Shown in pieces: positions 1 through 64,000 of a stretch of DNA of 64,000 nt (position 1 is its first letter; the number at the start of each line of letters is the position of its first letter). Made by a program: the position numbers and the translations under genes. The notes under the pieces were generated by a model. The model was not told the DNA's origin, ran no database searches, and saw only the letters and a list, made by a program, of their open reading frames with translations. This stretch comes from an uncultured Oscillospiraceae bacterium (GTDB taxonomy: Bacteria > Bacillota > Clostridia > Oscillospirales > Oscillospiraceae). The DNA lies in contig CAJOIU010000006.1 of NCBI GenBank assembly GCA_905234855.1, positions 1,893-65,892 of the forward strand. Reading direction: 5' to 3'.

Positions 1-1
1 G

Positions 2-517
2 ACCCGTGTCAACGCGAAGGGATACTTCGATTCTGAGGACAGCGAGGAAGCCCGTCATCAGAAGCGAGCGGCTATGTGCGCACAGCGTCTGGAAGACCTG
101 AAAAACGGTGAATACAGGCTGGGCGGCGGCGTGATCGATCCACTGCCGGAGGATGCACCGTTTTTTGTGAAGGACTACTACGACTATTACAAGACGGAGC
201 GTGGCTATCATCCCCGTTCTCTCAACTCCAACGGCGGTTGGAACGTAATTGGCTGCGAGTCCTTCATCAATCAGCCGATCCTTCAGTACAGCAATGAAAT
301 CCGCTCAGCGGTTCTGGTGATGCACGGCGATGCGGCGCATTCCTGCTACTTCGGCAGAGATGCTTACGCCAATATGGTGAAAGGCAGCAAGTACACCGAA
401 AACAAGGAACTGCTCATCATTCCGGGTGCTTCCCATACCGATCTTTATGACGGCGGCGGCAAGGGCGCGATCCCCTTTGATAAGCTGCAGAGTTTCTTTG
501 AGGAATACTTGAAATAA
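2..517 (+). CDS. alpha/beta-fold hydrolase, C-terminal part (5' end outside window)
   Basis: The frame is open from nt 2, with no stop upstream of the listed Met. The C-terminal VLVMHGDAAHS...IIPGASHTDLY resembles the acid/His end of alpha/beta hydrolases. Confidence 0.6.
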   Translation, partial: TRVNAKGYFDSEDSEEARHQKRAAMCAQRLEDLKNGEYRLGGGVIDPLPEDAPFFVKDYYDYYKTERGYHPRSLNSNGGWNVIGCESFINQPILQYSNEIRSAVLVMHGDAAHSCYFGRDAYANMVKGSKYTENKELLIIPGASHTDLYDGGGKGAIPFDKLQSFFEEYLK

Positions 518-547
518 TCCAAGTAAGGGTGGAGGCAGATCACGAAC

Positions 548-757
548 ATGAAAAAACGGCTTGCGGCACTTATAGCTTCGGCGATTCTTCTGATCTGCCT
601 GTCTGCCTGTCGGGCAGCAGAACAAGAGGGCTTCGAACCAGAAGCAGAAAAGCATAGTTCGAACAGTTCGGCTTATATAGTGGAACCCAAAGGAGAAGAT
701 GAGACTGTGGCGAGTCAGACAGATACAAGCAAGACATCCGGCTATCTCAAAAAATGA
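548..757 (+). CDS. small secreted lipoprotein, hypothetical
   Basis: MKKRLAALIASAILLICLSAC is a signal peptide with an L-S-A-C lipobox. GGTGGAGG lies upstream and a terminator follows. Confidence 0.55.
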   Translation: MKKRLAALIASAILLICLSACRAAEQEGFEPEAEKHSSNSSAYIVEPKGEDETVASQTDTSKTSGYLKK

Positions 758-761
758 AATA

Positions 762-795
762 AACCAGAAGTCATCCTCTTGACTTCTGGTTTATG
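762..795 (+). terminator. intrinsic terminator
   Basis: 12-bp stem aaccagaagtca/tgacttctggtt with a 6-nt loop, followed by a T-rich tail. Confidence 0.7.
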
Positions 796-964
796 AATAG
801 GAATTGTAGGTTGTCTGCAAGTCCTGATGCCCCACCTGAACACGAACAAAATCGGGGTCTACTCCATTATTCATAAGCTCGGAGATATACGTTTTCCGTA
901 CGAAAAGGAGCTGCCTGTGATGAAGGAAGTCAAGCGGCTCAACAAGCCCATAGTCTGCGTATGA
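791..964 (-). pseudogene. C-terminal remnant of a tyrosine recombinase/integrase
   Basis: The minus-strand frame reads ...FVRKTYISELMNNGVDPDFVRVQVGHQDLQTTYNSYS*. This matches the R-(H/K)-T...G...GH...T...Y catalytic end of tyrosine recombinases. The frame is closed by an in-frame TGA at 965-967, so only about 57 codons remain. Confidence 0.45.
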
Positions 965-1007
965 TCATCTCTCTTTCGGCGATCCGGACGGATCATTGTC
1001 TCGCGGT

Positions 1008-2897
1008 TTATGCGGCTGGCCGGAGCTCTTCCACTGCGCCGATGTACTGATAGATATAGGATTCCGCCAGCTCATCGATCCGGCCGGAAGCCGTTTCCTC
1101 CGCCAGAAACTCGTTGACATACGTTAAGAGGCTCTCGCTGCCCGGGGGCAGCAGAATACCGAGCTGACCCTGTGTGAAGGGCTCGTAAATCAGCGGCGCC
1201 GCCAGGCGGTCATCCTGCCCGACATAATAGCCCGCCTCCATGATCTCCGTGATCATGACGTCCGCTTCGCCGTCGGCCACCAGCCCGGGGATCTCCTCGT
1301 TCGCGGCGTGGATGATAAGCGCTGCATCGGGCAGATTCTCCCGGGCAAACTTCTCATTCAGCCCGCCGGGGTTTTCCATGACCGTGACCTCCGGGCGGTT
1401 GATCGACTCGATGCTTGTGTATATCTCCGCATCCTCCGCTCGGCATAGGACGGTTTTTCCGTTGCCCAGATAGCCGTCGGACATCAGCGCCTGCTCCTGC
1501 CGCGCCTCGGTGATCGTGATACCGCAGATGGCAAGATCGAACTTCCCGGCCAGCGTATCCTCCATCAGCGTCGGCCATGTGGTGGGGATATACTCGATCT
1601 TCACGCCCATGGCCTCCGCCAGATCCTCGGCAAGCTCCGTATCGAAGCCCCAATACTCTTCGGTTTCCGGGTCAAGGAAGGACATGGGCTTGTAGTCTCC
1701 GGTCGTTCCCACGCGGAGGACGCCCCTTGTCAGGATCGCGGACAGCGCATCGCCGCCCAGATAGGTCACGCCGTCGCCGTAAATAGTCGTCCAGTCGTTT
1801 TTCATCGAGACGGGGATCCAGCCGTAGGTGCCGCATAGGTCGAACATCTTATCGGCCTTCTCGACGCTGCCGTTTTCCCGCTCGGTGTCGTCGCAGCAGA
1901 GCATAAACGCAAGGCTAGGGTAGGGATTGCCGCTGGTCACATAAGCCGCCATGCTGGAATCTCCTGTGCTGTTGCCGAAGGAAAGGACCGGCTGCTGACC
2001 GATCTCCCGGGCAATCACCGCGACCTTGTTCATTTTGAGATTCTTGACCACGAATTCGCCGCCGAGGATCAGCTCGTCATCGTCGTCGTACACATAGGAC
2101 AGGCCGTCCGTGTCTCCCTGATCCGGGGTGACGACCGTCTCGTCCGAGCCGATGATATGCCGCGGCGGGATATCCAGCGGCGATTCCTTTACGATGCCCC
2201 GGACGATGAACCGGTCCGTGCCGCTGACAACGTAGACCGTAAACCCATTTTCCTGCAGATACTCCACCACCTGCAGCATGGGCCGATACCAGCCCTCGCC
2301 CCGAAGCATACCCTCGTAACTCGGCATGGGGAGCTGCTTGAACGCCTGGATGTAGTCGGAGAATTCATCAAGCGTCATGCCGGAAAAAGCGGAGGCGACG
2401 GCCTTACCGTGGTCGATCTCCAGCCCCTCGAAGGACGCGCCGGTCTCGTTCTGCTCTACGATCTTTTGAGCAACCTCGCGCTCGAAGTCGCTGGCCTGAT
2501 CCTTATAGTCCGGGTCCTCCAGCACACGGTAGACAAGCAGGGTATAGTCAAAGTAATTCGGATCCGTCTCACAGAACAGCGTCCCATCGAGGTCGAACAC
2601 GGCGATGCGGTCCGCCGGGGGTATGTAATCCGCGCCGTCCTCATCGGTGATCGCCTCCATGAAGGAGAACAGCTCTGACTTAGCCCGGGCGTCATCCGTC
2701 CACAGGGAGAGAGGATCAGCTCCGTCCGTCTGCTGCCGACCGTCCTCGCCGAAATCGGGGTTTTCAATTATGTCCTCCATGGCGCGGGGGTTGTCGCGGG
2801 GGTCGTGCTCGTAGGCGAAGTCACTCGCAGCGACCGCCGCCCCGGAAAGAAGGGCGAGCACAAAAACCAGCGCAAGAACACGGTACAGTTTCTTCAT
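1008..2897 (-). CDS. secreted fusion protein: HAD-superfamily phosphatase-like domain plus family-3 (amino-acid-type) solute-binding domain
   Basis: Start chosen at MKKLYRVLALVFVLALLSGAAVA, a signal peptide. FDLDGTLF is HAD motif I and SGTDRF/GNSTGD are later HAD motifs. The C-terminal LRVGTTGDYKPMSFLD...GFDTELAEDLAEAMGVKIEY is SBP_bac_3-like. Confidence 0.75.
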   Translation of the reverse strand: MKKLYRVLALVFVLALLSGAAVAASDFAYEHDPRDNPRAMEDIIENPDFGEDGRQQTDGADPLSLWTDDARAKSELFSFMEAITDEDGADYIPPADRIAVFDLDGTLFCETDPNYFDYTLLVYRVLEDPDYKDQASDFEREVAQKIVEQNETGASFEGLEIDHGKAVASAFSGMTLDEFSDYIQAFKQLPMPSYEGMLRGEGWYRPMLQVVEYLQENGFTVYVVSGTDRFIVRGIVKESPLDIPPRHIIGSDETVVTPDQGDTDGLSYVYDDDDELILGGEFVVKNLKMNKVAVIAREIGQQPVLSFGNSTGDSSMAAYVTSGNPYPSLAFMLCCDDTERENGSVEKADKMFDLCGTYGWIPVSMKNDWTTIYGDGVTYLGGDALSAILTRGVLRVGTTGDYKPMSFLDPETEEYWGFDTELAEDLAEAMGVKIEYIPTTWPTLMEDTLAGKFDLAICGITITEARQEQALMSDGYLGNGKTVLCRAEDAEIYTSIESINRPEVTVMENPGGLNEKFARENLPDAALIIHAANEEIPGLVADGEADVMITEIMEAGYYVGQDDRLAAPLIYEPFTQGQLGILLPPGSESLLTYVNEFLAEETASGRIDELAESYIYQYIGAVEELRPAA

Positions 2898-3012
2898 TTT
2901 GAATGTTCCTCTCTGTTCATTTATTGAATCCGGCTCAGGGAGGTCCATGGGCGTGGACGTCCCATCCCTCCAGATGCCGCAGCTGAAGATGTATAACAAC
3001 CGCCCAGTGTCC

Positions 3013-3021
3013 ATTATACCA
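3013..3021 (-). promoter_or_regulatory. extended -10 element (TGgTATAAT) upstream of the HAD-SBP gene
   Basis: The minus strand reads GTGGTATAAT about 115 nt upstream of the start. No good -35 is present. Confidence 0.35.
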
Positions 3022-3251
3022 CAGAAATCGCGGTTTGAAATGGGTGCCGTGCGGGATATAGAATATATCCAGACAGCCAAATTGTTTTTTGAATGCTGCC
3101 GGGGTCGATCAAGGAGCATCTCGGCGCATACGAGTCTCTGACAGATGGAACGGCAGAGCAAGCGGGGCTACTTCGGTGTTGCGGGCATGATCGCATCCCA
3201 AATGAAAGCTTTATGCATCGAGCACCAGACCGAAGCCTGCTCCGCACAACA

Positions 3252-3293
3252 CAGCTCCGGCGTTCTGCCTTTTCTGGCAGAACGCCGGAGCTG
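3252..3293. terminator. perfect 18-bp stem-loop, probable adh terminator
   Basis: cagctccggcgttctgcc / ggcagaacgccggagctg with a 6-nt loop. The better T-tract is on the plus side, so orientation is ambiguous. Confidence 0.5.
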
Positions 3294-3425
3294 CGTTGTT
3301 TTCTATCGCTGTCCTCCCCGCTTCATGCGGATCGCACAGGCAAGGATCGTATCGTGGTCAAAAGCCAGCGGGAGCTCCTTCTCCAGCCGGCGACGGCTGA
3401 AAGGGAAACCACCGCAACTCCGCCA

Positions 3426-4643
3426 TCAGAAGTCAACTTCCGTGTCGTAGTAGCAGCATTTGAGCAGCTTCTCCATTTCCTCCTGCGTCGGCTGGCGCGG
3501 GTTGGAGCCGGTGCAGGCATCCAAGATCGCGTTCGCGGCAATGGACGGCAGGCGCTCGAGGAAGACCTCCTCCGGAACAAAGCCCTGCTCCGTGGGATAG
3601 CTGTCCGCGCCGTAATTCTTGATTCCGTGAGGGATATTCAGCTTATCGTTCAGCCCGCGGACATACGCGATGAGCGCCGCGACCTTTTCATCGTCGTTCG
3701 TCCCGCCGAGGTGCATATAATCCGCGATCACGCCATAGCGGCGCTTTGCCTCGGGATCCTTCGCGTTGTAGGCGATGACCTTGGGCAAATACATGGCATT
3801 GGCCGCGCCGTGGATGATATGCGCGCCGTGATCGGCGAAGACCGCGCCGGTCTTGTGCGCCATAGAGTGGACGATGCCGAGAAGACCCGAGGAGAAGGCA
3901 ATACCGGCAAGGCACTGGGCAGAGTGCATGTTGTCGCGGGCGGTCATATCCCCATTGTAGGAATCGATCAGATCCCGCTGGATCATCTCGATGGCGCGGA
4001 TCGCAGGGGCGTCCGTAAACTCGCTGTGGACGGTGGATACATAGGCCTCAATGGCGTGGGTCAAGGCATCCATACCGGTGTGAGCCACAAGCTTTTTCGG
4101 CATGGTTTCGGCCAGCTCCGGATCGACGATCGCCACGTCCGGCGTGATCTCGAAATCCGCAATGGGGTATTTGATGCCCTTTTCATAGTCCGTGATAATG
4201 GAAAACGCGGTGACCTCGGTAGCGGTGCCGGAGGTAGAGGATACGGCGCAGAACTTCGCCTTGGTGCGCAGCTTCGGCAGCCCGAAAACCTTGCACATAT
4301 CCTCAAAGGTGGTCTCGGGATACTCATACTTGATCCACATGGCCTTGGCCGCGTCGATGGGCGAACCGCCGCCGATGGCAACGATCCAATCGGGCTGGAA
4401 TTCCTGCATGACAGCCGCGCCCTTCATAACGGTCTCCACGGAGGGATCGGATTCAATGCCCTCAAAAACCACGACCTCCATGCCGGCCTCTTCCAGATAG
4501 TGCTTGGCGCGATCCAAAAAACCGAAGCGCTTCATGGAGCCGCCGCCGACGCAGATGATCGCCTTTTTGCCTTCAAAGCCCTTGAGCGCCTCCAGCGCGC
4601 CCTTGCCGTGATAAATATCTCTGGGATTCGTAAATCTCTGCAT
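3426..4643 (-). CDS. iron-containing (group III) alcohol dehydrogenase
   Basis: Start at MQRFTNPRDIYHGKGALE behind CAGGAGGAA. GGGSPIDAAKAMW and histidine-rich metal-site regions (HTGMDALTHAIEAY, HSMAHKTG) are typical of the Fe-ADH family. Confidence 0.85.
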   Translation of the reverse strand: MQRFTNPRDIYHGKGALEALKGFEGKKAIICVGGGSMKRFGFLDRAKHYLEEAGMEVVVFEGIESDPSVETVMKGAAVMQEFQPDWIVAIGGGSPIDAAKAMWIKYEYPETTFEDMCKVFGLPKLRTKAKFCAVSSTSGTATEVTAFSIITDYEKGIKYPIADFEITPDVAIVDPELAETMPKKLVAHTGMDALTHAIEAYVSTVHSEFTDAPAIRAIEMIQRDLIDSYNGDMTARDNMHSAQCLAGIAFSSGLLGIVHSMAHKTGAVFADHGAHIIHGAANAMYLPKVIAYNAKDPEAKRRYGVIADYMHLGGTNDDEKVAALIAYVRGLNDKLNIPHGIKNYGADSYPTEQGFVPEEVFLERLPSIAANAILDACTGSNPRQPTQEEMEKLLKCCYYDTEVDF

Positions 4644-4721
4644 GATATGTTCCTCCTGTGATGGAATTGATTTTGTAAGGATGACCGACCCGCACAGCAT
4701 GGGGCGGCAGCGGTTATTTGT

Positions 4722-4739
4722 TTGTTAAATAACTATCAT
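4722..4739 (-). promoter_or_regulatory. candidate Rex-type operator in the adh leader
   Basis: The plus strand reads TTGTTAA-ATAA-CTATCAT against the clostridial Rex consensus TTGTTAA-N4-TTAACAA. One half-site is perfect and the other matches 4/7. It lies just downstream of the predicted -10. Confidence 0.3.
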
Positions 4740-4754
4740 TTTTCATCCGCTCAT

Positions 4755-4783
4755 ATGTTACCGCAGCAAACCGCTCCTGTCAA
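4755..4783 (-). promoter_or_regulatory. sigma-A-type promoter of adh
   Basis: Minus strand: TTGACA, 17 nt, TAACAT. Predicts a leader of about 105 nt. Confidence 0.5.
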
Positions 4784-4926
4784 GAGAGGATCGTTAAAAA
4801 ATCAACTAAATTTCACATGTGGTTTTCTGTCCGAATTTGGCATATTATACAGCCTGCAGCTTTACTCTTCCCACGGGTGTCGCTCGCCGGGCGCACCAAA
4901 AAACCGGGCAGGTCGTCCCGCCCGGT

Positions 4927-5556
4927 TCAAATGGCCGATAATTCCGATAATGCAATCTGTTGGATCTCCTCCGGCAGCTCCCCCTCCGCTGCGCAAACGG
5001 AGGCATGGTAGCCGCCGGGGACCTCATAATCCCGAAAAAGCAGTCCCTGCAAAGGATGGATCACATCCGCTTCCGACAGCGATACAAAATGATCGCCGCT
5101 CACCGCCTTGACCCATGCCTCCTTGCGCGTCCACAGCCGAAACAGCGCAACCTGCCGCTCCTCTTCCGGCCTGTCTTCCAGCCACGCCTGCTCCGCAGGA
5201 TGGAACCGACGGACAAGGGAAAGTCGCACAGGACGTATCTGCTGCACGTCTACTCCAACCGGCGCACCGCTCACGGCGCACAGCACATATCGCCCGGAAT
5301 GGGACAGGCTGAAAAACACATCCTCCCGCCGGGCAAACACAGGCTTTCCCGCCGGAAGCTCTTGGATCGGCTCCTCCGGCGATATCCCCCGGCGGCGCAT
5401 CGCATAGGCAAACAGAAGCCCCGCGCCGAGGCTCTCCCGCCTGGCCGCCTCATTCCGCAGGCGGTCATACCGCTCCCGCCGCCATCGGGGCAGGCGCTCC
5501 GCCAGCGCCGCATCCGGCGGGGCAGCCTCCAGATCGTACAGGTATACCGCCGTCAT
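4927..5556 (-). CDS. 4'-phosphopantetheinyl transferase, Sfp type
   Basis: GKPVF...FFSLSHSGRYVLCAVS...VGVDVQ and WTRKEAWVKA are the Sfp/EntD family motifs. The start overlaps the upstream stop (ATGA). Confidence 0.8.
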   Translation of the reverse strand: MTAVYLYDLEAAPPDAALAERLPRWRRERYDRLRNEAARRESLGAGLLFAYAMRRRGISPEEPIQELPAGKPVFARREDVFFSLSHSGRYVLCAVSGAPVGVDVQQIRPVRLSLVRRFHPAEQAWLEDRPEEERQVALFRLWTRKEAWVKAVSGDHFVSLSEADVIHPLQGLLFRDYEVPGGYHASVCAAEGELPEEIQQIALSELSAI

Positions 5557-6875
5557 TCGTCCGCCCAGTCTGTTCGGTACCAGTAATCGTAGACCGTATG
5601 ATTCTGGATATAAAAGAGATCAAAATCGTCGTGCCGGTATTGCCGGGTAGCCTCCAGCTCCACGTCATAGATCCAGTCCACGCCGTCCTCCGGGATCACG
5701 ACGAAGCCATGGGGGCCGTAATACTCGTTCACCTGTGCGGCAACGATATAGGCTTCCTCCCCCAGCGCCCGTGCCAGCAGTCCGAACCCTGCGGCAAAGC
5801 CATAGCACGTTCCGCCGCCATAGCGGAAGAAGCGCTCTCCGCGTTCATATTCCCAGCCCATCTGTCCAACGGGGATCGGATCCATATCCTCCGGCCGCAC
5901 CAGATATTCATAGTTATACTTCACATAGAGGTAGGCCGCCTGCAGCGCCTTCCATGTGGAAAGCTCCTGCGCTCCGCAGTCCTCCAGCGCCGCTGCCAGA
6001 TAGCCGTCCAGCGCCTCGCTGCCGGTGGTATACCGGCCGTCCAGACCGAAGGTCCATACGCCGTAATCGGTGTCCTTCATCAGCGTCCCGTCGCCCCATG
6101 TGCCATACAGCCAGCCATAGGCGCGGAAAACGCCCTCCTCTGTCACCGGCTCCGGCGCTTCGGCCAGCGCCGCGTCCGCGATATAGGCCCACGCGGGATC
6201 GCCATAGGAAACATCCGGAGGCAGCCGCTCTCCCATGAGCAGCGCCGCCTCATCCGGCTCACGGCCAATAAGTCGTTCCAGAACCATGGCCATCTCACCG
6301 CGGCACACGGTATCCGCCGCGAAAAGCGGTTCCGCTTCCGCGCCGAAGCCCGCGGAGACATCCGCCGCCAACGCGGCGACCCGCTCCGAATCCGATGGGG
6401 ACAGCCGCTCGGCGAGGCGCTCCAGCACCTCCGCGAGCCAGACGCGGGGCGTGGGATCCTCCGGCAGGAACGCCGTTCCTTCCCGATCCGGCAACAGCTC
6501 CGCTTCATACAGCGACGCGACCTTCGCATAGCTTCCCGCAGGCGCGTGGATATCCGTAAACAGCCCGTCGCCGCCCCGGGGCAGACCCTCCAGCAGGGTG
6601 CAGAGCAGCAGCGCGCTCTCCCGCTTCGTCACCGCGGCGTCGGAGTCAAACGACCCGTCCCGCTCGCAGCGCATCAGCGCCGGATGATCCTCCTGCACCC
6701 GGATCGACAGCCGGATGGGTTCCGGCTCGGGGGTAGGCTCCGGCGTCGGCTCTGGGGTATCAGTGGGGGCTGGCACAGCCGTCGGCTCCTCCACAGCCTC
6801 CGCTGTGCCGCATCCGGTCAGCACCAAAAGCAGCATGGCGCAGACGAGCCATAGGATTGTCTTTCTCTTACTCAT
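5553..6875 (-). CDS. lipoprotein with a C-terminal transglutaminase-like cysteine-protease core
   Basis: MSKRKTILWLVCAMLLLVLTGC carries a lipobox and is followed by a Pro/Glu/Thr linker. The C-terminal GGGTCYGFAAGF...GPHGFVVIP...DVELE resembles the Cys-His-Asp transglutaminase core. Confidence 0.7.
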   Translation of the reverse strand: MSKRKTILWLVCAMLLLVLTGCGTAEAVEEPTAVPAPTDTPEPTPEPTPEPEPIRLSIRVQEDHPALMRCERDGSFDSDAAVTKRESALLLCTLLEGLPRGGDGLFTDIHAPAGSYAKVASLYEAELLPDREGTAFLPEDPTPRVWLAEVLERLAERLSPSDSERVAALAADVSAGFGAEAEPLFAADTVCRGEMAMVLERLIGREPDEAALLMGERLPPDVSYGDPAWAYIADAALAEAPEPVTEEGVFRAYGWLYGTWGDGTLMKDTDYGVWTFGLDGRYTTGSEALDGYLAAALEDCGAQELSTWKALQAAYLYVKYNYEYLVRPEDMDPIPVGQMGWEYERGERFFRYGGGTCYGFAAGFGLLARALGEEAYIVAAQVNEYYGPHGFVVIPEDGVDWIYDVELEATRQYRHDDFDLFYIQNHTVYDYWYRTDWADE

Positions 6876-6893
6876 AACCTTTATCATACAACG

Positions 6894-6924
6894 AAAAAAC
6901 CGTGAGCGCAACTCACGGTTTTTT
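6894..6924 (-). terminator. bidirectional-type intrinsic terminator
   Basis: aaaaaaccgtgag-cgcaa-ctcacggtttttt, with an A-tract and a T-tract flanking the stem. Confidence 0.75.
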
Positions 6925-6967
6925 CATTTTCTTTAATTTTTCGGCAAATATCCGCCGAAGACCGCCG

Positions 6968-9061
6968 TCAGCCGATCATGGAATCCGCCAGCGCGCCGAT
7001 GGCGCCGCTGCCGTCCACGAGCGTAACGGTGCCGGTGGCCTCGTCATAGCTCAGCTCTGCGCCCAGCGCGTCCAGCAGGCCGCCCAGCGAGATCTTGAGC
7101 TTGCCGTCTTCCACATAGGTCTCGATGCCGAGGGAGGCAAGCTGATCGCTGCCGATGGTGATCACATTACTCGCCGAGCCGTCCTCCACGAGGATCACGA
7201 CGCCGGAATACGTCACGCCCGGCTCAAAGGCCTCGATGCGGGTGCCGGAGGCGATATCATAGCCCGCCGCGTCGCCGCTCATGGCGCAGTCCACATAGAT
7301 CGCGAGGCTCTTGCCTGCCGGCGCCTGCACGACCGCGCCATCCGCCATCGAGAAGCTGTAGAGGTTCGAATCGCCCGTCACGTTCCATACCGAGGCTGCG
7401 TCCATCGCCATGCGCACGCCCCAGACGGTCTCGTAACTGTCGTTATAGATAAAGCTCGCCTTGACGGTCTCCTCGTCGGTCTCGGAGATATCGACCCCCG
7501 CCGCCGCCAGCGCCGCCATGTCAATGGTCTCATACTTGGCGTTCCAGCTCGCGCAGGTGCCGGAAACGACCGCGCCGTTCAGCTCCGCGTTTTCAAGGTT
7601 CAGCACCATCTTGCGCATATAGTCGTCGTGGATCACGTCGCCGTTTACGGTCATGTTTTGGAAATCGACCTCGTCGCCGATATACTCCGCGCCGTCCACG
7701 GGATAGATGCCGCTCGCCATGGCGTCATACACGAACGCGGTGCGGACGGCGACGCCGGTGCGGCTGCGAAGATCGCAGTTATCGAACACGAGCTTGCCGC
7801 TGTGGCATTTGAGGAGCGCCGCCGCGCCCGCCAGATCCTTCCATTGCAGATAGCTCACCGCGCCACGGGCGGCATACGCCGCGGCCGCGTCCATATCCGC
7901 GAGCTTCTGTCCCTCGGCAAACACTACGTCGTCCTCCTCGGTGGAGATGACGGAGTTCGAAATATACGCCTGCGCCTGACTGTCCGCGCCGGACATATCG
8001 GCATGCATCATGACCGCGGCATAGCCCCCGGCAATGATGCTCGTGCCGTCCTCGGTGGCGGTGGGCGTCATCAGCTCGCCCGCGCCGTCATACCGGGCAG
8101 CCAGCTCCGCGGGCGTATCCGCCAGCCCGCCGACGTACAGCACGGCGGTGCGGCATACGGTGACGCCGGTATCGCCCGCGATATCGCGGATGCCGTAGAA
8201 ATACGCGGTACAGCCCGCGGCGTCGTATACGCCGTAGCCGCTTAGGCCGTTGGAGTTCACCACGGAATCCACCACATACATGGTGGCGGAGGTGTTATCG
8301 AAGCTCAAAGCGCCCCAAGAATCGGTGATCGCGGTGCTTTTGAGAACATACACGTCGCCGCCCATGAGGAGCGTCGCCCGGGTGGAATAGTTGCGCAGGA
8401 AGCTGTCCACAAGGATGAGATCGCCCTTCTGGGAGACGTTTTTATCCCGGGTGCTGGCGGGGATATGCACGCAGGGACGGCTCGTGCCGGTGGCCGCGAC
8501 ATAGACGTTGTTCAGCTCCACGGCGGAGCCGTTGAAGGCAAGGCCGACGCCCGGGGCGGTCTCCGTCACCCGGCCGGCCAGCTCCTCGTCCTCAGCCGTA
8601 TCCATGATGATGACGGTGTTGTATTTCTCGCCGTTCGGCGCGTCATAGAGCTCCTCCGTGCCGCCGAGGAAAAACGGGGTCTCCGTATCGGTGCGGGAGT
8701 TTATGACGATGCCGGAATTGCCCACGGCATTTTCCTCATCCCAGCTTTCCGCGCCGCAGTAGAGATAGATGCCGCCCAGCGCATACGGCTCACCCGAGGC
8801 GGGCGCGGTGATATCGCCCTGCGTGATGAAGTTATAATCCTCCGTCACGTTCCGGGAGACGGTATAGCCCTCGTCGCCGTAATCGAAATACACGGCGGCA
8901 CGGGTGCCGAGGATATCCACCGCCTTGGTGGAGTTATCGGGTGGCGCGCTCGTGGCGCGGCCGCCCATGGAGGTGTCCGGCATGTCGGAGGACGCGAACG
9001 CTCCCAGCGTCAGCACCATGCACAGCGCTACGATCAGCGCCAGCGTTTTGATGGCTTTCAT
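6968..9061 (-). CDS. secreted beta-helix-like surface protein (paralogue 1) with a copper-amine-oxidase-N-like C-terminal domain
   Basis: Signal peptide MKAIKTLALIVALCMVLTLGAFA and RBS AGGAAGGAG. Shares modules with 11141-12895 and 57140-59299 (SWGALSFD, GDVIHDDY, VWNVTGDS). The C-terminal LLDALGAELSYDEATGTVTL resembles the Cu_amine_oxidN1 stalk. Confidence 0.8.
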   Translation of the reverse strand: MKAIKTLALIVALCMVLTLGAFASSDMPDTSMGGRATSAPPDNSTKAVDILGTRAAVYFDYGDEGYTVSRNVTEDYNFITQGDITAPASGEPYALGGIYLYCGAESWDEENAVGNSGIVINSRTDTETPFFLGGTEELYDAPNGEKYNTVIIMDTAEDEELAGRVTETAPGVGLAFNGSAVELNNVYVAATGTSRPCVHIPASTRDKNVSQKGDLILVDSFLRNYSTRATLLMGGDVYVLKSTAITDSWGALSFDNTSATMYVVDSVVNSNGLSGYGVYDAAGCTAYFYGIRDIAGDTGVTVCRTAVLYVGGLADTPAELAARYDGAGELMTPTATEDGTSIIAGGYAAVMMHADMSGADSQAQAYISNSVISTEEDDVVFAEGQKLADMDAAAAYAARGAVSYLQWKDLAGAAALLKCHSGKLVFDNCDLRSRTGVAVRTAFVYDAMASGIYPVDGAEYIGDEVDFQNMTVNGDVIHDDYMRKMVLNLENAELNGAVVSGTCASWNAKYETIDMAALAAAGVDISETDEETVKASFIYNDSYETVWGVRMAMDAASVWNVTGDSNLYSFSMADGAVVQAPAGKSLAIYVDCAMSGDAAGYDIASGTRIEAFEPGVTYSGVVILVEDGSASNVITIGSDQLASLGIETYVEDGKLKISLGGLLDALGAELSYDEATGTVTLVDGSGAIGALADSMIG

Positions 9062-9113
9062 ACGATTCTCCTTCCTCTTTTTGATGATGATAAAAAAATA
9101 TCATTACGTTAAC

Positions 9114-9141
9114 ATTATACTGAAATTATCCCGAATTACAA
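9114..9141 (-). promoter_or_regulatory. promoter of paralogue 1
   Basis: Minus strand: TTGTAA, 16 nt, TATAAT. Confidence 0.45.
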
Positions 9142-9153
9142 TCCCCAATTTCG

Positions 9154-9182
9154 TTGACAAGAACCACCGTATGTTTTAGAAT
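9154..9182 (+). promoter_or_regulatory. promoter of the Cthe_2159-like gene (possible leaderless transcript)
   Basis: TTGACA, 17 nt, TAGAAT. Only 6 nt separate the -10 from the ATG at 9189, and no Shine-Dalgarno sequence is present. Confidence 0.55.
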
Positions 9183-9188
9183 GCAAGC

Positions 9189-11045
9189 ATGAATATGAAA
9201 GAATCGTTATTTCTCCCGCTGCTGGCCACCGCGGTTCTGCTGGCGGGATGCGCTGCCCAGCCTGCGGCGGAGGAACCCGCATCCGAATCGGAAATCGCGG
9301 CGATCCTTCCTGTCGCAGAAAGCGCAGCGCCGCAGCAGCTCCGGCTGAACGTCCCCGATGCGTCCGTTTCCGGCATCGTCTATGCCGACGGCGGATTTAC
9401 CGTGCAGAGCGCGGGAGCCTATGTGGTGTCCGGCGCGCTGGAGGGGCGGCTCACCGTGGACGCGGACGGGCCGGTGGAGCTGATCCTTGAGGGCGCGGAG
9501 ATCACAGGTCCCGAGGCGATATGCATCCTCTCGGACGATCCCGTGACCATCACAGCGGACAAGCATACGGTGAACACGATCCGCGACGGCGCGGCGGAGC
9601 CGGACGAGAACGCGAGCGCTGCCATCTATTCCAAAGCGCCGCTCATCCTCCGGGGCGATGGCAGCCTCCGGGTGGAGGCGGGCGCCAACAACGGCATCCA
9701 GTCGAGATCCGATCTCACCGTGGAGGGCGGCGATATCGCCGTCACGGCTGCCAAGAACGCCCTCAAGGCCAAGGGCGACCTCACCGTGTCCGGCGGCGCC
9801 TTATCCCTTACGAGCGGCGGCGACGGCCTCGCGGCGGAGAATCCCCGGCTGAACGCCGGCTCCGTAGCCGTTTCGGGCGGCGATATCGTGATAACGGCCG
9901 GAGGCCGGGGCATTGACGCCGAGGGCATGGCGCGCGTCACCGGCGGCTCCCTCTCCGTCACCTCCGCCAACGACGCCATCCGCGGCGACACTGTGGATAT
10001 CTCCGGCGGCACTCTTTCCCTCACGGCGGAGTGCGACGGTATCCAAGCGGAAACGCTCCTTTCCGTCAGCGGCGGCGAGATTGCCGTCGTGACCGCGGGC
10101 GGAGGAGGCGGCGCCATCAACAAAAGCGGCGACAATTTCGGACCCATGGGCGGCTGGGGACAGGAGACCGAGCTGGAAAACAGCGCCAAGGGTCTCAAAT
10201 GCGCCGGGAATATCGCGGTCTCCGGCGGCGTCATCGACCTGAACACAGCGGACGACGCCGTTCACGCGGGCGTCCTCTGCTCCATCGACGGCGGCGAGCT
10301 CAATATCTGCGCCTCCGACGACGCCCTGCACGCGGACGATATGCTGGTCATCAACGACGGTTTCGTGAATATCACCGACTGCTTCGAGGGTCTGGAAGCC
10401 TTTGCCATCGAGGTAAACGGAGGCACCGTCGTCATCCGCGCCGTGAACGACGGCATCAACGCGAACGGCTCTGAGATGATGGGATGGGGACGCTCCTCCG
10501 AGGAGGCGGAGATCACGTCCCTCAGCGGCGCGGCCACCACCTACTACCTCCAGACCGGCGGCACCGTCGATCTCGTTGTGACCGGGAGCTGGAACAACGT
10601 GGGCGACGGCATCGACTCGAACGGCTATGTCTATATCACCGGTGGCGTCCTCACCGTATCCACCTTCGGCAACACGCAGGAGGGCGGCATCGACACCGGG
10701 CGCGACGGCCCCGTCGTCACCGGCGGCATGGTCATGGCCGGCGGCGCCTCCATGATGCAGGAGAGCTGGTCGAGCGAATCCACCCAATGCTGCGCTGTTC
10801 TCTCCGTCGATCTGCAGCCCGGCGGCACCCCCGTCACCATCTACGACGCGGACGGCAACGAGATCTGGTCGGTCACGCTCGCAAACACCTTCAACTGCCT
10901 CACCCTCTCCCACCCCGCCATGACCGTCGGCAACGTCTATACCGTCGATTACGGCGGAGGAACCGAGACGCTGGACTTCACCTCCACCAACATTATCCGC
11001 ACCGGCGGCTGGGGCATGGGCGGCTTCGGCTTCCGTCCCTTCTGA
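9189..11045 (+). CDS. lipoprotein, Cthe_2159-type carbohydrate-binding beta-helix family
   Basis: LLAGC lipobox. Many iterations of (V/I)xGGx(I/L)x(V/I)xAxxDG(I/L) are typical of the PF14262-like beta-helix family. Confidence 0.7.
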   Translation: MNMKESLFLPLLATAVLLAGCAAQPAAEEPASESEIAAILPVAESAAPQQLRLNVPDASVSGIVYADGGFTVQSAGAYVVSGALEGRLTVDADGPVELILEGAEITGPEAICILSDDPVTITADKHTVNTIRDGAAEPDENASAAIYSKAPLILRGDGSLRVEAGANNGIQSRSDLTVEGGDIAVTAAKNALKAKGDLTVSGGALSLTSGGDGLAAENPRLNAGSVAVSGGDIVITAGGRGIDAEGMARVTGGSLSVTSANDAIRGDTVDISGGTLSLTAECDGIQAETLLSVSGGEIAVVTAGGGGGAINKSGDNFGPMGGWGQETELENSAKGLKCAGNIAVSGGVIDLNTADDAVHAGVLCSIDGGELNICASDDALHADDMLVINDGFVNITDCFEGLEAFAIEVNGGTVVIRAVNDGINANGSEMMGWGRSSEEAEITSLSGAATTYYLQTGGTVDLVVTGSWNNVGDGIDSNGYVYITGGVLTVSTFGNTQEGGIDTGRDGPVVTGGMVMAGGASMMQESWSSESTQCCAVLSVDLQPGGTPVTIYDADGNEIWSVTLANTFNCLTLSHPAMTVGNVYTVDYGGGTETLDFTSTNIIRTGGWGMGGFGFRPF

Positions 11046-11054
11046 AAGAATATC

Positions 11055-11092
11055 GGCCGTTTTCATCGTTACGATTGAAAACGGCCTTTTTT
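11055..11092 (+). terminator. intrinsic terminator
   Basis: ggccgttttca / tgaaaacggcc stem followed by T6. Confidence 0.85.
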
Positions 11093-11103
11093 CATGCTAT
11101 ACT
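11075..11103 (+). promoter_or_regulatory. promoter of paralogue 2, overlapping the terminator
   Basis: TTGAAA, 17 nt, TGcTATACT (extended -10). Confidence 0.45.
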
Positions 11104-11140
11104 TGTGAAAGAATTAATAATCATTAAGAGGAGGTTTCTT

Positions 11141-12895
11141 ATGAAAAAGCTATTGGCTATCCTGATGGCGCTGACCTTGGCGCTCAGCCTCGGCGTTTCG
11201 GGCTTTGCCTCCGGCGAGGCGTCCGGCGACGCTTCCGCAGCGGCGGAAGACACCGGCCCCAAGGCGGCTTTCGTCTTCGGCGATGATGGCGAGGATACCG
11301 AAAACGAGCAGACCGAAAACTATGAAATCACCTTCTTTGAGGGCGGCGGCAAGGACGATGCGGGCATCCGCGGCTTCTTCTTCCGCTCCGACAGCTCGGA
11401 CGCGGCGTTCCTGTATTCCGAGCCCCGGGAAAATCCCATTGACTTCACCGTCGGCGGCGACGCAGCCAACTATGACCTGAGCACCTATCCCGGCTCGGAG
11501 ACCGCTGTGGCGTTTCTGAAAACCGTCGGCGTGGATACCGCCGACTCCGTCATCATCCTCGGAGACGATGAAAACGCAGATGCCTGCCCGCCCGTCCTCT
11601 CCGCGAAGGGCGTGACGGACCTCACCGTCGAGGGCACTGTGATCCTCGCGGTAGGCGCGGCGCGCAGCGCCTTCTATTCCGATGTCTCCGGCGGCAGCAC
11701 CGTTCCCGGCCCGGGCGCCATGGGTGGCGCGCAGGGGATGGAAACCCCTGTGGTGATCGTTTCCAACTCCCTGCTGGAAACCACCGGCGGCGGTGACATC
11801 GGCGGCGAGATCTCCGTCGGCAATTCCGGCGGCCGCGCCCGGGGCGTACAGCCGCAGGGAAAGAGCGTCACCTATCTCTATAACTCCGCCATCGTGTCCC
11901 GCACATGGGGCGCATGGAGCACCGACTCCGCCCGGCAGGGCTTGGATTTCCTCGCCTGGCGAAGCCTCGGCCTGAGCCAAGGCGGCTATGGCGCTTATGC
12001 CGACACGAGCTGCCATGTCTTCCTCTACGGCAGCACCCTCATGGGCAGCTCCGACGGTGTGGTGGCCTCGAATAACGGCGAGGTATACGCCACCTCCAGC
12101 GACGATACGACGAACACCACCGAGCTTCGCGCCTTCATGGGCCGCACCTCGAACCCCCGGGATTTGAGCTGGGAGGATCATCCCGCTTCCGGCGAACCGA
12201 TGGACAGCGTCATCTCCGGCGGCCAGACCGCCGTGCAGTTCCATATGCCCGACATGGGTCACTCCGGCGCGCGCAACCAGACGCAGGGCACCCTTTATAT
12301 GAAGGGCGGAACGCTCCTCACGGACGAGAGTCTCATCAAGGGGGGCTTCGACGGGATCGCTGCCTATAACCAGCGCTACGCCGGAGCATGTCTCGTGACG
12401 AAATCCGCCAACGCCTATATCCTCCTGTCCGGCACCGCCATGGATAGCTGGAACGGCGTTCTGATCCACACGATGATAAACTCCGATTCGAACGTCAACA
12501 GCATCGCCGACGGCGACGAGACCGTCGGCAGCACGGTCATTTTCCAAGACATGGACGTGACCGGCGATATCGTCCACGACGACTATCAGCGCGAGCTGTA
12601 TCTGACCCTCGACAATACCACCCTCACCGGCGCGGTCTTCTGCAACACCTGCGAGGATTGGAACGCCCTGTGCGAGGCATCGTTCGACGGCAATTATATC
12701 CTCGATCCCGACGGCTACGATACTTGGTGGGGCGTGACCCTCGATCTCACGAACGGCGCCGTCTGGAACGTGACGGAGACCTCCGTGGTCACCGATCTCA
12801 TCATAAATGACGGCTGCGTCGTAAACGGCGTCATCTCCGAGAACCCCGACGGCACCCTCACCGTGGCTCCCCTTGCCTCCGGCGAGGCGTCCTGA
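11141..12895 (+). CDS. secreted beta-helix-like surface protein (paralogue 2)
   Basis: ATG 8 nt after GAGGAGG. Signal peptide MKKLLAILMALTLALSLGVSGFA. Shares TWGAWSTD, GDIVHDDYQRELYL and AVWNVTETS with the other paralogues. Confidence 0.8.
   Translation: MKKLLAILMALTLALSLGVSGFASGEASGDASAAAEDTGPKAAFVFGDDGEDTENEQTENYEITFFEGGGKDDAGIRGFFFRSDSSDAAFLYSEPRENPIDFTVGGDAANYDLSTYPGSETAVAFLKTVGVDTADSVIILGDDENADACPPVLSAKGVTDLTVEGTVILAVGAARSAFYSDVSGGSTVPGPGAMGGAQGMETPVVIVSNSLLETTGGGDIGGEISVGNSGGRARGVQPQGKSVTYLYNSAIVSRTWGAWSTDSARQGLDFLAWRSLGLSQGGYGAYADTSCHVFLYGSTLMGSSDGVVASNNGEVYATSSDDTTNTTELRAFMGRTSNPRDLSWEDHPASGEPMDSVISGGQTAVQFHMPDMGHSGARNQTQGTLYMKGGTLLTDESLIKGGFDGIAAYNQRYAGACLVTKSANAYILLSGTAMDSWNGVLIHTMINSDSNVNSIADGDETVGSTVIFQDMDVTGDIVHDDYQRELYLTLDNTTLTGAVFCNTCEDWNALCEASFDGNYILDPDGYDTWWGVTLDLTNGAVWNVTETSVVTDLIINDGCVVNGVISENPDGTLTVAPLASGEAS
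11205..11224 (+). repeat. 20-nt exact direct repeat, copy 1 (TTGCCTCCGGCGAGGCGTCC)
   Basis: Identical to 12873-12892 and in the same reading frame. Encodes (F)ASGEAS at the predicted signal-peptidase site. Confidence 0.95.
12873..12892 (+). repeat. 20-nt exact direct repeat, copy 2
   Basis: Identical to 11205-11224. Encodes (L)ASGEAS immediately before the stop codon. Confidence 0.95.
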
Positions 12896-12920
12896 TCCGC
12901 ACCGACTTCCCATACCACGG

Positions 12921-12962
12921 CCGCGCCCGCGGAACGCTTCGGCGTCCTGCGGGCGCGGTTTT
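12921..12962 (+). terminator. intrinsic terminator
   Basis: ccgcgcccgc / gcgggcgcgg stem followed by TTTT. Confidence 0.75.
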
Positions 12963-13030
12963 CACCAAAATAAATCGTTATCTTTCGAATAAAAACAGCT
13001 AATATATGGTAAAGTTGTGCAGTTTATCCC

Positions 13031-13059
13031 TTGTGCATACGATATTATCATGTTATAAT
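13031..13059 (+). promoter_or_regulatory. promoter of the hydrogenase operon
   Basis: TTGTGC, 17 nt, TGtTATAAT (extended -10), within an AT-rich spacer. Confidence 0.6.
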
Positions 13060-13126
13060 GACGAATACACAGTTTAACGTGTGGTAGTGTGTCTAAAAAA
13101 ATGTTAGATAGGAGAGTGAGAGCGGC

Positions 13127-14959
13127 TTGAGCAGACTGAGAATTTACACCCCGGATAAGTCGCAGGCCATCGTAGACAACCTCTATGAAAACCTGCAGCA
13201 CCGCATCGAGGTAGCGCCGCAGGGCAACTGTCCCGTGGAGCTGACGGATGCGTTCCTGCGGCTGTGCCTTGCGCAGAGCTGCGGCAAATGCGTTCCCTGC
13301 CGTGTCGGATTGACGCAGCTTTCCGCCCTTGTGGAAAAGATCCTCGAAGGCGAAGGCACCGCGCAGGACATGATGATCCTCGAAAAGGCCTCCCATGCCA
13401 TCGTGGACTCCTCCGACTGCGCCATCGGACGCGAGGCGGCCCGCACCGTGCTGGAGTGCCTGAAGGGCTTCCGGGACGACTTTATGTCCCATCTGAACAC
13501 CGGGCGCTGCATGTCCAGCTTCTCGGCGGTGCCGTGCGTTTCCTTCTGCCCGGCGCATGTGGATATCCCCGGCTACATAGCCCTTGTGCGGGCGGGACGC
13601 TATGCGGACGCGGTGCGCCTCATCCGCGAGGATAACCCCTTCCCCAGCGTTTGCGGCCTCATCTGCGAGCATCCCTGCGAAAACCATTGCCGCCGGAATA
13701 TCATGGACGCCTCTGTGAATATCCGCGGTCTCAAGCGCGTCGCCGTAGAGCGCGCAGGCCATGTGGACGCGCCGAAATGCGCGCCGCCCACGGGCAAGAC
13801 CGTGGCCGTCATCGGCGGCGGTCCCACCGGCCTCACCGCCGCGTATTATCTCGCGCTGATGGGACATTCCGTCACCGTTTACGAGCGGCGGAAGAAATTC
13901 GGCGGCATGCTGCGCTACGGCATCCCGCGCTACCGCCTGCCGGCAAAGTTCCTCGACGAGGACATAAACGTCATCCTCTCCACCGGCATCGAGGCTCATA
14001 CGAATGTCGAGATCGGCAAGGATATCAGCTTCAGCGAGATCCAAGAGAAATTCGACGGCGTGTATATCGCCATCGGCGCCCACTCCTATAAAAAGCTCAA
14101 CATCCCCGGGGAGGACGCGAAGAACGTCATGTCCGCCGTGGAGCTGCTGGGCGCGATGGGGGACGAGGAGCCGATGGACATGACCGGCAAGAACGTCGTC
14201 GTCATCGGCGGCGGCAACGTGGCGATGGACGCGAGCCGCACGGCGCTCCGCCTCGGCGCGAAGAGCGTGAAGGTCGTGTATCGCCGCCGTCAGTCCGATA
14301 TGACCGCGCTGGCGGCCGAGATCACCGGCGCGATCGCCGAGGGCGTGGAGCTCGTGACCCTGCAGGCTCCCGTGGCCATCCTCACCGACGAGAGCGGCGC
14401 CGCCCGCGCCGTGCAGGTGAAGCCCCAGATCCCCGGCGCGTATAAGGGCGGCCGCCCCACGCCGATGAACGCCGATCTGCCCGAAGAGGAGATCCCCGCC
14501 GATATCGTCGTCGTCGCCATCGGTCAGGCCATTGAGTTCGGCCACTTTGCCGAGGCCGGCATCGCCGCCTCCCGGGGCGGCACCCTGCAGGCGGATACCT
14601 CCGGCGCCGTGGCAGGCGCTAACGGCATTTATGCCGGCGGCGACTGCGCCTCCGGCCCCGCCACGGTCATCAAGGCCATCGAGGCCGGCAAGACCGCCGC
14701 TGCCAACATCGACGAATACTTCGGCCTGCACAGCGAGATCGCCTTCGACGTCGATATCCCGCAGGCTCTCTCGAAGGTGCGCGGCGCCTCCGGCCGCTGC
14801 AACATGACCGACCGCCCCGCGGCCGAGCGTGTGCATGATTTTGACCTCATCGAATACTGCATGACCGACGAGCAGGCGCATCAGGAATGCACGCGCTGCC
14901 TGCGCTGTGACCATTTCGGCTACGGCTCGTTCCGCGGAGGGAGGAAAGAGGCATGGTAA
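13127..14959 (+). CDS. NuoF-C-terminal (4Fe-4S) domain fused to a GltD-like NAD(P)H flavin oxidoreductase; hydrogenase partner subunit
   Basis: TTG start after GGAGAG. SCGKCVPCRVG is the NuoF-type N3 cluster motif. The FCPAHVDIPGYI...CEHPCENHCRR cluster region and VAVIGGGPTGLTAAYYL...GIPRYRLP are GltD-like. The stop overlaps the hydA start (ATGGTAA). Confidence 0.85.
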   Translation: MSRLRIYTPDKSQAIVDNLYENLQHRIEVAPQGNCPVELTDAFLRLCLAQSCGKCVPCRVGLTQLSALVEKILEGEGTAQDMMILEKASHAIVDSSDCAIGREAARTVLECLKGFRDDFMSHLNTGRCMSSFSAVPCVSFCPAHVDIPGYIALVRAGRYADAVRLIREDNPFPSVCGLICEHPCENHCRRNIMDASVNIRGLKRVAVERAGHVDAPKCAPPTGKTVAVIGGGPTGLTAAYYLALMGHSVTVYERRKKFGGMLRYGIPRYRLPAKFLDEDINVILSTGIEAHTNVEIGKDISFSEIQEKFDGVYIAIGAHSYKKLNIPGEDAKNVMSAVELLGAMGDEEPMDMTGKNVVVIGGGNVAMDASRTALRLGAKSVKVVYRRRQSDMTALAAEITGAIAEGVELVTLQAPVAILTDESGAARAVQVKPQIPGAYKGGRPTPMNADLPEEEIPADIVVVAIGQAIEFGHFAEAGIAASRGGTLQADTSGAVAGANGIYAGGDCASGPATVIKAIEAGKTAAANIDEYFGLHSEIAFDVDIPQALSKVRGASGRCNMTDRPAAERVHDFDLIEYCMTDEQAHQECTRCLRCDHFGYGSFRGGRKEAW

Positions 14960-16674
14960 CATTAACGATCGACGGCCGCAAGGTCACCGTAAAGGAAGGC
15001 ACCACCATTCTGGAAGCCGCCCGTCAAGCCGGCATCAAGATCCCGACGCTCTGCTATCTGAAGGACATCAATCAGATCGGCGCCTGCCGCGTCTGCGTCG
15101 TGGAGGTCGAAGGCCGGGATCAGCTTGCCGCCTCCTGCAACGCCCCCTGCGAGGACGGCATGGTGGTCCGCACCAACACCCAGCGCGTCCGCGATACCCG
15201 CCGGCTGAATGTGGAGATGATCCTCTCCAAGCATAACTCCAGCTGCACGAGCTGCGTCCGCAGCGGCAACTGCACGCTCCAGACCCTTGCCCGGGATATG
15301 AACGTGCTGGAGCTGCCTTTCCCCATCAAGCCCATCTACCGCGAATGGGATCATTCCTATCCTCTCATCCGAGATATGTCAAAATGCGTCAACTGCATGC
15401 GCTGCGTCAGCGTTTGCGACAAGGTGCAGGATATGCACGTCTGGGACGTGACCGGCACCGGCGCCCGCACCGCCGTCGCCGTCCGCGACCGTAAGGATAT
15501 CATGGACGCGGGATGCACCTTCTGCGGCCAATGCATCACCCATTGCCCCGTCGGCGCGCTCCGCGCCCGGGACGATACCCTCAAGGTGTTCGACGCCATT
15601 GCTGACCCCGATAAGATCACCGTCGTGCAGGTCGCGCCGGCTGTCCGCGCCGCTTGGGGCGAGGATTTCGGCATGAGCCGCGACGAGGCGTCCGTCCCCC
15701 GCATGGTCGCCGTCCTGAAGGCCATCGGCTTCGACTATGTATTCGATACGGACTTCTCTGCCGACCTCACCATCATGGAAGAGGGCAGCGAGTTTATCGA
15801 GCGCATGACCCATCCGGGCGAATATCCCATGCCGATGTTCACCTCCTGCTGCCCCGGCTGGGTGCGGTATGTGAAGATCCGGCACCCGGAGCTGGCCGGA
15901 AATCTCTCCACCGCCAAGAGTCCCCAGCAGATGTTCGGCGCGGTGACCAAGTCCTATTTTGCCAAGAAGATCGGCGTCGATCCCGAAAAGATCTTCTGCG
16001 TTTCCGTCATGCCCTGCACGGCGAAGAAATACGAATGCGCCGTGGAGGCCGTGAACGACGCGGGCGCGGGACGGGATGTGGATCTCTCCATCACCACCCG
16101 CGAATTTGTCCGCATGACCAAGGCCTGCCAGATCGATCCCATGACCATCGGCGAGGCGGAGTTTGACGATCCTCTCGGCGAAGGCACCGGCGCGGCCGTC
16201 ATCTTCGGCACCACCGGCGGCGTAATGGAGGCGGCGCTCCGCAGCGCTTACTTCCTCATCACCGGCGAGAACCCGGACGCGGACGCCTTCTCCGGCGTGC
16301 GCGGGCTGGACGGCTGGAAGGAACGCACCTTCAAGGCCGGGGATATCACCGTCCGCACGGCGGTCGCCAACGGTCTCGGCAACGCCACCAAACTCATCGA
16401 CGCCATCCAGAGCGGCAAGGTGCACTACGATTTCGTGGAGATCATGGCCTGCCCCACCGGCTGCGGCGGAGGCGGCGGTCAGCCCATCGAGGAAGGCAAG
16501 GAGCTGGGCGGCGCGCGCGGCCAGAAGCTCTATGCCCTCGACCGCACCTCGCATACCCGCTTCTCCCATGAAAACTCCTGCGTCCAGCGGCTGTACGAGG
16601 AATACCTCGGCGCGCCCCTGTCGCACGAGGCGCATCACCTGCTGCATACCGACATCAAGGAGTGGAAGCTCTGA
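14953..16674 (+). CDS. hydA: [FeFe]-hydrogenase catalytic subunit, group A (M3 architecture)
   Basis: N-terminal 2Fe-2S fold (LCYLKDINQIGACRVCVVEV) and ferredoxin-like clusters. H-cluster motifs present: TSCCPGW, MPCTAKKYE and EIMACPTGCGGGGGQP. Confidence 0.9.
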   Translation: MVTLTIDGRKVTVKEGTTILEAARQAGIKIPTLCYLKDINQIGACRVCVVEVEGRDQLAASCNAPCEDGMVVRTNTQRVRDTRRLNVEMILSKHNSSCTSCVRSGNCTLQTLARDMNVLELPFPIKPIYREWDHSYPLIRDMSKCVNCMRCVSVCDKVQDMHVWDVTGTGARTAVAVRDRKDIMDAGCTFCGQCITHCPVGALRARDDTLKVFDAIADPDKITVVQVAPAVRAAWGEDFGMSRDEASVPRMVAVLKAIGFDYVFDTDFSADLTIMEEGSEFIERMTHPGEYPMPMFTSCCPGWVRYVKIRHPELAGNLSTAKSPQQMFGAVTKSYFAKKIGVDPEKIFCVSVMPCTAKKYECAVEAVNDAGAGRDVDLSITTREFVRMTKACQIDPMTIGEAEFDDPLGEGTGAAVIFGTTGGVMEAALRSAYFLITGENPDADAFSGVRGLDGWKERTFKAGDITVRTAVANGLGNATKLIDAIQSGKVHYDFVEIMACPTGCGGGGGQPIEEGKELGGARGQKLYALDRTSHTRFSHENSCVQRLYEEYLGAPLSHEAHHLLHTDIKEWKL

Positions 16675-16701
16675 TCGCTTCCCGCCGGACGTGCCTGATA
16701 C

Positions 16702-16739
16702 AAAAAAGCTGCGACCCCCTGCGGATCGCAGCTTTTTTG
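16702..16739 (+). terminator. intrinsic terminator
   Basis: aaaaaagctgcga ... tcgcagctttttt. Confidence 0.8.
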
Positions 16740-16844
16740 CCCCCGCGGGCGGCTCGGCAGAAGCTAGCCGATGCGCCGGGGACATGAAACATCATGAAGT
16801 TCATCACGGCGTATGCAAGATGAACAAACGGAGGAACCATCCCT

Positions 16845-17573
16845 ATGAGACTGCTGCTGATCCGCCACGGCGATCCGAACTATGAGATCGACGGCTTGAC
16901 TGAGACAGGAAAACGGGAGTCTGCGCTTTTGGCGGAGCGCATCGCCCCGATGGATATCGCCGAATACTACGTTTCCACCATGGGGCGCGCGCTGGAGACC
17001 GCCCGGCCGACGCTGGAGCTGGCTGGTCGGACGGCGAAGGAATGCGGCTGGCTGCGGGAGTTTTCCGTCGGCGTTCATCGGCCCGACTGCAGCGGGCTCA
17101 GCCATGTCCCATGGGACTGGCTGCCGCAGGACTGGTCAAAATCCCCGGCGCTGCTCGACCGCGAGCGCTGGTTCGAGCATCCGATCTTCGTCGAGCAGGA
17201 TGTAAAAGGCGCATACGACGCGGTCATCGCGGCATTTGAGGCCGTATTGGCCGAGCACGGTTATGTCCGGGACGGACTATGCTACCGTGTCGAACGCCAA
17301 AACAGCGATACGCTGGCGTTTTTCTGTCATTTCGGCGTCTCCTGCGTGCTTATGAGCCGGCTGATGAATGTTTCTCCCATGGTGCTGTGGCACGGCATGG
17401 CCATGGCGCCGACCTCCGTGACGACCATCTACACCGAGGAGCGCCGCCCGGGGATCGCATCCTTCCGGGCGGCCGCCATAGGCGATATCTCCCACCTGTA
17501 TGCCCACCGGCAGGAGCCGTCCTTTTCCGCCCGCTTCTGCGAGGTATACGGAAACGGCGATCGGATCGACTGA
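16845..17573 (+). CDS. histidine phosphatase (phosphoglycerate-mutase-like) family protein
   Basis: MRLLLIRHGDPNY contains the RHG catalytic motif. RBS GGAGGAA. Confidence 0.8.
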   Translation: MRLLLIRHGDPNYEIDGLTETGKRESALLAERIAPMDIAEYYVSTMGRALETARPTLELAGRTAKECGWLREFSVGVHRPDCSGLSHVPWDWLPQDWSKSPALLDRERWFEHPIFVEQDVKGAYDAVIAAFEAVLAEHGYVRDGLCYRVERQNSDTLAFFCHFGVSCVLMSRLMNVSPMVLWHGMAMAPTSVTTIYTEERRPGIASFRAAAIGDISHLYAHRQEPSFSARFCEVYGNGDRID

Positions 17574-17586
17574 TACGGATACCAAA

Positions 17587-17625
17587 CGAGGGTAGATTAC
17601 GGTTATTCGCCGAAATCTACCCTCG
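17587..17625 (+). terminator. stem-loop without a clear T-tract (weak terminator)
   Basis: cgagggtagatt / aatctaccctcg, a 12-bp stem. Confidence 0.35.
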
Positions 17626-17679
17626 CATGTTATCCTGTTTCCGTTTCGCATACCGGGCGTCTTACGAAACGCCGCGGCA

Positions 17680-17709
17680 TTGGCCAAGGTCAAGCCTTGG
17701 TGTTATATT
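17680..17709 (+). promoter_or_regulatory. candidate antisense promoter facing into the small ORF
   Basis: TTGGCC, 18 nt, TGtTATATT (extended -10). It would drive an RNA complementary to the 5' part and the RBS of ORF 17690-17803. Confidence 0.3.
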
Positions 17710-17803
17710 TTCTGTCCTCTTTCAAGCCGTTGTGAAATTCCAGCGCGATCCCGCCGAAAAAGCTGGCGGCCAACACGATTGCAAGACCGATAAGAGTATT
17801 CAT
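17690..17803 (-). CDS. 37-aa hydrophobic peptide (not in the ORF track)
   Basis: MNTLIGLAIVLAASFFGGIALEFHNGLKEDRKYNTKA. AAGGAGGA lies 7 nt upstream of the ATG, and the gene has its own consensus-like promoter. Confidence 0.5.
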   Translation of the reverse strand: MNTLIGLAIVLAASFFGGIALEFHNGLKEDRKYNTKA

Positions 17804-17858
17804 TGCATTTCCTCCTTGAGACTTCGTCCAACGGATGTCGGATCCTCTCTACAGCCGC

Positions 17859-17887
17859 AGTATAGGCCGGAAAAAACGCTTTGTCAA
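17859..17887 (-). promoter_or_regulatory. promoter of the 37-aa ORF
   Basis: Minus strand: TTGACA, 17 nt, TATACT. Confidence 0.55.
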
Positions 17888-18060
17888 CCCATATTTTTCA
17901 ATTTTTTCATGAATATTTTTAGTTGAAATATTGCATTTCAAAAAATTCATTTCCGGCCAAAAAACGCCGTTTTACACCCTCTATGCAAGGGAAATTGCAT
18001 TTTTGATCCCTCAAAAAATCATGCATCTATTTACTTCTTTACCAGCAAAAAGAAGCAAAT

Positions 18061-19128
18061 TTAACCCTTCGCGCCGTAATATGCCCACCATTGCGCCAGC
18101 AGCGCATTGACGGCATCCGTCTCGGCGGCATACGCCGTGCCGTGGCTCCCGCCGCCGGAAAAGCTGTCCTTCGGGCCGGCGTAGGCGTCGGACACCGCCT
18201 CGCTCCACGCGGGCAGGATATAACCGTCCGCCGCCGAGGTCAGAAACAGCACCGGAGCCGTCGGCGCGGCGTCCGCCAGTGCGTTTACCGTATCGACGTC
18301 CTCCACGGTGAAGCCCGCGGCGCTGCGAGCCAGCTTCCCTTCCACGGCATAGAGGAACGCCCGCGGCACGCTGAACCATTTCCAGATGCCCTCCATCGCC
18401 AGCTCATGCAGGGAAGCATAGGGGCTCTCCGCCACGATAAAGGCAACGCTCTGCGGCAGGATGCCGCTGGCCGCCGCCATCAGCGCGGTATTCGCGCCCG
18501 TGGCCTCGCCCCAGATAATGAAGGTCTGCTTTCCCAGCGCGGCATCAGCCCAGTCGAGCCATGCCGCAAGGTCATACTGCTCCTTGACGCCATAGGTGAA
18601 ATAACCGCCGCCGCTGCCGCCGTGCATCCGGGGATCGGGCAGGAGGATGTTGCAGCCGGTGAGCTGATTCAAGTAAACGCCTGGCAGGAAATCCGCCGTT
18701 CCGTCCTCATAAAACCGCGGCAACACCACCGCCGTCACGTCGCTGCCCTCGTTATACAGATAGCCGTGCAGCTCCGTGCCGTCGGCGGCGGTGATCGTCA
18801 CCTCGTCCCGCAGGCGGCTGGAGGTGAAGAGATCCCACGATTTCTGCAGCGGCAGCAGCTCCTGCCGCTCGTCCGCATTGGGGACGAGGTCTTTCATATT
18901 GCTCACGGCGGTGGCAGCCGCAGCGTCCACCTGCACGAAGGTGGAAAAATATCCATTGCCGATGGCGATCACCCACCGGCCTACGAAAATACCTACGAGG
19001 GCGATGGCCGTGACCCACAGGAGGATGCTGGAATTTTTCGCCACATTCCGCTTGGCGCGGCGCTGCGCGGCGGTATAAGAACGCTTTTTGCCGCCGGAAG
19101 CGGCTTTCTTTTTTCCCTTGCTGCTCAT
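18061..19128 (-). CDS. membrane-anchored alpha/beta hydrolase
   Basis: Start at MSSKGKKK behind GAGGAGG. Basic N-terminus followed by a TM helix (ILLWVTAIALVGIFVG). FIIWGEATGANTA is a nucleophile-elbow-like GxxxG motif. Confidence 0.75.
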   Translation of the reverse strand: MSSKGKKKAASGGKKRSYTAAQRRAKRNVAKNSSILLWVTAIALVGIFVGRWVIAIGNGYFSTFVQVDAAAATAVSNMKDLVPNADERQELLPLQKSWDLFTSSRLRDEVTITAADGTELHGYLYNEGSDVTAVVLPRFYEDGTADFLPGVYLNQLTGCNILLPDPRMHGGSGGGYFTYGVKEQYDLAAWLDWADAALGKQTFIIWGEATGANTALMAAASGILPQSVAFIVAESPYASLHELAMEGIWKWFSVPRAFLYAVEGKLARSAAGFTVEDVDTVNALADAAPTAPVLFLTSAADGYILPAWSEAVSDAYAGPKDSFSGGGSHGTAYAAETDAVNALLAQWWAYYGAKG

Positions 19129-19141
19129 ATCGCGCCTCCTC

Positions 19142-20224
19142 TCAGCCGGACACCAGCAGGAAACCGGGCTTGAGCCGCGCCACGGCGTAATCCGCGGCCA
19201 GCGTCTCCGCTTCCTGCGCCTCCACGGCGGCCTCCCCCAGCACGGTGCGCGCCTCCTGCGAAGCGCCGGAGGCGCCGAAGCCGTCCAGCAGGACGAAATA
19301 CGCCCGTCCCGCGGTCTCATCCACGAGAGAATACGTCTGCCCCGGCTGGGCGGACTCCTGCGCCGAAAGGACGGCCTGCGCCACACAGTCCGGCAGGTCG
19401 GCGGCGGTGGCGCCGGTCAGGACGCCGTCCGCGTCCCCCAGTGCATCGCTGGAAAACGCCTCCTGCAATTCCTCTATGGACGCCCCCGCCGCATACCGGG
19501 CGGCCAGACGGCCGAGTTTTTCCCGCAGCGCGCCGAGCTGCGCCGTCCCGATCTCCCCGGTCTCCCGGTCGGGCAGGGCGTCGAGGGTCACTACATGCAG
19601 ATCGACTGTGCGGTAATCCGGCGCGGTACGCGCGGCCAGATAGGCGTCGATCTCACCCTGCGAGACTGTGGCTGTCCCGGCAAGATACGCCTTATACGCG
19701 GCGGCCTTTACCTGCCGGGTAAGCTCGGCGGTATAGACGGCCTGCGTCATGCCGCGGCCGTAATAGGCGACATAGTAATTCGCCGCGCTGATGCCGCTGG
19801 CGGCCTGAAAGACGGCATTTTCCGCCATGCGCTCCTGCACGGGCGCCAGCTCCTCGGTGGAGAAGGTATAGCCCGCGGCGGCGGCCAGATCGCAGTAATA
19901 CGCGGTCTCGGCCATATCGGCCTCCGCCTGCCGCAGGAAAAACTCCTTCCAAGAGATGCCCGAGGCATGGGTCTGCTGGTCGGCAGACAGCTTCGGGTTA
20001 TAGCCCAGCTCGGAGAGCCGCAGCTCGTTTTCCTCCAGAAAGGCGTTGTAATAGTCAAAGTAATAATAGTTGTATTGCGCGGCTGTGTAGGAATGGCCAT
20101 GCATCCGCGCCGCGGGCAGCATACGCTGCAGAAGACCCGTGTTGAGGATGATGATGAGGATCACCACGGGAACGACGATGATATACATCGCCCGCACGAT
20201 GGCGGGGTTTTTGCCTTGATTCAC
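19142..20224 (-). CDS. membrane-anchored hypothetical protein (SurA-N-like chaperone fold suspected)
   Basis: GTG start after AGGAGGT. One N-terminal TM helix. Function is not supported beyond general resemblance. Confidence 0.55.
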   Translation of the reverse strand: MNQGKNPAIVRAMYIIVVPVVILIIILNTGLLQRMLPAARMHGHSYTAAQYNYYYFDYYNAFLEENELRLSELGYNPKLSADQQTHASGISWKEFFLRQAEADMAETAYYCDLAAAAGYTFSTEELAPVQERMAENAVFQAASGISAANYYVAYYGRGMTQAVYTAELTRQVKAAAYKAYLAGTATVSQGEIDAYLAARTAPDYRTVDLHVVTLDALPDRETGEIGTAQLGALREKLGRLAARYAAGASIEELQEAFSSDALGDADGVLTGATAADLPDCVAQAVLSAQESAQPGQTYSLVDETAGRAYFVLLDGFGASGASQEARTVLGEAAVEAQEAETLAADYAVARLKPGFLLVSG

Positions 20225-20258
20225 GGAGCATTACCTCCTATGGGATAAATGAGAAAGA

Positions 20259-20280
20259 GGGCCGCCCGTGAAGGCGGCCC
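20259..20280 (-). terminator. GC-rich stem-loop after the permease gene
   Basis: gggccgcc-cgtgaa-ggcggccc, with a T-rich tail on the minus strand. Confidence 0.55.
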
Positions 20281-20305
20281 TTGAGATGTACGTTTTTTCC
20301 GGGGA

Positions 20306-21754
20306 TCAAGCCACACCGTAGAAGATAATGCAGCAGATGCAGCAGAAGATCGAGAAGATCGTCGGGAAGACGACGGTGGTGATGAACAGCTCCTTGTAAG
20401 CCTGCTTGTGGGTCAGACCGAACACGCCGAGGGTGTTGGCGATGGACTGTGCGTGCGGCAGAGAGTCGAAGGTCTGCGTGGTGCACAGGAGCAGACGGCG
20501 CAGCGCGCCGGCGTTCACGCCCATGGCGAGATACTGCTGGCCGAACATGGGCAGCCAGATCATCATGGCGGAGATACCGTCCGTGCAGAGAGCGGCGATG
20601 ACGGCCACGGAGATCATGGCGGTGATGTACGGGCTGAGGTTCAGCGTCAGAACCCAGTCTTGGATCGGCTGGACGGCGGCGCTCTTTGTAACGACCTGAC
20701 CGAAGCCATAGACGCAGCCGGCGAGGATGAGGAAGCCCCACATGCCGGTGCAGCCCTTGGAGAGGATGTTCACGATGCCGATCTTCTTGCAGCGCTTCCA
20801 CTGCAGGAGAACCAGAACGATGATACCTACGAGCTGGGCGAGAGCCACGAGCTGGGTCTGCCAGGTCTGATAGGGAAGGCTGATGTTCGCGAAGATGATG
20901 GCGGAGATGACCACCGCGGCCAAAGGCGCGACGGATGCCCAGAAGTTGGGCAGCTCGGACTCGTTGAGGTCGAGCTCCACATCGTCGCCGTCATAGCCCT
21001 CGCCGTTCGCGCGGGCCTTCTTGACGAGATGTACCTGATAGACAAGGAACAGCGCGATGCCCACAAGGCCAGTGGCGATGGACAGCACGGGCGCGTCGAA
21101 CAGGCCGGTGCCGAGGAACATGTTGGGCAGGGAGCCGGGGACGTTCGGCACGGGCATGCAGAAGTTGATGGCCGGAGCAATACCCTGCGCGGCGATCATG
21201 CCCACCTTACGGGGCAGGTTCGCGGCCTTCATGAGGGGCGCGGCCACGACCACGACCACGAAGATGAAGGTGCCGACGCCGGCGAGCATGAGGATGACGG
21301 CGGTCAGCGAGATTGCGAGCCAAGCGCGGTCGGTGCCGAGGAGCTTGATCATCGTATTGCCCACGGACTTGGAGCAGCCCGTCTCGTCCATGAGAAAGCC
21401 CAGCAGGCCGGACATGGTGAAGACGAAGAACATCATCTGCACCAGCGACGCGACGCCGGAGGGGAAGGTCTCAAAGATCGAGACATAGAACGGCTCGGTG
21501 GAACCGAGAGCCGCGATGATCGTAGAGATCAGAGCGGCGACGCCGGTGTGGACATTCTGATAGCACAGGATGATAAACACCGCGATCGCAAGGATGATGC
21601 ACAGCGCGGACAGAAACACGCTGTTCCCGAACGGTCCCGTGGCGACGGCCGCCGCTTCCGCCTCGCCGGAGGCTTCGCCGGCCGCGAAGGCTCCCACAGA
21701 CAGCAGCATGCACGCCACCAGAAACACGGACAGGAGGACTAGGAATTTCTTCAT
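20306..21754 (-). CDS. GntP/IT-superfamily anion permease with an N-terminal signal-peptide-like extension
   Basis: Start at MKKFLVLLSVFLVACMLLSVGAFA behind AGAAGGAGA. Polytopic. The C-terminal FDSLPHAQSIANTLGVFGLTHKQAYKE resembles the GntP-family signature. Confidence 0.65.
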   Translation of the reverse strand: MKKFLVLLSVFLVACMLLSVGAFAAGEASGEAEAAAVATGPFGNSVFLSALCIILAIAVFIILCYQNVHTGVAALISTIIAALGSTEPFYVSIFETFPSGVASLVQMMFFVFTMSGLLGFLMDETGCSKSVGNTMIKLLGTDRAWLAISLTAVILMLAGVGTFIFVVVVVAAPLMKAANLPRKVGMIAAQGIAPAINFCMPVPNVPGSLPNMFLGTGLFDAPVLSIATGLVGIALFLVYQVHLVKKARANGEGYDGDDVELDLNESELPNFWASVAPLAAVVISAIIFANISLPYQTWQTQLVALAQLVGIIVLVLLQWKRCKKIGIVNILSKGCTGMWGFLILAGCVYGFGQVVTKSAAVQPIQDWVLTLNLSPYITAMISVAVIAALCTDGISAMMIWLPMFGQQYLAMGVNAGALRRLLLCTTQTFDSLPHAQSIANTLGVFGLTHKQAYKELFITTVVFPTIFSIFCCICCIIFYGVA

Positions 21755-21811
21755 TTTAATTCTCCTTCTGTTCTTTTTGGCAGAGAAGGGATCCCTGCCC
21801 ATATTGTGTAA

Positions 21812-21820
21812 ATTATAACA
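21812..21820 (-). promoter_or_regulatory. extended -10 (TGtTATAAT) for the permease gene
   Basis: The minus strand reads AATGTTATAAT about 55 nt upstream of the start. Confidence 0.35.
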
Positions 21821-21951
21821 TTTTGTAATGCGTTCTGTCCATCCCCTTTTGTCAAACAATCGCTGCGGAAAGGTCAATTTTTCTGATGTAGGGGGGCAGC
21901 GATTTCGTTGAAATATTTTTGAATCCTCCTATAGCCCTTTGGCCGCGCATC

Positions 21952-21960
21952 TGTTATAAT
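21952..21960 (+). promoter_or_regulatory. extended -10 (TGtTATAAT) for the flavoprotein operon
   Basis: ctgttataat lies about 65 nt upstream of the ATG at 22026. Confidence 0.45.
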
Positions 21961-22025
21961 CATAACAAGTATGCGGTATCGTGTCGAAAACGGCCGTATA
22001 TCCCCGCAAAGGAGTGTGTGCGTGT

Positions 22026-23735
22026 ATGTATCAGATCAATCAGGAAAGCTGTGTGTGCTGTCATAACTGCGCCATGGAATGCCCCATGCAGGCCATCGAC
22101 TATCTGGGCACCAAGTACCAGATCGATCCCGAAAAATGCGTGGAATGCGGCCTGTGCGCCAGAGTATGCCATACCTGCTCCATCCACGATGTGGACAATC
22201 CCGAGCCTATCGTGCCCCATGACCCTGTCGAAAAGACCGCCGATGTGGTGGTATGCGGCGGCGGCAGCGGGATCGTGGCGGCCGTCCGCGCCGCGCAGCT
22301 CGGCAAGAAGGTCATCCTCGTGGAAAAATCCGACAAGCTGGGCGGCAACACCGATTATGCCCATGCCTTCTTCCCCGTCTATACCAAATGGCACGAGAAG
22401 GCCGGCATGGAGGACTGCCGCGAAAAGGCCGTCGAGCATTACCGCCGCGTGACGGAAAACGTCCTCGAGGAGGACATCCTCCGCACCGCTGTTTACGGCT
22501 GCGGCGCGTTTTTCGACTGGCTGTGCGAGTTCGGCACGGCGGAGGAGGTCTATCACCTTGTGAACCTCGGCGATGCCGATGCCCACGGCCCCATCTACGG
22601 CCCCGGTCTGCTGGATTTCCCCAAGCGCATCCGGGACAATCTGCTCTGCCGCGACGATGCCATCGGTCCCGGCTGGGGCGGCACCTATGTGAAATACACC
22701 ATGCTGGACGCCATCCGCGACCAGAAGCTCAATGTGGAGATCCTCACCGGCACCGCCGCGAAGCATCTGCTGCTGGGCGATAACGGCGCGATCTCCGGCC
22801 TCGTATGCGAAGACAAAGGCGGCGAGGTGCTCATCAAGACCCCCGCCGTGATCCTCGCCACCGGCGGCTTCGGCAAGAGCGACGAGAAGCTGCGCGAGTT
22901 CGCCCCGTGGTTCTTCGAGGGCGAGACGCCCATCCACCGCTTCTCCGTCCCCACCGATACCGGCGACGGCATCGACATGCTGCGGGAGCTTGGCGTGGAG
23001 CCGAATCCCGAGCGGATGTTCATCTCGATGTTCGGTCCGAAGCACCATCCCTTCTCAAACGTGCTGGCGGATATCGCCCTCGAGCCGGATATGCCCCAAT
23101 TCAACCTCGACGGCAGGCGCTGGATCAACGAGGCGGACGGCCTCTTCGGCATGACCGCCGCCATCGCCCGGCAGCCGAAGGAGATCTCGTGGGCGATCCA
23201 GAGCCGGGACGAGATCGCGAAGATCGCCGATCGGTTCATCCAGAACCCCGCCTTCGCCGCCAAGGCCTATCTATATGAGACGTGGGAGGCCGAGCTGGAG
23301 GAGGAAGCCGCCCTGCCCGTGGACGCGCCGGTGAAGAAGGCCGACACGCTGGCGGAGCTGGCCGAGGCCTGCGGAATGCCTTCCGAGGCCTTCTGCGCTG
23401 CCGCGGCACGGTATAACGCCTCCGCCGCCGCGGGACAGGACGAGGAGTTCGGCAAACCCGCCCAGTTCCTAACGCCCATCGGGGACAAGGGTCCGTATTA
23501 CGCCATCCTCGGCTCCCGCTTCTCCGAGGCCGCTTTGGGCGGCTTGACGGTGGACGGCGACTGCCGCGTCCTGCGGAACGACGGCACGCCCATCCCCGGT
23601 CTCTACGGCGTGGGCGACGCCACCAGCGCCATGCACCGCCGCGGCAAGCTCGCCGTCATATCCGAGCTGACGTGGGCGATGGCCTCTGCCTTCACCTCCG
23701 GCGGAAACGCCGCCGCCTACACCGATTCGCTGTAA
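22026..23735 (+). CDS. 2x[4Fe-4S] ferredoxin domain fused to an FAD-dependent oxidoreductase (FAD_binding_2 / fumarate-reductase-flavoprotein-like)
   Basis: CVCCHNCAMECP and CVECGLCARVC are cluster motifs. VVVCGGGSGIVAAVRAAQLG is a dinucleotide fold, and the C-terminal GLYGVGDA is typical of this flavoprotein family. Confidence 0.8.
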   Translation: MYQINQESCVCCHNCAMECPMQAIDYLGTKYQIDPEKCVECGLCARVCHTCSIHDVDNPEPIVPHDPVEKTADVVVCGGGSGIVAAVRAAQLGKKVILVEKSDKLGGNTDYAHAFFPVYTKWHEKAGMEDCREKAVEHYRRVTENVLEEDILRTAVYGCGAFFDWLCEFGTAEEVYHLVNLGDADAHGPIYGPGLLDFPKRIRDNLLCRDDAIGPGWGGTYVKYTMLDAIRDQKLNVEILTGTAAKHLLLGDNGAISGLVCEDKGGEVLIKTPAVILATGGFGKSDEKLREFAPWFFEGETPIHRFSVPTDTGDGIDMLRELGVEPNPERMFISMFGPKHHPFSNVLADIALEPDMPQFNLDGRRWINEADGLFGMTAAIARQPKEISWAIQSRDEIAKIADRFIQNPAFAAKAYLYETWEAELEEEAALPVDAPVKKADTLAELAEACGMPSEAFCAAAARYNASAAAGQDEEFGKPAQFLTPIGDKGPYYAILGSRFSEAALGGLTVDGDCRVLRNDGTPIPGLYGVGDATSAMHRRGKLAVISELTWAMASAFTSGGNAAAYTDSL

Positions 23736-23750
23736 AGGAGGGTTTCCGTC

Positions 23751-25124
23751 ATGTTTTTGCGAGACAATACCGTATTCGTTCCCGTCAAGGATCCGAATCT
23801 TTCCAAGGAAAAAACGCCCATGCCCGCCCAGCCGCCGGAGCAGCGGATCGCCAACTATGACGAGGTGGCTCTCGGCTATACCGAGGAGCTGGCAGCGGCG
23901 GAGTCCGCCCGCTGCCTCAAATGCCCCGCCCGTTATTGCTCCGAGACGTGCCCCGCCCATGTGCCCACGACGGAATTTATCGCCAAGGTGCGCGCCGGGG
24001 ATTATCAGGCGGCCTATGAGCTCATCTCGGAGAAAAACGCCCTGCCCGCCATCACCGGCCGGGTCTGCGCACAGGAAAAGCAGTGCGAGCTCAACTGCAC
24101 GCGAGGCATCCGAGGCGAGAGCGTTTCCATCGGCCGGCTGGAGGCCTTCGTGGCCGACTGGCACGCCGCCCACGGCAAACCGCTGCCCTGCGCGGCGAAA
24201 AACGGCATCCCCGTCGCGGTGGCGGGCTCCGGCCCCGCGGGACTTGCCTGCGCGGACGATCTGTCCCGGGCGGGCTATGACGTGACCCTCTTCGAGGCGA
24301 AGGACTTCATGGGCGGCATCCCCGTCTACGGCATCCCCGGCTTCGTCCTCCCGAACGCGATCGTGGATCGCAAGCTCGCTGAGCTCCGGGCGCAGGGCGT
24401 CGGGATGAAGGTCGGCGTCAAGGTCGGCACGGACATCACCGTGGAGGAGCTTTGCTCCCAGTATAAGGCCGTGTTCGTCGCCACCGGCGCCAGCAAGCCC
24501 GTGCTGCCCGGCATTCCGGGCGAGACGCTTCCGGGCGTATATACGGCAAACGAGTATCTCACGGCGGCGAACGTCGCCCATACGCCCATCCCCGGCAAGA
24601 GGGTGCTCGTGATCGGCGGCGGCAACACCGCCATCGACGCCGCCCGCTGCGCCATCCGCTCCGGGTCGGAGCAGGTCACCATCGTCTACCGCCGCTCCGA
24701 GGCGGAGATGCCCGCCCGCCGGGAGGAGATCGCCCACGCCGCGGAGGAAGGCGCCGCATTACAGCTCATGGCCGCCCCGGCGGAGTTTACCGCGACGGAC
24801 GGCGTCCTTTCCGGCCTCGTGTGCCGCCGCACCGTCCTCACCGCCCCGGACTATCCCGGCGGCAGAAACGGCATCGCCGTCACGGAGGAGCAGTTTACGC
24901 TGGAGGCCGACGTGGCCGTGCTGGCGCTGGGCTTCACCGCCGAGCCGATCCCCGGCCTCAAAACAAACGACAAGGGCTGCATCGTGGTGGATCGGGACAC
25001 CCTCGCCGCGTCGCAGGACGGAGCTTACGCCGGCGGCGACGCCGTGACCGGAGCAAACACCCTCGTGCATGCCATGGCCGCAGGCAAAAGAGCCGCCGCC
25101 GTCATCCAAGAGCGGCTGGGGTAA
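23751..25124 (+). CDS. GltD/NfnB-like NAD(P)H-dependent iron-sulfur flavoprotein
   Basis: RBS AAGGAGGG. The RCLKCPARYCSETCPAHV...CAQEKQCELNCTRG cluster region and VAVAGSGPAGLACADDL...GIPGFVLP match the glutamate synthase small-subunit family. Confidence 0.85.
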   Translation: MFLRDNTVFVPVKDPNLSKEKTPMPAQPPEQRIANYDEVALGYTEELAAAESARCLKCPARYCSETCPAHVPTTEFIAKVRAGDYQAAYELISEKNALPAITGRVCAQEKQCELNCTRGIRGESVSIGRLEAFVADWHAAHGKPLPCAAKNGIPVAVAGSGPAGLACADDLSRAGYDVTLFEAKDFMGGIPVYGIPGFVLPNAIVDRKLAELRAQGVGMKVGVKVGTDITVEELCSQYKAVFVATGASKPVLPGIPGETLPGVYTANEYLTAANVAHTPIPGKRVLVIGGGNTAIDAARCAIRSGSEQVTIVYRRSEAEMPARREEIAHAAEEGAALQLMAAPAEFTATDGVLSGLVCRRTVLTAPDYPGGRNGIAVTEEQFTLEADVAVLALGFTAEPIPGLKTNDKGCIVVDRDTLAASQDGAYAGGDAVTGANTLVHAMAAGKRAAAVIQERLG

Positions 25125-25147
25125 GCCTGCTCATACAATAAAACGAA

Positions 25148-25186
25148 CAGCAGCCATCCCGCAAAAAATGGGATGGCTGCTGTTTT
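25148..25186. terminator. bidirectional terminator between convergent genes
   Basis: 13-bp stem cagcagccatccc / gggatggctgctg, with T-rich runs on both sides. Confidence 0.8.
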
Positions 25187-25195
25187 GCGCCTCGG

Positions 25196-26338
25196 TCACA
25201 CGATCTCGGAATAGCTGCCGAGGTAACGGAAGTTCTCGCTCATCTCCTCCAGATCCCCCAAAAGCTGGAGCAGGTTCGGGGAATAGATGGAGGCGTCCAG
25301 ATCGAAATAGAACATGAACTCAAAATCCCGATCCGGCAGGGGACGGCTTTCCAGCTTTGTGAGGTTCACGTTCAGCGCGGCGATCCGCGCCATGATATGA
25401 TACAGCGCTCCCGGTCGATGGGGCAGGGTGAGCATGACGCTCGTCCGATCCGCGCCGGGGAAGATCTCCGTATCCTTCCCGATGCAGATGAACCGGGTGT
25501 GGTTGTTCCCCGTGTCCTGCACGGCAGAGGCCAGCGTTTTGAGGCCGTAAAGCTCCGCGCAGCTATAGGAGGAAAGCGCTGCGATATCGCTGCGCCCGGA
25601 TTCGGCCACGAGCTTCGCCGCCGCGGCGGTATTGGCGCAGGGGGTGACGCGCATCTGCGGGTGTTTTTTCAAGAAATCGGCGCATTGGCTGATGGCCTGC
25701 TCATGGGAGCATACCTCCCGGATATCCTCAAGCCGCGCCCCCGGCCGCGCCAGCAGATTGTGATCGACCTTCACACGGACGGAGCGGACGATCACGAGAT
25801 GATACCGCATCATGAGATCGTAGATCTTGTTGACCGATCCGGCGGTGCTGTTTTCCAGCGGCAGCACCCCATAGCGGCAGTCGCCCTCCGCGATGGCGGC
25901 GAAAACATCCTCAAAATCGCTCTTATACGAAAGCTCAGGCTCCCGGAACAGCTTTTCCGCCGCAATCTGGGAATAGGCTCCCTCCACACCCTGACAGGCC
26001 ACCTTGGCCTGCACGGGAAAGAGCTTCGGCGTCATCTCCAGCGCCTCGGCGATCCGCGCCGCGAAGGGGTTCGTCCGGCCGACGGCGGCATCCTGATAGC
26101 TGTGGCTCACGTCCAGCAGCGTGGAATACAGCACCCCCGCATATCCCTCCAGCGCCTCGCCCGCCTGCGCGCGGAAACGGGCGCGGGCGGCTCGCTCCCA
26201 GCCCACGTCCGGCGTGAGGATATCCCGGGCTGCCTTCTCCCGGGCTGCCTGCGCGCTCAGCTCCATCCGCTGCGCAAACAGCGCGGCGAGCTGACGATCC
26301 GTCTCGTCAAGCTGTTCATAGATTCTCTCAAGTTCCAT
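25196..26338 (-). CDS. pheA: bifunctional chorismate mutase / prephenate dehydratase
   Basis: N-terminal CM helix (LDETDRQLAALFAQRMELS), a PDT domain (KVACQGVEGAYSQIAAEKLF) and a C-terminal ACT domain (LTLPHRPGALYHIM...ESRP). The predicted -10 lies between the two candidate ATGs and favours 26338. Confidence 0.85.
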   Translation of the reverse strand: MELERIYEQLDETDRQLAALFAQRMELSAQAAREKAARDILTPDVGWERAARARFRAQAGEALEGYAGVLYSTLLDVSHSYQDAAVGRTNPFAARIAEALEMTPKLFPVQAKVACQGVEGAYSQIAAEKLFREPELSYKSDFEDVFAAIAEGDCRYGVLPLENSTAGSVNKIYDLMMRYHLVIVRSVRVKVDHNLLARPGARLEDIREVCSHEQAISQCADFLKKHPQMRVTPCANTAAAAKLVAESGRSDIAALSSYSCAELYGLKTLASAVQDTGNNHTRFICIGKDTEIFPGADRTSVMLTLPHRPGALYHIMARIAALNVNLTKLESRPLPDRDFEFMFYFDLDASIYSPNLLQLLGDLEEMSENFRYLGSYSEIV

Positions 26339-26369
26339 GGTTTCCGTCCCTTTCTCTCGATACTCCGCC

Positions 26370-26398
26370 ATTATAGCGCAAAAAAATACCCGGCGCAA
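26370..26398 (-). promoter_or_regulatory. pheA promoter
   Basis: Minus strand: TTGCGC, 17 nt, TATAAT. The -35 sits in the descending arm of the rnf terminator. Confidence 0.5.
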
Positions 26399-26416
26399 CG
26401 GTTTGCTGCGCCGGGT
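26380..26416 (-). terminator. intrinsic terminator of the rnf operon
   Basis: acccggcgca / tgcgccgggt stem followed on the minus strand by ATTTTTTT. Confidence 0.8.
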
Positions 26417-26436
26417 GAAAAGGTAATGCTTTTGGT

Positions 26437-27231
26437 TCAGCGGATATCCACGATGCAGTGACGAGGGCAAATGTCCGAGCAATGGCCGCAGTTTACGCAT
26501 TTCGTCTGATCGATGACCGCCAGGAAGCCGTCCATGGAGATGGCGTCCGCCGGGCATTCGCGCACGCACTTCTGGCAGCCGATGCAGCCTTTGTCGCAGT
26601 ATTTCATGACGACAGGACCCTTGTCGGTGGAGCGGCAGGCCACGATATCGGTGGACGTGGCGGGAACCTTCTCGATGAGGTTCTTGGGGCAGGCCTCGGC
26701 GCACTTCATGCAGCCGACGCACTTGGAGCGATCGACCTGCGCGATGCCGTCCACGATATGCATGGCATCGAAGGGGCAGGCCGCTACGCAATCGCCATAG
26801 CCCATGCAGCCGAAGGAGCAGACGTTCGCGCCGCTGCCGCCGCCCAGACGGGCAGCCGCGATGCAGGAATCGAGCCCCTCATAATCGAACTTCTGCTTCG
26901 TGTGGCCGCAGGTGCCGGAGCAGCGCACGAAGGCGTAATACTTCTCGCCCGCGCCGGCGGAAACGCCCATGATCTCCGCAATCTTCTTCGCGGCCTCGTC
27001 GCCGCCGGGAACGCAGGCGTTCGTAGGCGCCTCGCCCTTGGCGACGGCGGCGGCATAGCCCGCGCAGCCGGGATAACCGCAGGCGCCGCAGTTCGCGCCC
27101 GCGCAGGCGGCCAGCACCGCCTCTTCCTTCGGATCGACCTCCACGGCGAATACCTTGCCGGCGATGGCCAGCAGAATGCCAAACAGCAGACCCAGCGCGC
27201 CGAGGATCAGGATTGCCCAAATAACTGTCAT
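26437..27231 (-). CDS. rnfB: Rnf complex subunit B
   Basis: N-terminal TM helix, CGACGYPGC motif and several 4Fe-4S ferredoxin motifs. RBS AAGGAGG. Confidence 0.9.
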   Translation of the reverse strand: MTVIWAILILGALGLLFGILLAIAGKVFAVEVDPKEEAVLAACAGANCGACGYPGCAGYAAAVAKGEAPTNACVPGGDEAAKKIAEIMGVSAGAGEKYYAFVRCSGTCGHTKQKFDYEGLDSCIAAARLGGGSGANVCSFGCMGYGDCVAACPFDAMHIVDGIAQVDRSKCVGCMKCAEACPKNLIEKVPATSTDIVACRSTDKGPVVMKYCDKGCIGCQKCVRECPADAISMDGFLAVIDQTKCVNCGHCSDICPRHCIVDIR

Positions 27232-27245
27232 ATCTCAGCGCCTCC

Positions 27246-27830
27246 TTACATGATCTTCATGCCGGAGAAGCCCATGAACGCCAGAGCGAACAGAGCCGCG
27301 GACACGAGGCAGATGGCGAAACCCTCGAAGGCCTTCGGGTAATCGGCAAACTCCAGCCGCTCGCGGATGCTGGCAAACAGCACCAGCGCCAGCGCGAAGC
27401 CCACGCCGCCGGTGAAGCCGTAGACGACGCTTTCGAGGAAATTATAGTTGTTCTGGGTGTTCAGCAGAACGACACCCAGCACCGCGCAGTTGGTGGTGAT
27501 GAGAGGCAGGAAGATGCCCATGGCCGAATACAGCGCGGGGATGGATTTTTTGAGGAACATCTCCACAAACTGCACCAGCACCGCGATGACGAGGATGAAC
27601 GCCACCGTCTGCATAAAAGCGAGGTTCAGCGGGATGAGCAGGTAGGTGTTGATGACCCAGCAGATGGCGGAGGCCAGCGTCATGACGAAGATGACAGCCA
27701 CGCTCATGCCGGTGGCGGTGCTCATCTTATTCGACACGCCCATGAACGGGCAGATGCCCAGAAACTGGGAGAACACGAAGTTGTTCACCAGAATGGCTCC
27801 CAGAGAAATGGAAACGAGGGAAGCAAGCAT
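27246..27830 (-). CDS. rnfA: Rnf complex subunit A
   Basis: [29 protein letters not shown]... is the typical RnfA/NqrE family start. The start overlaps the rnfE stop (TAATG). Confidence 0.9.
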
Positions 27831-28510
27831 TATTCCTGAACCTCCTTTTCTTTCGCGTCCTTCTTCTTCGCGCCCTTGGACAGCAGATGCTGCATCAGCG
27901 CATAGAGGAAGCCCAGCGTGAGGAAGCCGCCGAAGGGCAGAACAAGGATGCCCGCCGCGTATTCCTGCGGGAAGATGCGGATGCCGGCGCCGGTGCCGTC
28001 GAGGGTGATGAAGCTCGAAGCGCCGTTCAGGAGGCCGCCGCCGATGGTGCCGCTGCCGAGAAGCTCGCGGATGAGGCACATCGCGATCAGCACCGCCGTA
28101 TAGCCGAGGCCTTGGAAAATGCCGTCGAACAGGGAATCCTTCACGCTGTTCTTGGAGCTGAACGCCTCCGCGCGGCCGATGATGATACAGTTGACGACAA
28201 TGAGCGGGATAAACACGCCCAGCGCATCCGACAGCGCGGGGATGAACGCCTGCAGCAGAAGATCCACAATGGTGACGAAGCCCGCGATGACCACCACGAA
28301 GATGGCCAGACGCACCTGTTCGGGGATGATCTTGCGGATGGCCGCCACGACCACATTGCAGCAGGTGAGGATGATGAGGACGGACAGACCCATGCCAAGG
28401 CCGTTGAAGAGCGTCGTGGAGATCGCCATGGTGGCGCACAGGCCGATCTGCTGCACAAGAACGGGGTTATTGGTGATAACACCTTCAAAAAGCTGTTGTT
28501 TTCGGTTCAT
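27830..28510 (-). CDS. rnfE: Rnf complex subunit E
   Basis: [12 protein letters not shown]...[17 protein letters not shown] matches the RnfE/NqrD family. Confidence 0.9.
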
Positions 28511-28525
28511 GCTTTATTTACCTCC

Positions 28526-29245
28526 TTAACCCGCAGAGGCCGTGCCGGGCTCCGCGCTGGGGAGATTCACAGCGGGAGGGGCGGGCTCGGTATTGGGCAG
28601 CGGCGCGGGCTGCGCCTCGGTCGGAACGGTCTGCGTCACATAGATATCCGCGGATGCGTCCGAGCTGCCCGTGACGGGCGCGGCGACCGCGATCGCATTG
28701 GACACGCTCAGCGTGCGGCAGACGTTCAGCGCCGCGGTGACGCCGCGGCAAATCGCCTTGGAGGTGATGGTCGCGCCGGAGATGGCGTCGATGGCGCCGC
28801 CCTCCTTTGTGACCGCCACGGTGCCTGTCTGGCCGACGAACTGGGCGCGGAATGCATCGCCCTTCTCACTTTGCTGGGAGGCGATGGCGCCGAGGCCGGC
28901 GGTCTCGCTCGATTCGGTGACGGAGATGCCGGTGCAGTAGTAGTTCACGTCCACGCCGACCATCAGCGTTACAAGACCCTGCGAGCCGGATTCCGTGACC
29001 TGCACGACCCAGCCGGCGCCGGGCGCCTCATAAATGGCGTTGATCTCGCCGTCGTCTTCATACCCGGTGTCCGCATAGGAGGAGGCGGGCAGGACGGCCT
29101 GCATGGCGTTTTCCATCTTCTCCTGCGCGATGGATTCGATCCGGCCGGAGGTGGCGAGGCTCACGCCGCCGAGCACCAGCGCCGCGATAGCGGCGACGAT
29201 GAGAAGTACCAGCGCGGGACGCACAAAATCAATGGCTTTTTTCAT
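28526..29245 (-). CDS. rnfG: Rnf complex subunit G (FMN-binding), with a Pro/Ala-rich C-terminal tail
   Basis: N-terminal anchor. ISGATITSKAI is the covalent-FMN motif. Confidence 0.88.
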   Translation of the reverse strand: MKKAIDFVRPALVLLIVAAIAALVLGGVSLATSGRIESIAQEKMENAMQAVLPASSYADTGYEDDGEINAIYEAPGAGWVVQVTESGSQGLVTLMVGVDVNYYCTGISVTESSETAGLGAIASQQSEKGDAFRAQFVGQTGTVAVTKEGGAIDAISGATITSKAICRGVTAALNVCRTLSVSNAIAVAAPVTGSSDASADIYVTQTVPTEAQPAPLPNTEPAPPAVNLPSAEPGTASAG

Positions 29246-30261
29246 GCGTTTTCCTCCCCCTTCCTGCCCTTACGGGAGATTTTCGCCCAAAGCTTCCGAA
29301 AGCTGTGCTTGGGCTCGACGCCGAAGCGGCGGGGGGCGGTGGCCTTGTCGATCATCCAGACCATGAGGTTCATGATGAGGATCGCATAGGAAACGCCCTC
29401 GGGATAGGAGCCAAAATAGCGGATCAGCACGGTGAGGAGGCCGCAGCCGACGCCGAAGATGATCTGCCCCTTCGGGGTGACGGGGCTGGTGCAGTAGTCG
29501 GTCGCCATGAAGATGGCACCGAGCAGTAGGCCGCCGGAAAAGACGTTCTGCAGCATCCACATAAAGTGGCCGTTGCCCTTGGAGAAGATGAGGGTTATAA
29601 CGGCGACGGTGCCGATGAAGCTCAGGGGGATGCGCAGGGAGATGACCTTGCGGTAGACGAGATACGCGCCGCCCAAAAGCAGGGCGATGGCGCTGATCTC
29701 ACCGATGCAGCCGCCGGTATTGCCGAGGAGCATCGCGCCGAGGCTCGTGGAGGACAGCGCGCCCTGATGCAGCGAGGCCAGCGGCGTGGCATAGGTCGCC
29801 GCGTCCACATGCTGGAAGTTCGCGGGACGCCAGCTCGTCATGAGGACGGCGTAGGACGCGAGCAGGAACGCGCGTCCGGCAAGCGCGGGGTTCAGGAAGT
29901 TCTTTCCTATGCCGCCGAAGAGCTGCTTTACCACCACGATGGCAAAGAGCGCGCCGATAATGGGCAGCCACCAAGGCGCCGTGGGCGGCAGGCAGAAGGC
30001 CAGCAGCACGCCCGTGACCACGGCGGAGAGATCGCCGAAGGTATCGGGCTTTTTCATGAGGCGGCGATAACCGAACTCGAAGAGCACGCAGCTCGCCACG
30101 GAGATCGCCGTCACCATGATCGGACGCCAGCCGAAGAAAATGATCGAGGCAAGGAACGCGGGAGCGAGGGCGATCAGCACGTCCAGCATGATGACCTTCG
30201 TGTCGCGCGGAGTGCGGATGTGCGGGGAGGAGGATACGATCAGGGTTTTCGTCTCGTTCAT
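29242..30261 (-). CDS. rnfD: Rnf complex subunit D
   Basis: SSSPHIR start region, polytopic, and ATDYCTSP (FMN-threonine region). Confidence 0.9.
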   Translation of the reverse strand: MNETKTLIVSSSPHIRTPRDTKVIMLDVLIALAPAFLASIIFFGWRPIMVTAISVASCVLFEFGYRRLMKKPDTFGDLSAVVTGVLLAFCLPPTAPWWLPIIGALFAIVVVKQLFGGIGKNFLNPALAGRAFLLASYAVLMTSWRPANFQHVDAATYATPLASLHQGALSSTSLGAMLLGNTGGCIGEISAIALLLGGAYLVYRKVISLRIPLSFIGTVAVITLIFSKGNGHFMWMLQNVFSGGLLLGAIFMATDYCTSPVTPKGQIIFGVGCGLLTVLIRYFGSYPEGVSYAILIMNLMVWMIDKATAPRRFGVEPKHSFRKLWAKISRKGRKGEENA

Positions 30262-30262
30262 C

Positions 30263-31633
30263 TCATTTCTCCTCCTTCTTTTCTTCCGCCTTGGCCTTTT
30301 CGGCCTCTTCCTTTGCCTTCAAAGCGGCGTTATAGGCTTGGATCTTGGCCTTGCCGGTCTTGAAGGCATGGGTGAGGTGCAGGCGTCCGGGGCAGATGTA
30401 GGTGCAGGCGCCGCATTCCACGCAGTCCGTGAGATTGAGCTTCTGCATCATCTCGATATCGCCCTTTTCCTCGTAGATATACATGTAAATGGGCTGGAGG
30501 TTCATGGGGCAGGCGGAGATGCACTGGCCGCAGCGGATGCAGGTGGGATTCTCGACAGTCTTGTCCTCGTCCTCCGCAAAGGCGAGGAGCGACGCCGTAC
30601 CCTTGCCGCAGGGGACGGCGAGGTCATACTGCGCAAGGCCCATCATCGGGCCGCCCATGATGATCTTCCAAGGCTCCTTCTGGAAGCCGCCGGTCTGCTC
30701 GAACACCCATTGCATCGGGGTTCCGACGCGTACCTTGACGTTTTTCGGCTCGGCAATGGCGGAGCCCGAAACGGTGACGACGCGCTCGATGGCGGGCCAG
30801 CCCTCATAGCAGGCGCGATACACGCTGTAGGACGTGAAGGTGTTGAAAACGGCGCAGCCTACCTGCGCGGGCAGACCGCCGGGAGGCACCTCGCGGCCGG
30901 TGATGGTCTGGATCAGCGTTTTTTCCGCGCCCTGCGGGTACTGGCACTTCAAGGGGACGATCTCGATGCCCATCTCCGCCGCGCCGTGGAAATTCAGCAG
31001 CTCAATGGCGAACTTCTTGTTGAGCTCGATGCCGAAATAGGCCTTCTCCACCTTGCAGGCGCGCATGATGAGCTGGATGCCCTTCAGAAGCTCCACCGGG
31101 TGCTCCAGCATGGTGCGGTGGTCGCTCGTTATGTAGGGCTCGCACTCGGCGCCGTTGATGATGACGGTGTCCACCTTGCCCCAGCCGCTCGTGATCTTGA
31201 AGGCCGTAGGGAAGGTAGCGCCGCCCATGCCGACGATGCCGGCCTCGCGGATGATGGCGGCGATCTTATCGGGATCTTCGAGATCATCCTCCGGCGCGGG
31301 AACAAGCGTCTCCGCGGGCGTGTCTTTGAAATCGTTTTCGATGATGACGGCCGTGACCATATTGCCGAGGTTATTGAGCCGCGGTTCGATGGCGACGACC
31401 TTGCCGGAGACCGACGCATGCACCGGCGCGGACACGGGCGCCTTCGCCTCGCCGATCTTCTGACCCAGCTTCACCTCATCCCCGACGGCGACGAGCGGCG
31501 TACAGGGAGCGCCGATATGCTGGGACATGGGGATGACCACCTGCGCGGGCTGCGGTATGGTGGAGATCGCCGTTTGGTTGGCGGGCGCTTTCATATCCTT
31601 CGGATGCACGCCGCCATGGGACTTAAATAGCAT
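30263..31633 (-). CDS. rnfC: Rnf complex subunit C
   Basis: FKSHGGVHP start, GMGGATFPT, and two 4Fe-4S motifs (CIRCGQCISACP, CVECGACTYICP). Lys/Glu-rich tail. Second ATG chosen for RBS spacing. Confidence 0.9.
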   Translation of the reverse strand: MLFKSHGGVHPKDMKAPANQTAISTIPQPAQVVIPMSQHIGAPCTPLVAVGDEVKLGQKIGEAKAPVSAPVHASVSGKVVAIEPRLNNLGNMVTAVIIENDFKDTPAETLVPAPEDDLEDPDKIAAIIREAGIVGMGGATFPTAFKITSGWGKVDTVIINGAECEPYITSDHRTMLEHPVELLKGIQLIMRACKVEKAYFGIELNKKFAIELLNFHGAAEMGIEIVPLKCQYPQGAEKTLIQTITGREVPPGGLPAQVGCAVFNTFTSYSVYRACYEGWPAIERVVTVSGSAIAEPKNVKVRVGTPMQWVFEQTGGFQKEPWKIIMGGPMMGLAQYDLAVPCGKGTASLLAFAEDEDKTVENPTCIRCGQCISACPMNLQPIYMYIYEEKGDIEMMQKLNLTDCVECGACTYICPGRLHLTHAFKTGKAKIQAYNAALKAKEEAEKAKAEEKKEEK

Positions 31634-31668
31634 GAGCATCACCTCTGCTTCTATTTTGATACTAAAGT

Positions 31669-31698
31669 ATAATATCATATCAAGGTACGACTTGTCTA
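31669..31698 (-). promoter_or_regulatory. candidate rnf promoter
   Basis: Minus strand: TAGACA, 18 nt, TATTAT. Confidence 0.35.
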
Positions 31699-31750
31699 CA
31701 ACGGAATCCGTCAAAAACTGCAAATTCTGTCAGCCGGACTCCCGGTCAAG

Positions 31751-31783
31751 GCGAAAGCCTCCCAATAAACGGGAGGCTTTCGC
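31751..31783. terminator. 13-bp stem-loop downstream of tdk
   Basis: gcgaaagcctccc / gggaggctttcgc. The T-rich tail is on the plus side only, so orientation is ambiguous. Confidence 0.5.
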
Positions 31784-31799
31784 TGTCTGTTTTTCGCGG

Positions 31800-32387
31800 T
31801 TATTCCTGTTTTTCCCTCTGGCGGAGGATCTTCTCCGTCCAGCAGCGGTGGCACATGGCGGTATAGCGGTCGTTCCCGCCCAGCATCACCTGCGCGCCCT
31901 CCGTCACCACGTTTCCCTCAGCGTCGAGGCGGGCGTTCACGATGGCCTTGCGGCCGCAGGTGCAGATGGTTTTGATCTCCGTGATGGAATCGGCCACCTC
32001 CATGAGGCGCCGGGCGCCGGGGAAGAATTTCGTCTGGAAATCTGTCCGTAGCCCGAAGCACATGACCGGGATATCCGCCGTATCAACGATATCCCGCAGC
32101 TCGTCGATCTGCCCCGTCGTGAAAAATTGCGCCTCATCGGCGATAATGACGTCGCACCAGCCGGCGGCCTGATACTTTTTGCCGATGCTGTCCTCTGGCG
32201 CGATGATTTCCGCATGGGCGGACAGGCCGATGCGCGAGGCGACGATGTCCGCGCCGTCGCGGGTATCCACCGAGGGCTTGATGAGCCAGCAGCGCATGCC
32301 CTGCTCCTCATAGTTGAATTTGGTGATGAGCGCCTGCGCGGACTTGGAGGAGCCCATCGCGCCGTATTTGAAATAGAGCTTAGCCAC
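31800..32387 (-). CDS. tdk: thymidine kinase
   Basis: GTG start. GAMGSSKS P-loop and the C-terminal zinc-ribbon cysteines (CTCGRKA...CHRC). Confidence 0.9.
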   Translation of the reverse strand: MAKLYFKYGAMGSSKSAQALITKFNYEEQGMRCWLIKPSVDTRDGADIVASRIGLSAHAEIIAPEDSIGKKYQAAGWCDVIIADEAQFFTTGQIDELRDIVDTADIPVMCFGLRTDFQTKFFPGARRLMEVADSITEIKTICTCGRKAIVNARLDAEGNVVTEGAQVMLGGNDRYTAMCHRCWTEKILRQREKQE

Positions 32388-33009
32388 GGTTTTCCCCCTC
32401 CAAATGGGCGCGGACGCGCTCGACGAGCAGCGTCATCGCCACCTCGTTTTTGCCGCCCTCCGGGATGATGATGTCCGCCCGGCGGCGGCTCGGCTCCACA
32501 TACAGCTCGTGCATGGGCTTCACGGTGGTCAGATACTGGTTCACCACCGATTCGAGGCTGCGGCCGCGATCCCGCACGTCCCGCACGATGCGACGCAGGA
32601 TGCGCACATCGGCGTCCGTGTCCACGAATACCTTGATATCCATCGCGTCGCACAGCGCCTTGTTCTCCAGAATGAGGATGCCCTCCACGAGGATCACCGG
32701 CGCGGGACGGATCGTTACCGTGCGGTCGGAGCGGTTGTGGACGGTGAAGTCGTATACGGGACACTCCACCGGCCGTCCCTGCTGGAGCTGCCGGAGCTGC
32801 TCGAGCATCAGATCCGTGTCGAAGGCGGCCGGCTCGTCATAGTTGAGCTTGGCGCGCTCCTCCATGGACAGGCTGTCGTGGGACTTGTAATAATTGTCGT
32901 GATAGAGCGTGCATACGCGATCCCCAAAGCTGCGCTGCAGGCGGCGGGTGATGGTCGTCTTCCCACTGCCTGTGCCGCCGGCGATCCCGATGGTCAGGAC
33001 CCTGCTCAT
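32380..33009 (-). CDS. udk: uridine kinase
   Basis: IGIAGGTGSGKTT P-loop, YHDNYYK, DEPAAFD and VEGILIL are Udk family signatures. The stop overlaps the tdk start by 8 nt. Confidence 0.9.
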   Translation of the reverse strand: MSRVLTIGIAGGTGSGKTTITRRLQRSFGDRVCTLYHDNYYKSHDSLSMEERAKLNYDEPAAFDTDLMLEQLRQLQQGRPVECPVYDFTVHNRSDRTVTIRPAPVILVEGILILENKALCDAMDIKVFVDTDADVRILRRIVRDVRDRGRSLESVVNQYLTTVKPMHELYVEPSRRRADIIIPEGGKNEVAMTLLVERVRAHLEGENRG

Positions 33010-33143
33010 CCGGGCACCCCCTCGGTTTCTTTTTCTGAAAGGAATTATAACACATCCGCCGCGCCGCCGCAACCGCGGAGGCAGCTTTCCTCGATCCGCC
33101 CGGTGCGGATATCTTTATTTTTCTTTATTTTCCTCCCGCCGAC

Positions 33144-33172
33144 TTGAAGTTGCAGGGGGAGCATGATATAAT
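33144..33172 (+). promoter_or_regulatory. promoter of the BMP/ABC operon
   Basis: TTGAAG, 17 nt, TGaTATAAT (extended -10). Confidence 0.6.
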
Positions 33173-33233
33173 ATCATAGTCGGCAAATACTAAGGATTGA
33201 CAAAAACAATTTTTGAAAAGGAGACAAAAGACA

Positions 33234-34445
33234 ATGAAAAAGATTCTTGCGCTGCTTCTTGCCATGTGCATGGTCTTCGCGCTGTGCGCCTGCAGCGGCT
33301 CCAACACCGCTGCGCCCGCCGCTGAAGAGCCTGCGCCCGCCGCTGAGGAACCGGCTGCCGCCGAAGAGCCTGCGGCTGAAGAACCCGCCGCCGAAGAGCC
33401 CGCCGCCGAGGAGGCCGGCTTCTCCGTCGCCATGATCACCGACTACGGCGACATCACCGACCAGTCCTTCAACCAGACCACCTACGAGGCCTGCAAGGAG
33501 TACTGCGAGGCGAACGGTATCGACTTCAAGTACTACAAGCCCGCTTCCGACTCCGACGCTGACCGCGTCACTATGATCGAGAACGCCATCGACGAGGGCT
33601 ACACCGTCATCGTGATGCCCGGCTTCGCCTTCGCTCCCGCGATTGCCGCCACCGCGCCCGAGTATGACGACATCACCTTCATCGCGCTGGACGTTTCCGA
33701 GTATGACCTCACCTCCGCCGGTCTCGAGGAGCTCCCCGCGAACCTCTACTCCGCCGTGTATCAGGAAGAGCTCTGCGGCTACATGGCCGGCTATGCGGCT
33801 GTGAAGCTCGGCTACACGCAGCTCGGCTTCCTCGGCGGCATGGCCGTTCCCGCGGTCGTCCGCTATGGCTATGGCTTCGTTCAGGGCGCTGACGCCGCGG
33901 CTGCCGAGATCGGCGCCGAGAACGTTTCCATCAACTACGCTTACGGCAACCAGTTCTTCGGCGACGCGGACATCACCGCCGCTATGGACACTTGGTACGC
34001 CGGCGGCACCGAGATCGTCTTTGCCTGCGGCGGCGGCATCTACACCTCTGTCGGCGAGGCCGCCGCGAAGGCAGACGGCAAGGTCATCGGTGTTGACGTC
34101 GATCAGGCCGGCATCATCGACGGCGCTTACGGTGAGGGCATGACCGTCACCTCCGCCATGAAGGGTCTGGCCGCCACGGTCAAGGCTATGCTCACCGCTG
34201 TCAGCGAGGGCAGCTTCGAGGGCGGCAAGGTCGAGAACCTCGGACTCGTGTCCACTGTTCCCGAGGAGAACTTCGTCCAGCTCGCCGGCTCCACCCAGTT
34301 CGGCGACGGCTTCACGCAGGATGACTATGTGGCGCTTGTCGGCGCTATGTTCAGCGGCGATGTCACCGTTGACAACAACATCGATGCTTCTGCCGCCGAT
34401 TTCGCCACCGTCATTACGGTGAATGATCTGGGCAACATCAAGTAA
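33234..34445 (+). CDS. BMP-family (PnrA/Med-like) nucleoside-binding lipoprotein of an ABC transporter
   Basis: MKKILALLLAMCMVFALCAC lipobox and an Ala/Glu/Pro linker. VAMITDYGDITDQSFNQ and the later PGFAF/GGGIYTS regions are typical of the BMP family. Confidence 0.85.
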   Translation: MKKILALLLAMCMVFALCACSGSNTAAPAAEEPAPAAEEPAAAEEPAAEEPAAEEPAAEEAGFSVAMITDYGDITDQSFNQTTYEACKEYCEANGIDFKYYKPASDSDADRVTMIENAIDEGYTVIVMPGFAFAPAIAATAPEYDDITFIALDVSEYDLTSAGLEELPANLYSAVYQEELCGYMAGYAAVKLGYTQLGFLGGMAVPAVVRYGYGFVQGADAAAAEIGAENVSINYAYGNQFFGDADITAAMDTWYAGGTEIVFACGGGIYTSVGEAAAKADGKVIGVDVDQAGIIDGAYGEGMTVTSAMKGLAATVKAMLTAVSEGSFEGGKVENLGLVSTVPEENFVQLAGSTQFGDGFTQDDYVALVGAMFSGDVTVDNNIDASAADFATVITVNDLGNIK

Positions 34446-34458
34446 AAAACCTCTTGCA

Positions 34459-34488
34459 GCAGGCGCGGCTCCGGCCGCGCCTGTTTTT
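34459..34488 (+). terminator. intrinsic terminator between the binding-protein gene and the ATPase gene
   Basis: caggcgcggc-tccg-gccgcgcctg followed by T6. Confidence 0.85.
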
Positions 34489-34521
34489 TGCCCGGATCGT
34501 CGAAAACATAACGTTTTTTCT

Positions 34522-34550
34522 TTGCGTTATACGGAAAAGTATAGTATACT
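34522..34550 (+). promoter_or_regulatory. internal promoter ahead of the ATPase gene
   Basis: TTGCGT, 17 nt, TATACT. Confidence 0.5.
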
Positions 34551-34586
34551 GTTTAACAAGAACTAAAACAGGGGAGGGATGTCGAT

Positions 34587-36125
34587 TTGGAAGCGCCGTA
34601 TGCGATCGAAATGCTGAACATCACGAAGCGTTTTCCCGGTATCGTCGCCAATGACAACATCACGCTGCAGCTCAAAAAGGGCGAGATCCACGCGCTCCTC
34701 GGTGAAAACGGCGCGGGAAAGTCCACGCTTATGAGCGTGCTTTTCGGCCTGTATCAGCCGGAGGAGGGCGTCATCAAAAAGGACGGCGAGGTCGTGGAGA
34801 TCCGCGACCCGAACGACGCCAACGCTTTGGGCATCGGCATGGTCCACCAGCACTTCAAGCTCGTGGAATGCTTCACCGTGCTCGACAACATCATCATGGG
34901 CGTGGAGCCGACGAAATACGGCTTCCTCCAGAAGAAGGAGGCGCGGGAGAAGGTCCTTGCCCTCTCGGAGAAATACGGCCTGCGCGTCGATCCCGACGCC
35001 CTCATCGAGGATATCACCGTCGGCATGCAGCAGCGCACGGAGATCCTCAAAATGCTCTACCGCGAAAACGAGATCCTCATCTTCGACGAGCCCACCGCCG
35101 TGCTGACGCCGCAGGAGATCGTGGAGCTCATGCAGATCATGAAAAACCTCGCCGCGGAGGGCAAGAGCATCCTCTTCATCTCCCATAAGCTCGCCGAGAT
35201 CATGGCCGTGGCCGATCGCTGCACCGTTCTGCGCAAGGGCAAATACATCGGCACCGTAGAGACGAAAAACTCCTCCATGGAGGAGCTTTCCGCCATGATG
35301 GTGGGTCGGGACGTGAACTTCCATGTGGAGAAAAAGCCCGCCCAGCCCGGCGATACGGTGTTGGAGATCGAGCACATGTCCGTCGCCTCCAAGCTGCATA
35401 AGAAGGACGCCGTCCACGATGTTTCCCTCAAGGTCCGTAAGGGCGAGATCGTATGCATCGCGGGCATCGACGGCAACGGTCAATCGGAGTTCGTCTACGG
35501 TCTGACCGGCCTCGAACCCCTTACCGGCGGCCGCATCCTCTTCGAAGGGCAGGATATCACCCGCGCGCCCATCCGCCAGCGCAGCGTGAAGGGCATGAGC
35601 CATATCCCCGAGGATCGCCACAAGCACGGCCTCGTGCTCGATTATACGCTGGAGGACAACCTTGTGCTGCAGCGGTATTTCGAGCCTGAATTTACAAGCA
35701 AGACCGGCTTCCTGCGGCGGGACAATATCCGCAGCTATGCCGAGCGGCTCATCGAGGATTATGACGTCCGCTCCGGACAAGGCCCCGTCACGATGGCGCG
35801 CGCCATGTCCGGCGGCAACCAACAGAAGGCTATCATCGCCCGCGAGATCGACAAAGACCCCGAGCTTCTCGTTGCGGTGCAGCCGACGCGCGGCCTCGAT
35901 GTCGGCGCGATCGAATTTGTCCACAAAAAGCTCGTGGAGCAGCGCGACGCCGGCAAGGCTGTCCTGCTCATCAGTCTCGAGCTGGATGAGGTCATGGATG
36001 TGCCCGACCGCATCCTCGTCATGTACGAGGGCGAGATCGTCGGCGAGCTCGACCCGAAGAAGACCACCGAGGATGAGCTCGGCCTCTATATGGCCGGCGC
36101 CAAGAGAGACGAGGTGAGCGCATGA
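34587..36125 (+). CDS. ABC transporter ATP-binding protein, tandem ATPase domains (sugar/nucleoside type)
   Basis: TTG start after GGGGAGGGA. Walker A GENGAGKST, an LSGGNQQK-type signature, and a second domain with GIDGNGQSE. Confidence 0.9.
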   Translation: MEAPYAIEMLNITKRFPGIVANDNITLQLKKGEIHALLGENGAGKSTLMSVLFGLYQPEEGVIKKDGEVVEIRDPNDANALGIGMVHQHFKLVECFTVLDNIIMGVEPTKYGFLQKKEAREKVLALSEKYGLRVDPDALIEDITVGMQQRTEILKMLYRENEILIFDEPTAVLTPQEIVELMQIMKNLAAEGKSILFISHKLAEIMAVADRCTVLRKGKYIGTVETKNSSMEELSAMMVGRDVNFHVEKKPAQPGDTVLEIEHMSVASKLHKKDAVHDVSLKVRKGEIVCIAGIDGNGQSEFVYGLTGLEPLTGGRILFEGQDITRAPIRQRSVKGMSHIPEDRHKHGLVLDYTLEDNLVLQRYFEPEFTSKTGFLRRDNIRSYAERLIEDYDVRSGQGPVTMARAMSGGNQQKAIIAREIDKDPELLVAVQPTRGLDVGAIEFVHKKLVEQRDAGKAVLLISLELDEVMDVPDRILVMYEGEIVGELDPKKTTEDELGLYMAGAKRDEVSA

Positions 36126-37264
36126 AGAAAAATCTGCTGAAAAACAACGCCGTGCAGTCTTTGATCGCTTCGCTGATCTGCATCGTGCTGGGGCTTTTCC
36201 TCGGCTATATCGTGCTGCTGTTCATCAATCCCAGCGGCGCCGGCGGCGCGATCCTCGCCGTCATCAAAAACTTCCTGAACTCCACCCGGGCCAACCTCCG
36301 GATGAAAAACTTCGGCAACACCCTCGTAAAGACCGCTCCGCTGCTCATGTGCTCACTGAGCGTGCTGTTTGCTTATAAGGTCGGCCTGTTCAACATCGGC
36401 GCGGCGGGGCAGTATGTGGCCGGAAGCTGCGCCTGCCTCATCGCCGCCCTCGGCTGGGGCTGGGGCTGGCTGCCCTGCCTGCTGTTTGCCTGCGTCGTCG
36501 GCGCTGTCTACGGCGCTGTCGTCGGGCTTCTGAAGGCCTATTGCAACGTGAACGAGGTCATCTCCGGCATCATGCTCAACTGGATCGGCCTGTATACGAC
36601 CAATATGATCCTCGCCAGCGTGAAGGAATCGACCAGTAACTACACCCTCCATGTGGCAAACGAGGCGCCGCAGGCCATCCTGCCCTCGCTCGGTCTCGGC
36701 AAGCTCTTCAACAACAACCAGTACATCACCCTTGCGATCCCCCTGTCCATCCTGCTGGCCATCGCCATCATGATCGTGCTGGACAAGACGAAATTCGGCT
36801 ATGAGCTGAAGGCCACGGGCGGCAACAAAAACGCCGCGAAATACGCGGGCATGGCGGAGAAGCGCAATATCATCCTCACCCTCATGATCGCCGGCGCGCT
36901 GGCGGCCTTGGGCGGCGCGTTCCTCTATCAGACCGACTATGAGCAGTGGTCGGTGACCCAGTCCTCCGTGCCGGGCATGGGCTTCAACGGCATCGCCGCC
37001 GCCTTCCTCGGCGGGCTGAACCCCATCGGCACCATCTTCGCCTCGTATTTCATCCAGCACATCACAAACGGCGGCGCGTATGTGGATCTGACGAAGTATT
37101 CGTCCCAGATATCCGATCTCATCTCGTCCATCATCATCTATCTGTGCGGCTTCGTGCTGTTCATCAAATACGCCATCAACACCGGCATCGCCAGACGGGA
37201 GGAAAAGCAGGCCCGCAAAGTGCAGGCGGAAGCCGCTGAAACCGAGAAAGGAGGCGATGCGTAA
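36122..37264 (+). CDS. ABC transporter permease (BMP-associated)
   Basis: ATGA overlap with the ATPase gene. Polytopic. Confidence 0.85.
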   Translation: MKKNLLKNNAVQSLIASLICIVLGLFLGYIVLLFINPSGAGGAILAVIKNFLNSTRANLRMKNFGNTLVKTAPLLMCSLSVLFAYKVGLFNIGAAGQYVAGSCACLIAALGWGWGWLPCLLFACVVGAVYGAVVGLLKAYCNVNEVISGIMLNWIGLYTTNMILASVKESTSNYTLHVANEAPQAILPSLGLGKLFNNNQYITLAIPLSILLAIAIMIVLDKTKFGYELKATGGNKNAAKYAGMAEKRNIILTLMIAGALAALGGAFLYQTDYEQWSVTQSSVPGMGFNGIAAAFLGGLNPIGTIFASYFIQHITNGGAYVDLTKYSSQISDLISSIIIYLCGFVLFIKYAINTGIARREEKQARKVQAEAAETEKGGDA

Positions 37265-38205
37265 TGCTGCTTCTCATCCAGTACACGCTGATATTCTCCT
37301 CCGTCCTTCTGCTGGTGGCGCTGGGCGGCTGCTTCTCGGAGCATTCGGGCGTCATCAACCTCGGCCTCGAGGGCATCATGGTCATCGGCGCCCTCGGCGG
37401 CGCGCTCATGATGCGGTTCGTGCCGCTGACGGTATCGCCCTTTGTGATGGTGGTGCTCGTGATCCTCGGAGCGGTGGTGCTGGGCGTGGCATATTCCACC
37501 CTGCTGGGCGTGGCGTGCATCAACCTGAAGGCCGATCAAACCATCGTCGGCACCGCCATGAACATGCTCGGCACCGCGGCTGCCACCGTTTTCGTCAAGG
37601 CCATCAACACCGCCGCGAACCCAGACGATGTGTCCTCCACCATCCAGTATGCCGAGGCGAAAAAGGCCTTCCTTGTGAACATCGGCGGCTTCGAGTTCAA
37701 CTGGTTCATGCTCATCGCGGTCATCGCGCTGGCGATCGCCTACGTCACCCTGTATAAGACAAAATTCGGCCTGCGCCTCATGGCCTGCGGCGAGCATCCG
37801 CAGGCGGCGGACAGCGTCGGCATCAACGTCTATAAGATGCGCTGGGCGGGCGTTCTCATCTCCGGCGTATACGGCGGTCTCGGCGGCATCTGCTACATCC
37901 TTGCGGGCGTGTCCGAATGGCGCTTCGAAAACGGCGTGGCCGGCTTCGGCTTCCTCGCCCTCGCGGTCATGATCTTCGGCCAATGGAAGCCCACCCGCAT
38001 CGCGCTGGCGGCGCTGCTGTTCGGCCTGTTCCGGGCGCTTTCGAACGTGTATTTCGGCTTCGATTTCCTTGTATCGCTGAATATCCCCGGCTCGATCTAC
38101 AACATGATGCCGTATGTCATCTCCCTGCTCGTTCTTGCCTTCACCTCGAAAAACTCCCGGGCGCCGAAGGCCGAGGGCATCCCCTATGACAAGGGTCAGC
38201 GATAG
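37264..38205 (+). CDS. ABC transporter permease (BMP-associated)
   Basis: TAATG overlap with the upstream permease gene. Polytopic. Confidence 0.85.
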   Translation: MLLLIQYTLIFSSVLLLVALGGCFSEHSGVINLGLEGIMVIGALGGALMMRFVPLTVSPFVMVVLVILGAVVLGVAYSTLLGVACINLKADQTIVGTAMNMLGTAAATVFVKAINTAANPDDVSSTIQYAEAKKAFLVNIGGFEFNWFMLIAVIALAIAYVTLYKTKFGLRLMACGEHPQAADSVGINVYKMRWAGVLISGVYGGLGGICYILAGVSEWRFENGVAGFGFLALAVMIFGQWKPTRIALAALLFGLFRALSNVYFGFDFLVSLNIPGSIYNMMPYVISLLVLAFTSKNSRAPKAEGIPYDKGQR

Positions 38206-38224
38206 TCCCCGATCCCCCTACAAA

Positions 38225-38257
38225 AAACGTGCCGCGGGCCATTTCCGCGGCACGTTT
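38225..38257. terminator. bidirectional terminator
   Basis: 13-bp stem aaacgtgccgcgg / ccgcggcacgttt, flanked by an A-run and T-runs. Confidence 0.8.
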
Positions 38258-38271
38258 CCGTTTTCTTTCCT

Positions 38272-38379
38272 TTATGCGATCTTTCCGTATTTCTGTCCGG
38301 CGGCGACGAGCAGACCCAGCGCCGCGGTGGTGAGAGCGGCCGTAAGGCCGAGGCCGAGCATGACCATTTTGAGCTTCAT
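38272..38379 (-). CDS. 35-aa hydrophobic peptide (not in the ORF track)
   Basis: MKLKMVMLGLGLTAALTTAALGLLVAAGQKYGKIA. The ATG overlaps the kinase stop (ATGA), and GGAGG lies 7 nt upstream within the kinase 3' end. Confidence 0.35.
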   Translation of the reverse strand: MKLKMVMLGLGLTAALTTAALGLLVAAGQKYGKIA

Positions 38380-39281
38380 GATGCACCTCCAAATTCATCC
38401 GAGAGTGTGGAAAGCTTTCCTGCGACCGCGCCGGTCTCCGTCATGGTGACGGCGGCGGCGCGCATCCCCAACGCGGCACAGCGCCGCGCCTCCAGTCCGT
38501 AAGCCAGTCCCACGGCAAAGGCCGCCGTGAGGCTGTCCCCCGCGCCGGTTGTATCCTCGATGGGAACCGTCAGCGCCGGTTCCCGGCAGAGGCAGCCGTT
38601 TTCGGCGCATAAAACGCCCTCCGCGCCAAGGGAGATCACCGCGCGCTTCACCCCGGCGTCCAGCAGCGCCGCAGCACAGGCCTCCGGCTCGATGCGGCCG
38701 GTAAGCATCTCCGCCTCCATGCGGTTGGCCTTGAGGGTATGGAGCCGGGGCAGGATCTCCCGCAGCCGCCCGCATTTCACGGCAGAAACACAGTCGGCCG
38801 CAATGGGCGCGCCCGCTCCTTCCGCCAGTGCCCGCAGCGCCTCCGGGGGAAGGTTCGCGTCCGCCGCGATGGCGTCGAACCCATTCAGCAGCGGCAGGAT
38901 CTCGGCGATATACGCCCTGTCGATCCGCTCGGTGAGGCGCATATCGTTCACTGCGGCGGCCATATCGCCGCCCTTGCCGCTGATATAAAGATAGCGGTTG
39001 TTCTCCGCCGACTCCCAGCGGCAGCCGGAGATAGCCACGCCGAACCGCGCCGCGTCGCGCCGGATCTCCGCCTCATGGGCGTCCGCGCCGAGGACGGAGA
39101 AAAACGCCGTCTCCGCGCCGAGGCTCGCGCAGTCCCGCGCGATATTCCAGCCCACGCCTCCGAGGGACACGCGAACCCGCCCCGGGATGGAATCCCCCGG
39201 CCGGAAGGCGGCCTCGGGGATGCCGCCGATATCCACGTTCAGCGCGCCTACAACGGCGACTTTTCTTTTTCGCGTTTTCAT
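38376..39281 (-). CDS. PfkB-family kinase, pseudouridine/ribokinase-like
   Basis: VAVVGALNVDIGG, GGVGWNIARD and the C-terminal DTTGAGDS anion-hole motif. Confidence 0.8.
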   Translation of the reverse strand: MKTRKRKVAVVGALNVDIGGIPEAAFRPGDSIPGRVRVSLGGVGWNIARDCASLGAETAFFSVLGADAHEAEIRRDAARFGVAISGCRWESAENNRYLYISGKGGDMAAAVNDMRLTERIDRAYIAEILPLLNGFDAIAADANLPPEALRALAEGAGAPIAADCVSAVKCGRLREILPRLHTLKANRMEAEMLTGRIEPEACAAALLDAGVKRAVISLGAEGVLCAENGCLCREPALTVPIEDTTGAGDSLTAAFAVGLAYGLEARRCAALGMRAAAVTMTETGAVAGKLSTLSDEFGGAS

Positions 39282-39338
39282 GCTATTATAATAGCCGTTT
39301 TCAAAATCTTTTGCAAGGCATATCCGGGAGGAAGAGAC

Positions 39339-39905
39339 ATGTCGGACAAAAAGCATCCCCCCGGGCTGTATTGGGAGCTGTTCCGCGCGTTTTTCCGCGT
39401 GGGCATCCTCACCTTCGGCGGCGGCTATGCCATGCTGCCCATCCTGCGCCGGGAGGTCGTGGAGTCCCACGGCTGGTGCAGCGACGAGGAGCTGGCAGAT
39501 TATTACGCCATCGGCCAATGCACGCCCGGCATCATCGCGGTGAATACCGCCACCTTCATCGGTTATAAGCTTGCAGGCATCCCCGGCGGCGTTTTCGCCA
39601 CCTTCAGCCTGACGCTGCCGAGCTTTATCATTATCCTCATCATCGCCGCCGTATTACAGAATTTTGCCGATTACGCGGTGGTGAAAAACGCCTTCGCGGG
39701 CATCCGCGTGGCGGTGGTGGCGCTCATCTTGAACGCGGTGCTGAAGCTTTTGAAGTCCTCCGTGACAGATAAGCTGACGCTGTGCATTTTCCTCCTCGTG
39801 CTGCTGCTGGCGGCGAGCCTTTCCGTTTCGCCGGTGATCTTCGTGCTGGCAGCGGGCTTGGCGGGCATCCTCGCCCGGACATGGAAGGAGGCGGGGCGGA
39901 AATGA
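39339..39905 (+). CDS. chromate-transporter (CHR) family protein, short-chain half 1
   Basis: FGGGYAMLPILRREVV...GQCTPGIIAVNTATFIGY. Confidence 0.85.
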   Translation: MSDKKHPPGLYWELFRAFFRVGILTFGGGYAMLPILRREVVESHGWCSDEELADYYAIGQCTPGIIAVNTATFIGYKLAGIPGGVFATFSLTLPSFIIILIIAAVLQNFADYAVVKNAFAGIRVAVVALILNAVLKLLKSSVTDKLTLCIFLLVLLLAASLSVSPVIFVLAAGLAGILARTWKEAGRK

Positions 39906-40477
39906 TCTATCTGCGGCTTTTCTGGGAGTTTTTCAAAACCGGCCTGTTTGCCGTGGGCGGCGGCCTCGCCACGCTGCCGTTTCTCTATGACATGGGCGCG
40001 CGCACGGGCTGGTTCACGGCGCAGCAGGTGGCCGATATGCTGGCCGTTTCCGAATCCACGCCCGGCCCCATCGGCATCAACATGGCGGTCTATACCGGCT
40101 ATACCGCCGCGGGCATCCTCGGCAGCGTCTGTGCCATCGTGGGGCTTGTGCTGCCCAGCATCGTCATCATCATGCTGGTAGCGGCCTTTCTGAAGGCCTT
40201 CCGGGACAATCGCTATGTAGACGGCGCGTTTTACGGCATCCGCCCCGCCTCCACCGGCCTCATCGCCGCCGCCGGACTGACCGTGGCGGCGGGAGCGCTG
40301 CTGAACCTCGAAGCATGGCAGGGCATATCCCGCTTCTGGACGGTACTCCGATGGCCTGCGATCCTGCTCGCCATAATCACGGTGGCCGTGAACCGAAAAT
40401 TCCCCAAGCTCCATCCCGTTTTCCTCATTGCGGGCTGCGCCGTGATCGGCGCGGTGTTCCGCTTCGGCGGTGCTTGA
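39902..40477 (+). CDS. chromate-transporter (CHR) family protein, short-chain half 2
   Basis: ATGA overlap with the upstream half. VGGGLATLPFLYDM...SESTPGPIGINMAVYTGY. Confidence 0.85.
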   Translation: MIYLRLFWEFFKTGLFAVGGGLATLPFLYDMGARTGWFTAQQVADMLAVSESTPGPIGINMAVYTGYTAAGILGSVCAIVGLVLPSIVIIMLVAAFLKAFRDNRYVDGAFYGIRPASTGLIAAAGLTVAAGALLNLEAWQGISRFWTVLRWPAILLAIITVAVNRKFPKLHPVFLIAGCAVIGAVFRFGGA

Positions 40478-40515
40478 CGGCGCCGCCTTTTTTCGTGCTT
40501 TCCGCCGCTTCGCCG

Positions 40516-40543
40516 TTGCGTTTCTCGCATTTTATGCTATAAT
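40516..40543 (+). promoter_or_regulatory. promoter of the envelope-modification locus
   Basis: TTGCGT, 16 nt, TGcTATAAT (extended -10), about 60 nt upstream of yfhO. Confidence 0.55.
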
Positions 40544-40602
40544 AATAAATTGAGTAATTATGGAAACTGTTTCATTCCCGGCGGAAGGAGGCACGGATCG
40601 CC

Positions 40603-43344
40603 ATGCACATACCGGCACAGGAGCAAAGGCGCGGGTTTTCCGCCGCGGCAGGGATCTGCTTTTCCTCCTGCGCGCTGACGCTTTTGCTGCTGCTGGCCGC
40701 CTGCGCCATCCGCGGCCTATGGCCCTTCGGGTCGGATAACGTCGCCTATGTGGACACGGCGCAGTTTTATGTGCCAGAGTATTACAAGGTCTGGGACGCT
40801 CTGCACGGCGCGTCCGCCCGCCTGAACTGGTTTACCGGGCTGGCCGAGGGCAGCAATATGACCTTCCTCGGTCTGACGAATCCTGCAAACTACGTCTTCC
40901 TGCTCCTGCCGAGGGATCATATTCTGGAGGGGCTGACCCTCTATCTGGCGGCTTATCTGCTGCTGTGCGCGGTCACGACCTCCCTGTGCGTGCATGCCCG
41001 CTTCGGCTCGCTGCATCCCGTGTGGCAGCTCAGCCTCACGCTGATCTATGTTTTCTCCGGCTTCGTGCTGCAATACTACGCCAATTTCAACTGGATCTGG
41101 ATCGCCGCGGTGTTCCCGATCCTGATGCTCGCGCTGGAGCGTCTGCTGCGGGACGGGAAATATATCCTCTATGCCGCCGTATACGCCTATTATCTCTATT
41201 ACTCCGTGTATTTCGCCTATATGGCGACCATCTATGTGCTGCTGTTTTCCTTTGCCTACTGCGCCTTCGTGCTGCCGCGGGAGCAGCGGGGCGACCGCTT
41301 GCTGCGTCTCGGTCTGAGCACAGCGGCGGGATATGCCGTATGCGCCCGCTCATGGCTGGCCGACTCCGCGGTTCTCACCGGCACCTCCCGCTTCCAGTCG
41401 AACCTCGACACCGGGCTGCTGGCGGGCATCAGCACATGGGACATCACGAACACCCGCCATACGCTCCTCATGCTGCTTGGTACGGCGCTGCTGCTTGCCA
41501 TCCTGCTGCGGGCAGGCCGGCGCGGGCGGCTGCTGCCCCCGGAGGAGTGGGCGCGACGGCGCGGCACGGCGCGGTTTTTCGCCTTTCTCCTCGGCGCGCT
41601 CGCCCTGCCTATGGTTTTTACGAACATCGACGCGGCATGGCACTTTGGCCGATATAATTTCTTCCCCATGCGCTATGGCTATATGCTCCCGGCGACGCTG
41701 ATCGCCGCGGCAGGTCTCGCGCTGGAGCGGGAGGCCGCACGACCCGCGCCAGAAGGGGAAAAGCGGCTCGACTCGCTTCGGCTGACGGGCGCGGCAGGCA
41801 TCGCAGCGATCCTCGTGTTCCTTGAGCCGCGGCTGACGGCCTATTTCCGCGAATACGGCGCGTGCTTTCTCACGGCGCTGGGCGCGAAGCGGTATTGGCT
41901 GAGCTATTTCGCCCTGTACGCTGGCTGCGGCCTGCTTCTTATCGCGCTGTATCTTCTGCTTCTGCGGCTGAAAAACCGGCGGCTGGGCATGGGGCTCATC
42001 GCTGCCGCGCTGCTGCTCCAGCTCGGAACGAACGCCTGTGGCCTGCTCGCGCCGAGCGACGACCATACCACCACCCGGGAATACGACCCGGCCTACATCG
42101 AAACGGCGGACAGCCTCTATGAATACTTCTCCGAACAGGAGCTGTCGCCGCTCTCCCGCTTCAAAAATGCGGACAGCAGCCTGAACGCCGGGTATCCCGC
42201 CATCGCGGGCGTAAGCTCGCTGGCGAGCGTCAATTCCGCCAACTCCGCGCTGCGGCTCGGCATGTTCCGGGAGCTGGGGTATACTGTCAATTATATCCGC
42301 ATCCTTGACGTGGGCGGAACGGTCTTTTCCGACAGGCTGCTCGGGGTGGATACCATCCTCACCGCCGGAGCGCCGGACGAATCGCTCTATATCCCCACCG
42401 ATACGGTCGTGGACGGCATCCGCATAAGCCGCGCCCGCTATCCCGGCGTGATCGGGCTCCAGTTCCCCGATGGCGCGCTGGACGGCTATCTTGACGAGCT
42501 TACGCTGCCTGGGCGGCTCAACACGCTGTACGCGGCGTTCACTGGCTCCGAGGAGGCGCTGGCAGCCGCGCCGCCCTATGCTCTGACCGCCGAGGGCGAG
42601 GGCATGAAGACGTATACGCTCACCGTACCGCTGGACGAGGCGTCGTTCCTCTACCTTGCCGCCGACGCCGTGCTGGTGAATATCGCCGCGGACGGGCGCA
42701 GTATTCCCGTGCCGACGTATCAAAACACCGAAAACACCATCTATCCCGCCGCCTTCAACTCGAATCTTCTCTATCTCGGCCGCTTCGACAGCGGCACGGT
42801 GACCGTGACGTTCCTGTCGGTCGGGGACATCACGGAAGACATGCTGACGCTGACCGCGCTGCGGTGCGATCTCATCGAGCGCTTTGCCGGGGATGCGCGG
42901 CGCGATCCCGCCATGACCGCCGCCAATGACGGCGACGGAATGACCCTCACGCTGACGGCGGCGGAGAACGGCATGCGGCTGTTTCTTCCGCTGACCTACA
43001 GCCTCCGCTGGCGCTGCACGGTGAACGGCAGCCCCGTCTCGCCGGAGCGCACCGCCGGAACGATGCTGAGCATCCCTCTTCAAAAAGGCGAAAACACCGT
43101 GACTCTCGCGCGGGGCGCCGCGCCCCTGCAGCTCGACGCGGAAACTTGTATTTCGCTGGCGGGCATCCTGCTGTGCGCCGCATGGCTCGTCCTGCGGCGA
43201 CGGATGACCGTCACGCCGCCCCGGTGGGCATATACCGCGGCGCAGGGTCTTTTCGGCGCCGTCATGCTGGCCGCCGCCGGCTTCCTGTATATCGCCCCCA
43301 TACTCCTGCTGATAACACGCGGTTCCATGATCCGCTTCGGATAA
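40603..43344 (+). CDS. yfhO: YfhO-family polytopic membrane glycosyltransferase (GT-C-like)
   Basis: 913 aa. N-terminal LWPFGSDNVAYVDTAQFYVPEY is the characteristic YfhO start. Many TM helices and a large extracytoplasmic C-terminal domain. Confidence 0.75.
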   Translation: MHIPAQEQRRGFSAAAGICFSSCALTLLLLLAACAIRGLWPFGSDNVAYVDTAQFYVPEYYKVWDALHGASARLNWFTGLAEGSNMTFLGLTNPANYVFLLLPRDHILEGLTLYLAAYLLLCAVTTSLCVHARFGSLHPVWQLSLTLIYVFSGFVLQYYANFNWIWIAAVFPILMLALERLLRDGKYILYAAVYAYYLYYSVYFAYMATIYVLLFSFAYCAFVLPREQRGDRLLRLGLSTAAGYAVCARSWLADSAVLTGTSRFQSNLDTGLLAGISTWDITNTRHTLLMLLGTALLLAILLRAGRRGRLLPPEEWARRRGTARFFAFLLGALALPMVFTNIDAAWHFGRYNFFPMRYGYMLPATLIAAAGLALEREAARPAPEGEKRLDSLRLTGAAGIAAILVFLEPRLTAYFREYGACFLTALGAKRYWLSYFALYAGCGLLLIALYLLLLRLKNRRLGMGLIAAALLLQLGTNACGLLAPSDDHTTTREYDPAYIETADSLYEYFSEQELSPLSRFKNADSSLNAGYPAIAGVSSLASVNSANSALRLGMFRELGYTVNYIRILDVGGTVFSDRLLGVDTILTAGAPDESLYIPTDTVVDGIRISRARYPGVIGLQFPDGALDGYLDELTLPGRLNTLYAAFTGSEEALAAAPPYALTAEGEGMKTYTLTVPLDEASFLYLAADAVLVNIAADGRSIPVPTYQNTENTIYPAAFNSNLLYLGRFDSGTVTVTFLSVGDITEDMLTLTALRCDLIERFAGDARRDPAMTAANDGDGMTLTLTAAENGMRLFLPLTYSLRWRCTVNGSPVSPERTAGTMLSIPLQKGENTVTLARGAAPLQLDAETCISLAGILLCAAWLVLRRRMTVTPPRWAYTAAQGLFGAVMLAAAGFLYIAPILLLITRGSMIRFG

Positions 43345-43368
43345 CGACCACCCAAAAGGAGATACGAT

Positions 43369-44493
43369 ATGTTCATTCCTTTCAATGTCCCACCCGTCTG
43401 CCCGGAATCGGAGGCCTGTGTCCGGGAAGCCATCGCCTCCCATAAGATCTCCGGCGACGGCGCGTTCACCAAAAAATGTCACGCATGGCTGGAGGAGAAG
43501 ACCGGCACCGCCCGGGCGCTCCTCACCACCAGCGGCACCCACGCGCTGGAAATGGCCGCCATCCTGTGCGGTCTGGAGCCGGGGGACGAGGTGATCCTGC
43601 CGTCGTATACCTTTTCCTCCACCGCGAACGCCTTTGTGCTCTGCGGCGCAAAGCTCGTGTTCGTGGACATCCGCCCCGACACGATGAACATCGATGAGCG
43701 GCTCATCGAGGACGCGATCACACCGAAAACGAAGGTCATCTGCGCCGTGCATTACGCAGGCGTCGCCTGCGCCATGGACGAGATCATGGATATCGCCCGG
43801 CGGCACGGCCTCAAGGTAGTGGAGGACGCCGCGCAGGGCGCCATGAGCACCTATAAAGGACAGGCGCTGGGCGCCATCGGCGATTTCGGCTGCTTGAGCT
43901 TCCATGAGACGAAAAACTATTCCATGGGCGAGGGCGGCGCGCTGCTCATCCGTGACGACGATGGCCGCGCCGAGATCCTGCGGGAAAAAGGCACGAACCG
44001 CAGCCAGTTCTTCCGGGGCATGGTGGATAAATACACTTGGGTCGATTACGGCTCCAGCTACCTGCCCAGCGAGCTGAACGCCGCGTATCTCTATGGGCAG
44101 CTCCAGATCGCGGACACGATCAACGACGCGCGTCTGCACGCTTGGGCGCTGTACCGGGATGGCCTCGCGCCGCTGGCGGAGGCCGGACGGATCGTCCTGC
44201 CGTATATCCCCGAGGGGTGCATCCATAACGCCCACATGTTCTGGCTCAAGACGAAGGATCTCGCCGAGCGAACCGCCCTCATCACGTATTTGAAGGAGCG
44301 GGGCGTGAACGCCGTGTTCCACTATGTCCCGCTCCATTCCGCCCCCGCCGGGCAGCGCTTCGGCCGCTTCCACGGGGAGGATCGCTTCACCACCGCCGAG
44401 AGCGACCGGCTGGTGCGGCTGCCGATGTATTACGGCATAACGGACGACGACGTGCATACCGTGATCGAGGCCGTGCGGGCGTTTTACGCCTAA
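43369..44493 (+). CDS. wecE: dTDP-4-amino-4,6-dideoxygalactose transaminase (DegT/DnrJ/EryC1 family)
   Basis: Collinear over its full length with my recollection of E. coli WecE (from memory, not a computed alignment). Shared stretches: IPFNVPP, PSYTF(S/V)STANAFVL, VHYAGVAC, SFHETKNY (PLP lysine), REKGTNRSQFFRG.VDKYTW, NAHMF and FHYVPLH. Confidence 0.85.
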   Translation: MFIPFNVPPVCPESEACVREAIASHKISGDGAFTKKCHAWLEEKTGTARALLTTSGTHALEMAAILCGLEPGDEVILPSYTFSSTANAFVLCGAKLVFVDIRPDTMNIDERLIEDAITPKTKVICAVHYAGVACAMDEIMDIARRHGLKVVEDAAQGAMSTYKGQALGAIGDFGCLSFHETKNYSMGEGGALLIRDDDGRAEILREKGTNRSQFFRGMVDKYTWVDYGSSYLPSELNAAYLYGQLQIADTINDARLHAWALYRDGLAPLAEAGRIVLPYIPEGCIHNAHMFWLKTKDLAERTALITYLKERGVNAVFHYVPLHSAPAGQRFGRFHGEDRFTTAESDRLVRLPMYYGITDDDVHTVIEAVRAFYA

Positions 44494-44511
44494 GGAAAGG
44501 TTTCACCGACT

Positions 44512-46755
44512 ATGGCCATGTTGATCTTTTGGGGAGCCGCCTTGGCGGGACTGGTTCTCGCCGCGCTCCTGTGTATCGGCCGCCTCCGGCGGGGCGGCGG
44601 GGCGGCAGAGCTGCTGACGGACTTCGGGCTGGCCGTGCTTTCGGCGCTTGCCGTCGATTGGACGGTCGTATCCATGCTGGAGCGCCGGGTCGATCTCCGC
44701 CCGGAGACACTCTTTTCCCTGCTGGCGGAGGGGCAGCCCCAAGCAGGCAGGCTCGCCGCGCTGCTCATCGGCGTTCTCGGCTGTTTCGCGCTGTATCTGA
44801 CCCTGCGGGGCAAGGCACTGCGCCGCCGGATGAACGAAGCGTATCGGAAGGACGGCGCGCGCTGGCTGATTTCCGCCGCCGTGACGGGACTTTTTGTTCT
44901 CTGGGCGATGCGGATCACCGTCACGAGCTTCATGACGAACGACGATACCTTTGTCATGCGCGCCATCGCGGAGATTCCGGAAAACGGCCTGCGCTCCGCG
45001 GTGGGGACTTTCTCGAACATCCTGTTCTGCGGCTTGCTGTCGCTTTTCTACCGCATCGACCCGGAGGGCTGGTGGTATGCGGGCTACCATATCGCCGCCA
45101 TCGCCTTGTCTCTCACGGTCATCGGGCGCTGCGTGCTGCTGAAAACCGCCCGCCGCGGCTGGCCGGTGCTTTGCGGCGTTATGATCCACGCGCTGCTCTG
45201 CGCGGGTGTGTTCGCCTACTCGCTCTCGGAGCTGTCCTTCACCGTGACCCCCGCCATCGTCGGCTCCGCCGCCGTCGCGCTCATGCTCTGCCGGAGCGAT
45301 ATCGAGCGCCGCGCCGGACGGATCGCCTCGGATATCGCGGGCGTCGTCCTCATGCTGCTGTGCTACCTCCAGCGCTACGCCACCGGGCAATGCCTGCTGT
45401 GCTTCTGGGGTCTTGCCGCCGCCTATCAGGCGCTTCGGCTCCTGCTGCGGCGGGATGGGCATTGGAAGGGCGGCCTGCTTGCCATCTGCGCCTCGGTGCT
45501 GGCGGTGTTCGCGCTCATCAGCGTCTCCCGCTCCGTCATCCGGGAAAACTCCCTCTCCGCCGGTTCCGATTATTCCAACGCCGAATACTACCGCTCCATG
45601 GTCATGGACTACCTCATCGGCGGTCTATCGGATGAACAGCTTGAAGCGGCGGGACTGCCGCCGGAGCTGAGTCTGCTGCTGCGCAACTGGTATTTCATGG
45701 ACGAGCGCATCAATACCGACACCTTCCGCACCATCACGGAGATGTATGGCAGCGATACGCTTTCCGATGCGGCGGAAACGGCGAAATCGCTGCCGGACAG
45801 CCTGTCGGAGCTTTTCACTTCCATCGCCGAAAGCACGCGGATGCGCACGCGCGCGCTGATCGCCATGGCGCTGCTTCTGCTCTGCGCCGCCGCTTTTACG
45901 CGGTATGGGCGGAAATACTGGCCGGAATTTCTGTGCGCCGTCTGCACCATGGGCGGAGCGTTCCTGCTGTCGCTATATCTTGTGATGGACGGCCGCTTCC
46001 CGATCCGAGCCTTCCTCGTGATAGCGCTGCCTGCCGTCACCGCGCTGCTGCTGATGGCGCTCTCCGCGCCGGAGGAGCCGCGGCCGATGTCTCGGGGAGG
46101 ACGCTGTGCTCTTATCGGCGTATGCGCCGTGCTGGTGCTTTCGATCTGCGTTTTTGCCCGGCAGTCAGTGCGGAACGTGCCTTACAGCAAGGACTACGCT
46201 GACCGCGCCATGGTCTTTGAGAGCCAATGGGCCACGGAGGAATATGCCTTCGACCATCCCGATATCTTTTTTGTGACGAACTTCTTCGAGCAGAACCTCG
46301 ATCCCTTCCACGGCGGGACATATCCCGACAACATGTCCCTTTGGGGCGGCACGGGCGTCACCGCCTCGTCGAACCGCCGATATGCGGACGCCTTTTTCCG
46401 GGACGACGTTCGGTTTATGTGCGAAAACCCCGGCATGATCCTTTTCGTGCTGCAATATCTGACGCTGGACAACGGTCCCGTACAGGCCGCGATGGACGCG
46501 AGCCTCACCTCGAACATCTTCGTATACGATCTGACGCGGATCCGCCCCGCCGACGGCCGCGGCGGCTGGTATGAGCAGGACGGCATGACCTATTATTTCC
46601 GGGACGGGCAGGCGCTCACCGGCACGCAGGTCATCGACGGAGAGACCTACGAATTTGCCCCCGCCGGCGCCGCCGCCCGGATGAACGTCCTCCGTGAGGA
46701 GGATCGCACCCTCTACACCACGAATGCCTATGCGCTTACGGAGGCCGCGGAATGA
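44512..46755 (+). CDS. polytopic membrane protein with a C-terminal cell-wall-binding (choline-binding-type) repeat
   Basis: About 500 aa of TM-rich sequence, then a soluble domain ending in GWYEQDGMTYYFRDGQALTGTQVIDGETYEF (a CW_binding_1-like repeat). Confidence 0.7.
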   Translation: MAMLIFWGAALAGLVLAALLCIGRLRRGGGAAELLTDFGLAVLSALAVDWTVVSMLERRVDLRPETLFSLLAEGQPQAGRLAALLIGVLGCFALYLTLRGKALRRRMNEAYRKDGARWLISAAVTGLFVLWAMRITVTSFMTNDDTFVMRAIAEIPENGLRSAVGTFSNILFCGLLSLFYRIDPEGWWYAGYHIAAIALSLTVIGRCVLLKTARRGWPVLCGVMIHALLCAGVFAYSLSELSFTVTPAIVGSAAVALMLCRSDIERRAGRIASDIAGVVLMLLCYLQRYATGQCLLCFWGLAAAYQALRLLLRRDGHWKGGLLAICASVLAVFALISVSRSVIRENSLSAGSDYSNAEYYRSMVMDYLIGGLSDEQLEAAGLPPELSLLLRNWYFMDERINTDTFRTITEMYGSDTLSDAAETAKSLPDSLSELFTSIAESTRMRTRALIAMALLLLCAAAFTRYGRKYWPEFLCAVCTMGGAFLLSLYLVMDGRFPIRAFLVIALPAVTALLLMALSAPEEPRPMSRGGRCALIGVCAVLVLSICVFARQSVRNVPYSKDYADRAMVFESQWATEEYAFDHPDIFFVTNFFEQNLDPFHGGTYPDNMSLWGGTGVTASSNRRYADAFFRDDVRFMCENPGMILFVLQYLTLDNGPVQAAMDASLTSNIFVYDLTRIRPADGRGGWYEQDGMTYYFRDGQALTGTQVIDGETYEFAPAGAAARMNVLREEDRTLYTTNAYALTEAAE

Positions 46756-47870
46756 ACAAAAAAAAACTCGCCGTTATCGGCGCGAACGAGTTTCAGAACC
46801 CGCTGATCCTCAAGGCGCAGGAGCTGGGCTACGAGGTCCACGCCTTCGCTTGGGAGGCGGGCGCCGTCGGCGAGACCACCGCCGATGTGTTCCACCCCAT
46901 CAGCATCGTAGAGAAGGAGGCCATCTGGGAGGAATGCCGCGCCATCGGCATAGAAGCCTGCTGCTCCATCGGCTCCGACCTTGCCACGCATACCGTGAAC
47001 TATATCCAGCGGAAGCTGGGAAAGCCCTGCAATCCTGAGATCACGGACACCGTCGCCACCAATAAATTCGAGATGCGGCGTGCCTTTGAGGCCGCGGGCG
47101 TGGCCTGCCCGGGCTATCGATGCGTTTCCGCTGCTCCCTCCGAGGCGGAGCTGGCGGGCATGCGCTATCCCATGATCGTGAAGCCCACCGACCGCTCCGG
47201 CAGCCGCGGCATCTTCAAGGTATCGGATTACGCCGCGCTGTGCGCCGCCGTACCGCAGGCCATCGAAAGCTCCTTCGAAAAGCGCGCCGTCATCGAGGAA
47301 TATATTGACGGCCCCGAATATAGCTGCGAGGGCATATCCTTCGAGGGCAAGCATCACATTCTCGCGCTGACAAAAAAATTCACCACCGGCGCGCCCCATT
47401 TCATCGAGACGGGACACGAAGAGCCCTCCGACATCCCGCTCGAGGCGCAGGAGGCGGTGAAGGCGCAGATCCGCCGCGCCCTCGATGCGCTGCAGATCCG
47501 CTATGGCGCGAGCCACGCGGAGTTCAAGCTCACGCCGGAGGGCGAAGCGCGCATCATCGAGATCGGCGCGCGCATGGGCGGTGACTGCATCGGCTCCGAC
47601 CTTGTGTACCTCTCCACCGGGCTGGATTTCACCGCCATGGTGATCGACGCTGCCTGCGGCCGCGAGCCGGATCTCACGCCGAAGCGCGCCCCCGCCAAGG
47701 CTTCCATCCGCTTCATCTTTACCCGCGAGGATCGCGAGGCGCTCGACGCGCTCCGCCGCGCCGCGCCGGATACCATATGGCGCGCCGAATGCGACGAGGA
47801 CGCCCTCTCCGAGGCCGTGACCGACAGCTCCAACCGCCACGGTTACTGGATCACCGCGGAGCCGCTTTGA
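46752..47870 (+). CDS. ATP-grasp ligase (classical pre-ATP-grasp plus ATP-grasp, L-amino-acid-ligase/PurK-like)
   Basis: ATGA overlap with the upstream gene. KKLAVIGANEFQNPLI (Rossmann-like N domain), YPMIVKPTDRSGSRGI, EEYIDGPEYS and EIGARMGGD. Confidence 0.8.
   Translation: MNKKKLAVIGANEFQNPLILKAQELGYEVHAFAWEAGAVGETTADVFHPISIVEKEAIWEECRAIGIEACCSIGSDLATHTVNYIQRKLGKPCNPEITDTVATNKFEMRRAFEAAGVACPGYRCVSAAPSEAELAGMRYPMIVKPTDRSGSRGIFKVSDYAALCAAVPQAIESSFEKRAVIEEYIDGPEYSCEGISFEGKHHILALTKKFTTGAPHFIETGHEEPSDIPLEAQEAVKAQIRRALDALQIRYGASHAEFKLTPEGEARIIEIGARMGGDCIGSDLVYLSTGLDFTAMVIDAACGREPDLTPKRAPAKASIRFIFTREDREALDALRRAAPDTIWRAECDEDALSEAVTDSSNRHGYWITAEPL
46758..46766 (+). repeat. A9 homopolymer at codons 3-5 of the first ATP-grasp gene
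   Basis: ATG AAC AAA AAA AAA CTC, a run of nine A in a GC-rich genome. Confidence 0.9.
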
Positions 47871-47914
47871 ACCGAAAATCCTGTATTTTAAACATAAAGA
47901 AAGGATCGAACATT

Positions 47915-49102
47915 ATGAAAAAGCTCATGGTACTGGGCGCCGGCTTCCCGCAGGCGCAGCTCATAAACGCCGCGAAGGAGATGGGCTATCGCACCGTCGT
48001 CTGCAGCATCCCCGGGGATTATCCCGGCTTCTCGTGCGCCGACGAGGTCGCCTATGCCGATATCTCCAGCCCCGAGGAGGTGCTGCAGGCGGCGAAGGAT
48101 TTCCACGCGGACGGCATCGCCACCTGCTGCCTCGACACGGGCGTGCGCGCCCTCGGCTATGCCTGCGAGAAGCTGGGCTATCCCGGACTGAGCGAGACCG
48201 CCGCCATCCGCAGCGCTGATAAGTGGCAGATGAAAAACGCCTTTATGGACGCGGGCGTCAACACCGCCCGCTGCTATCAGGTAACGAGCCGGGAGAGCCT
48301 CGGGGAAGCCCTTGGCAAGCTCGTGCTCCCGGTCGTCGTGAAGGCCGTGGATCTTCAGGGCAGCAAGGGCGTGTATATCTGCCGCACGGCGGAGGAGGCC
48401 TTCGCCGCCTTCGACGAGGCCATGCGCCTGACCCGTCGGGATTACTGCATCGTGGAGGAATTTATCGAGGGCAACGAGCTCGGCGCGCAGGCCTTCGTAT
48501 ACAAGGGCGAGATCGTGTTTGTCCTGCCCCACGGCGATAACACCTATATGAGCAAGACAGCCGTTCCCATCGGCCATTATGTTCCCATCGACGCGAGCGA
48601 GAGCGTTATCGAAGCTGCCAAGGAGCAGTCCGAGAAGGCCATCCGTGCCCTCGGTCTCGACAACTGCGCGGTGAACATCGATCTCATCGAGCGGGATGGG
48701 AAGATCTACGTCATCGAGCTGACCGGCCGCGCGGGCGCCACCGCCTTGGTGGAGCTGGTGAGCATCTACTACGGCATGGACTATTTCAAGATGATCGCCG
48801 CTATGGCCATGGGGGACGATCCGCTCGCCATCTTTAACGCCCGGGACGGCAAGGCCGTGGCAAACGCCTCCCGGATGCTTCTCTCAGAGAAGTCCGGCGT
48901 GGTGAAGCGCATCGAAAACACCGTCCCCATGGACGAGCATGTGTATGATCTCACCCTCATCATCAAGGAGGGCGACACCATCAACAAATTCACGAACGCC
49001 AAGGACCGTATCGGGCAGGTCATCGTCTCGGGCAAGACGGCGCAGGAGTGCCTCGACCGCATCGACGAGATCCTTACCCAAATCAAGATCGAGGTTGAAT
49101 AA
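47915..49102 (+). CDS. ATP-grasp ligase, paralogue of 46752-47870
   Basis: RBS AAAGAAAGGA. KKLMVLGAGFPQAQLI, LPVVVKAVDLQGSKGV, EEFIEGNELG and ELTGRAGAT. Confidence 0.8.
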   Translation: MKKLMVLGAGFPQAQLINAAKEMGYRTVVCSIPGDYPGFSCADEVAYADISSPEEVLQAAKDFHADGIATCCLDTGVRALGYACEKLGYPGLSETAAIRSADKWQMKNAFMDAGVNTARCYQVTSRESLGEALGKLVLPVVVKAVDLQGSKGVYICRTAEEAFAAFDEAMRLTRRDYCIVEEFIEGNELGAQAFVYKGEIVFVLPHGDNTYMSKTAVPIGHYVPIDASESVIEAAKEQSEKAIRALGLDNCAVNIDLIERDGKIYVIELTGRAGATALVELVSIYYGMDYFKMIAAMAMGDDPLAIFNARDGKAVANASRMLLSEKSGVVKRIENTVPMDEHVYDLTLIIKEGDTINKFTNAKDRIGQVIVSGKTAQECLDRIDEILTQIKIEVE

Positions 49103-49107
49103 CTGCT

Positions 49108-50070
49108 ATGATTACCGTTTCCGTAGCCATCCCCTGCTATAAATCCGCTCTGACGATCCCCTCGGTCGTCAACGAGATCCGAAACACGCTCAGCAAGCGG
49201 GAGGGGTATGATTATCAGATCATTCTGGTGAACGATTACCCGGACGACAGCACCTTCGACGTGATCGCCTCTCTCTGCAGCGCCGATCCGAAGATCATCG
49301 GCGTGAACCTCTCGCGCAACTTCGGCCAAACCACGGCAAAAATGGCCGCGCTGCCCTATGTCACAGGGGACGTGCTGGTGTATATGGACGACGACGGACA
49401 GCATCCCGCCGACCAGATCTTCAAGCTGGTGGATAAGGTAATGGAGGGCAGCGATCTCGTCTATGCCCGGTTCCCCCATAAAAAGCACTCGCTTTTCAAG
49501 CGCTTCACGAGCTGGATGAACTCAAAGATGCTGGAGCTGAACGGCTCCAAGCCGAAGGGCATCTCCATTTCCAGCTATCTCGCGCTCAACCGGGTCTCGG
49601 TAGAGGCGCTGAAAAAATACAAAAGCCCCTTCCCGTCCATGGGGGGCTATCTCTCCCATGTCGTGCGCAGGGTCGCCAATGTGGATCTGGAGCACCGCGA
49701 CCGGCTGGCCGGCAAATCGAACTATACGCTGAAGAAGCTTCTGAACCTGTGGCTGACGGGCTTTACGAATTTCTCCACGGTGCCGCTGCGCTTCGCTTCG
49801 TATCTCGGAGGCGGATGCGCGCTGGCTGGCTTCGTCTACACCATCGTGGTCATCGTCAAAAAGCTCATCAATCCCTCCGTCCCCGTCGGCTACACCACCA
49901 GCATCGCTCTCCAGCTCATCATCGGCGGCGTCATCATGTTCATCCTCGGCCTGTGCGGGGAATACATCGGCCGCATCTATATGACCGTGAGCGATATGCC
50001 CCAGTATGAGATCCGCGAAACGATCAACGCGCCGGAGAAAGAGAAGGAGACAAACCGTTATGAGCAGTAA
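49108..50070 (+). CDS. GT2 polyprenyl-phosphate glycosyltransferase (GtrB/ArnC/CsbB-like)
   Basis: VAIPCYKS, LVNDYPDDST, SRNFGQ, DDDGQHP, then FSTVPLR and two C-terminal TM helices ending in GEYIGRIY. This is the same architecture as GtrB. Confidence 0.85.
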   Translation: MITVSVAIPCYKSALTIPSVVNEIRNTLSKREGYDYQIILVNDYPDDSTFDVIASLCSADPKIIGVNLSRNFGQTTAKMAALPYVTGDVLVYMDDDGQHPADQIFKLVDKVMEGSDLVYARFPHKKHSLFKRFTSWMNSKMLELNGSKPKGISISSYLALNRVSVEALKKYKSPFPSMGGYLSHVVRRVANVDLEHRDRLAGKSNYTLKKLLNLWLTGFTNFSTVPLRFASYLGGGCALAGFVYTIVVIVKKLINPSVPVGYTTSIALQLIIGGVIMFILGLCGEYIGRIYMTVSDMPQYEIRETINAPEKEKETNRYEQ

Positions 50071-51133
50071 GCTGCGCCCGCTGTATGACGGGATCTATAT
50101 GGGGATCGACGTAGGTCTGCTGGCCATAAACGCCGCCCGCGGCATGCGGAAGCGGGCCCGCGGAGCCGAACCCGCGCCCGGGCTGGACGCCGAATACAAA
50201 ACCTCGATCCGCCCCTATTGGCGGCAGTTCCGCGTCGGTGTGCCGAAAAAATACTGGTTCCGCTTCTGGGGCGGCGACCCCCGCTTTATCCCCGGCAACC
50301 TCTGGTATCGCCGGATCGTTCCCCATTTCAATACCGTCCTGTTCGCACAGGCGCTGCAGGACAAATGCATGCATAACGTCTATGTACCGGAGATCCGCCG
50401 CCCGGTCACCGTGGTCAAAAACGTCGCCGGGCATTTCTGCGCGGACGATCTCTCCCCGCTGACCGAGGAGGAGGCCATCGCCCGCTGCCATGACCGGGGG
50501 CGGGTGCTGATAAAGCCCTCTGTCGGCAGCGGCGAGGGACACAATATCCGTTTCTTCGACACGGACAGCGTCACGGACGAGGAGCTGCGCTCGCTCTTCC
50601 GGCAGTATAAGCGCAATTTCATCGTACAGGAGAAGCTGGCGCAGCATCCGGTGCTCGCGGCGCTCAACCCCAGCTCGCTCAATACCATCCGCATCATGAC
50701 CTTCCTGTTCCGCGGCGAGGTGCATATCCTCTCCGCGATCCTGCGGGTCGGCGGCGGCAAGAGCGAGGTGGACAATTTCGCGCAGGGCGGCTTCCAGCTC
50801 ACGATCCTGCCGGACGGACGCCTCGACCCGCATCCCGCCAGCAACGGCATGGCGCATATGACAGCGGAGGAGAAGGCCGAGCTCGTCCGCCGGTTCGAGA
50901 ACGTGCAGATCCCCTCCTTCGACCGGGTGATCGCCGCCGTGCGGGACGCCGCGCTGAAAATGCCCCATTTCGCCATCCTCGGCTGGGACATCGGCGTCGA
51001 CCCGGAGGGGGAGCCGACGCTCATTGAGTATAACGTCATCCCCGGCCAGAACCAAGGCACCTGCGGCCCCACCTTCGGCGAGCTGACGGACGCGGTGCTG
51101 GAAGACGTATTCGGAAGGAGAACCCGTTCATGA
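50060..51133 (+). CDS. sugar-transfer-associated / TupA-like ATP-grasp amidoligase (paralogue 1)
   Basis: PYWRQFRVG...DPRFIP N-terminal module. LIKPSVGSGEGHNI, QHPVLAALNPSSLNTIRI, LRVGGGKSEVDNFAQGG and GWDIGVDPEGEPTLIEYN. Confidence 0.75.
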   Translation: MSSKLRPLYDGIYMGIDVGLLAINAARGMRKRARGAEPAPGLDAEYKTSIRPYWRQFRVGVPKKYWFRFWGGDPRFIPGNLWYRRIVPHFNTVLFAQALQDKCMHNVYVPEIRRPVTVVKNVAGHFCADDLSPLTEEEAIARCHDRGRVLIKPSVGSGEGHNIRFFDTDSVTDEELRSLFRQYKRNFIVQEKLAQHPVLAALNPSSLNTIRIMTFLFRGEVHILSAILRVGGGKSEVDNFAQGGFQLTILPDGRLDPHPASNGMAHMTAEEKAELVRRFENVQIPSFDRVIAAVRDAALKMPHFAILGWDIGVDPEGEPTLIEYNVIPGQNQGTCGPTFGELTDAVLEDVFGRRTRS

Positions 51134-52224
51134 ACTATGCCGCAGGCCGCCGGATCTATGATCGCGTATACTACCGCCTCGAAAGCTGGGTGAAGGCCGC
51201 TGCTCTGAACGCCTCGGCTCGCCGCGCTCTGCGGGGCTTCCGGCCGGACAAGGTCTTCTGGGACAATTTCCGGCAGAACGTCCGCCCATATTGGGCGCAG
51301 TTCGGCGTGCGCGTCCGCCCGCTCTGGTTCAAGCGCTATTATCAGATGCACGGCGGCCTCGACCCCCGGCTCATCCCGGACGATATCCATCTGCGGAAGG
51401 TCATCCCGTTTTTTGACAAGGATATGTATATCCGCCCGCTGGTGGACAAAAACCTGCACGCGCTGATGTTCCCCGGCGTCAAACGGCCGGAGACCGTCTT
51501 CAAGCATATCGACGGGCGGTATACCGAGGACGACTTCACGTCCCTGTCCCGGGAGGAAGCCCTCAGCCGCTGCCTTGCGCCCGGCCGATTTATCGTAAAA
51601 CCCACGGTGGACACGGGGCAGGGCAAGGGCATTCGCTTTTTCTCCGGCGAGGACGGCCGCGAGGCGGTGGAGACGCTGCTCGCCTCCTTTGACAGCAGTG
51701 ACTATATCGTGCAGAAGGTCGTGCGTCAGCATCCTGCCATGGCGCATTTTAACCCCGGCTGCCTCAATACCCTGCGGGTCAACACCATGTATTTCGAGGG
51801 CAAGGCGTACATCCTCACCTCCATCCTCCGCATCGGCGCGGGCAGCAGCGAGGTGGACAACGTCTCGCAGGGCGGCTATCAGGTCACCGTGCATCCGGCG
51901 GACGGAACACTGGACAGCACGGCCTATACCCACTACGCGGGCATAGAGAAATATGTGGACGAGACCGACCGGGGCATCCGCTTTGAGGGGCTGACGATCC
52001 CCTGCTGGGACAAGATCAGCGCCGCTGCGCTGCGTCTGTGCGAATATATGCCCCATCTGAAGTACATCGGCTGGGACTTCGCGGTGGACGAAACGGGCGA
52101 CGTGGTGCTGGTAGAGTTCAACTGCCAGCTCGGCCAGAATCAAGAGACCTGCGGCCCCACCTTGGGGGATATGACAGAGCCGGTGCTGCGGGCGATCTAC
52201 GGAAAGAAAGAGGACAAGGCATGA
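51130..52224 (+). CDS. sugar-transfer-associated / TupA-like ATP-grasp amidoligase (paralogue 2)
   Basis: ATGA overlap. PYWAQFGVR...DPRLIP, IVKPTVDTGQGKGI, QHPAMAHFNPGCLNTLRV, LRIGAGSSEVDNVSQGG and GWDFAVDETGDVVLVEFN. Confidence 0.75.
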   Translation: MNYAAGRRIYDRVYYRLESWVKAAALNASARRALRGFRPDKVFWDNFRQNVRPYWAQFGVRVRPLWFKRYYQMHGGLDPRLIPDDIHLRKVIPFFDKDMYIRPLVDKNLHALMFPGVKRPETVFKHIDGRYTEDDFTSLSREEALSRCLAPGRFIVKPTVDTGQGKGIRFFSGEDGREAVETLLASFDSSDYIVQKVVRQHPAMAHFNPGCLNTLRVNTMYFEGKAYILTSILRIGAGSSEVDNVSQGGYQVTVHPADGTLDSTAYTHYAGIEKYVDETDRGIRFEGLTIPCWDKISAAALRLCEYMPHLKYIGWDFAVDETGDVVLVEFNCQLGQNQETCGPTLGDMTEPVLRAIYGKKEDKA

Positions 52225-53198
52225 CGCCCATCGAATATATCGGCGAGATACGCAAGGTGCTTTCGGAGCTGTCCGAGACGACAGGCTATCCTGTGTCCCG
52301 GCTGTTCCGCTCCTTCCTGCGGTGCTATATCACCAAGCGCGCGGAGGTCAACGAGTTCCGCAGCCTGCGCTTATACGAGCGTTCCTCGCTGCTGGTGCGG
52401 GAATACCTGCTGCAGCATGAGATGGAGGCCTACAGCGATCAGCTCAACATCGACATGACGGAGGAGGATTACCTCGAGATCTCCGATAAACACCTCTTCA
52501 ATCGGAACTTCGCGCCCTTCGTCCATCGCCGCTGGCTGTATGCGCCGGAATGCACCGCGGAGGAGCTGGCTGCGTTCCTGAAAAGCACCGACGCATTTCT
52601 CGTGAAGGAATGCCGGGGGATGCAGGGACACGGTATCCAGCGCTTCGAAAGCAAGGATATCGATCCGACCGCCTTTTGGGAGGAATACCGCAGCCAAAGC
52701 GTCCTGCTGGAGACCTTCATCCGGCAGCATCCCGCCATGGCGGCGCTGAACCCCACGTCCGTCAATACGATCCGGCTGATCGCGGCCCGCAAAAACGACG
52801 ACATCTGTCTCATCGGCGGCGGTCTGCGGGTCGGCGGCGCGGGACAGTTCGTGGACAACTATCACAACGGCGGCGTGGCCTATCCCCTCGATCTGGAAAC
52901 AGGCATCGTCACCGGCCGCGGCTATGACCACGAGGGACGACCCGTACTGCGCCACCCCACCACCGGGCATATCATGCCGGGCTTCGCGGTGCCGCATTGG
53001 GCGCAGGTATTGGAAACCGTGCATCGCGCCGCGACGATCCTTCCCCATATCGGCTATGTGGGCTGGGATATCGCCGTCACGGAGGACGGCGCGGAGCTCA
53101 TCGAGGGAAACGTGAACTACCCCGGCAACAACGTGATCCAGCTCGACGGCCCCGGAGCTCTCAAGCGTCTGACGGATTTCATCCAAAAGACATCATGA
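52221..53198 (+). CDS. sugar-transfer-associated ATP-grasp amidoligase (paralogue 3, different N-terminal module)
   Basis: ATGA overlap. LVKECRGMQGHGI, QHPAMAALNPTSVNTIRL, LRVGGAGQFVDNYHNGG and GWDIAVTEDGAELIEGN. Confidence 0.75.
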   Translation: MTPIEYIGEIRKVLSELSETTGYPVSRLFRSFLRCYITKRAEVNEFRSLRLYERSSLLVREYLLQHEMEAYSDQLNIDMTEEDYLEISDKHLFNRNFAPFVHRRWLYAPECTAEELAAFLKSTDAFLVKECRGMQGHGIQRFESKDIDPTAFWEEYRSQSVLLETFIRQHPAMAALNPTSVNTIRLIAARKNDDICLIGGGLRVGGAGQFVDNYHNGGVAYPLDLETGIVTGRGYDHEGRPVLRHPTTGHIMPGFAVPHWAQVLETVHRAATILPHIGYVGWDIAVTEDGAELIEGNVNYPGNNVIQLDGPGALKRLTDFIQKTS

Positions 53199-53216
53199 AC
53201 TACAGGAGACTGCGCC

Positions 53217-54350
53217 ATGCGAACGAAACGTCAACAGGCATACGATAAGTTCATATACTGCTTTCCCTTCGATGTGTACAATTTCTTCGCCGACCTGCGC
53301 AACCTGCGCCGCACGATGAAATACCGGGCGGGGAAGGAATTCCGGGAAAACTACCGCAAGGTAGTCGTACCCTATTGGCGGCAGTTCGGCGTCCGGCCGC
53401 CGCGGCTTTGGTGCAAGCATATGTACCACCTGACGGGCAGCCTCGATCCGCGCTATATCCCGAACCCGATCCATTACCGCAATATCATTACCTACTTCGA
53501 CGATCCGTCCTATGAGCATGTGATGGAGGACAAGAACCTCTACAGCGTGCTGTTCCCCTCCGTCAAGCGCCCGGAAACGATCTGCAAGCATTTCGCCACG
53601 ACCATCTACGGCAACGCCCCGGATCACTATACCGACGACGATTTTACGCCGCTCTCCCGGGAGGAAGCCGTTCGGCGCTGCCTTGCCGGCGGAAAGTTCA
53701 TCATAAAGCCCACCTGCGACACGGGCGGCGGCTCCGATGTGAAGAGCTTCTCCTCGGAGGACGGGGCGGAAGCGATCGAAGCGCTTTTCGACTCCTACCG
53801 CGGCGTGGATTTTATCATCCAGCGCTTTGTGAAGCAGCATGCTGATCTTGCCCGGCTCAACGATTCGAGCCTCAACACCATGCGCATCGTCACGATGGTT
53901 TTCCATGAGAAGCCGTACCTTCTCTCCGCGATCCTGCGGGTCGGCCATCAGGGAAGCCCGGTGGACAATTATTCCTCCGGCGGGTATCAATGCACCATCC
54001 TGCCCGACGGGACCCTTGACCGCCTCGCCGCCACCAAGGTCTCCGGCGTTGACGAATATGTGGAGGAAAACGAAAACGGCCTCCGCTTTGAAGGCATCCG
54101 CGTCCCCAGCTGGGACGCTGCCCAGAAGCTGGTGATGGAGCTGGCGGTGAAGCTGCCGCACCTCAAGTACATCGGCTGGGATATCGCGGTGGACGAAGAC
54201 GGCGATCTCGTTCTCATCGAATTCAACTGCCATATCGACCAGAACCAAGAGACCTGCGGCCCCACCTTCGGCGATATGACCGACGAGGTTCTGGCGGACG
54301 TGTTCCGCGACCGGATCGAAAAACGCAAAGGCAAGAAAGCGCGCGGATAA
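53217..54350 (+). CDS. sugar-transfer-associated / TupA-like ATP-grasp amidoligase (paralogue 4)
   Basis: PYWRQFGVR...DPRYIP, IIKPTCDTGGGSDV, QHADLARLNDSSLNTMRI, LRVGHQGSPVDNYSSGG and GWDIAVDEDGDLVLIEFN. Confidence 0.75.
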   Translation: MRTKRQQAYDKFIYCFPFDVYNFFADLRNLRRTMKYRAGKEFRENYRKVVVPYWRQFGVRPPRLWCKHMYHLTGSLDPRYIPNPIHYRNIITYFDDPSYEHVMEDKNLYSVLFPSVKRPETICKHFATTIYGNAPDHYTDDDFTPLSREEAVRRCLAGGKFIIKPTCDTGGGSDVKSFSSEDGAEAIEALFDSYRGVDFIIQRFVKQHADLARLNDSSLNTMRIVTMVFHEKPYLLSAILRVGHQGSPVDNYSSGGYQCTILPDGTLDRLAATKVSGVDEYVEENENGLRFEGIRVPSWDAAQKLVMELAVKLPHLKYIGWDIAVDEDGDLVLIEFNCHIDQNQETCGPTFGDMTDEVLADVFRDRIEKRKGKKARG

Positions 54351-54372
54351 AGGCCGCAGGAGCGTCCTCTCT

Positions 54373-55941
54373 ATGACAAGAACACAGAACTCCTTTTTCA
54401 ACTACATCACGAGCCTGCTCTATATGCTGATCGTCGTGGGGCTGAATTTCGTCACCCGCTCAGTATTCACGCGCCAGCTAGGGCTGAGTTTTCTCGGCAT
54501 CGAGGGATATTTTACGAACATCCTCTCCATGCTCTCGCTGGCGGATCTCGGCTTCGGCTCCGCCATCGTTTTCAAGCTTTATAAGCCCATCGAGGAAAAC
54601 GACCGGCCGCGGATTCTGGTGCTTTTGAAGCTCTATCGGAAGGCGTATCTCATCATCGGCTCGGTCATCTTCGGCCTCGGTCTTTGCCTCATCCCGCTGC
54701 TGCCGAAGCTTGTTAAGGACTATTACGTTCTCTCGGAGCTCGGTCTCAACGGCGTCTTCGTCTATCTGCTCTATCTGTTCAACACCGCCGGCTCCTACTG
54801 GGTCTTCGCCTATAAATCCGCCTTCGTGCAGGCAAATCAGAAGACCTATATCCTCACGGTCATCGGCTATGCCATCACCATCGCAAACAGCGTCTGCCAG
54901 ATGCTGGCGCTCATTTTCTTCCGAAATTTCATCGTCTACCTGTGCGTACAGATTTTCTTTGCTCTGCTGCAGAACGTCGTCTGGGCGATCGTATGCGACA
55001 GGAAATATCCCTTCGTAAACGACAAAACCGAGGCGAACATCTCCCGCGAGGAGCTGAAGGAGTTTTTCAAGGACTGCTCGGCGCTGTTTCTCTATTCGGC
55101 CTGCGCCGTCATCATCGGCGGGTCGGACAACATCGTCCTGTCCGCGCTGCTCGGCCTGAACGCTGTCGGCATCTACTACGGCTATTCCTCCATCCGGCAG
55201 GCGGTCCGCTCGATCCTATATACCTTCCTCACCTCCATACAGGCGTCTCTCGGCAGCCTGCACTCCACCGGCAACCTCGAATGGTCGCGGCTGGGCTTCC
55301 GCGTCGTGAATTTTGCCGCCGTATGGATCTACAGCATCGGCGCCATCGGCGTCGCCGTGCTGGCGGACGAGTTTCTCCCCCTCTGGCTGGGCGACGCCTC
55401 CTATGTCGTCACAAGCTGGAATTATAACGGTACTGTCATTCCCACGCCGGTGGCCGTGCTGGTGGGCATCGAGATCTATATCATCGGCCAGCAGAACACC
55501 TGCGGCATCTTCCGCAACGCCATGGGGCTTTTCCAGCAGATGAAGCGCCGCCCCATCGCCAGCATCCTCATAAACGTCCTGCTCTCGATCCTCCTCGTGC
55601 CGTATCTCGGCATCGCGGGCTGCGTCGTCAGCACCATCGTAGCGGGACTTACCACGAACCTCATTTTCGATCCTCTCATTATTTATAAATACGCCCTCAA
55701 AACGTCGCCTAAGGCCTATTATCTGCGCAACCTCCTGTATAAGGCCGTCGCGCTGGCCGCCGGCGCCGCGGCATGGCTGATCTGCGGCAGGATCTCGCTG
55801 GCCGGCGTGGTCGGTCTTCTGCTCCGGGGGTGCGTATGTGTCGCCGTCCCCAGCGTCTTCTTTGCCCTTTGCTTCTGCCGCACCACGGAATTTCGCTTTC
55901 TGCTGGATTCCGTCAAAAACCTGATCCCCCGCCGGACGTAA
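54373..55941 (+). CDS. MOP-superfamily (Wzx/PST-type) lipid-linked glycan flippase
   Basis: 522 aa and polytopic. The N-terminal NYITSLLYMLIVVGLNFVTRSVFTRQLG...LADLGFGSAIV is typical of polysaccharide-transport-family flippases. Confidence 0.7.
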   Translation: MTRTQNSFFNYITSLLYMLIVVGLNFVTRSVFTRQLGLSFLGIEGYFTNILSMLSLADLGFGSAIVFKLYKPIEENDRPRILVLLKLYRKAYLIIGSVIFGLGLCLIPLLPKLVKDYYVLSELGLNGVFVYLLYLFNTAGSYWVFAYKSAFVQANQKTYILTVIGYAITIANSVCQMLALIFFRNFIVYLCVQIFFALLQNVVWAIVCDRKYPFVNDKTEANISREELKEFFKDCSALFLYSACAVIIGGSDNIVLSALLGLNAVGIYYGYSSIRQAVRSILYTFLTSIQASLGSLHSTGNLEWSRLGFRVVNFAAVWIYSIGAIGVAVLADEFLPLWLGDASYVVTSWNYNGTVIPTPVAVLVGIEIYIIGQQNTCGIFRNAMGLFQQMKRRPIASILINVLLSILLVPYLGIAGCVVSTIVAGLTTNLIFDPLIIYKYALKTSPKAYYLRNLLYKAVALAAGAAAWLICGRISLAGVVGLLLRGCVCVAVPSVFFALCFCRTTEFRFLLDSVKNLIPRRT

Positions 55942-55961
55942 CAGAAAGGAAGAGATCCGTC

Positions 55962-57047
55962 ATGGCCTTCGAGCTATCCACCTTTGCCTATCATGCCGTC
56001 GATCAATACCGCTTGGCTTATCACAACCGCGACCTGCTGCGCTGGGAAAAGAAGGTCTGCCGCGCCCATCCCGAATGGGCGCCGCTGACCGCGGCGGAGC
56101 TCGCCGAGATCCGGCCCCGGGATCGCTGGGGCTGCAAGCTTTTCAAAAACATGGCCGGTACCACCGAGAATACCCGCTGCTTCATTACAGAAGCGCCGTT
56201 TCGCACCCTCATCCTTCCGATGCTCAATCCCCTCAACCACCGCAGCAACAGCGACGGCTTCGGCACCCTGTTTTCGGATAAGAATTACAGCGAGCTGTTC
56301 ATGCCCGGCATGACGTTTCCGAAAACGCTGCTCTACCGCATCCACGGGGAATACTACGACGCAAAGCGGCGGCACATCCCCGCGGCGGCAGCGCTTGACC
56401 AGCTTCGCGGTCATGACCGGCTCGTCTTCAAGCATTCGACGGACACCGGCCACGGCACCGGCGTAGTGCCCGTGCAGGCGGAGGATTTCGCTGCGCAGCT
56501 CGATTACTCCCAGAACTATCTCGTGCAGGAGCTGATCCGCCAGCATGAATCGCTTGCGTATTTCAATCCCTCCTCGGTGAATGCCATCCGTATCAACACG
56601 CTGTTTTGGCGCGGGCATGTGTATGTCCTCGGCGGCATCCTGCGCATCGGTGCGCCCGGCGCCTTCTGCGACCATGAGAGCATCGGCAAAAACGCCTATC
56701 TCTCCATCGCCCTCGCGGAGGACGGCACGATCCTGCCCCATGCCGTGGACGTGGACAACTACTACGCTTATGACACCTGCCGCGGCATCCCCATCCAAGG
56801 CCGCATCCCCGCGTATGAGGAGATGAAGCGCAGCGCCGCCGCCGCCCATGAGAATTATCCCGGCTACGGGCTGATCGCGTGGGATTTCACCGTCGGCGAG
56901 GACGGCCGTCCCATCTGCGTCGAATTCAACACCGTCTATCCCGGCCCGGTGGGCACCCAATGCGCTCTCGGCCCGGTATTCGCCCAAAAGAGCGTCGAGG
57001 GCGTGCCGCTCTTCGATGAGCTGATGGCCGCGGTCAAAAAGAAATAA
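55962..57047 (+). CDS. sugar-transfer-associated ATP-grasp amidoligase (paralogue 5, divergent)
   Basis: LVFKHSTDTGHGTGV, QHESLAYFNPSSVNAIRI, LRIGAPGAF and AWDFTVGEDGRPICVEFN. It lacks the VDN..GG motif of the other four. Confidence 0.7.
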   Translation: MAFELSTFAYHAVDQYRLAYHNRDLLRWEKKVCRAHPEWAPLTAAELAEIRPRDRWGCKLFKNMAGTTENTRCFITEAPFRTLILPMLNPLNHRSNSDGFGTLFSDKNYSELFMPGMTFPKTLLYRIHGEYYDAKRRHIPAAAALDQLRGHDRLVFKHSTDTGHGTGVVPVQAEDFAAQLDYSQNYLVQELIRQHESLAYFNPSSVNAIRINTLFWRGHVYVLGGILRIGAPGAFCDHESIGKNAYLSIALAEDGTILPHAVDVDNYYAYDTCRGIPIQGRIPAYEEMKRSAAAAHENYPGYGLIAWDFTVGEDGRPICVEFNTVYPGPVGTQCALGPVFAQKSVEGVPLFDELMAAVKKK

Positions 57048-57051
57048 TGCC

Positions 57052-57080
57052 GATGCCCCCGATCGCGGATCGGGGGCATC
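57052..57080 (+). terminator. stem-loop after the last gene of the locus
   Basis: gatgcccccgatc-gcg-gatcgggggcatc, a 13-bp stem with no clear T-tract. Confidence 0.5.
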
Positions 57081-57092
57081 CTAATAACAAAA

Positions 57093-57116
57093 GGGGTTCG
57101 GCAATGGCCGAACCCC
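57093..57116 (-). terminator. terminator of paralogue 3
   Basis: ggggttcggc-aatg-gccgaacccc, followed on the minus strand by TTTTGTTATT. Confidence 0.6.
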
Positions 57117-57139
57117 TCGGTTTATAGATGCTGCGGAGA

Positions 57140-59299
57140 TTACGAGGCGCCGCCGGAGGCCTCGCCGGAGCCGCCCATGTCCACATTGGCGACAAGGGAG
57201 GACATATCGGCGGGAACGACGCCCTTGGCCGCCGCGTCGGCGATCAGCGCCTCGCCGACCTGCATGGCCGCCACGACGTCCGCCCCGGCGGGAACGACCA
57301 CGACATTCTCATAGGTGCCGGCGGCAAGCGCGAGCTTCTGCCCGTTCTGATACACGTCGCCGTTCACGACGCTCGTCCCGTCCACGGTGAGGGAGGCGAG
57401 GTAGCTCAGGCCGGTGACGTTCCATGTGGAATTTGTCAGCGACAGGCTCACGGGGTTATTCACCGTGGGCGCAGCGAAGCTCAGAAGGCGGCCGATGGAG
57501 AGGTAGTCGTAGGTTCCCTCGCGGCCGTAGGAATCGACGGTGATGGTGCCGGTGAGCATGGTGCCGTCGTCGGTGCAATGGGCGGCATAGGCCGAGCTGA
57601 CTGCGCCGGTGAGGGAGGCGTCTGTCAGATTCACCGCGATGGAATCGTTTTTGAACTTCGTCTGGCTGCCGGTCTGGCTGCCGACGCTGTTGAAGACATT
57701 GCCGGAGAGGGCGGAATCGGTGATATTCAGCGTAGTGACGCCGCCGGCGCCGTTGCCCTCGGCGGTCAGATACTCGTCATAGGTGCCGTAGGGGACGGTG
57801 AAGGTGGTAGCGCCGGGGCCGCCGCCGAGGTCGTCGGAGTCGATGACCTCAAGAAGACTGCCGCCCCAAGGACTCTCCGCCGTAAGATCCACGGTCACAT
57901 CCCGCAGGTTGATGGTCTCGCCGTTGCCGCCCTTCGATTTGATCATGAGGAAGGTATCGGCCACGTCAAAGTCGGACTCGGAGATATCCAGCAGGGTGCT
58001 GGAGCCGGTCTGATGGCTCATGAAGCCGATGCGGTCGCTCCAGCCATAGAAGCGGCCGGCGTCGGAGGCGCCGATGGTAACCTTGCCTCCGGTGATGATG
58101 ATGAGATAATCCGGGGCGAACCAGCGTCCGCCGTAAGCGGAATCGGTAAAGCCGTCGCAGTAGGCGATGTATCCGGAATCCTTGCCGACGCGGCCGTAGC
58201 TGACGCCGTATTCCACGCCGTTCACGGTATAGGTCTCGTCATAAGTGGAGCCCGCCTGCACCGGCTCGACATAGCCGAGGACGGCCACGGTATCGGTCGC
58301 CACCAGCGTGCCGCTGCCGGAGTCGGTGGAGAGGACTGCCCAGCCGTTCGAGGAAATGAGGGAGTCCTTAAAGGTGATGGCAGCCTGTCCGCAGTCGAGC
58401 GTGGCGCGGATATTGCCGGTGAGACCCAGCGCGAAGGGAACCTGTTGCATCATCGGGGTGGCGAAGTTATCATCCGGGCTGTAGGCAACGAGATCCTCGT
58501 CGTTATAGGTCTGGACGACGGTATTGATAACGTCCACCGCCGCGCTGCCGCCGGACCAGATCGCGGAGCGGAGAGCGCCGCCGGAGGTGAACACGCTGTC
58601 GGAAATGGTGACGAGAGCCTCGCCGCTGGCGATGACCGCCGCGCCTTGGCCGGTGAAATCGTCGCCGCCCTTGCCGAAGGCGGTGAACTCGGAATCGGTG
58701 ATATCCACCTTGCCGCCGTTCACATACACGGCGGAGAAGTAATCGCCCTCGGAATCATAGGTCATGCCGGAAACGCTGCTGTCGGTGATGGCGGCGCCAC
58801 CCTGCGCAGCCTCGACGGAGTTGGCAGCCTGATAGCCGTTCTCGTCATAATACGCCGCCGCAGTGTAATAGAAGGAGCCGATCAGGCTGCCCGCATCGTC
58901 GCCGAACTTGGAGTTGCCGGCGTTGGCGGAGGCGCCCTTCGCCGCGAGGGTCAGAACGACGTCGCCGGTGTAGGTGACGTTTTCGGCGTTATACAGATCG
59001 ACCTGCACGCCGTCCACGGTGAGGATGGCCACATAGGCGTCGCTGTCCACGTCGATCTCGCCGCCGTCATAGACGATCTTCGAGACATTGCAGAACTGGG
59101 TCGCGTCCACATAGTCCGCGAAGGCGTCCGCGATCTCCACGGAACGGATGGTGATGGAATCGCCCGCCCAATGCGTATCGTCCACTTGGGCGAAGCTGCC
59201 GCCGGAGGCTCCGCTGGGATCGCCGCTGGCAAAAACGCCGAGGGAGAGCACGAAGCAGAGCGCCATCACAATGGCCAGAGTTCTTGTGAGCTTCTTCAT
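57140..59299 (-). CDS. secreted beta-helix-like surface protein (paralogue 3)
   Basis: Start at MKKLTRTLAIVMALCFVLSLGVFA behind AAAGGAAAGGA. Shares NGWAVLSTD and STWNVTGLS modules with 6968-9061 and 11141-12895. Confidence 0.8.
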   Translation of the reverse strand: MKKLTRTLAIVMALCFVLSLGVFASGDPSGASGGSFAQVDDTHWAGDSITIRSVEIADAFADYVDATQFCNVSKIVYDGGEIDVDSDAYVAILTVDGVQVDLYNAENVTYTGDVVLTLAAKGASANAGNSKFGDDAGSLIGSFYYTAAAYYDENGYQAANSVEAAQGGAAITDSSVSGMTYDSEGDYFSAVYVNGGKVDITDSEFTAFGKGGDDFTGQGAAVIASGEALVTISDSVFTSGGALRSAIWSGGSAAVDVINTVVQTYNDEDLVAYSPDDNFATPMMQQVPFALGLTGNIRATLDCGQAAITFKDSLISSNGWAVLSTDSGSGTLVATDTVAVLGYVEPVQAGSTYDETYTVNGVEYGVSYGRVGKDSGYIAYCDGFTDSAYGGRWFAPDYLIIITGGKVTIGASDAGRFYGWSDRIGFMSHQTGSSTLLDISESDFDVADTFLMIKSKGGNGETINLRDVTVDLTAESPWGGSLLEVIDSDDLGGGPGATTFTVPYGTYDEYLTAEGNGAGGVTTLNITDSALSGNVFNSVGSQTGSQTKFKNDSIAVNLTDASLTGAVSSAYAAHCTDDGTMLTGTITVDSYGREGTYDYLSIGRLLSFAAPTVNNPVSLSLTNSTWNVTGLSYLASLTVDGTSVVNGDVYQNGQKLALAAGTYENVVVVPAGADVVAAMQVGEALIADAAAKGVVPADMSSLVANVDMGGSGEASGGAS

Positions 59300-59340
59300 G
59301 GTGTCCTTTCCTTTCAGATGATGTATTTTTAGGGATTTGC

Positions 59341-60162
59341 TTACTCGTACAGCGCCAGAAACTCCTCGAGGCACAGGTCATGCTCCATGATATACCGGGC
59401 GGCCGTCCCCACATAGCGGAGATGCCATGGCTCGTATTCCACGCCGGTAATATCGGTTTTGTCCTCCGGGTAGCGGATGATGAAGCCGTAATCCGCGCAA
59501 TGCTCCTCCAGCCACAGCATGAGGCCGGTCCCGCCGATCCATGGCTCCATTTCCTGCTGGGGGGATTCGAGGATATCCGCCGCCAGACCGAGCTGATGCT
59601 CGCTGCCGCCGGGATAATTCACAGCGATCCGCGTGGCGGCCTCGGCCTCCTCGAAGGTCATGCCCTCCTTCTGGTAATCCGCCACATGGTTCCAATAGAT
59701 GGAATACTGCACCTCATACGAGCGGTAACAGGAGCAGACATACACCTCATAGCCCGCCGCGCGGGCGTCTGCGATCAGCATCAGAAGCGGCGCAGCGGCG
59801 CGGCTGTCGAACCGCTCGCCCCGCTCGATATCCAGCAGCGCCGGCTCAAAATCCGGCTCCAGAAACGGCCCGTCGCTGCGGACTAGACGCAGGTTCCAGT
59901 CCGAGGTATCCACGTCCGGCAGCGCGGGATCCCGGGTCGGGGCGGGGGCGGCGGGCGCCCGAGTCTCCTCCGGCGCATCGTCCTCCTCCGGCGCGGCCGC
60001 GAGCAGCGTTCCCGTCTCCTGCCGCGCCATTTCCTCCCGGATATCCGCCCGCTGCGCCGTGAGCTTGACCACCGTGGCGATCCCCGCGGCCAGCAAGACG
60101 ACCAGCAGCAGTCGGAGCCATGCGCGGCGCTTGATTTTTTTTCGATCCTTCAGCTTTGGCAA
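59341..60162 (-). CDS. VanY-type (M15B) D-alanyl-D-alanine carboxypeptidase, membrane-anchored
   Basis: N-terminal basic region plus a TM helix. SCYRSYEVQ, GGSEHQLGLAADI and YEPWHLRYVG form the H-x6-D / H zinc site of the VanY family. Confidence 0.8.
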   Translation of the reverse strand: MPKLKDRKKIKRRAWLRLLLVVLLAAGIATVVKLTAQRADIREEMARQETGTLLAAAPEEDDAPEETRAPAAPAPTRDPALPDVDTSDWNLRLVRSDGPFLEPDFEPALLDIERGERFDSRAAAPLLMLIADARAAGYEVYVCSCYRSYEVQYSIYWNHVADYQKEGMTFEEAEAATRIAVNYPGGSEHQLGLAADILESPQQEMEPWIGGTGLMLWLEEHCADYGFIIRYPEDKTDITGVEYEPWHLRYVGTAARYIMEHDLCLEEFLALYE

Positions 60163-60207
60163 AGCATTTCACCATCCCGCCCTAAGGCGAGCCTGTCTTA
60201 TGTAGGA

Positions 60208-61152
60208 TTAATAGTAGGTCGCCACCGGCTGCTCCGGCGGGTCGCACGGTTCGATGTGCTTCACGGTGAGCACCGGACCCTTTTTCCCATAGGCGCGATG
60301 CCAGCGAACGCTGACCTGCCCGGTCAGCACCACCCATTCACCCTTGGCGAGGGTCTTGGCCTGCGGCCAGGTACAGGCAAGGCCGGTGAACTGGATATCG
60401 TTCACACAGCAGGTCATGAGCTGCCGCCCGAAGATGAAGGAATCCTCCGGCAGGCGGGCGCTCTTCACCACCATGCCCTTATATCGCAGGGTCTTGCCGT
60501 CGTATTTGCGGAAGCTCTCCGAGAGATCGGCGTAAAACAGCGCATAGTCCCGGTCGGCGATATCCACCACCGGCGCTTCCAGATCGAAGGGCAGAGGATC
60601 CTCGATCTCGTCGTATTCCACCGAGCCGTCCGGCTTCTCATAGGCGATATCCGTCCGGCGGCTGGCCGCCCGGACGATCTTATGCAGCTCCATACGGTCG
60701 ATATCCTCGCCGCAGCGGTTGAATACCACCAGCTCACAGCTCCGCAGCTTGTCGTACACGAGCTGGCGCATATTGGCGTTATAGGACACAAAGGTATTCG
60801 CGTCGCAGAAAAGGTATTCCTGCGCGATCACCCAACTCTGCGGCATCTTCTCATAGAGTGTGCCGAGCTGCCACATGCCGTTGTATTCCACGATGACGCG
60901 CTCGCATTTGTGAGCGTCGAGCATCCTTTGCAGCGGCTCCGGCTGGAGGTCTTCCTCGTTTTCCACCGTCTCCACATAGACGTTCGGACTGGCAAACAGA
61001 CTGGGATCCAGCTCCTCGATGCCCTCCTCGCACAGCAGCAGGAGCGTGCGGGTGCCGTCGTTCACGCGGCGATCCTGCAGGGATTCTTGGATAAACTTGG
61101 TTTTTCCGGCCTCAAGAAAGCCGGTAAACAGATAAACGGGAATGTCCTTCAC
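60208..61152 (-). CDS. degenerate COG0523-like P-loop domain fused to a Cys-Cys-containing C-terminal domain (DUF1980-like suspected)
   Basis: GTG start overlapping the upstream stop (GTGA). FTGFLEAGKTKF is an altered Walker A and no CxCC motif is present. The C-terminal QLMTCCVNDIQFTGLAC resembles the CC motif of TIGR03943/DUF1980 proteins. Confidence 0.6.
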   Translation of the reverse strand: MKDIPVYLFTGFLEAGKTKFIQESLQDRRVNDGTRTLLLLCEEGIEELDPSLFASPNVYVETVENEEDLQPEPLQRMLDAHKCERVIVEYNGMWQLGTLYEKMPQSWVIAQEYLFCDANTFVSYNANMRQLVYDKLRSCELVVFNRCGEDIDRMELHKIVRAASRRTDIAYEKPDGSVEYDEIEDPLPFDLEAPVVDIADRDYALFYADLSESFRKYDGKTLRYKGMVVKSARLPEDSFIFGRQLMTCCVNDIQFTGLACTWPQAKTLAKGEWVVLTGQVSVRWHRAYGKKGPVLTVKHIEPCDPPEQPVATYY

Positions 61153-62303
61153 AGCCCGAACAGCTCCTTTACCGCGTCCTCGCGCAGGTTCGCGCCGATC
61201 ACGCAGACGCGCCCCGCAATATTGGCCGGGCCTGTGCGGATATCCTTCTCCCCCGGGGTATAGTCGAAATGCACCCATGTGCCGTCCGGCGCGGCGACAT
61301 AGCCCTTGGCGCGCACGATGAAGCCGAATTTCTCCTCCTCACCCAGCGAGGAAAGGATCGCGTCGATCGCGGCCGCGTCATATTTCTTCGCGGTCTCCGC
61401 GCCCCAGCTTTGGAACACCTCGTCCGCGTCGTGTCCATGATGATGGTGATGGTGGTGCTCATGACCATGGTCATGGTGATGATCGTGCCCGTGCTCATGA
61501 CCGTGCCCGTGCTCATGATCGTGCCCGTGCTCATGACCGTGCTCGTGTTCATGACCGTGCTCGTGTTCATGACCGTGCTCGTGTTCATGCTCATGCTCGT
61601 CATCATCGTCGTGATGGTGATGATGGCACGCGCAGTCGGGATCGTCGCATTCCTCGTCCTCTTCCTCGAAATGCTCGCGCAGCAGCGCCTCCAGCTCGGC
61701 GGAGACGGTATTCTTCCGCTCGATGGCGTCGAGGATCTGACGGCCGGTGATCTGGCTCCAGTCGGTGGAGACGATGACGGCCTCGGGATTCTTCTCCCGC
61801 AGCAGCGCCTCGGCCTGGGCGATCTTCTCCTCACTCATGCCGCCGGTACGGGACAGGACGATGCAGTTGGCGGACTGCACCTGATTATCGAAAAACTCGC
61901 CGAAATTCTTCATATAAAGCTTTGCGCGGGTGGCGTCCACGACGGTGGTGAGGCCGCCCAGCTCCAGCCCGTCGACACCTGCGGTCTGCACGGCGGCGAC
62001 GATCTCCGAGAGCTTGCCCACCCCGGACGGCTCGATGATGACCCGGTCGGGCTGATACTGCGCAATGACCATCCGCAGCGCCTCGCGGAAGTCGCCGGTG
62101 AGGCTGCAGCAGATGCAGCCGGAGTTCATTTCGTTCACGGTCACGCCCGCGTCCTGCAGAAAGCCGCCGTCGATGCCGATCTCGCCGAATTCGTTTTCGA
62201 TCAGCACGAGCTTTTCGCCCGCGTAGCCCTCGGCGATGAGCTTTTTGATGAGCGTCGTCTTTCCGGCGCCGAGGAAGCCGGACACGATATCGATTTTTGC
62301 CAT
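61149..62303 (-). CDS. COG0523 (CobW/ZigA/YjiA-type) G3E GTPase metallochaperone with a long His-rich insert
   Basis: SGFLGAGKTTLI Walker A, GCICCS (CxCC metal motif) and a His/Asp/Glu/Gly tract of about 70 aa, CHHHHHDDDDEHEHEHEHGHEHEHG...HHHHHHHGHD. Confidence 0.85.
   Translation of the reverse strand: MAKIDIVSGFLGAGKTTLIKKLIAEGYAGEKLVLIENEFGEIGIDGGFLQDAGVTVNEMNSGCICCSLTGDFREALRMVIAQYQPDRVIIEPSGVGKLSEIVAAVQTAGVDGLELGGLTTVVDATRAKLYMKNFGEFFDNQVQSANCIVLSRTGGMSEEKIAQAEALLREKNPEAVIVSTDWSQITGRQILDAIERKNTVSAELEALLREHFEEEDEECDDPDCACHHHHHDDDDEHEHEHEHGHEHEHGHEHEHGHEHGHDHEHGHGHEHGHDHHHDHGHEHHHHHHHGHDADEVFQSWGAETAKKYDAAAIDAILSSLGEEEKFGFIVRAKGYVAAPDGTWVHFDYTPGEKDIRTGPANIAGRVCVIGANLREDAVKELFGL
61481..61588 (-). 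repeat. six tandem 18-nt units (two subtypes, three copies each) encoding the His-rich tract
   Basis: The plus strand reads (gatc|gacc)gtgcccgtgctcat three times, then gaccgtgctcgtgttcat three times. Confidence 0.9.
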
Positions 62304-62340
62304 TGTCTTTGGTCACCTTCCGAATATTAGTCTAGTATAT

Positions 62341-62349
62341 ATTATAGCA
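62341..62349 (-). promoter_or_regulatory. extended -10 (TGcTATAAT) for the COG0523 operon
   Basis: The minus strand reads GTGCTATAAT about 40 nt upstream of the ATG. Confidence 0.45.
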
Positions 62350-62425
62350 CACCCCCCGCAAAAAGAAAAGCGGAAAGGCGCGGCTTTCCGTTCAGCAAAC
62401 GGCGCTGGCGCACGGCGGGGAAATG

Positions 62426-62434
62426 TGCTATACT
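62426..62434 (+). promoter_or_regulatory. extended -10 (TGcTATACT) for the phosphoesterase gene
   Basis: gtgctatact lies about 50 nt upstream of the ATG. Confidence 0.4.
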
Positions 62435-62482
62435 GGGGCATACTGTCAGAGCCCGCCGAAGCGGGGGGAAGGGAGCGCCGCC

Positions 62483-62956
62483 ATGAAGCGGATATGCGTT
62501 TTTTCGGATTCCCACGGCTATGGGGAGAATATGCTCCGGGTCATCGACCGGGAGAAGCCGGCTATGGTGATCCATCTGGGCGACGGTCTTTCCGACCTTT
62601 GGCAGGTGACGCGTAAGTATCCCGACCTGCCGGTGGAGAGCGCGCGGGGCAACTGCGACCGCTATTCCACCGCGATGAATACGCTGCGCCTCACGGTGGA
62701 GGGTAAGCGCATCTTCGCCTGTCACGGCCATACCTATGACGTGAAATTCGATCCCGCACTGACCCGCCTGCGCTATGCTGCGCTGGAGGACGAGGCGGAT
62801 ATCCTCCTTTTCGGGCATACCCACATCCCCATGCAGGATCATGACCTCGGCATGGATATCCTCAACCCCGGCACGGTGGGGGAGAGCTATTGCCCAACCT
62901 ACGGCCTCATCGTGATCGACGGCGGCCGCGTCACGACGGAGATCCGGCAGGCGTGA
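62483..62956 (+). CDS. YfcE/MJ0936-family metallophosphoesterase
   Basis: ICVFSDSHG, HLGDG, GNCD, CHGH and GHTH motifs appear in canonical order. Confidence 0.85.
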   Translation: MKRICVFSDSHGYGENMLRVIDREKPAMVIHLGDGLSDLWQVTRKYPDLPVESARGNCDRYSTAMNTLRLTVEGKRIFACHGHTYDVKFDPALTRLRYAALEDEADILLFGHTHIPMQDHDLGMDILNPGTVGESYCPTYGLIVIDGGRVTTEIRQA

Positions 62957-62972
62957 AAAAACCGCATAAGCC

Positions 62973-63009
62973 ACAGTGCTTCGGGCAGGCGACCCGAAGC
63001 ACTGTTTTT
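62973..63009. terminator. terminator between convergent genes
   Basis: cagtgcttcggg / cccgaagcactg stem followed by T6. Confidence 0.85.
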
Positions 63010-63015
63010 TCGTCA

Positions 63016-64000
63016 TTATTCTTGCAATTCATCCAGCGTCAGCACCTCAAAGCCCTCCGCCTTGCCCTTAAGCTTCACGGAGCCGCCCAGCGAGGTGGTT
63101 TTCGCCCGATCCCCCAAGGCGTCGGCCACCGCGCGGCTGATATACACCGTCCCGCCGGGGGCGTTCGCCTCCAGCCGAGCCGCCGTATTCACCGTATCGC
63201 CGATGGCGGTATAGTCCATATGCCGCTCCGAGCCCATGTTGCCTACGACCGCGGGACCGTAATGGACGCCGACGCCCACGCGCAGCTCCTCGTCGATCTC
63301 CTCCTTGAGCCGTTCGGAGAGCTCCCGCGCGCCTTCGACGATATCCATCGCCGTCTTGGCGGCAAAATAGATCGGATCGTCCATCGGCAGCGGCGCGCCC
63401 CAGAAGGCCATCGTCGCGTCGCCCACGAATTTATCCAGCGTTCCGCGGTTCTTTTCCACGCAGGAGCTTGTCATGGTGAGGTAGCGGTTCAGGATGAAAA
63501 CGACCTTTTCCGGCGGCAGACGTTCGGACATGGTGGTAAAGCCCCGGACATCCACGAACAGCACCGCGATATCCCGCACCGTGCCGCCCAGCCGCAGGCT
63601 GTCGGTTCCCTCCCTGAGGATCTCCTGCACGATCTCGGGCGCCACATAGCGCTCGAAGGTGCGGGTCACCCGCTGGCGCTCCATGGCCGCGCGGATATAA
63701 TGCCGCACGACGGAGACGATGAACAGCGCCAGTACCACCGCCGGAAGCCACGTCGGATGGGTCACATACCCCAGCCCATAGAGCAGGAGGGAGCCGCCGA
63801 TCCCCGCGGCGATCAGCGCAAGCCCGATCCAAACCGACCGGCGCAGCCGCCCCGTCTGGAACAGCAGCATCGCCGCGAAGGCCAGCAGAAACAGAAGGAT
63901 ATACTGGGGCAGATCGGACGCCTCCCGCTTGAAATCTCCCTCCAGAATACTCTGGACGACGTTGGCCTGCAGCTCCACGCCGTACATCTGCTCCGCCCGG
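63016..64000 (-). CDS. CHASE2-domain class III adenylate/guanylate cyclase (N-terminus outside window)
   Basis: The frame is open to the window edge. TM helices are followed by VLFVDVRGFTTMSE...KFVGDATMAFWGAP...GVGVHYGPAVVGNMG...YTAIGDTVNTAARLE. Confidence 0.85.
   Translation of the reverse strand, partial: RAEQMYGVELQANVVQSILEGDFKREASDLPQYILLFLLAFAAMLLFQTGRLRRSVWIGLALIAAGIGGSLLLYGLGYVTHPTWLPAVVLALFIVSVVRHYIRAAMERQRVTRTFERYVAPEIVQEILREGTDSLRLGGTVRDIAVLFVDVRGFTTMSERLPPEKVVFILNRYLTMTSSCVEKNRGTLDKFVGDATMAFWGAPLPMDDPIYFAAKTAMDIVEGARELSERLKEEIDEELRVGVGVHYGPAVVGNMGSERHMDYTAIGDTVNTAARLEANAPGGTVYISRAVADALGDRAKTTSLGGSVKLKGKAEGFEVLTLDELQE

Follow-up and report, generated by a model that had tools for sequence, protein, structure and literature searches.

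What might be made by an operon that combines the parts of a lipid-carried glycosylation route with seven ATP-grasp ligases? Such an operon lies in the window, a 64,000-nt stretch of DNA from an uncultured Oscillospiraceae bacterium (Table 1). In the explanation that we favour, an amino sugar would be carried on a lipid, extended by the ligases, exported and transferred by GT-C enzymes; taken whole, we give it about an even chance of being right.

The 12 ORFs that a sequence-only reading had placed on the + strand between 40603 and 57047 are all present there, and a separate gene call on a metagenome contig identical to this region gives the same 12 genes. By the starts of that gene call, the gaps are 24, 18, 44, 5, 18, 22 and 20 nt; there are three overlaps of 4 nt and a single one of 11 nt, at the GT2 stop and the ST1 start. 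The tight co-directional spacing originally described (overlaps of 4 or 11 nt, gaps of 45 nt or less) is thus matched. The promoter-like element follows a terminator-like hairpin (40466-40487) of the upstream chromate-transporter gene. Its candidate -10 (40538-40543) is perfect and extended (TGcTATAAT), but a consensus scan did not list the element because the weak -35, TTGCGT (40516-40521), matches the consensus at only three of six positions. An RBS, GGAAGGAGG, lies upstream of the YfhO ATG at 40603. At the other end, hairpins at 57052-57080 and 57091-57118 occupy the intergenic region of convergent genes; the region has an MFE of -51.3 kcal/mol (z = -6.6; equalled by 0 of 200 shuffles), and neither hairpin has a clean + strand T-run.

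Table 1. Coordinates of the operon and its flanking signals in the window
Feature	Position	Strand	Basis
Promoter-like element TTGCGT, 16 nt, TGcTATAAT	40516..40543	+	read from sequence
YfhO-family GT-C glycosyltransferase, 913 aa	40603..43344	+	PF09586, 160.8 bits
WecE orthologue, dTDP-4-keto-6-deoxy-D-glucose 4-aminotransferase (to dTDP-Fuc4N)	43369..44493	+	NF008687, TIGR02379
747-aa polytopic protein, putative GT-C fold with C-terminal wall-binding (CROP/choline-binding-type) repeats	44512..46755	+	structural model
Classical ATP-grasp ligase AG4, L-amino-acid-ligase-like	46752..47870	+	ATP-grasp_4 81 bits, ATP-grasp_3 49.8 bits
LAL/PurD-like ATP-grasp ligase (LAL) with LAL_C2	47915..49102	+	LAL_C2 55.4 bits (cut-off 29.4), GARS_A 53.8 bits
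ArnC/GtrB/PgfS-type polyprenyl-phosphate GT2	49108..50070	+	PF00535 85.8 bits
ATPgrasp_ST ligase 1 (ST1)	50060..51133	+	PF14397 113.5 bits
ATPgrasp_ST ligase 2 (ST2)	51130..52224	+	PF14397 127.3 bits
ATPgrasp_ST ligase 3 (ST3), short form, helical N-terminal domain	52221..53198	+	PF14397 152.2 bits
ATPgrasp_ST ligase 4 (ST4)	53217..54350	+	PF14397 113.2 bits
MOP/PST (Wzx-type) flippase, 522 aa	54373..55941	+	Polysacc_synt PF01943 41.2 bits
ATPgrasp_ST ligase 5 (ST5), most divergent	55962..57047	+	PF14397 65.9 bits
Two strong hairpins, operon end / convergent downstream gene	57052..57118		folding

Each of the 12 operon proteins can be assigned firmly to its family. Profile searches bore out the YfhO, WecE, GT2, classical ATP-grasp (both proteins), MOP flippase and ATPgrasp_ST families. 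No acetyltransferase occurs among the 12 genes, in line with the reported lack of a WecD-type N-acetyltransferase, and domain calls on them gave neither a priming phosphoglycosyl transferase nor an additional glycosyltransferase.

Gene-neighbourhood comparison placed the same locus family in at least 12 species-level Oscillospiraceae genomes, all of them uncultured MAGs. YfhO, GT2 and ATPgrasp_ST genes co-occur in these sibling loci, and the conserved order and co-occurrence speak for the 12 genes as a single functional unit. The left part is constant (YfhO, sometimes RmlB, WecE, the membrane protein, WbqC or an ATP-grasp ligase, LAL, GT2, ST1), while in the right part ST ligases, GT2/GT1 transferases, LicD, the flippase and a second YfhO are swapped; one locus (L049) contains an ornithine-cyclodeaminase-family gene. 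The window operon is the extreme ligase-only version, with seven ligases and no further glycosyltransferase. Judging from these comparisons, it is probably one allele of a hypervariable, serotype-like surface-glycoconjugate locus, and not a pathway of fixed make-up.

The proposed link to a dTDP-4-amino-4,6-dideoxyhexose appears strengthened. The WecE protein scores 597 bits against NF008687 (cut-off 375) and 595 bits against TIGR02379, aligns over its full length with the E. coli WecE structures 4piw and 4zah (528 bits) and shares 71-83% identity with its counterparts in sibling loci. In five of these loci an RmlB-type 4,6-dehydratase gene lies between YfhO and WecE, directly upstream of the latter; Pfam found neither RmlA nor RmlB among the scanned ORFs, which were part of those in the window. 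RmlA and RmlB encoded elsewhere would supply dTDP-4-keto-6-deoxyglucose, which WecE, by its orthology, would aminate to dTDP-Fuc4N.

The two classical ligases suggest what may follow. Among solved structures, AG4 matches the L-amino acid ligase BL00235 best (3vot, 87.8 bits). Orthologues with 69-74% identity occur in L009, L010, L016 and L049, and WbqC fills the same slot in L007, L008, L011, L012, L013 and L039. The WbqC family presumably takes its name from the O121 O-antigen cluster. The O121 O antigen bears an amide-linked N-acetyl-glycine (PMC7685785). The LAL ligase, which scores 440 bits against PDB 4dim (deposited as phosphoribosylglycinamide synthetase), is found in all sibling loci as an allele of either about 70% or about 45% identity, the latter always followed by a hexapeptide acyltransferase. 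PurD couples glycine to a glycosylamine, and one or both of the LAL/PurD-like enzymes may similarly join an amino acid onto the sugar amine, acylating its 4-amino group. Such acylation would also draw the transamination forward, the part played by N-formylation in the Arn pathway and by N-acetylation in ECA synthesis.

ArnC puts an N-acylated 4-amino sugar onto undecaprenyl phosphate, and the GT2 of the operon, by its family, would do the same with the N-acyl sugar. It matches the PgfS (154 bits) and ArnC (150 bits) profiles over their full length; of the solved structures, ArnC (9hwj, 137.6 bits) is its best match, followed by GtrB sll0501 (124.6 bits). Two C-terminal TM helices (232-250 and 266-284) give it the ArnC/GtrB-type arrangement, and at 58-74% identity it ranks among the most conserved proteins of this family of loci. 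The product would then be moved outward by the Wzx-type flippase, a polytopic protein with hydropathy peaks over its entire length. Most of its sibling orthologues share 53-61% identity (44% in L015), and a contig resembling a mobile element (L003) carries a 56% orthologue together with an ST ligase. Its large size had been taken as a sign of bulky cargo. However, the Wzx-type GacK is the proposed flippase of C55-P-GlcNAc (PMC8035078), and a MOP flippase alone is therefore no such sign.

YfhO had been named as the single extracytoplasmic transferase. Its orthologues (48-52% identity) are the first genes of sibling loci; hydropathy peaks form an N-terminal cluster reaching about residue 483 and a C-terminal one starting near residue 846, separated by a long peak-free stretch, and a sequence search gave no solved structure homologue. 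The 747-aa protein matches no Pfam family above threshold and belongs to a small family: of its 62 proteins, none bears a source name and just one has a Pfam domain precomputed. Its AlphaFold model (pLDDT 90.7, pTM 0.90) has mostly GT-C enzymes as top Foldseek matches in the PDB: ArnT 5ezm, PglB, Pmt4, STT3, EmbB/C, AftD and ALG3. This support, though consistent, is modest (best E 5e-4, for ArnT; TM 0.33-0.46). D144, within a TNDD motif directly after helix 114-135, is invariant. The wall-binding repeat once read in this protein scores 20.5 bits, under the Pfam threshold, but the model backs it, the C-terminus resembling TcdA CROPs and CbpF/CbpJ. The protein thus models as a new GT-C-fold transferase family with wall-binding repeats, and the operon would therefore encode two extracytoplasmic transferases, not one. 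YfhO and/or the wall-binding GT-C enzyme would transfer the product to a wall polymer or surface protein as putative acceptor.

That acceptor could be of the kind modified by Streptococcus mutans Pgf-type protein O-glycosylation, the sugar passing to Ser/Thr-rich regions of surface proteins and not to teichoic acids or wall polysaccharide. This proposal touches the acceptor only and in other respects can stand beside the explanation that we favour. Among NCBIfam models, YfhO matches PgfM1/PgfM2 best (46 and 41 bits) and the GT2 matches PgfS best; Pgf is likewise reported to pair one GT2 with two YfhO-type enzymes (bioRxiv 10.1101/2022.10.10.511621; PMC12041528), and a 719-aa secreted protein with no known domain is encoded convergently to the operon. 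However, the Pgf scores fall far under the equivalog cut-offs (46 against 1400 bits, 154 against 500 bits), the second GT-C enzyme carries wall-binding repeats, and the 719-aa protein is not conserved beside sibling loci. We regard such an acceptor as distinctly improbable.

The ST ligases had been called ATPgrasp_ST/TupA-like. The first half of this name stands, all five proteins scoring 66-152 bits against PF14397, over its cut-off of 31.4 bits; TupA-like is rejected, the TupA-like family matching none of them at E <= 0.01. ST2 and ST4 share 37% and 39% identity with ST1, and the five paralogues 23-39% with one another; the invariant Lys, Asp and E-x-N positions are kept in all, ST5 included. 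ST1 has no TM segment by hydropathy, and its orthologues (49-57%) stand right behind GT2 in every sibling locus; those of ST5 (55-56%) stand behind the flippase in L049 and L027. ST3 weakly matches the RimK-related TIGR02291 (45 bits), and its AlphaFold model (pLDDT 95.5) has RimK, PsnB, ArgX/LysX, PurK, glutathione synthetase and Ddl as top Foldseek matches (E about 1e-7 to 1e-8). The ST ligases thus appear from modelling to be RimK-like ATP-grasp enzymes. PF14397 is not mentioned in the literature searched.

The free 4-amino group had been proposed as the growth point of a peptide. Some sibling loci carry a hexapeptide acyltransferase alongside up to five ST ligases (L011), and growth therefore cannot start universally from a free amine, whether of the sugar or at an N-terminus. 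The anchoring point and direction of growth are uncertain for this reason; growth from a free carboxylate would fit the RimK/LysX-like fold better.

The same observations feed a reading in which the export logic is retained and each ST ligase amidates a carboxyl, like the Campylobacter Cj1438 amidoligase, or adds alternative single substituents, so that the product would be heterogeneous, a sugar bearing one or two small amide-linked groups instead of a defined peptide. To our knowledge, a glucuronate-amidating enzyme is the sole ATP-grasp enzyme of surface-glycan synthesis characterised biochemically. Its amidation of the glucuronate carboxylate (PMC11800379) is a precedent, as are known glycans, O antigens among them, with single amide-linked amino acids (PMC7685785); the ST3 fold is nearest to activators of an acceptor carboxylate such as RimK and LysX, and ST ligases persist beside an N-acyltransferase. 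Yet neither a uronic-acid pathway gene nor a second glycosyltransferase occurs in the window operon, which therefore supplies no sugar carboxylate; five divergent paralogues with intact catalytic positions argue for five reactions rather than redundancy, and the tandem ST-ST fusion proteins that occur suit successive steps. We consider this reading unlikely.

A composite cluster is very improbable in our judgement. YfhO, WecE and GT2 would there perform an ordinary three-component sugar decoration, and the ligases, unrelated to the sugar, would for example vary the peptidoglycan stem peptide or cross-bridge or make a small peptide for the MOP protein to export. ATP-grasp ligases such as Ddl and the cross-bridge D-Asp ligases do serve peptidoglycan assembly, LAL-type enzymes produce free dipeptides (BacD and BL00235 are solved relatives of the operon's classical ligases), and a VanY carboxypeptidase gene lies nearby (59341-60162). 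However, VanY is on the opposite strand and is not kept alongside the sibling loci. The GT2 and flippase genes stand in among those of the ligases, with stop codons that overlap start codons, and the GT2-ST1 adjacency is kept in every sibling locus. Sibling ST genes share the variable region with glycosyltransferase and LicD genes, as expected for one glycoconjugate. DegT aminotransferase, ST1 and ST3 genes recur jointly in loci of other Clostridia and Tissierellia, and L017, the example inspected closely, is a capsule locus; this repeated proximity of ST ligases to sugar aminotransferases likewise argues against a composite.

For the lipid-carried, ligase-extended amino sugar, the order of logic (amination, N-aminoacylation, undecaprenyl loading, flipping, GT-C transfer) is supported by context. 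At the cytoplasmic face, on a nucleotide-linked or lipid-linked intermediate, the five soluble, divergent RimK-like ligases would each contribute another amino acid or amine, most likely by activating a free carboxylate on the chain as it grows. The peptide itself, its length and its acceptor (wall polymer or protein) we infer; a linear heptapeptide is one possibility, and branching, alternative substrates and partial redundancy are others.

We know of no studied pathway of this composition, and the literature searched does not connect YfhO with an ATP-grasp enzyme. Multi-component YfhO/CsbB-type systems are themselves established, and so is the employment of a Wzx-type flippase, GacK (PMC8035078; PMC5836110). 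In sibling loci, ST ligases are partly swapped for GT2/GT1 transferases and LicD phosphotransferases, and therefore the same scaffold would yield different decorations, as in serotype loci. The operon of this gut Oscillospiraceae would thus represent an uncharacterised variant of multi-component transmembrane glycosylation.

The twelve-gene operon is genuine and clearly bounded; comparative genomics identifies it as a conserved functional unit. It encodes, in order, YfhO, WecE, a polytopic protein of 747 aa, two classical ATP-grasp ligases (ATP-grasp_4 and LAL types), a GT2 glycosyltransferase, four ATPgrasp_ST ligases (ST1 to ST4), a flippase and a fifth ligase of the latter family, ST5. The sequence-only reading had joined these co-directional genes into one wall-modification pathway; all twelve open reading frames were found on the + strand as claimed, and gene calling done independently on an identical contig from a metagenome (L001, ENA ERZ28573574) gave the same genes with the same starts. 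Gaps between genes measure 5-44 nt, three junctions are 4-nt overlaps and the GT2/ST1 junction is an 11-nt overlap. The single promoter-like element and the stem-loop end (57052-57118) of that reading were both seen again. The element has a perfect, extended -10 box; it is absent from the output of our consensus scan because its -35 box matches the consensus at just 3 of 6 positions. Internal promoters were detected by the scan at chance level (6 found, 6.5 expected). The hairpin pair at the operon end has a minimum free energy of -51.3 kcal/mol (z = -6.6), and no Rfam family reached threshold anywhere in the window.

Features of the operon and its surroundings in the window
Feature	Position	Strand	Remarks
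Run of large, scarcely annotated proteins	5553-12913		452, 697, 618 and 587 aa
NADH-dependent FeFe-hydrogenase subunit genes	13127-16674		
Rnf complex cluster	27830-31723		
Terminator-like hairpin with T-run	40466-40487		closes the upstream chromate-transporter gene
Promoter-like element	40516-40543		TTGCGT, 16 nt, TGcTATAAT; read from sequence
Ribosome-binding site	5' of ATG at 40603		GGAAGGAGG
Twelve-gene operon	40603-57047	+	
747-aa protein gene	44512-46755	+	third gene of the operon
ATP-grasp_4 ligase gene	46752-47870	+	
LAL-type ligase gene	47915-49102	+	
Flippase gene	54373-55941	+	
Two strong hairpins	57052-57080 and 57091-57118		between the operon and the convergent gene
719-aa secreted protein gene	57140-59299	-	N-terminal signal-like peptide; no Pfam match; convergent with the operon
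VanY D-Ala-D-Ala carboxypeptidase gene	59341-60162	-	
Two CobW-family GTPase genes	60208-62303	-	after VanY; one fused to a DUF1980 C-terminal domain

Besides Rnf and FeFe-hydrogenase, the flanks code for ABC transport and a chromate transporter; the hydrogenase and Rnf genes are in keeping with a host among the strictly anaerobic Clostridia, such as Oscillospiraceae. Recent horizontal transfer of the operon was considered and rejected, its codon-position GC (GC3 0.79-0.84) being the same as that of the flanks. A recent island was likewise dismissed: the upstream chromate-transporter neighbour is also found at the related locus L013, and the chromosomal position of the locus therefore appears conserved. 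The 719-aa secreted protein was tried as a conserved acceptor and discarded, as it was not found near the related loci. The CobW pair resembles a metal-chaperone pair. Within the run of large proteins, the 452-aa product gives a weak transglutaminase-core match, the 618-aa product carries a Cthe_2159 carbohydrate-binding domain (235.9 bits) and the 587-aa product has no match; these may be surface proteins.

Searches with Pfam and NCBIfam confirmed the proposed assignments of YfhO (PF09586, 160.8 bits), WecE, GT2, the ATP-grasp and ATPgrasp_ST ligases and the flippase. WecE scores 597 bits with NF008687, for which the equivalog cut-off is 375, and its full-length match to the Escherichia coli WecE crystal structures 4piw/4zah (528 bits, residues 2-370) makes it an orthologue and not a generic DegT protein. 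It is predicted to make dTDP-Fuc4N from dTDP-4-keto-6-deoxyglucose, the stereochemistry of the product being part of the prediction. Besides PF00535 (85.8 bits), GT2 matches the ArnC and PgfS models over its full length; among solved structures it is closest to three of ArnC (up to 137.6 bits) and next to GtrB of Synechocystis, and it has two C-terminal transmembrane helices, as in the ArnC/GtrB class. Membership of this family predicts that it loads the sugar on undecaprenyl phosphate. The flippase is a Polysacc_synt/MOP (Wzx-type) protein, predicted at the same level to flip the lipid-linked sugar, and the operon has no gene for a GtrA-type flippase. The earlier argument that so large a transporter implies a bulky cargo fails, because the Wzx-type protein GacK has been proposed to flip C55-P-GlcNAc (PMC8035078); the transporter class is not diagnostic. 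No solved structures were found by sequence for YfhO, the ST family or WbqC.

No Pfam family was assigned to the 747-aa protein, and only 62 relatives were found among 5.8 billion proteins. Its AlphaFold model (pLDDT 90.7) retrieved with Foldseek mainly GT-C glycosyltransferases (ArnT, PglB, Pmt4, STT3, EmbB/C, AftD and ALG3), with ArnT as the best match. Judged from this model the protein is GT-C-like, and the operon therefore codes for two extracytoplasmic GT-C-fold enzymes; both YfhO and the new enzyme are predicted, by family or fold, to act outside the membrane. Residue D144, which lies in a TNDD motif after helix 114-135, is invariant. The C-terminus of the model resembles CROP and choline-binding repeats, which suggests closeness to wall polymers.

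The assignment of the seven ligases to ATP-grasp families was borne out. ST1 to ST5 match PF14397 at 113.5, 127.3, 152.2, 113.2 and 65.9 bits, respectively (gathering threshold 31.4 bits), and the other two have ATP-grasp matches. Their description as TupA-like had to be dropped, since none of the seven matched PF14305 at E <= 0.01. The ST paralogues are only 23-39% identical to each other; Lys, Asp and E-x-N, as would be expected of active ATP-grasp enzymes, stand unchanged in all five. The ST3 model (AlphaFold, pLDDT 95.5) combines an all-helical N-terminal domain with an ATP-grasp core; its Foldseek neighbours include PurK and, each at probability 1.00, RimK, ArgX/LysX, PsnB, glutathione synthetase (GshB) and Ddl. 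The LAL-type ligase matches LAL_C2 (55.4 bits, cut-off 29.4) as well as ATP-grasp and GARS_A, and aligns at 440 bits with PDB 4dim, which was deposited as a phosphoribosylglycinamide synthetase in a record without assigned function; given the operon context, this label probably misannotates a sugar-amine or amino-acid ligase. Solved structures related to the two classical ligases include BacD and BL00235, the L-amino-acid ligase BL00235 being the closest to ATP-grasp_4. None of the seven ligases has membrane segments. Our literature search found no paper on PF14397/ATPgrasp_ST.

The GT-A (GT2), flippase and GT-C components of multi-component transmembrane glycosylation are each present by family or fold. 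The GT-C component, which requires an extracytoplasmic Asp motif, is represented by YfhO and, as a second candidate, by the 747-aa protein with D144. As in CsbB/GtcA/YfhO, GtlA/GtcA/GtlB and GacI-J/GacK/GacL, a GT2 would form a C55-P-sugar that is flipped and transferred outside by a GT-C enzyme, here YfhO; a Wzx-type flippase has its precedent in GacK (PMC8035078; PMC5836110). The known systems move a plain monosaccharide (GlcNAc, Gal or Glc). Beyond their components, the operon has an aminotransferase for the sugar, seven ligases of the ATP-grasp type and another, new GT-C-fold enzyme that carries wall-binding repeats, and its locus is, unlike theirs, hypervariable among species. By analogy, the system would work like CsbB/GtcA/YfhO and GacI/K/L, with a sugar chemistry like that of the Arn pathway.

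In the Arn pathway (L-Ara4N on lipid A: ArnB, ArnA, ArnC, ArnD, ArnE/F, ArnT) a DegT-family transaminase likewise supplies the sugar nucleotide with its 4-amino group, N-acylation of this amine precedes the loading of undecaprenyl phosphate by an ArnC-type GT2, and a GT-C enzyme performs the outside transfer; ArnC is nearest to our GT2 and ArnT to the 747-aa protein. However, Arn uses a UDP-pentose and the operon a dTDP-hexose, and in place of formylation the operon has ATP-grasp ligases. It lacks the ArnA formyltransferase/decarboxylase, the ArnD deformylase and ArnE/F; no ArnA, ArnD, ArnE/F or ArnT-family domain was found by Pfam in the 12 proteins, and the ArnB and ArnC models yield 184 and 150 bits, far under their respective cut-offs of 631 and 529. 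As the host is Gram-positive, the acceptor is not lipid A. With the Fuc4NAc branch of enterobacterial ECA (WecE, WecD, WecF) the operon shares a true WecE orthologue, which is the sole ECA component; WecD, WecF, WecA priming and the Wzy polymerase (WzyE) are missing. The absence of a WecD-type acetyltransferase, already noted from the sequence, holds for all 12 operon proteins by Pfam, which also revealed no GT56 or PGT domain, no priming phosphoglycosyl transferase and no glycosyltransferase beyond those named. The predicted sugar route, moreover, leads over undecaprenyl phosphate through an ArnC-like enzyme, and not over the Und-PP-linked trisaccharide of ECA. RmlA/RmlB were not found as a dTDP-sugar source among the window ORFs scanned with Pfam.

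The Pgf system of Streptococcus mutans (PgfS, PgfM1, PgfE, PgfM2) is similar in combining one GtrB-type GT2 with two YfhO-type membrane transferases, and PgfS and PgfM1/2 are the best NCBIfam matches. These matches could speak for a protein acceptor, as in Pgf, which would be compatible with our main model. All of them, however, lie far under the equivalog cut-offs (PgfS 154 against 500, PgfM1 46 against 1400 and PgfM2 41 against 1500 bits), and the operon lacks the PgfE epimerase and contains ligases and an aminotransferase. Wall polymer, LTA and protein are all candidate acceptors; the repeats of the 747-aa protein speak for the wall. As the defining components of Arn, ECA and Pgf are absent or far under cut-offs, the operon falls outside all three pathways.

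Amide bonds on surface glycans have precedents of two kinds. O antigens are known to bear single amino acids through amide bonds: glycine, N-acetyl-glycine (in O121), L-alanine, N-acetyl-L-serine and allo-threonine (PMC7685785). In vioA/wbqC-type clusters, of which E. coli O121 with its N-acetyl-glycine on Qui4N is an example, the bearer is a 4-amino-4,6-dideoxyhexose. There, one amino acid is attached, inside a Wzx/Wzy-built Und-PP repeat unit. The literature that we searched mentions WbqC only in passing. We take this protein to belong to the O121 cluster. In the HS:2 capsule of Campylobacter jejuni, the TupA-like ATP-grasp amidoligase Cj1438C, which is fused to a GT2, couples the C6 carboxylate of glucuronate with an amine (PMC11800379). 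Like our ligases it is encoded with a GT2; it is, however, a single enzyme of the TupA-like family, whereas the operon has five ST and two classical ligases and no uronic-acid gene. The ligases might, on this model, place single amide substituents or amidate carboxyl groups with no peptide being built, an explanation that is plausible for the related loci and harder to reconcile with the window, where the operon supplies neither a uronic acid nor a second sugar. We consider a peptide-on-sugar chemistry plausible for this operon. Its likeness to peptidoglycan stem-peptide assembly (MurC-F, Ddl, MraY, MurJ) is a functional analogy only: Mur ligases have another fold, the carrier is Und-PP and the chain begins at a lactyl carboxylate, whereas the 4-amino group is the only evident handle in the operon. 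No described system pairing a GtrB/ArnC-type GT2 and YfhO with ATP-grasp ligases, no paper treating YfhO together with ATP-grasp enzymes, and nothing uniting ATP-grasp, undecaprenyl and GT-C, emerged from the literature search. The locus family is uncharacterised, and the operon adds a variant to multi-component transmembrane glycosylation.

Species-representative genomes were scanned with an ST1/2/4 profile, and the window proteins were then mapped onto the loci found. The scan returned 47 loci, nearly all in Bacillota; the closest all belong to uncultured Oscillospiraceae from herbivore guts, the related MAGs having come from rabbit or ruminant gut, and the gene-neighbourhood survey places the same locus family in at least 12 species. 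Its left part is constant (YfhO, in places RmlB, WecE, a membrane protein, WbqC or ATP-grasp_4, LAL, GT2, ST1), with identities of 48-52% for YfhO, 71-83% for WecE, 58-74% for GT2 and 49-57% for ST1. According to Pfam, an RmlB-type 4,6-dehydratase lies within five of these sibling loci. The first ATP-grasp position is taken by either a WbqC-family gene, as in six of them, or an ATP-grasp_4 ligase, and the LAL ligase occurs in two alleles (~70% or ~45%), the ~45% allele always being followed by a hexapeptide acyltransferase. In the slot after WecE, L009, L010, L012, L016 and L049 have two other Pfam-less polytopic families, replacing or beside the 747-aa protein; these measure ~450 and ~530 aa, show roughly six to ten hydropathy peaks and are 44-57% identical inside each family (e.g. 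L010:4603-5967, L016:4926-6548). The variable right part holds 0-4 further ST ligases, GT2 and GT1 glycosyltransferases, LicD phosphotransferases, a flippase (mostly 53-61% identity) and a second YfhO. Seven ligases without any additional glycosyltransferase make the window the extreme case. In L049 and L027 alike, ST5 comes after the flippase. Between the ATP-grasp genes and GT2, L049 also has an ornithine cyclodeaminase/mu-crystallin family gene (L049:4713-6038, 196.9 bits), which hints at an unusual amino acid made for the ligases. As ligases, glycosyltransferases and LicD occupy one variable region, a shared intermediate is their probable substrate, and the locus is serotype-like. A composite cluster, with ligases devoted to peptidoglycan or to a free peptide, is disfavoured: the ligase genes are interleaved with the others, their codons overlap, and the GT2-ST1 adjacency is conserved.

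In the pathway that we propose for the operon, WecE would aminate dTDP-4-keto-6-deoxyglucose to dTDP-Fuc4N, and the LAL/PurD-like ligases would put an amino acid on the 4-amino group. Known parallels are PurD itself, which couples glycine to a glycosylamine, and ArnC, whose 4-amino sugar substrate is already N-acylated. More residues could then be added on the cytoplasmic side by the five ST ligases. The ArnC/GtrB-type GT2 would transfer the sugar to undecaprenyl phosphate, the Wzx-type flippase would move it across the membrane, and YfhO and the 747-aa GT-C enzyme would do their work outside. RimK and LysX activate a carboxylate on the acceptor; ST3 is RimK/LysX-like, and sibling loci with an N-acyltransferase keep up to five ST ligases. 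Growth of the chain from a free carboxylate, for instance that of Asp or Glu attached via the other carboxyl, is therefore favoured, weakly, over growth from a free N-terminus. The fullest form of the proposal is a defined oligopeptide with at most seven residues, made without ribosome or NRPS by ATP-grasp ligases acting stepwise on an Und-P 4-amino sugar, then flipped by Wzx and grafted en bloc on the wall by GT-C enzymes; we advance it tentatively and regard it as rather unlikely.

ST ligases extend well beyond this locus family. At E <= 1e-10, a PF14397 profile built from the five paralogues drew ~9,300 cluster representatives from 1.84 billion proteins. Many relatives (proteins P0214-P0363) are tandem ST-ST fusions of 750-1100 aa; a protein of 1564 aa joins two ST domains to PGA_cap (poly-gamma-glutamate capsule) and BspA-type leucine-rich repeats, and another is fused to a methyltransferase domain. 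As clues to the substrate, these mostly bare tandems were not decisive. A DegT aminotransferase occurs together with ST1 and ST3 again in loci of Tissierella, Christensenella, Peptoniphilaceae and Lachnospiraceae, one of which, from a Tissierella praeacuta MAG (L017:2733-14637), was examined in detail. It is a classical capsule locus with CpsC/D-like, CpsB and Bac_transf genes that carries a DegT aminotransferase, a GNAT-PALP fusion, a PylC-like ATP-grasp protein, an ATPgrasp_ST ligase and an octopine/opine-dehydrogenase-like gene: another uncharacterised amino-acid-on-sugar module, in a species that has been cultured. On a 216-kb contig (L003:5195-11134; ENA ERZ15610158 NODE_15), a full-length flippase orthologue (56% identity) lies beside an ATPgrasp_ST ligase (41% to ST3) in surroundings of mobile-element type, with an Mrr nuclease, an N6/N4 methyltransferase, a DEAD/SNF2 helicase, YodL and an RNA-polymerase alpha-CTD-domain protein. 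By analogy with phage-borne gtr clusters, this pair may be mobile serotype-converting cargo.

Among the anaerobes of the gut the Oscillospiraceae are abundant, and their envelopes have hardly been studied. The locus would supply a first function for the large PF14397 ligase family, show amino-acid elaboration of Und-P-sugar donors in YfhO/GT-C systems and add a new GT-C family bearing wall-binding repeats. Despite the absence of a cultured carrier, the enzymes are soluble, and synthetic genes could serve for their reconstitution. A surface sugar that bears a peptide and varies between species would matter for phage receptors, host immune recognition and resistance to cationic peptides. If the oligopeptide proposal is true, the operon would represent a second stem-peptide-like pathway in a Gram-positive envelope, with ligase and glycosyltransferase modules swapped among species, possibly by mobile elements, to generate serotype diversity in a dominant gut family.

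Follow-up and report, generated by a model that had tools for sequence, protein, structure and literature searches.

The locus is a terminator-bounded operon of 12 genes on the + strand, at 40603-57047 of the window (the whole stretch of 64,000 nucleotides of DNA from a gut Oscillospiraceae bacterium that was analysed). It encodes seven ATP-dependent amide-bond ligases, five of which belong to one family, ATPgrasp_ST (ST). Adjacent genes either share 4-11 nt or are separated by gaps of 18-22 nt, and a Shine-Dalgarno-like sequence precedes each of the five ST genes, A1-A5. The features are as follows.

40466..40487, + strand: terminator-like hairpin at the 5' operon boundary, 9-bp stem with 7 GC pairs, then a T-run
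40603..43344, + strand: YfhO-family GT-C glycosyltransferase, polytopic, 913 aa (PF09586 YfhO, 160.8 bits)
43369..44493, + strand: WecE-type dTDP-4-amino-4,6-dideoxyhexose aminotransferase (NF008687, TIGR02379)
44512..46755, + strand: second GT-C-fold membrane protein, 747 aa (AF2 model and Foldseek)
46752..47870, + strand: classical ATP-grasp ligase, ATP-grasp_4/Ddl-like (PF13535, 81 bits)
47915..49102, + strand: L-amino-acid-ligase-type ATP-grasp (PF18603 LAL_C2, GARS_A, ATP-grasp_4)
49108..50070, + strand: GtrB/ArnC/PgfS-like GT2 polyprenyl-phosphate sugar transferase (PF00535, 85.8 bits)
50060..51133, + strand: A1, ATPgrasp_ST ligase, clade OG-A (PF14397, 113.7 bits, 1.2e-32)
51130..52224, + strand: A2, ATPgrasp_ST ligase, clade OG-B (PF14397, 127.3 bits, 8.4e-37)
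52221..53198, + strand: A3, short ATPgrasp_ST ligase, clade OG-C (PF14397, 153.0 bits, 1.2e-44)
53217..54350, + strand: A4, ATPgrasp_ST ligase, second OG-B member (PF14397, 113.2 bits, 1.7e-32)
54373..55941, + strand: Wzx/MOP-type flippase-like membrane protein (PF01943 Polysacc_synt, 41.2 bits)
55962..57047, + strand: A5, divergent ATPgrasp_ST ligase, clade OG-E (PF14397, 66.6 bits, 2.6e-18)
57052..57080, no strand assigned: 13-bp GC-rich hairpin at the 3' operon boundary

The first hairpin closes the chromate-transporter genes that lie upstream of the operon, and the last is 5 nt past the A5 stop codon. The ligases at 46752-47870 and 47915-49102, the aminotransferase and the two GT-C transferases are additions to what an earlier note on this DNA described.

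The sugar of the operon is identified by the WecE-type aminotransferase, which scores 597 bits against NF008687 (cut-off 375) and 595 bits against TIGR02379 (cut-off 435). An RmlB equivalog is found directly 5' of its orthologue in the related locus L008; genes for RmlB, an acetyltransferase and an opine dehydrogenase are absent from the window but present in related loci, which counts against the pathway proposed below. The GT2 protein matches PgfS (5e-45) and ArnC (8e-44), both below the equivalog cut-offs, and has two C-terminal TM helices (231-255 and 260-288). GtrB-type GT2s normally take UDP-sugars, whereas the aminotransferase here is of the dTDP type, which is a further point against that pathway.

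The YfhO-family protein has many TM segments and weak matches to PgfM1/PgfM2, and the related loci L007, L008 and L010 also have its gene at their head. The second GT-C protein matches no Pfam family. Its AF2 model (pLDDT 90.9, pTM 0.91) has ArnT, PglB, Stt3, AglB and Pmt4 as best Foldseek PDB matches, D144 is invariant within an SFMTNDD loop, and the C-terminus carries choline/glucan-binding-like beta repeats, with weak matches to Choline_bind_3 and glucan repeats. The flippase-like protein is polytopic, and its orthologue in L010 is 60% identical; as the earlier note had said, its gene parts A5 from the other four ST genes. The first classical ligase matches the NCBIfam models for Ddl, PylC, BacD and DdaF-like enzymes, all below cut-off. 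The L010 orthologues of the two classical ligases are 75% (46752..47870) and 81% (47915..49102) identical.

All five ST proteins score above the PF14397 cut-off of 31.4 bits, in agreement with the family proposed earlier, and five such matches inside 7 kb cannot be chance. All five reading frames lie where the earlier note placed them, and the lengths of A1-A5 (357, 364, 325, 377 and 361 aa) are the same in independent gene calls on identical metagenome contigs. A1 and the GT2 gene share 11 nt at the GT2 stop, and A2 and A1 share 4 nt. The additional label of TupA-like had to be dropped, as none of the five matches PF14305 at E<=0.01. The AF2 model of A2 (pLDDT 94) has an ATP-grasp fold that matches Ddl, biotin carboxylase, PsnB and ArgX/LysX. 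A3, which has an acidic N-terminal region, matches the RimK-related TIGR02291 at 45 bits, below cut-off. Homologues number 97 for A2 and 345 for A3. No TM segment or signal peptide is predicted in A1-A5, and the ST ligases are by prediction cytoplasmic. Strongly basic N-domains with many aromatic residues (pI about 10) set A1, A2 and A4 apart from the classical ligases, which are acidic; these N-domains suggest a position near the membrane.

The residues K, QH, N..S.N..R, LR.G, D, WD and E.N are invariant across A1-A5, and the D-to-E.N spacing of 13 residues corresponds to that of the Mg ligands of Ddl. The longer core motifs set out in the earlier note are present in all five, with small deviations: A2 has C in place of S in the N(P/D).S.N motif, A5 has AWD where the motif reads GWD, and in A3 the interval from WD to E.N is shorter by one residue. 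Alignment of the five supports the further observations that PYW.QF...DPR.IP and QNQ(E/G)TCGPT(F/L)G(D/E) are limited to A1, A2 and A4 (50060, 51130 and 53217), and that A5 (55962) lacks VDN..GG, where CDHESIGK stands instead. The A5 sequence at this position, GAPGxFCDH, is kept in 11 of the 14 clade representatives, and from about residue 85 on A5 has a pre-ATP-grasp segment (DKN...P.T) in common with the A1/A2/A4 group. VDN..GG resembles the N..GG of RimK, GshB and LysX; without the N..GG typical of RimK/GshB-like enzymes, A5 may have a different chemistry. It had been considered that several paralogues might be inactive. However, the ATP and Mg ligand motifs are intact in all five, and therefore none of them looks inactive.

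The paralogues are deeply divergent. A2, A4, A3 and A5 are respectively 37%, 39%, 23% and 24% identical to A1, and A2 and A4 are 49% identical to each other. The longest stretch of similarity at the DNA level is only 81% over 140 nt, so the duplications are old, as was originally suggested. The tree gives four ancient clades (A1, A2 with A4, A3, and A5) and not the two architectural subtypes previously described. Positional orthologues for each clade occur in related Oscillospiraceae loci. Copy number there ranges from 2 to 7, and one gene order, A-B-C-B'-(C')-(LicD-D)-flippase-E, is common to loci with 2, 3, 5, 6 and 7 ST copies; the clades hold their positions in loci that are merely 45-73% identical. 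The A1 orthologues (L004, L007, L008 and L010) are 55-59% identical to A1 and 66-72% to one another, and are always immediately 3' of GT2 with an overlap of 4-11 nt. The A3 orthologues are 49-55% identical, and those of A5 (L004 and L008) are always 3' of the flippase. Translational coupling to GT2 and flippase is kept in every related locus. Clade-specific residues adjoin the catalytic motifs and occupy the segment after E.N, with conservation of at least 85%. The positional orthologues, together with these residues, argue for paralogues that are functionally distinct rather than redundant.

PF14397 was defined computationally as "sugar-transfer associated ATP-grasp" (Iyer, Abhiman, Burroughs & Aravind 2009, as cited in PMC13419641, ref 39). 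That description fits, in that all five belong to the family by their HMM scores and their neighbours are sugar-transfer genes; it differs in that here they form a colinear conserved array in which 5 copies (2-7 in relatives) represent four clades, tied to lipid-carrier/GT-C export and not to an ordinary polysaccharide locus. No characterised PF14397 member was found in the papers searched, none of which names the family, and the substrates of the ST ligases are therefore guesses. The C-terminal domain of Cj1438 (Cj1438C) from Campylobacter jejuni, a TupA-like ATP-grasp, converts the C6 carboxylate of GlcA in the capsule to an amide (PMC11800379). It is the best experimental model for ST chemistry, sharing the ATP-grasp, the surface-glycan locus and the joining of a small amine to a glycan carboxylate. 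It differs in belonging to PF14305 and in being a single domain fused to a GT2, with no multi-ligase array.

For the two classical ligases near the WecE-type gene, a likely model is Pyl of the Bacillus cereus UDP-Yelosamine pathway, described as an ATP-grasp that takes a nucleotide-linked 4-amino-4,6-dideoxy sugar and acylates its 4-amino group (as cited in PMC11626204; PMC8987622, ref 100). By that description, and not by sequence, both would join a carboxylic acid to a sugar 4-amino group, although Pyl works in one step, with a UDP-sugar and 2-oxoglutarate. The export genes resemble multi-component transmembrane glycosylation systems, including the three-component type with YfhO: CsbB/GtlA with GtcA and YfhO/GtlB, PgfS/PgfM1/PgfM2 and ArnB/ArnC/ArnT all have a C-terminal-TM GT2 for loading a sugar onto polyprenyl phosphate, a flippase and an outside GT-C (PMC5836110, PMC8035078), and ArnB/C/T also combines an aminotransferase and GT2 with an ArnT-like GT-C. 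The operon differs from these in having a large flippase of Wzx/MOP type rather than GtcA/ArnEF, two GT-C proteins, and seven ATP-grasp ligases between the loading and flipping genes. This insertion suggests a much bulkier, peptide-bearing cargo.

We lean, if only slightly, towards the view that the five genes encode active, functionally diverged carboxylate-amine ligases, and that their operon produces a decorated amino sugar and exports it. The WecE-type enzyme would transaminate dTDP-4-keto-6-deoxyglucose to dTDP-Fuc4N/Qui4N. One or both classical ligases would then acylate the 4-amino group with an amino or dicarboxylic acid, as proposed from the Pyl precedent, and the GT2 would load the sugar onto polyprenyl phosphate. 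On the cytoplasmic side of the membrane, the ST ligases would turn a free carboxylate into an acyl phosphate and join further amino acids or amines, giving a short peptide or branched decoration. It counts against this reading that the operon encodes a single cytoplasmic glycosyltransferase and lacks a gene for uronic acid, so that the carboxylates have to be assumed to derive from the added amino or dicarboxylic acids. The Wzx-like protein would flip the product, and the YfhO and ArnT/PglB-like GT-C enzymes would pass it to a wall polymer, probably (choline-bearing) teichoic acid, or to another envelope glycan.

Each ST ligase could instead amidate a separate carboxylate or use a separate amine, with one sugar-amino acid unit, or else other envelope glycans, as the target; this would produce branches or heterogeneous single residues, and no linear peptide. 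This alternative is rather unlikely but deserves serious consideration. Lone ST genes occur in ordinary Wzx/Wzy polysaccharide loci (L011), in L012 and L010 ST genes are mixed with TupA, pyruvyl-transferase and opine-dehydrogenase genes, and Cj1438C amidates a polymer carboxylate with a single small amine (PMC11800379). However, a single sugar pathway with one cytoplasmic glycosyltransferase would offer few carboxylates unless amino acids were added first, and the way in which the array grows, nested and colinear, from 2 to 7 copies points to stepwise elaboration.

Processive synthesis, in which at least one ST ligase adds a homopolymer tail such as poly-Glu, like RimK or the teichuronopeptide system, and the remaining copies govern initiation or capping, seems improbable. 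It would suit the match of A3 to TIGR02291, the likeness of VDN..GG to N..GG, and the PGA_cap (CapA) gene among the ST genes of L009; but a homopolymer would not call for so many diverged paralogues (five to seven) whose pockets differ from clade to clade, and the window has no CapB/CapC-type machinery. RimK and tubulin-tyrosine ligase attach amino acids to proteins, and the C-terminal ATP-grasp motif weakly matches the latter. The ST ligases might similarly modify a protein, with the glycosylation genes as mere neighbours; CfmP, a predicted TupA-like ATP-grasp, is required for modification of fimbrial FimA independently of surface polysaccharides (PMC13419641). We consider this very improbable, given the conserved coupling to GT2 and flippase and the lack of any conserved candidate substrate protein encoded in the operon. 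That only one or two copies function, the others being spares or pseudoenzymes, is hardly credible: A5 lacks VDN..GG and A2 and A4 share a clade, but every catalytic motif is intact, the A5 substitution is kept across its clade, and both the clade positions and the clade-specific residues are conserved.

We return to the reading of active, diverged ligases. MurC-F act one after another, each using ATP to attach a single residue, via an acyl phosphate, to a peptide linked to a sugar. They have the Mur ligase fold, unrelated to ATP-grasp in fold and family, and a functional analogy is possible if the ST ligases also act in sequence. A logic of one residue per enzyme would fit the nested architectures of 2, 3, 5, 6 and 7 copies, and the operon probably decorates a lipid-carried amino sugar with amino acids or a short peptide, after which the sugar is exported to the cell wall.

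The plus strand between 50060 and 57047 carries five open reading frames of 357, 364, 325, 377 and 361 residues, referred to here as A1 to A5, together with a 522-residue membrane protein. The same genes are found in identical metagenome contigs that had been called independently, and a Shine-Dalgarno-like sequence is located upstream of each of the five starts. From 40603 to 57047 every gene lies on the plus strand and either overlaps the next or is at most 44 nt from it; inside the array of five, the genes overlap by 4-11 nt or are separated by 18-22 nt. A terminator at 40466-40487 precedes the operon and a 13-bp hairpin at 57052-57080 follows it; its composition is as follows.

Genes of the operon, in order
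First gene, plus strand: YfhO glycosyltransferase (PF09586, 160.8 bits), with the feature of an extracytoplasmic GT-C enzyme
43369-44493, plus strand: WecE/VioA-type aminotransferase, passing equivalog cut-offs
44512-46755, plus strand: 747-residue polytopic protein, no Pfam or NCBIfam family
46752-47870, plus strand: classical ligase, ATP-grasp_4/Ddl-like (Pfam ATP-grasp_4)
47915-49102, plus strand: classical ligase, L-amino-acid-ligase-type ATP-grasp (LAL_C2)
49108-50070, plus strand: GT2 glycosyltransferase (PF00535; best NCBIfam matches PgfS and ArnC, under equivalog cut-offs), two C-terminal transmembrane segments
50060-51133, plus strand: A1
51130-52224, plus strand: A2
52221-53198, plus strand: A3
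53217-54350, plus strand: A4
54373-55941, plus strand: 522-residue Wzx/MOP protein (Polysacc_synt), the one flippase candidate of the operon
55962-57047, plus strand: A5

The earlier note had described A1 to A5 as ATPgrasp_ST/TupA-like amidoligases. The first part of this name is sound: all five exceed the gathering threshold of ATPgrasp_ST (PF14397, 31.4 bits), A1 to A5 scoring 113.7, 127.3, 153.0, 113.2 and 66.6 bits (E-values 1.2e-32, 8.4e-37, 1.2e-44, 1.7e-32 and 2.6e-18), and the sole second Pfam family to match them is the related PF14398, under its cut-off. The second part has to be dropped, because none of them matches PF14305 (ATPgrasp_TupA) at E ≤ 0.01. A genuine PF14305 protein adjoins the genes for PF14397 proteins (hereafter ST genes and ST ligases) in L012, one of the related loci used for comparison (L004 and L007 to L012). 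There is no Mur_ligase Pfam match in A1 to A5, whose predicted fold is ATP-grasp instead. PF14397 is a sizeable family for which our literature search found no characterised member: in the full texts searched, ATPgrasp_ST or PF14397 was named nowhere, and nothing joined ATP-grasp enzymes to YfhO or to amide-linked polysaccharide.

Aligned with one another, the five proteins share 25 invariant columns, among them the (L/I)(V/I)K-strand Lys, QH, N..S.N..R, LR.G, D..G, WD and E.N. The core motifs quoted in the earlier note are all present with trivial deviations, and its other readings of the sequence also stand: the N-terminal PYW.QF...DPR.IP and C-terminal QNQ.TCGPT motifs are limited to A1, A2 and A4, A5 lacks VDN..GG and has CDHESIGK at that position, and the Wzx-like gene stands between A1-A4 and A5. 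All five have the ATP-binding Lys and the Mg-binding D...E-x-N triad typical of the ATP-grasp superfamily. Residues K152, R229, D310, E323 and N325 (A1 numbering) are invariant in A1 to A5 and in 71 homologues, and are kept in every clade consensus.

The AlphaFold2 model of A2, made from a 71-sequence alignment, is confident (pLDDT 94.1, pTM 0.91). Residues 1-113 are all-helical, and the remainder forms an ATP-grasp core. Comparison of the model with the PDB using Foldseek gave more than 360 matches at E ≤ 1e-3, with DdlA/DdlB, biotin carboxylase, PsnB and ArgX at the top and LysX and L-amino-acid ligases also among them; the TM-scores are just about 0.4, because the N-terminal domain of A2 has no counterpart. 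A1, A3, A4 and A5 align to A2 across the whole core, and by predicted fold all five belong to the ATP-grasp superfamily. Sequence searches of the PDB with A3, a five-protein profile and a 71-sequence profile gave nothing beyond marginal matches to Ddl and TTL at G(W/F)D...IE.N, indicating that the ST family has no solved close relative. The 13-residue spacing of D316, E329 and N331 in A2 equals that of the Mg ligands D257, E270 and N272 in E. coli DdlB. No transmembrane segments are predicted in A1 to A5, which are therefore assigned to the cytoplasm. A1, A2 and A4 each begin with 115 residues that are strongly basic (pI 9.7-10.5) and rich in aromatic side chains, a hint, though not proof, that these three act at the membrane surface; the N-terminal 115 residues are acidic in A3 and in both classical ATP-grasp enzymes.

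The relationships among the ST ligases were analyzed using an identity matrix and a neighbour-joining tree of the window's five proteins and 18 from L004, L007, L008 and L009. Five clades were found, with inter-clade identities of 16-43%. The window's five fall into four of these, OG-A, OG-B, OG-C and OG-E, rather than into the two architectural subtypes of the earlier note. The deep divergence reported there is borne out: the best DNA similarity between copies is 81% over 140 nt, so the duplications are old, and recent duplication or gene conversion is ruled out.

Clades of ST ligases
OG-A: A1; always directly after GT2, with a 4-11 nt overlap; 55-59% identity to A1, 66-72% among orthologues
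OG-B: A2 and A4; after OG-A; 47-60% identity
OG-C: A3, a short form; between two OG-B copies; 49-55% identity
OG-D: no window member; adjoins LicD genes; 73% identity
OG-E: A5; always after the flippase; 45% identity to A5, 67% between its two orthologues

Gene order (letters are clades; B' and C' are second copies)
Window: A-B-C-B'-flippase-E
L004: A-B-C-B'-LicD-D-flippase-E
L008: A-B-C-B'-C'-LicD-LicD-D-flippase-E
L007: A-AlaDh-B-flippase
L010: A-LicD-opine dehydrogenase-B-distant ST-flippase

The ST gene order is colinear in all five, which identifies OG-A and OG-B as the core and the remaining clades as add-ons. When 184 database homologues were sorted into clades, residues peculiar to each clade, at least 85% conserved, were found immediately beside the catalytic motifs as well as in the stretch that follows E.N; in Ddl this stretch borders the site of the incoming amine substrate. 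The VDN position reads VDNvs.GGYQ in B, VDNFHHGGtAYPlDL in C and CDH in E; the segment after E.N reads gQNQetCGPTFGD in B, NiNYPGntiIQLD-GPG in C and Pgi...Qya.GPiFa in E. When 1.84 billion cluster representatives were searched by phmmer with A5 as the query, 3,253 family members (50%-identity clusters, E ≤ 1e-3) were recovered, about 14 of them full-length members of the A5 clade. GAPGxFCDH is kept in 11 of these 14, and GG is absent throughout the clade. The altered motif of A5 is therefore a clade trait under selection and not a sign of decay, and we reject the idea that A5 is a pseudoenzyme. Gut metagenomes and MAGs of uncultured Oscillospiraceae are the sources of the homologues. A genome-contig search with A1 found one locus only, in an uncultured Oscillospiraceae MAG (58% identity), and a search of sequencing runs matched just one, from a gut metagenome, with 6% of the words present.

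In the window and in L004 and L007 to L012 the ST genes are flanked by sugar-transfer genes (GT2, Wzx-like, GT-C and aminotransferase). The aminotransferase scores 597.2 bits against NF008687 (WecE; cut-off 375) and 595.4 bits against TIGR02379 (cut-off 434.85), and by sequence is assigned as a dTDP-4-amino-4,6-dideoxygalactose/glucose transaminase, galacto and gluco being indistinguishable. In L008 an RmlB equivalog (TIGR01181, 494 bits, cut-off 365) directly precedes the WecE-type gene, which identifies the sugar as a dTDP-glucose-derived 4-amino-4,6-dideoxyhexose. RmlB is absent from the 64-kb window and must sit elsewhere in the genome. Both classical ligases are encoded just 5' of GT2; their L010 orthologues are 75-81% identical, far above the 50-58% of the ST paralogues. 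The C-terminal transmembrane helices of GT2 are a feature of the GtrB/CsbB type. No GtrA-family gene for a small GtrA/GtcA-type flippase is present in the operon.

The model of the 747-residue protein (41 homologues) is also confident (pLDDT 90.9, pTM 0.91). The seven PDB structures that match it best are without exception GT-C enzymes, namely ArnT, PglB (two entries), yeast Stt3 (two), AglB and Pmt4, and by its modelled fold it is the second GT-C transferase of the operon. An invariant Asp is found in its SFMTNDD loop, where GT-C enzymes bear a catalytic acidic motif. The C-terminal β repeats match clostridial CROP/choline-binding repeats by fold, and weak Pfam/NCBIfam matches are to repeats of choline- and glucan-binding type. 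There are about 60 homologues at 40-54% identity, at times two per contig. A 447-457-residue membrane protein with no Pfam family takes the same slot in related loci (L004:1338-2681, L007:2435-3808, L008:3472-4827 and L010:5330-6673); homology to those of L004, L007 and L008 was rejected, BLASTP and hhalign both being negative. With the classical ligases and the second GT-C counted, the operon encodes seven ATP-grasp ligases and two GT-C transferases.

Three precedents led us to a pathway. In three-component glycosylation, polyprenyl phosphate is charged with a sugar by a GtrB/CsbB-type GT2, a flippase carries that sugar across the membrane, and a GT-C such as YfhO passes it on to teichoic acids (PMC5836110, PMC8035078); the Arn pathway is organised likewise, its components being an aminotransferase, ArnC and ArnT. 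The B. cereus ATP-grasp enzyme Pyl is described as using 2-oxoglutarate to acylate a UDP-4-amino-6-deoxy sugar at its 4-amino group (cited in PMC11626204 and PMC8987622), and the TupA-like ATP-grasp domain of Cj1438 as amidating a glycan carboxylate with small amines (PMC11800379). In the proposed pathway, the classical ligases would N-acylate the WecE-type product, and GT2 would transfer the acylated sugar to the lipid carrier. The ST ligases would then lengthen or branch the lipid-linked sugar, the GT2-coupled A1 acting first, after which the Wzx-like protein would flip the decorated sugar and both GT-C enzymes would attach the product to envelope polymers. A large MOP-type flippase instead of GtcA fits a bulky cargo. 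The analysis itself establishes families, fold, motifs, topology, operon structure, sugar pathway and clade orthology; from these we infer the substrates, the step order, the addition of one residue per enzyme and the acceptor. The ST enzymes may work as MurC-F do, by analogy only, as they are not Mur family members. A more far-reaching reading, which we put forward tentatively and consider rather unlikely, is that gut Oscillospiraceae have a second, peptidoglycan-independent 'stem-peptide' line. Up to nine ATP-grasp ligases would assemble an oligopeptide of defined make-up, by a non-ribosomal route, on a 4-amino-6-deoxyhexose linked to polyprenyl phosphate, and the glycopeptide so formed would be flipped by a Wzx-type protein and grafted by GT-C enzymes onto wall polymers; the number and clades of ST ligases (2 to 7) would set strain-specific peptide length and sequence, as a modular surface-antigen code.

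The setting may be suggested by the relatives. LicD phosphocholine-transferase genes occur within their ST arrays (L004:11123-12052, L008:14278-16212 and L010:11105-12028), paired in L004 and L008 with the extra clade OG-D, which is missing from the window. Downstream of the LicD-containing array, L004 also has a LicC/choline-kinase fusion and an SSF transporter. LicD, LicC, choline-kinase and choline-binding proteins in relatives, together with the GT-C repeats, point to choline-bearing teichoic acids. Alanine-dehydrogenase-like or octopine/opine-dehydrogenase genes are found between ST genes (L007:9008-9964, L009:11096-12055, L010:12094-13173 and L012:8890-9981), so that certain forms of the decoration may contain amino acids of opine type (N-carboxyalkyl); there is no such gene in the window.

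Four other explanations were considered. The ST ligases could each decorate a single site in parallel rather than in series, as is suggested by single ST genes within ordinary Wzx/Wzy loci (L011) and by ST genes intermixed with TupA, pyruvyl-transferase and opine-dehydrogenase genes (L012, L010); the colinear, nested order of the clades is the one, indirect, pointer to a serial reading. RimK-like synthesis of a homopolymer is suggested by a PGA_cap gene among the L009 ST genes and by a weak match of A3 to TIGR02291. None of A1 to A5 reaches the cut-off of the RimK/α-L-glutamate ligase-like families (TIGR02291, TIGR00768): A3 is best with 45.2 bits (cut-off 314.2), A2 has 19.3, and A1, A4 and A5 are unmatched. 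Modification of protein, considered on account of CfmP (PMC13419641), is opposed by the conserved coupling of the ST genes to GT2 and the flippase. Redundancy or decay of the ST copies is hard to reconcile with the conservation of the clades.

The flanks of the operon are an ordinary anaerobic-Firmicute chromosome (Rnf complex, FeFe hydrogenase, nucleoside ABC transporter, ChrA, VanY and CobW). The cluster adjoins rpmB or hprK-murB-rapZ-whiA in L004, L007 and L010 but lies between chrA and vanY in the window, and thus sits at different chromosomal sites in different lineages. The two tandem half-size chromate-transporter (ChrA) genes are at 38739-40477 (plus strand); the upstream ORF call overlaps an opposite-strand PfkB-family kinase gene (38376-39518, minus strand), so that the first ChrA start is probably near 39.3-39.4 kb. 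Convergent with the operon is a gene (57140-59374, minus strand) for a probably secreted 744-residue protein, which has one N-terminal hydrophobic segment and no Pfam/NCBIfam match; the gene after it encodes a VanY-type D,D-carboxypeptidase (59341-60162). Four long ORFs that have coding-like GC3 but match nothing in Pfam at E ≤ 1e-5 occur at 5553-6911 (minus), 6968-9061 (minus), 10484-12895 (plus) and 19142-20224 (minus); an adjacent ORF, 9189-11045, has a Cthe_2159 carbohydrate-binding domain.

The idea that ATP-grasp amidoligases add amino acids to surface glycans is known, having been predicted in 2009 and shown for other families. What is new is the conserved, colinear, multi-clade ST array, its insertion in an operon that combines lipid-carrier/GT-C export with a dTDP-4-amino-sugar pathway, and the family-less second GT-C. 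With one sugar pathway, one lipid-loading glycosyltransferase, one flippase and seven ligases, the operon is an unusually clean setting for the chemistry of PF14397. If the ligases act serially, the system would parallel the Mur ligase pathway with ATP-grasp enzymes and assemble a glycopeptide on a lipid carrier. If true, it would account for surface variation in abundant, uncultured gut Clostridia, which bears on immune recognition, phage receptors and the anchoring of choline-binding proteins.
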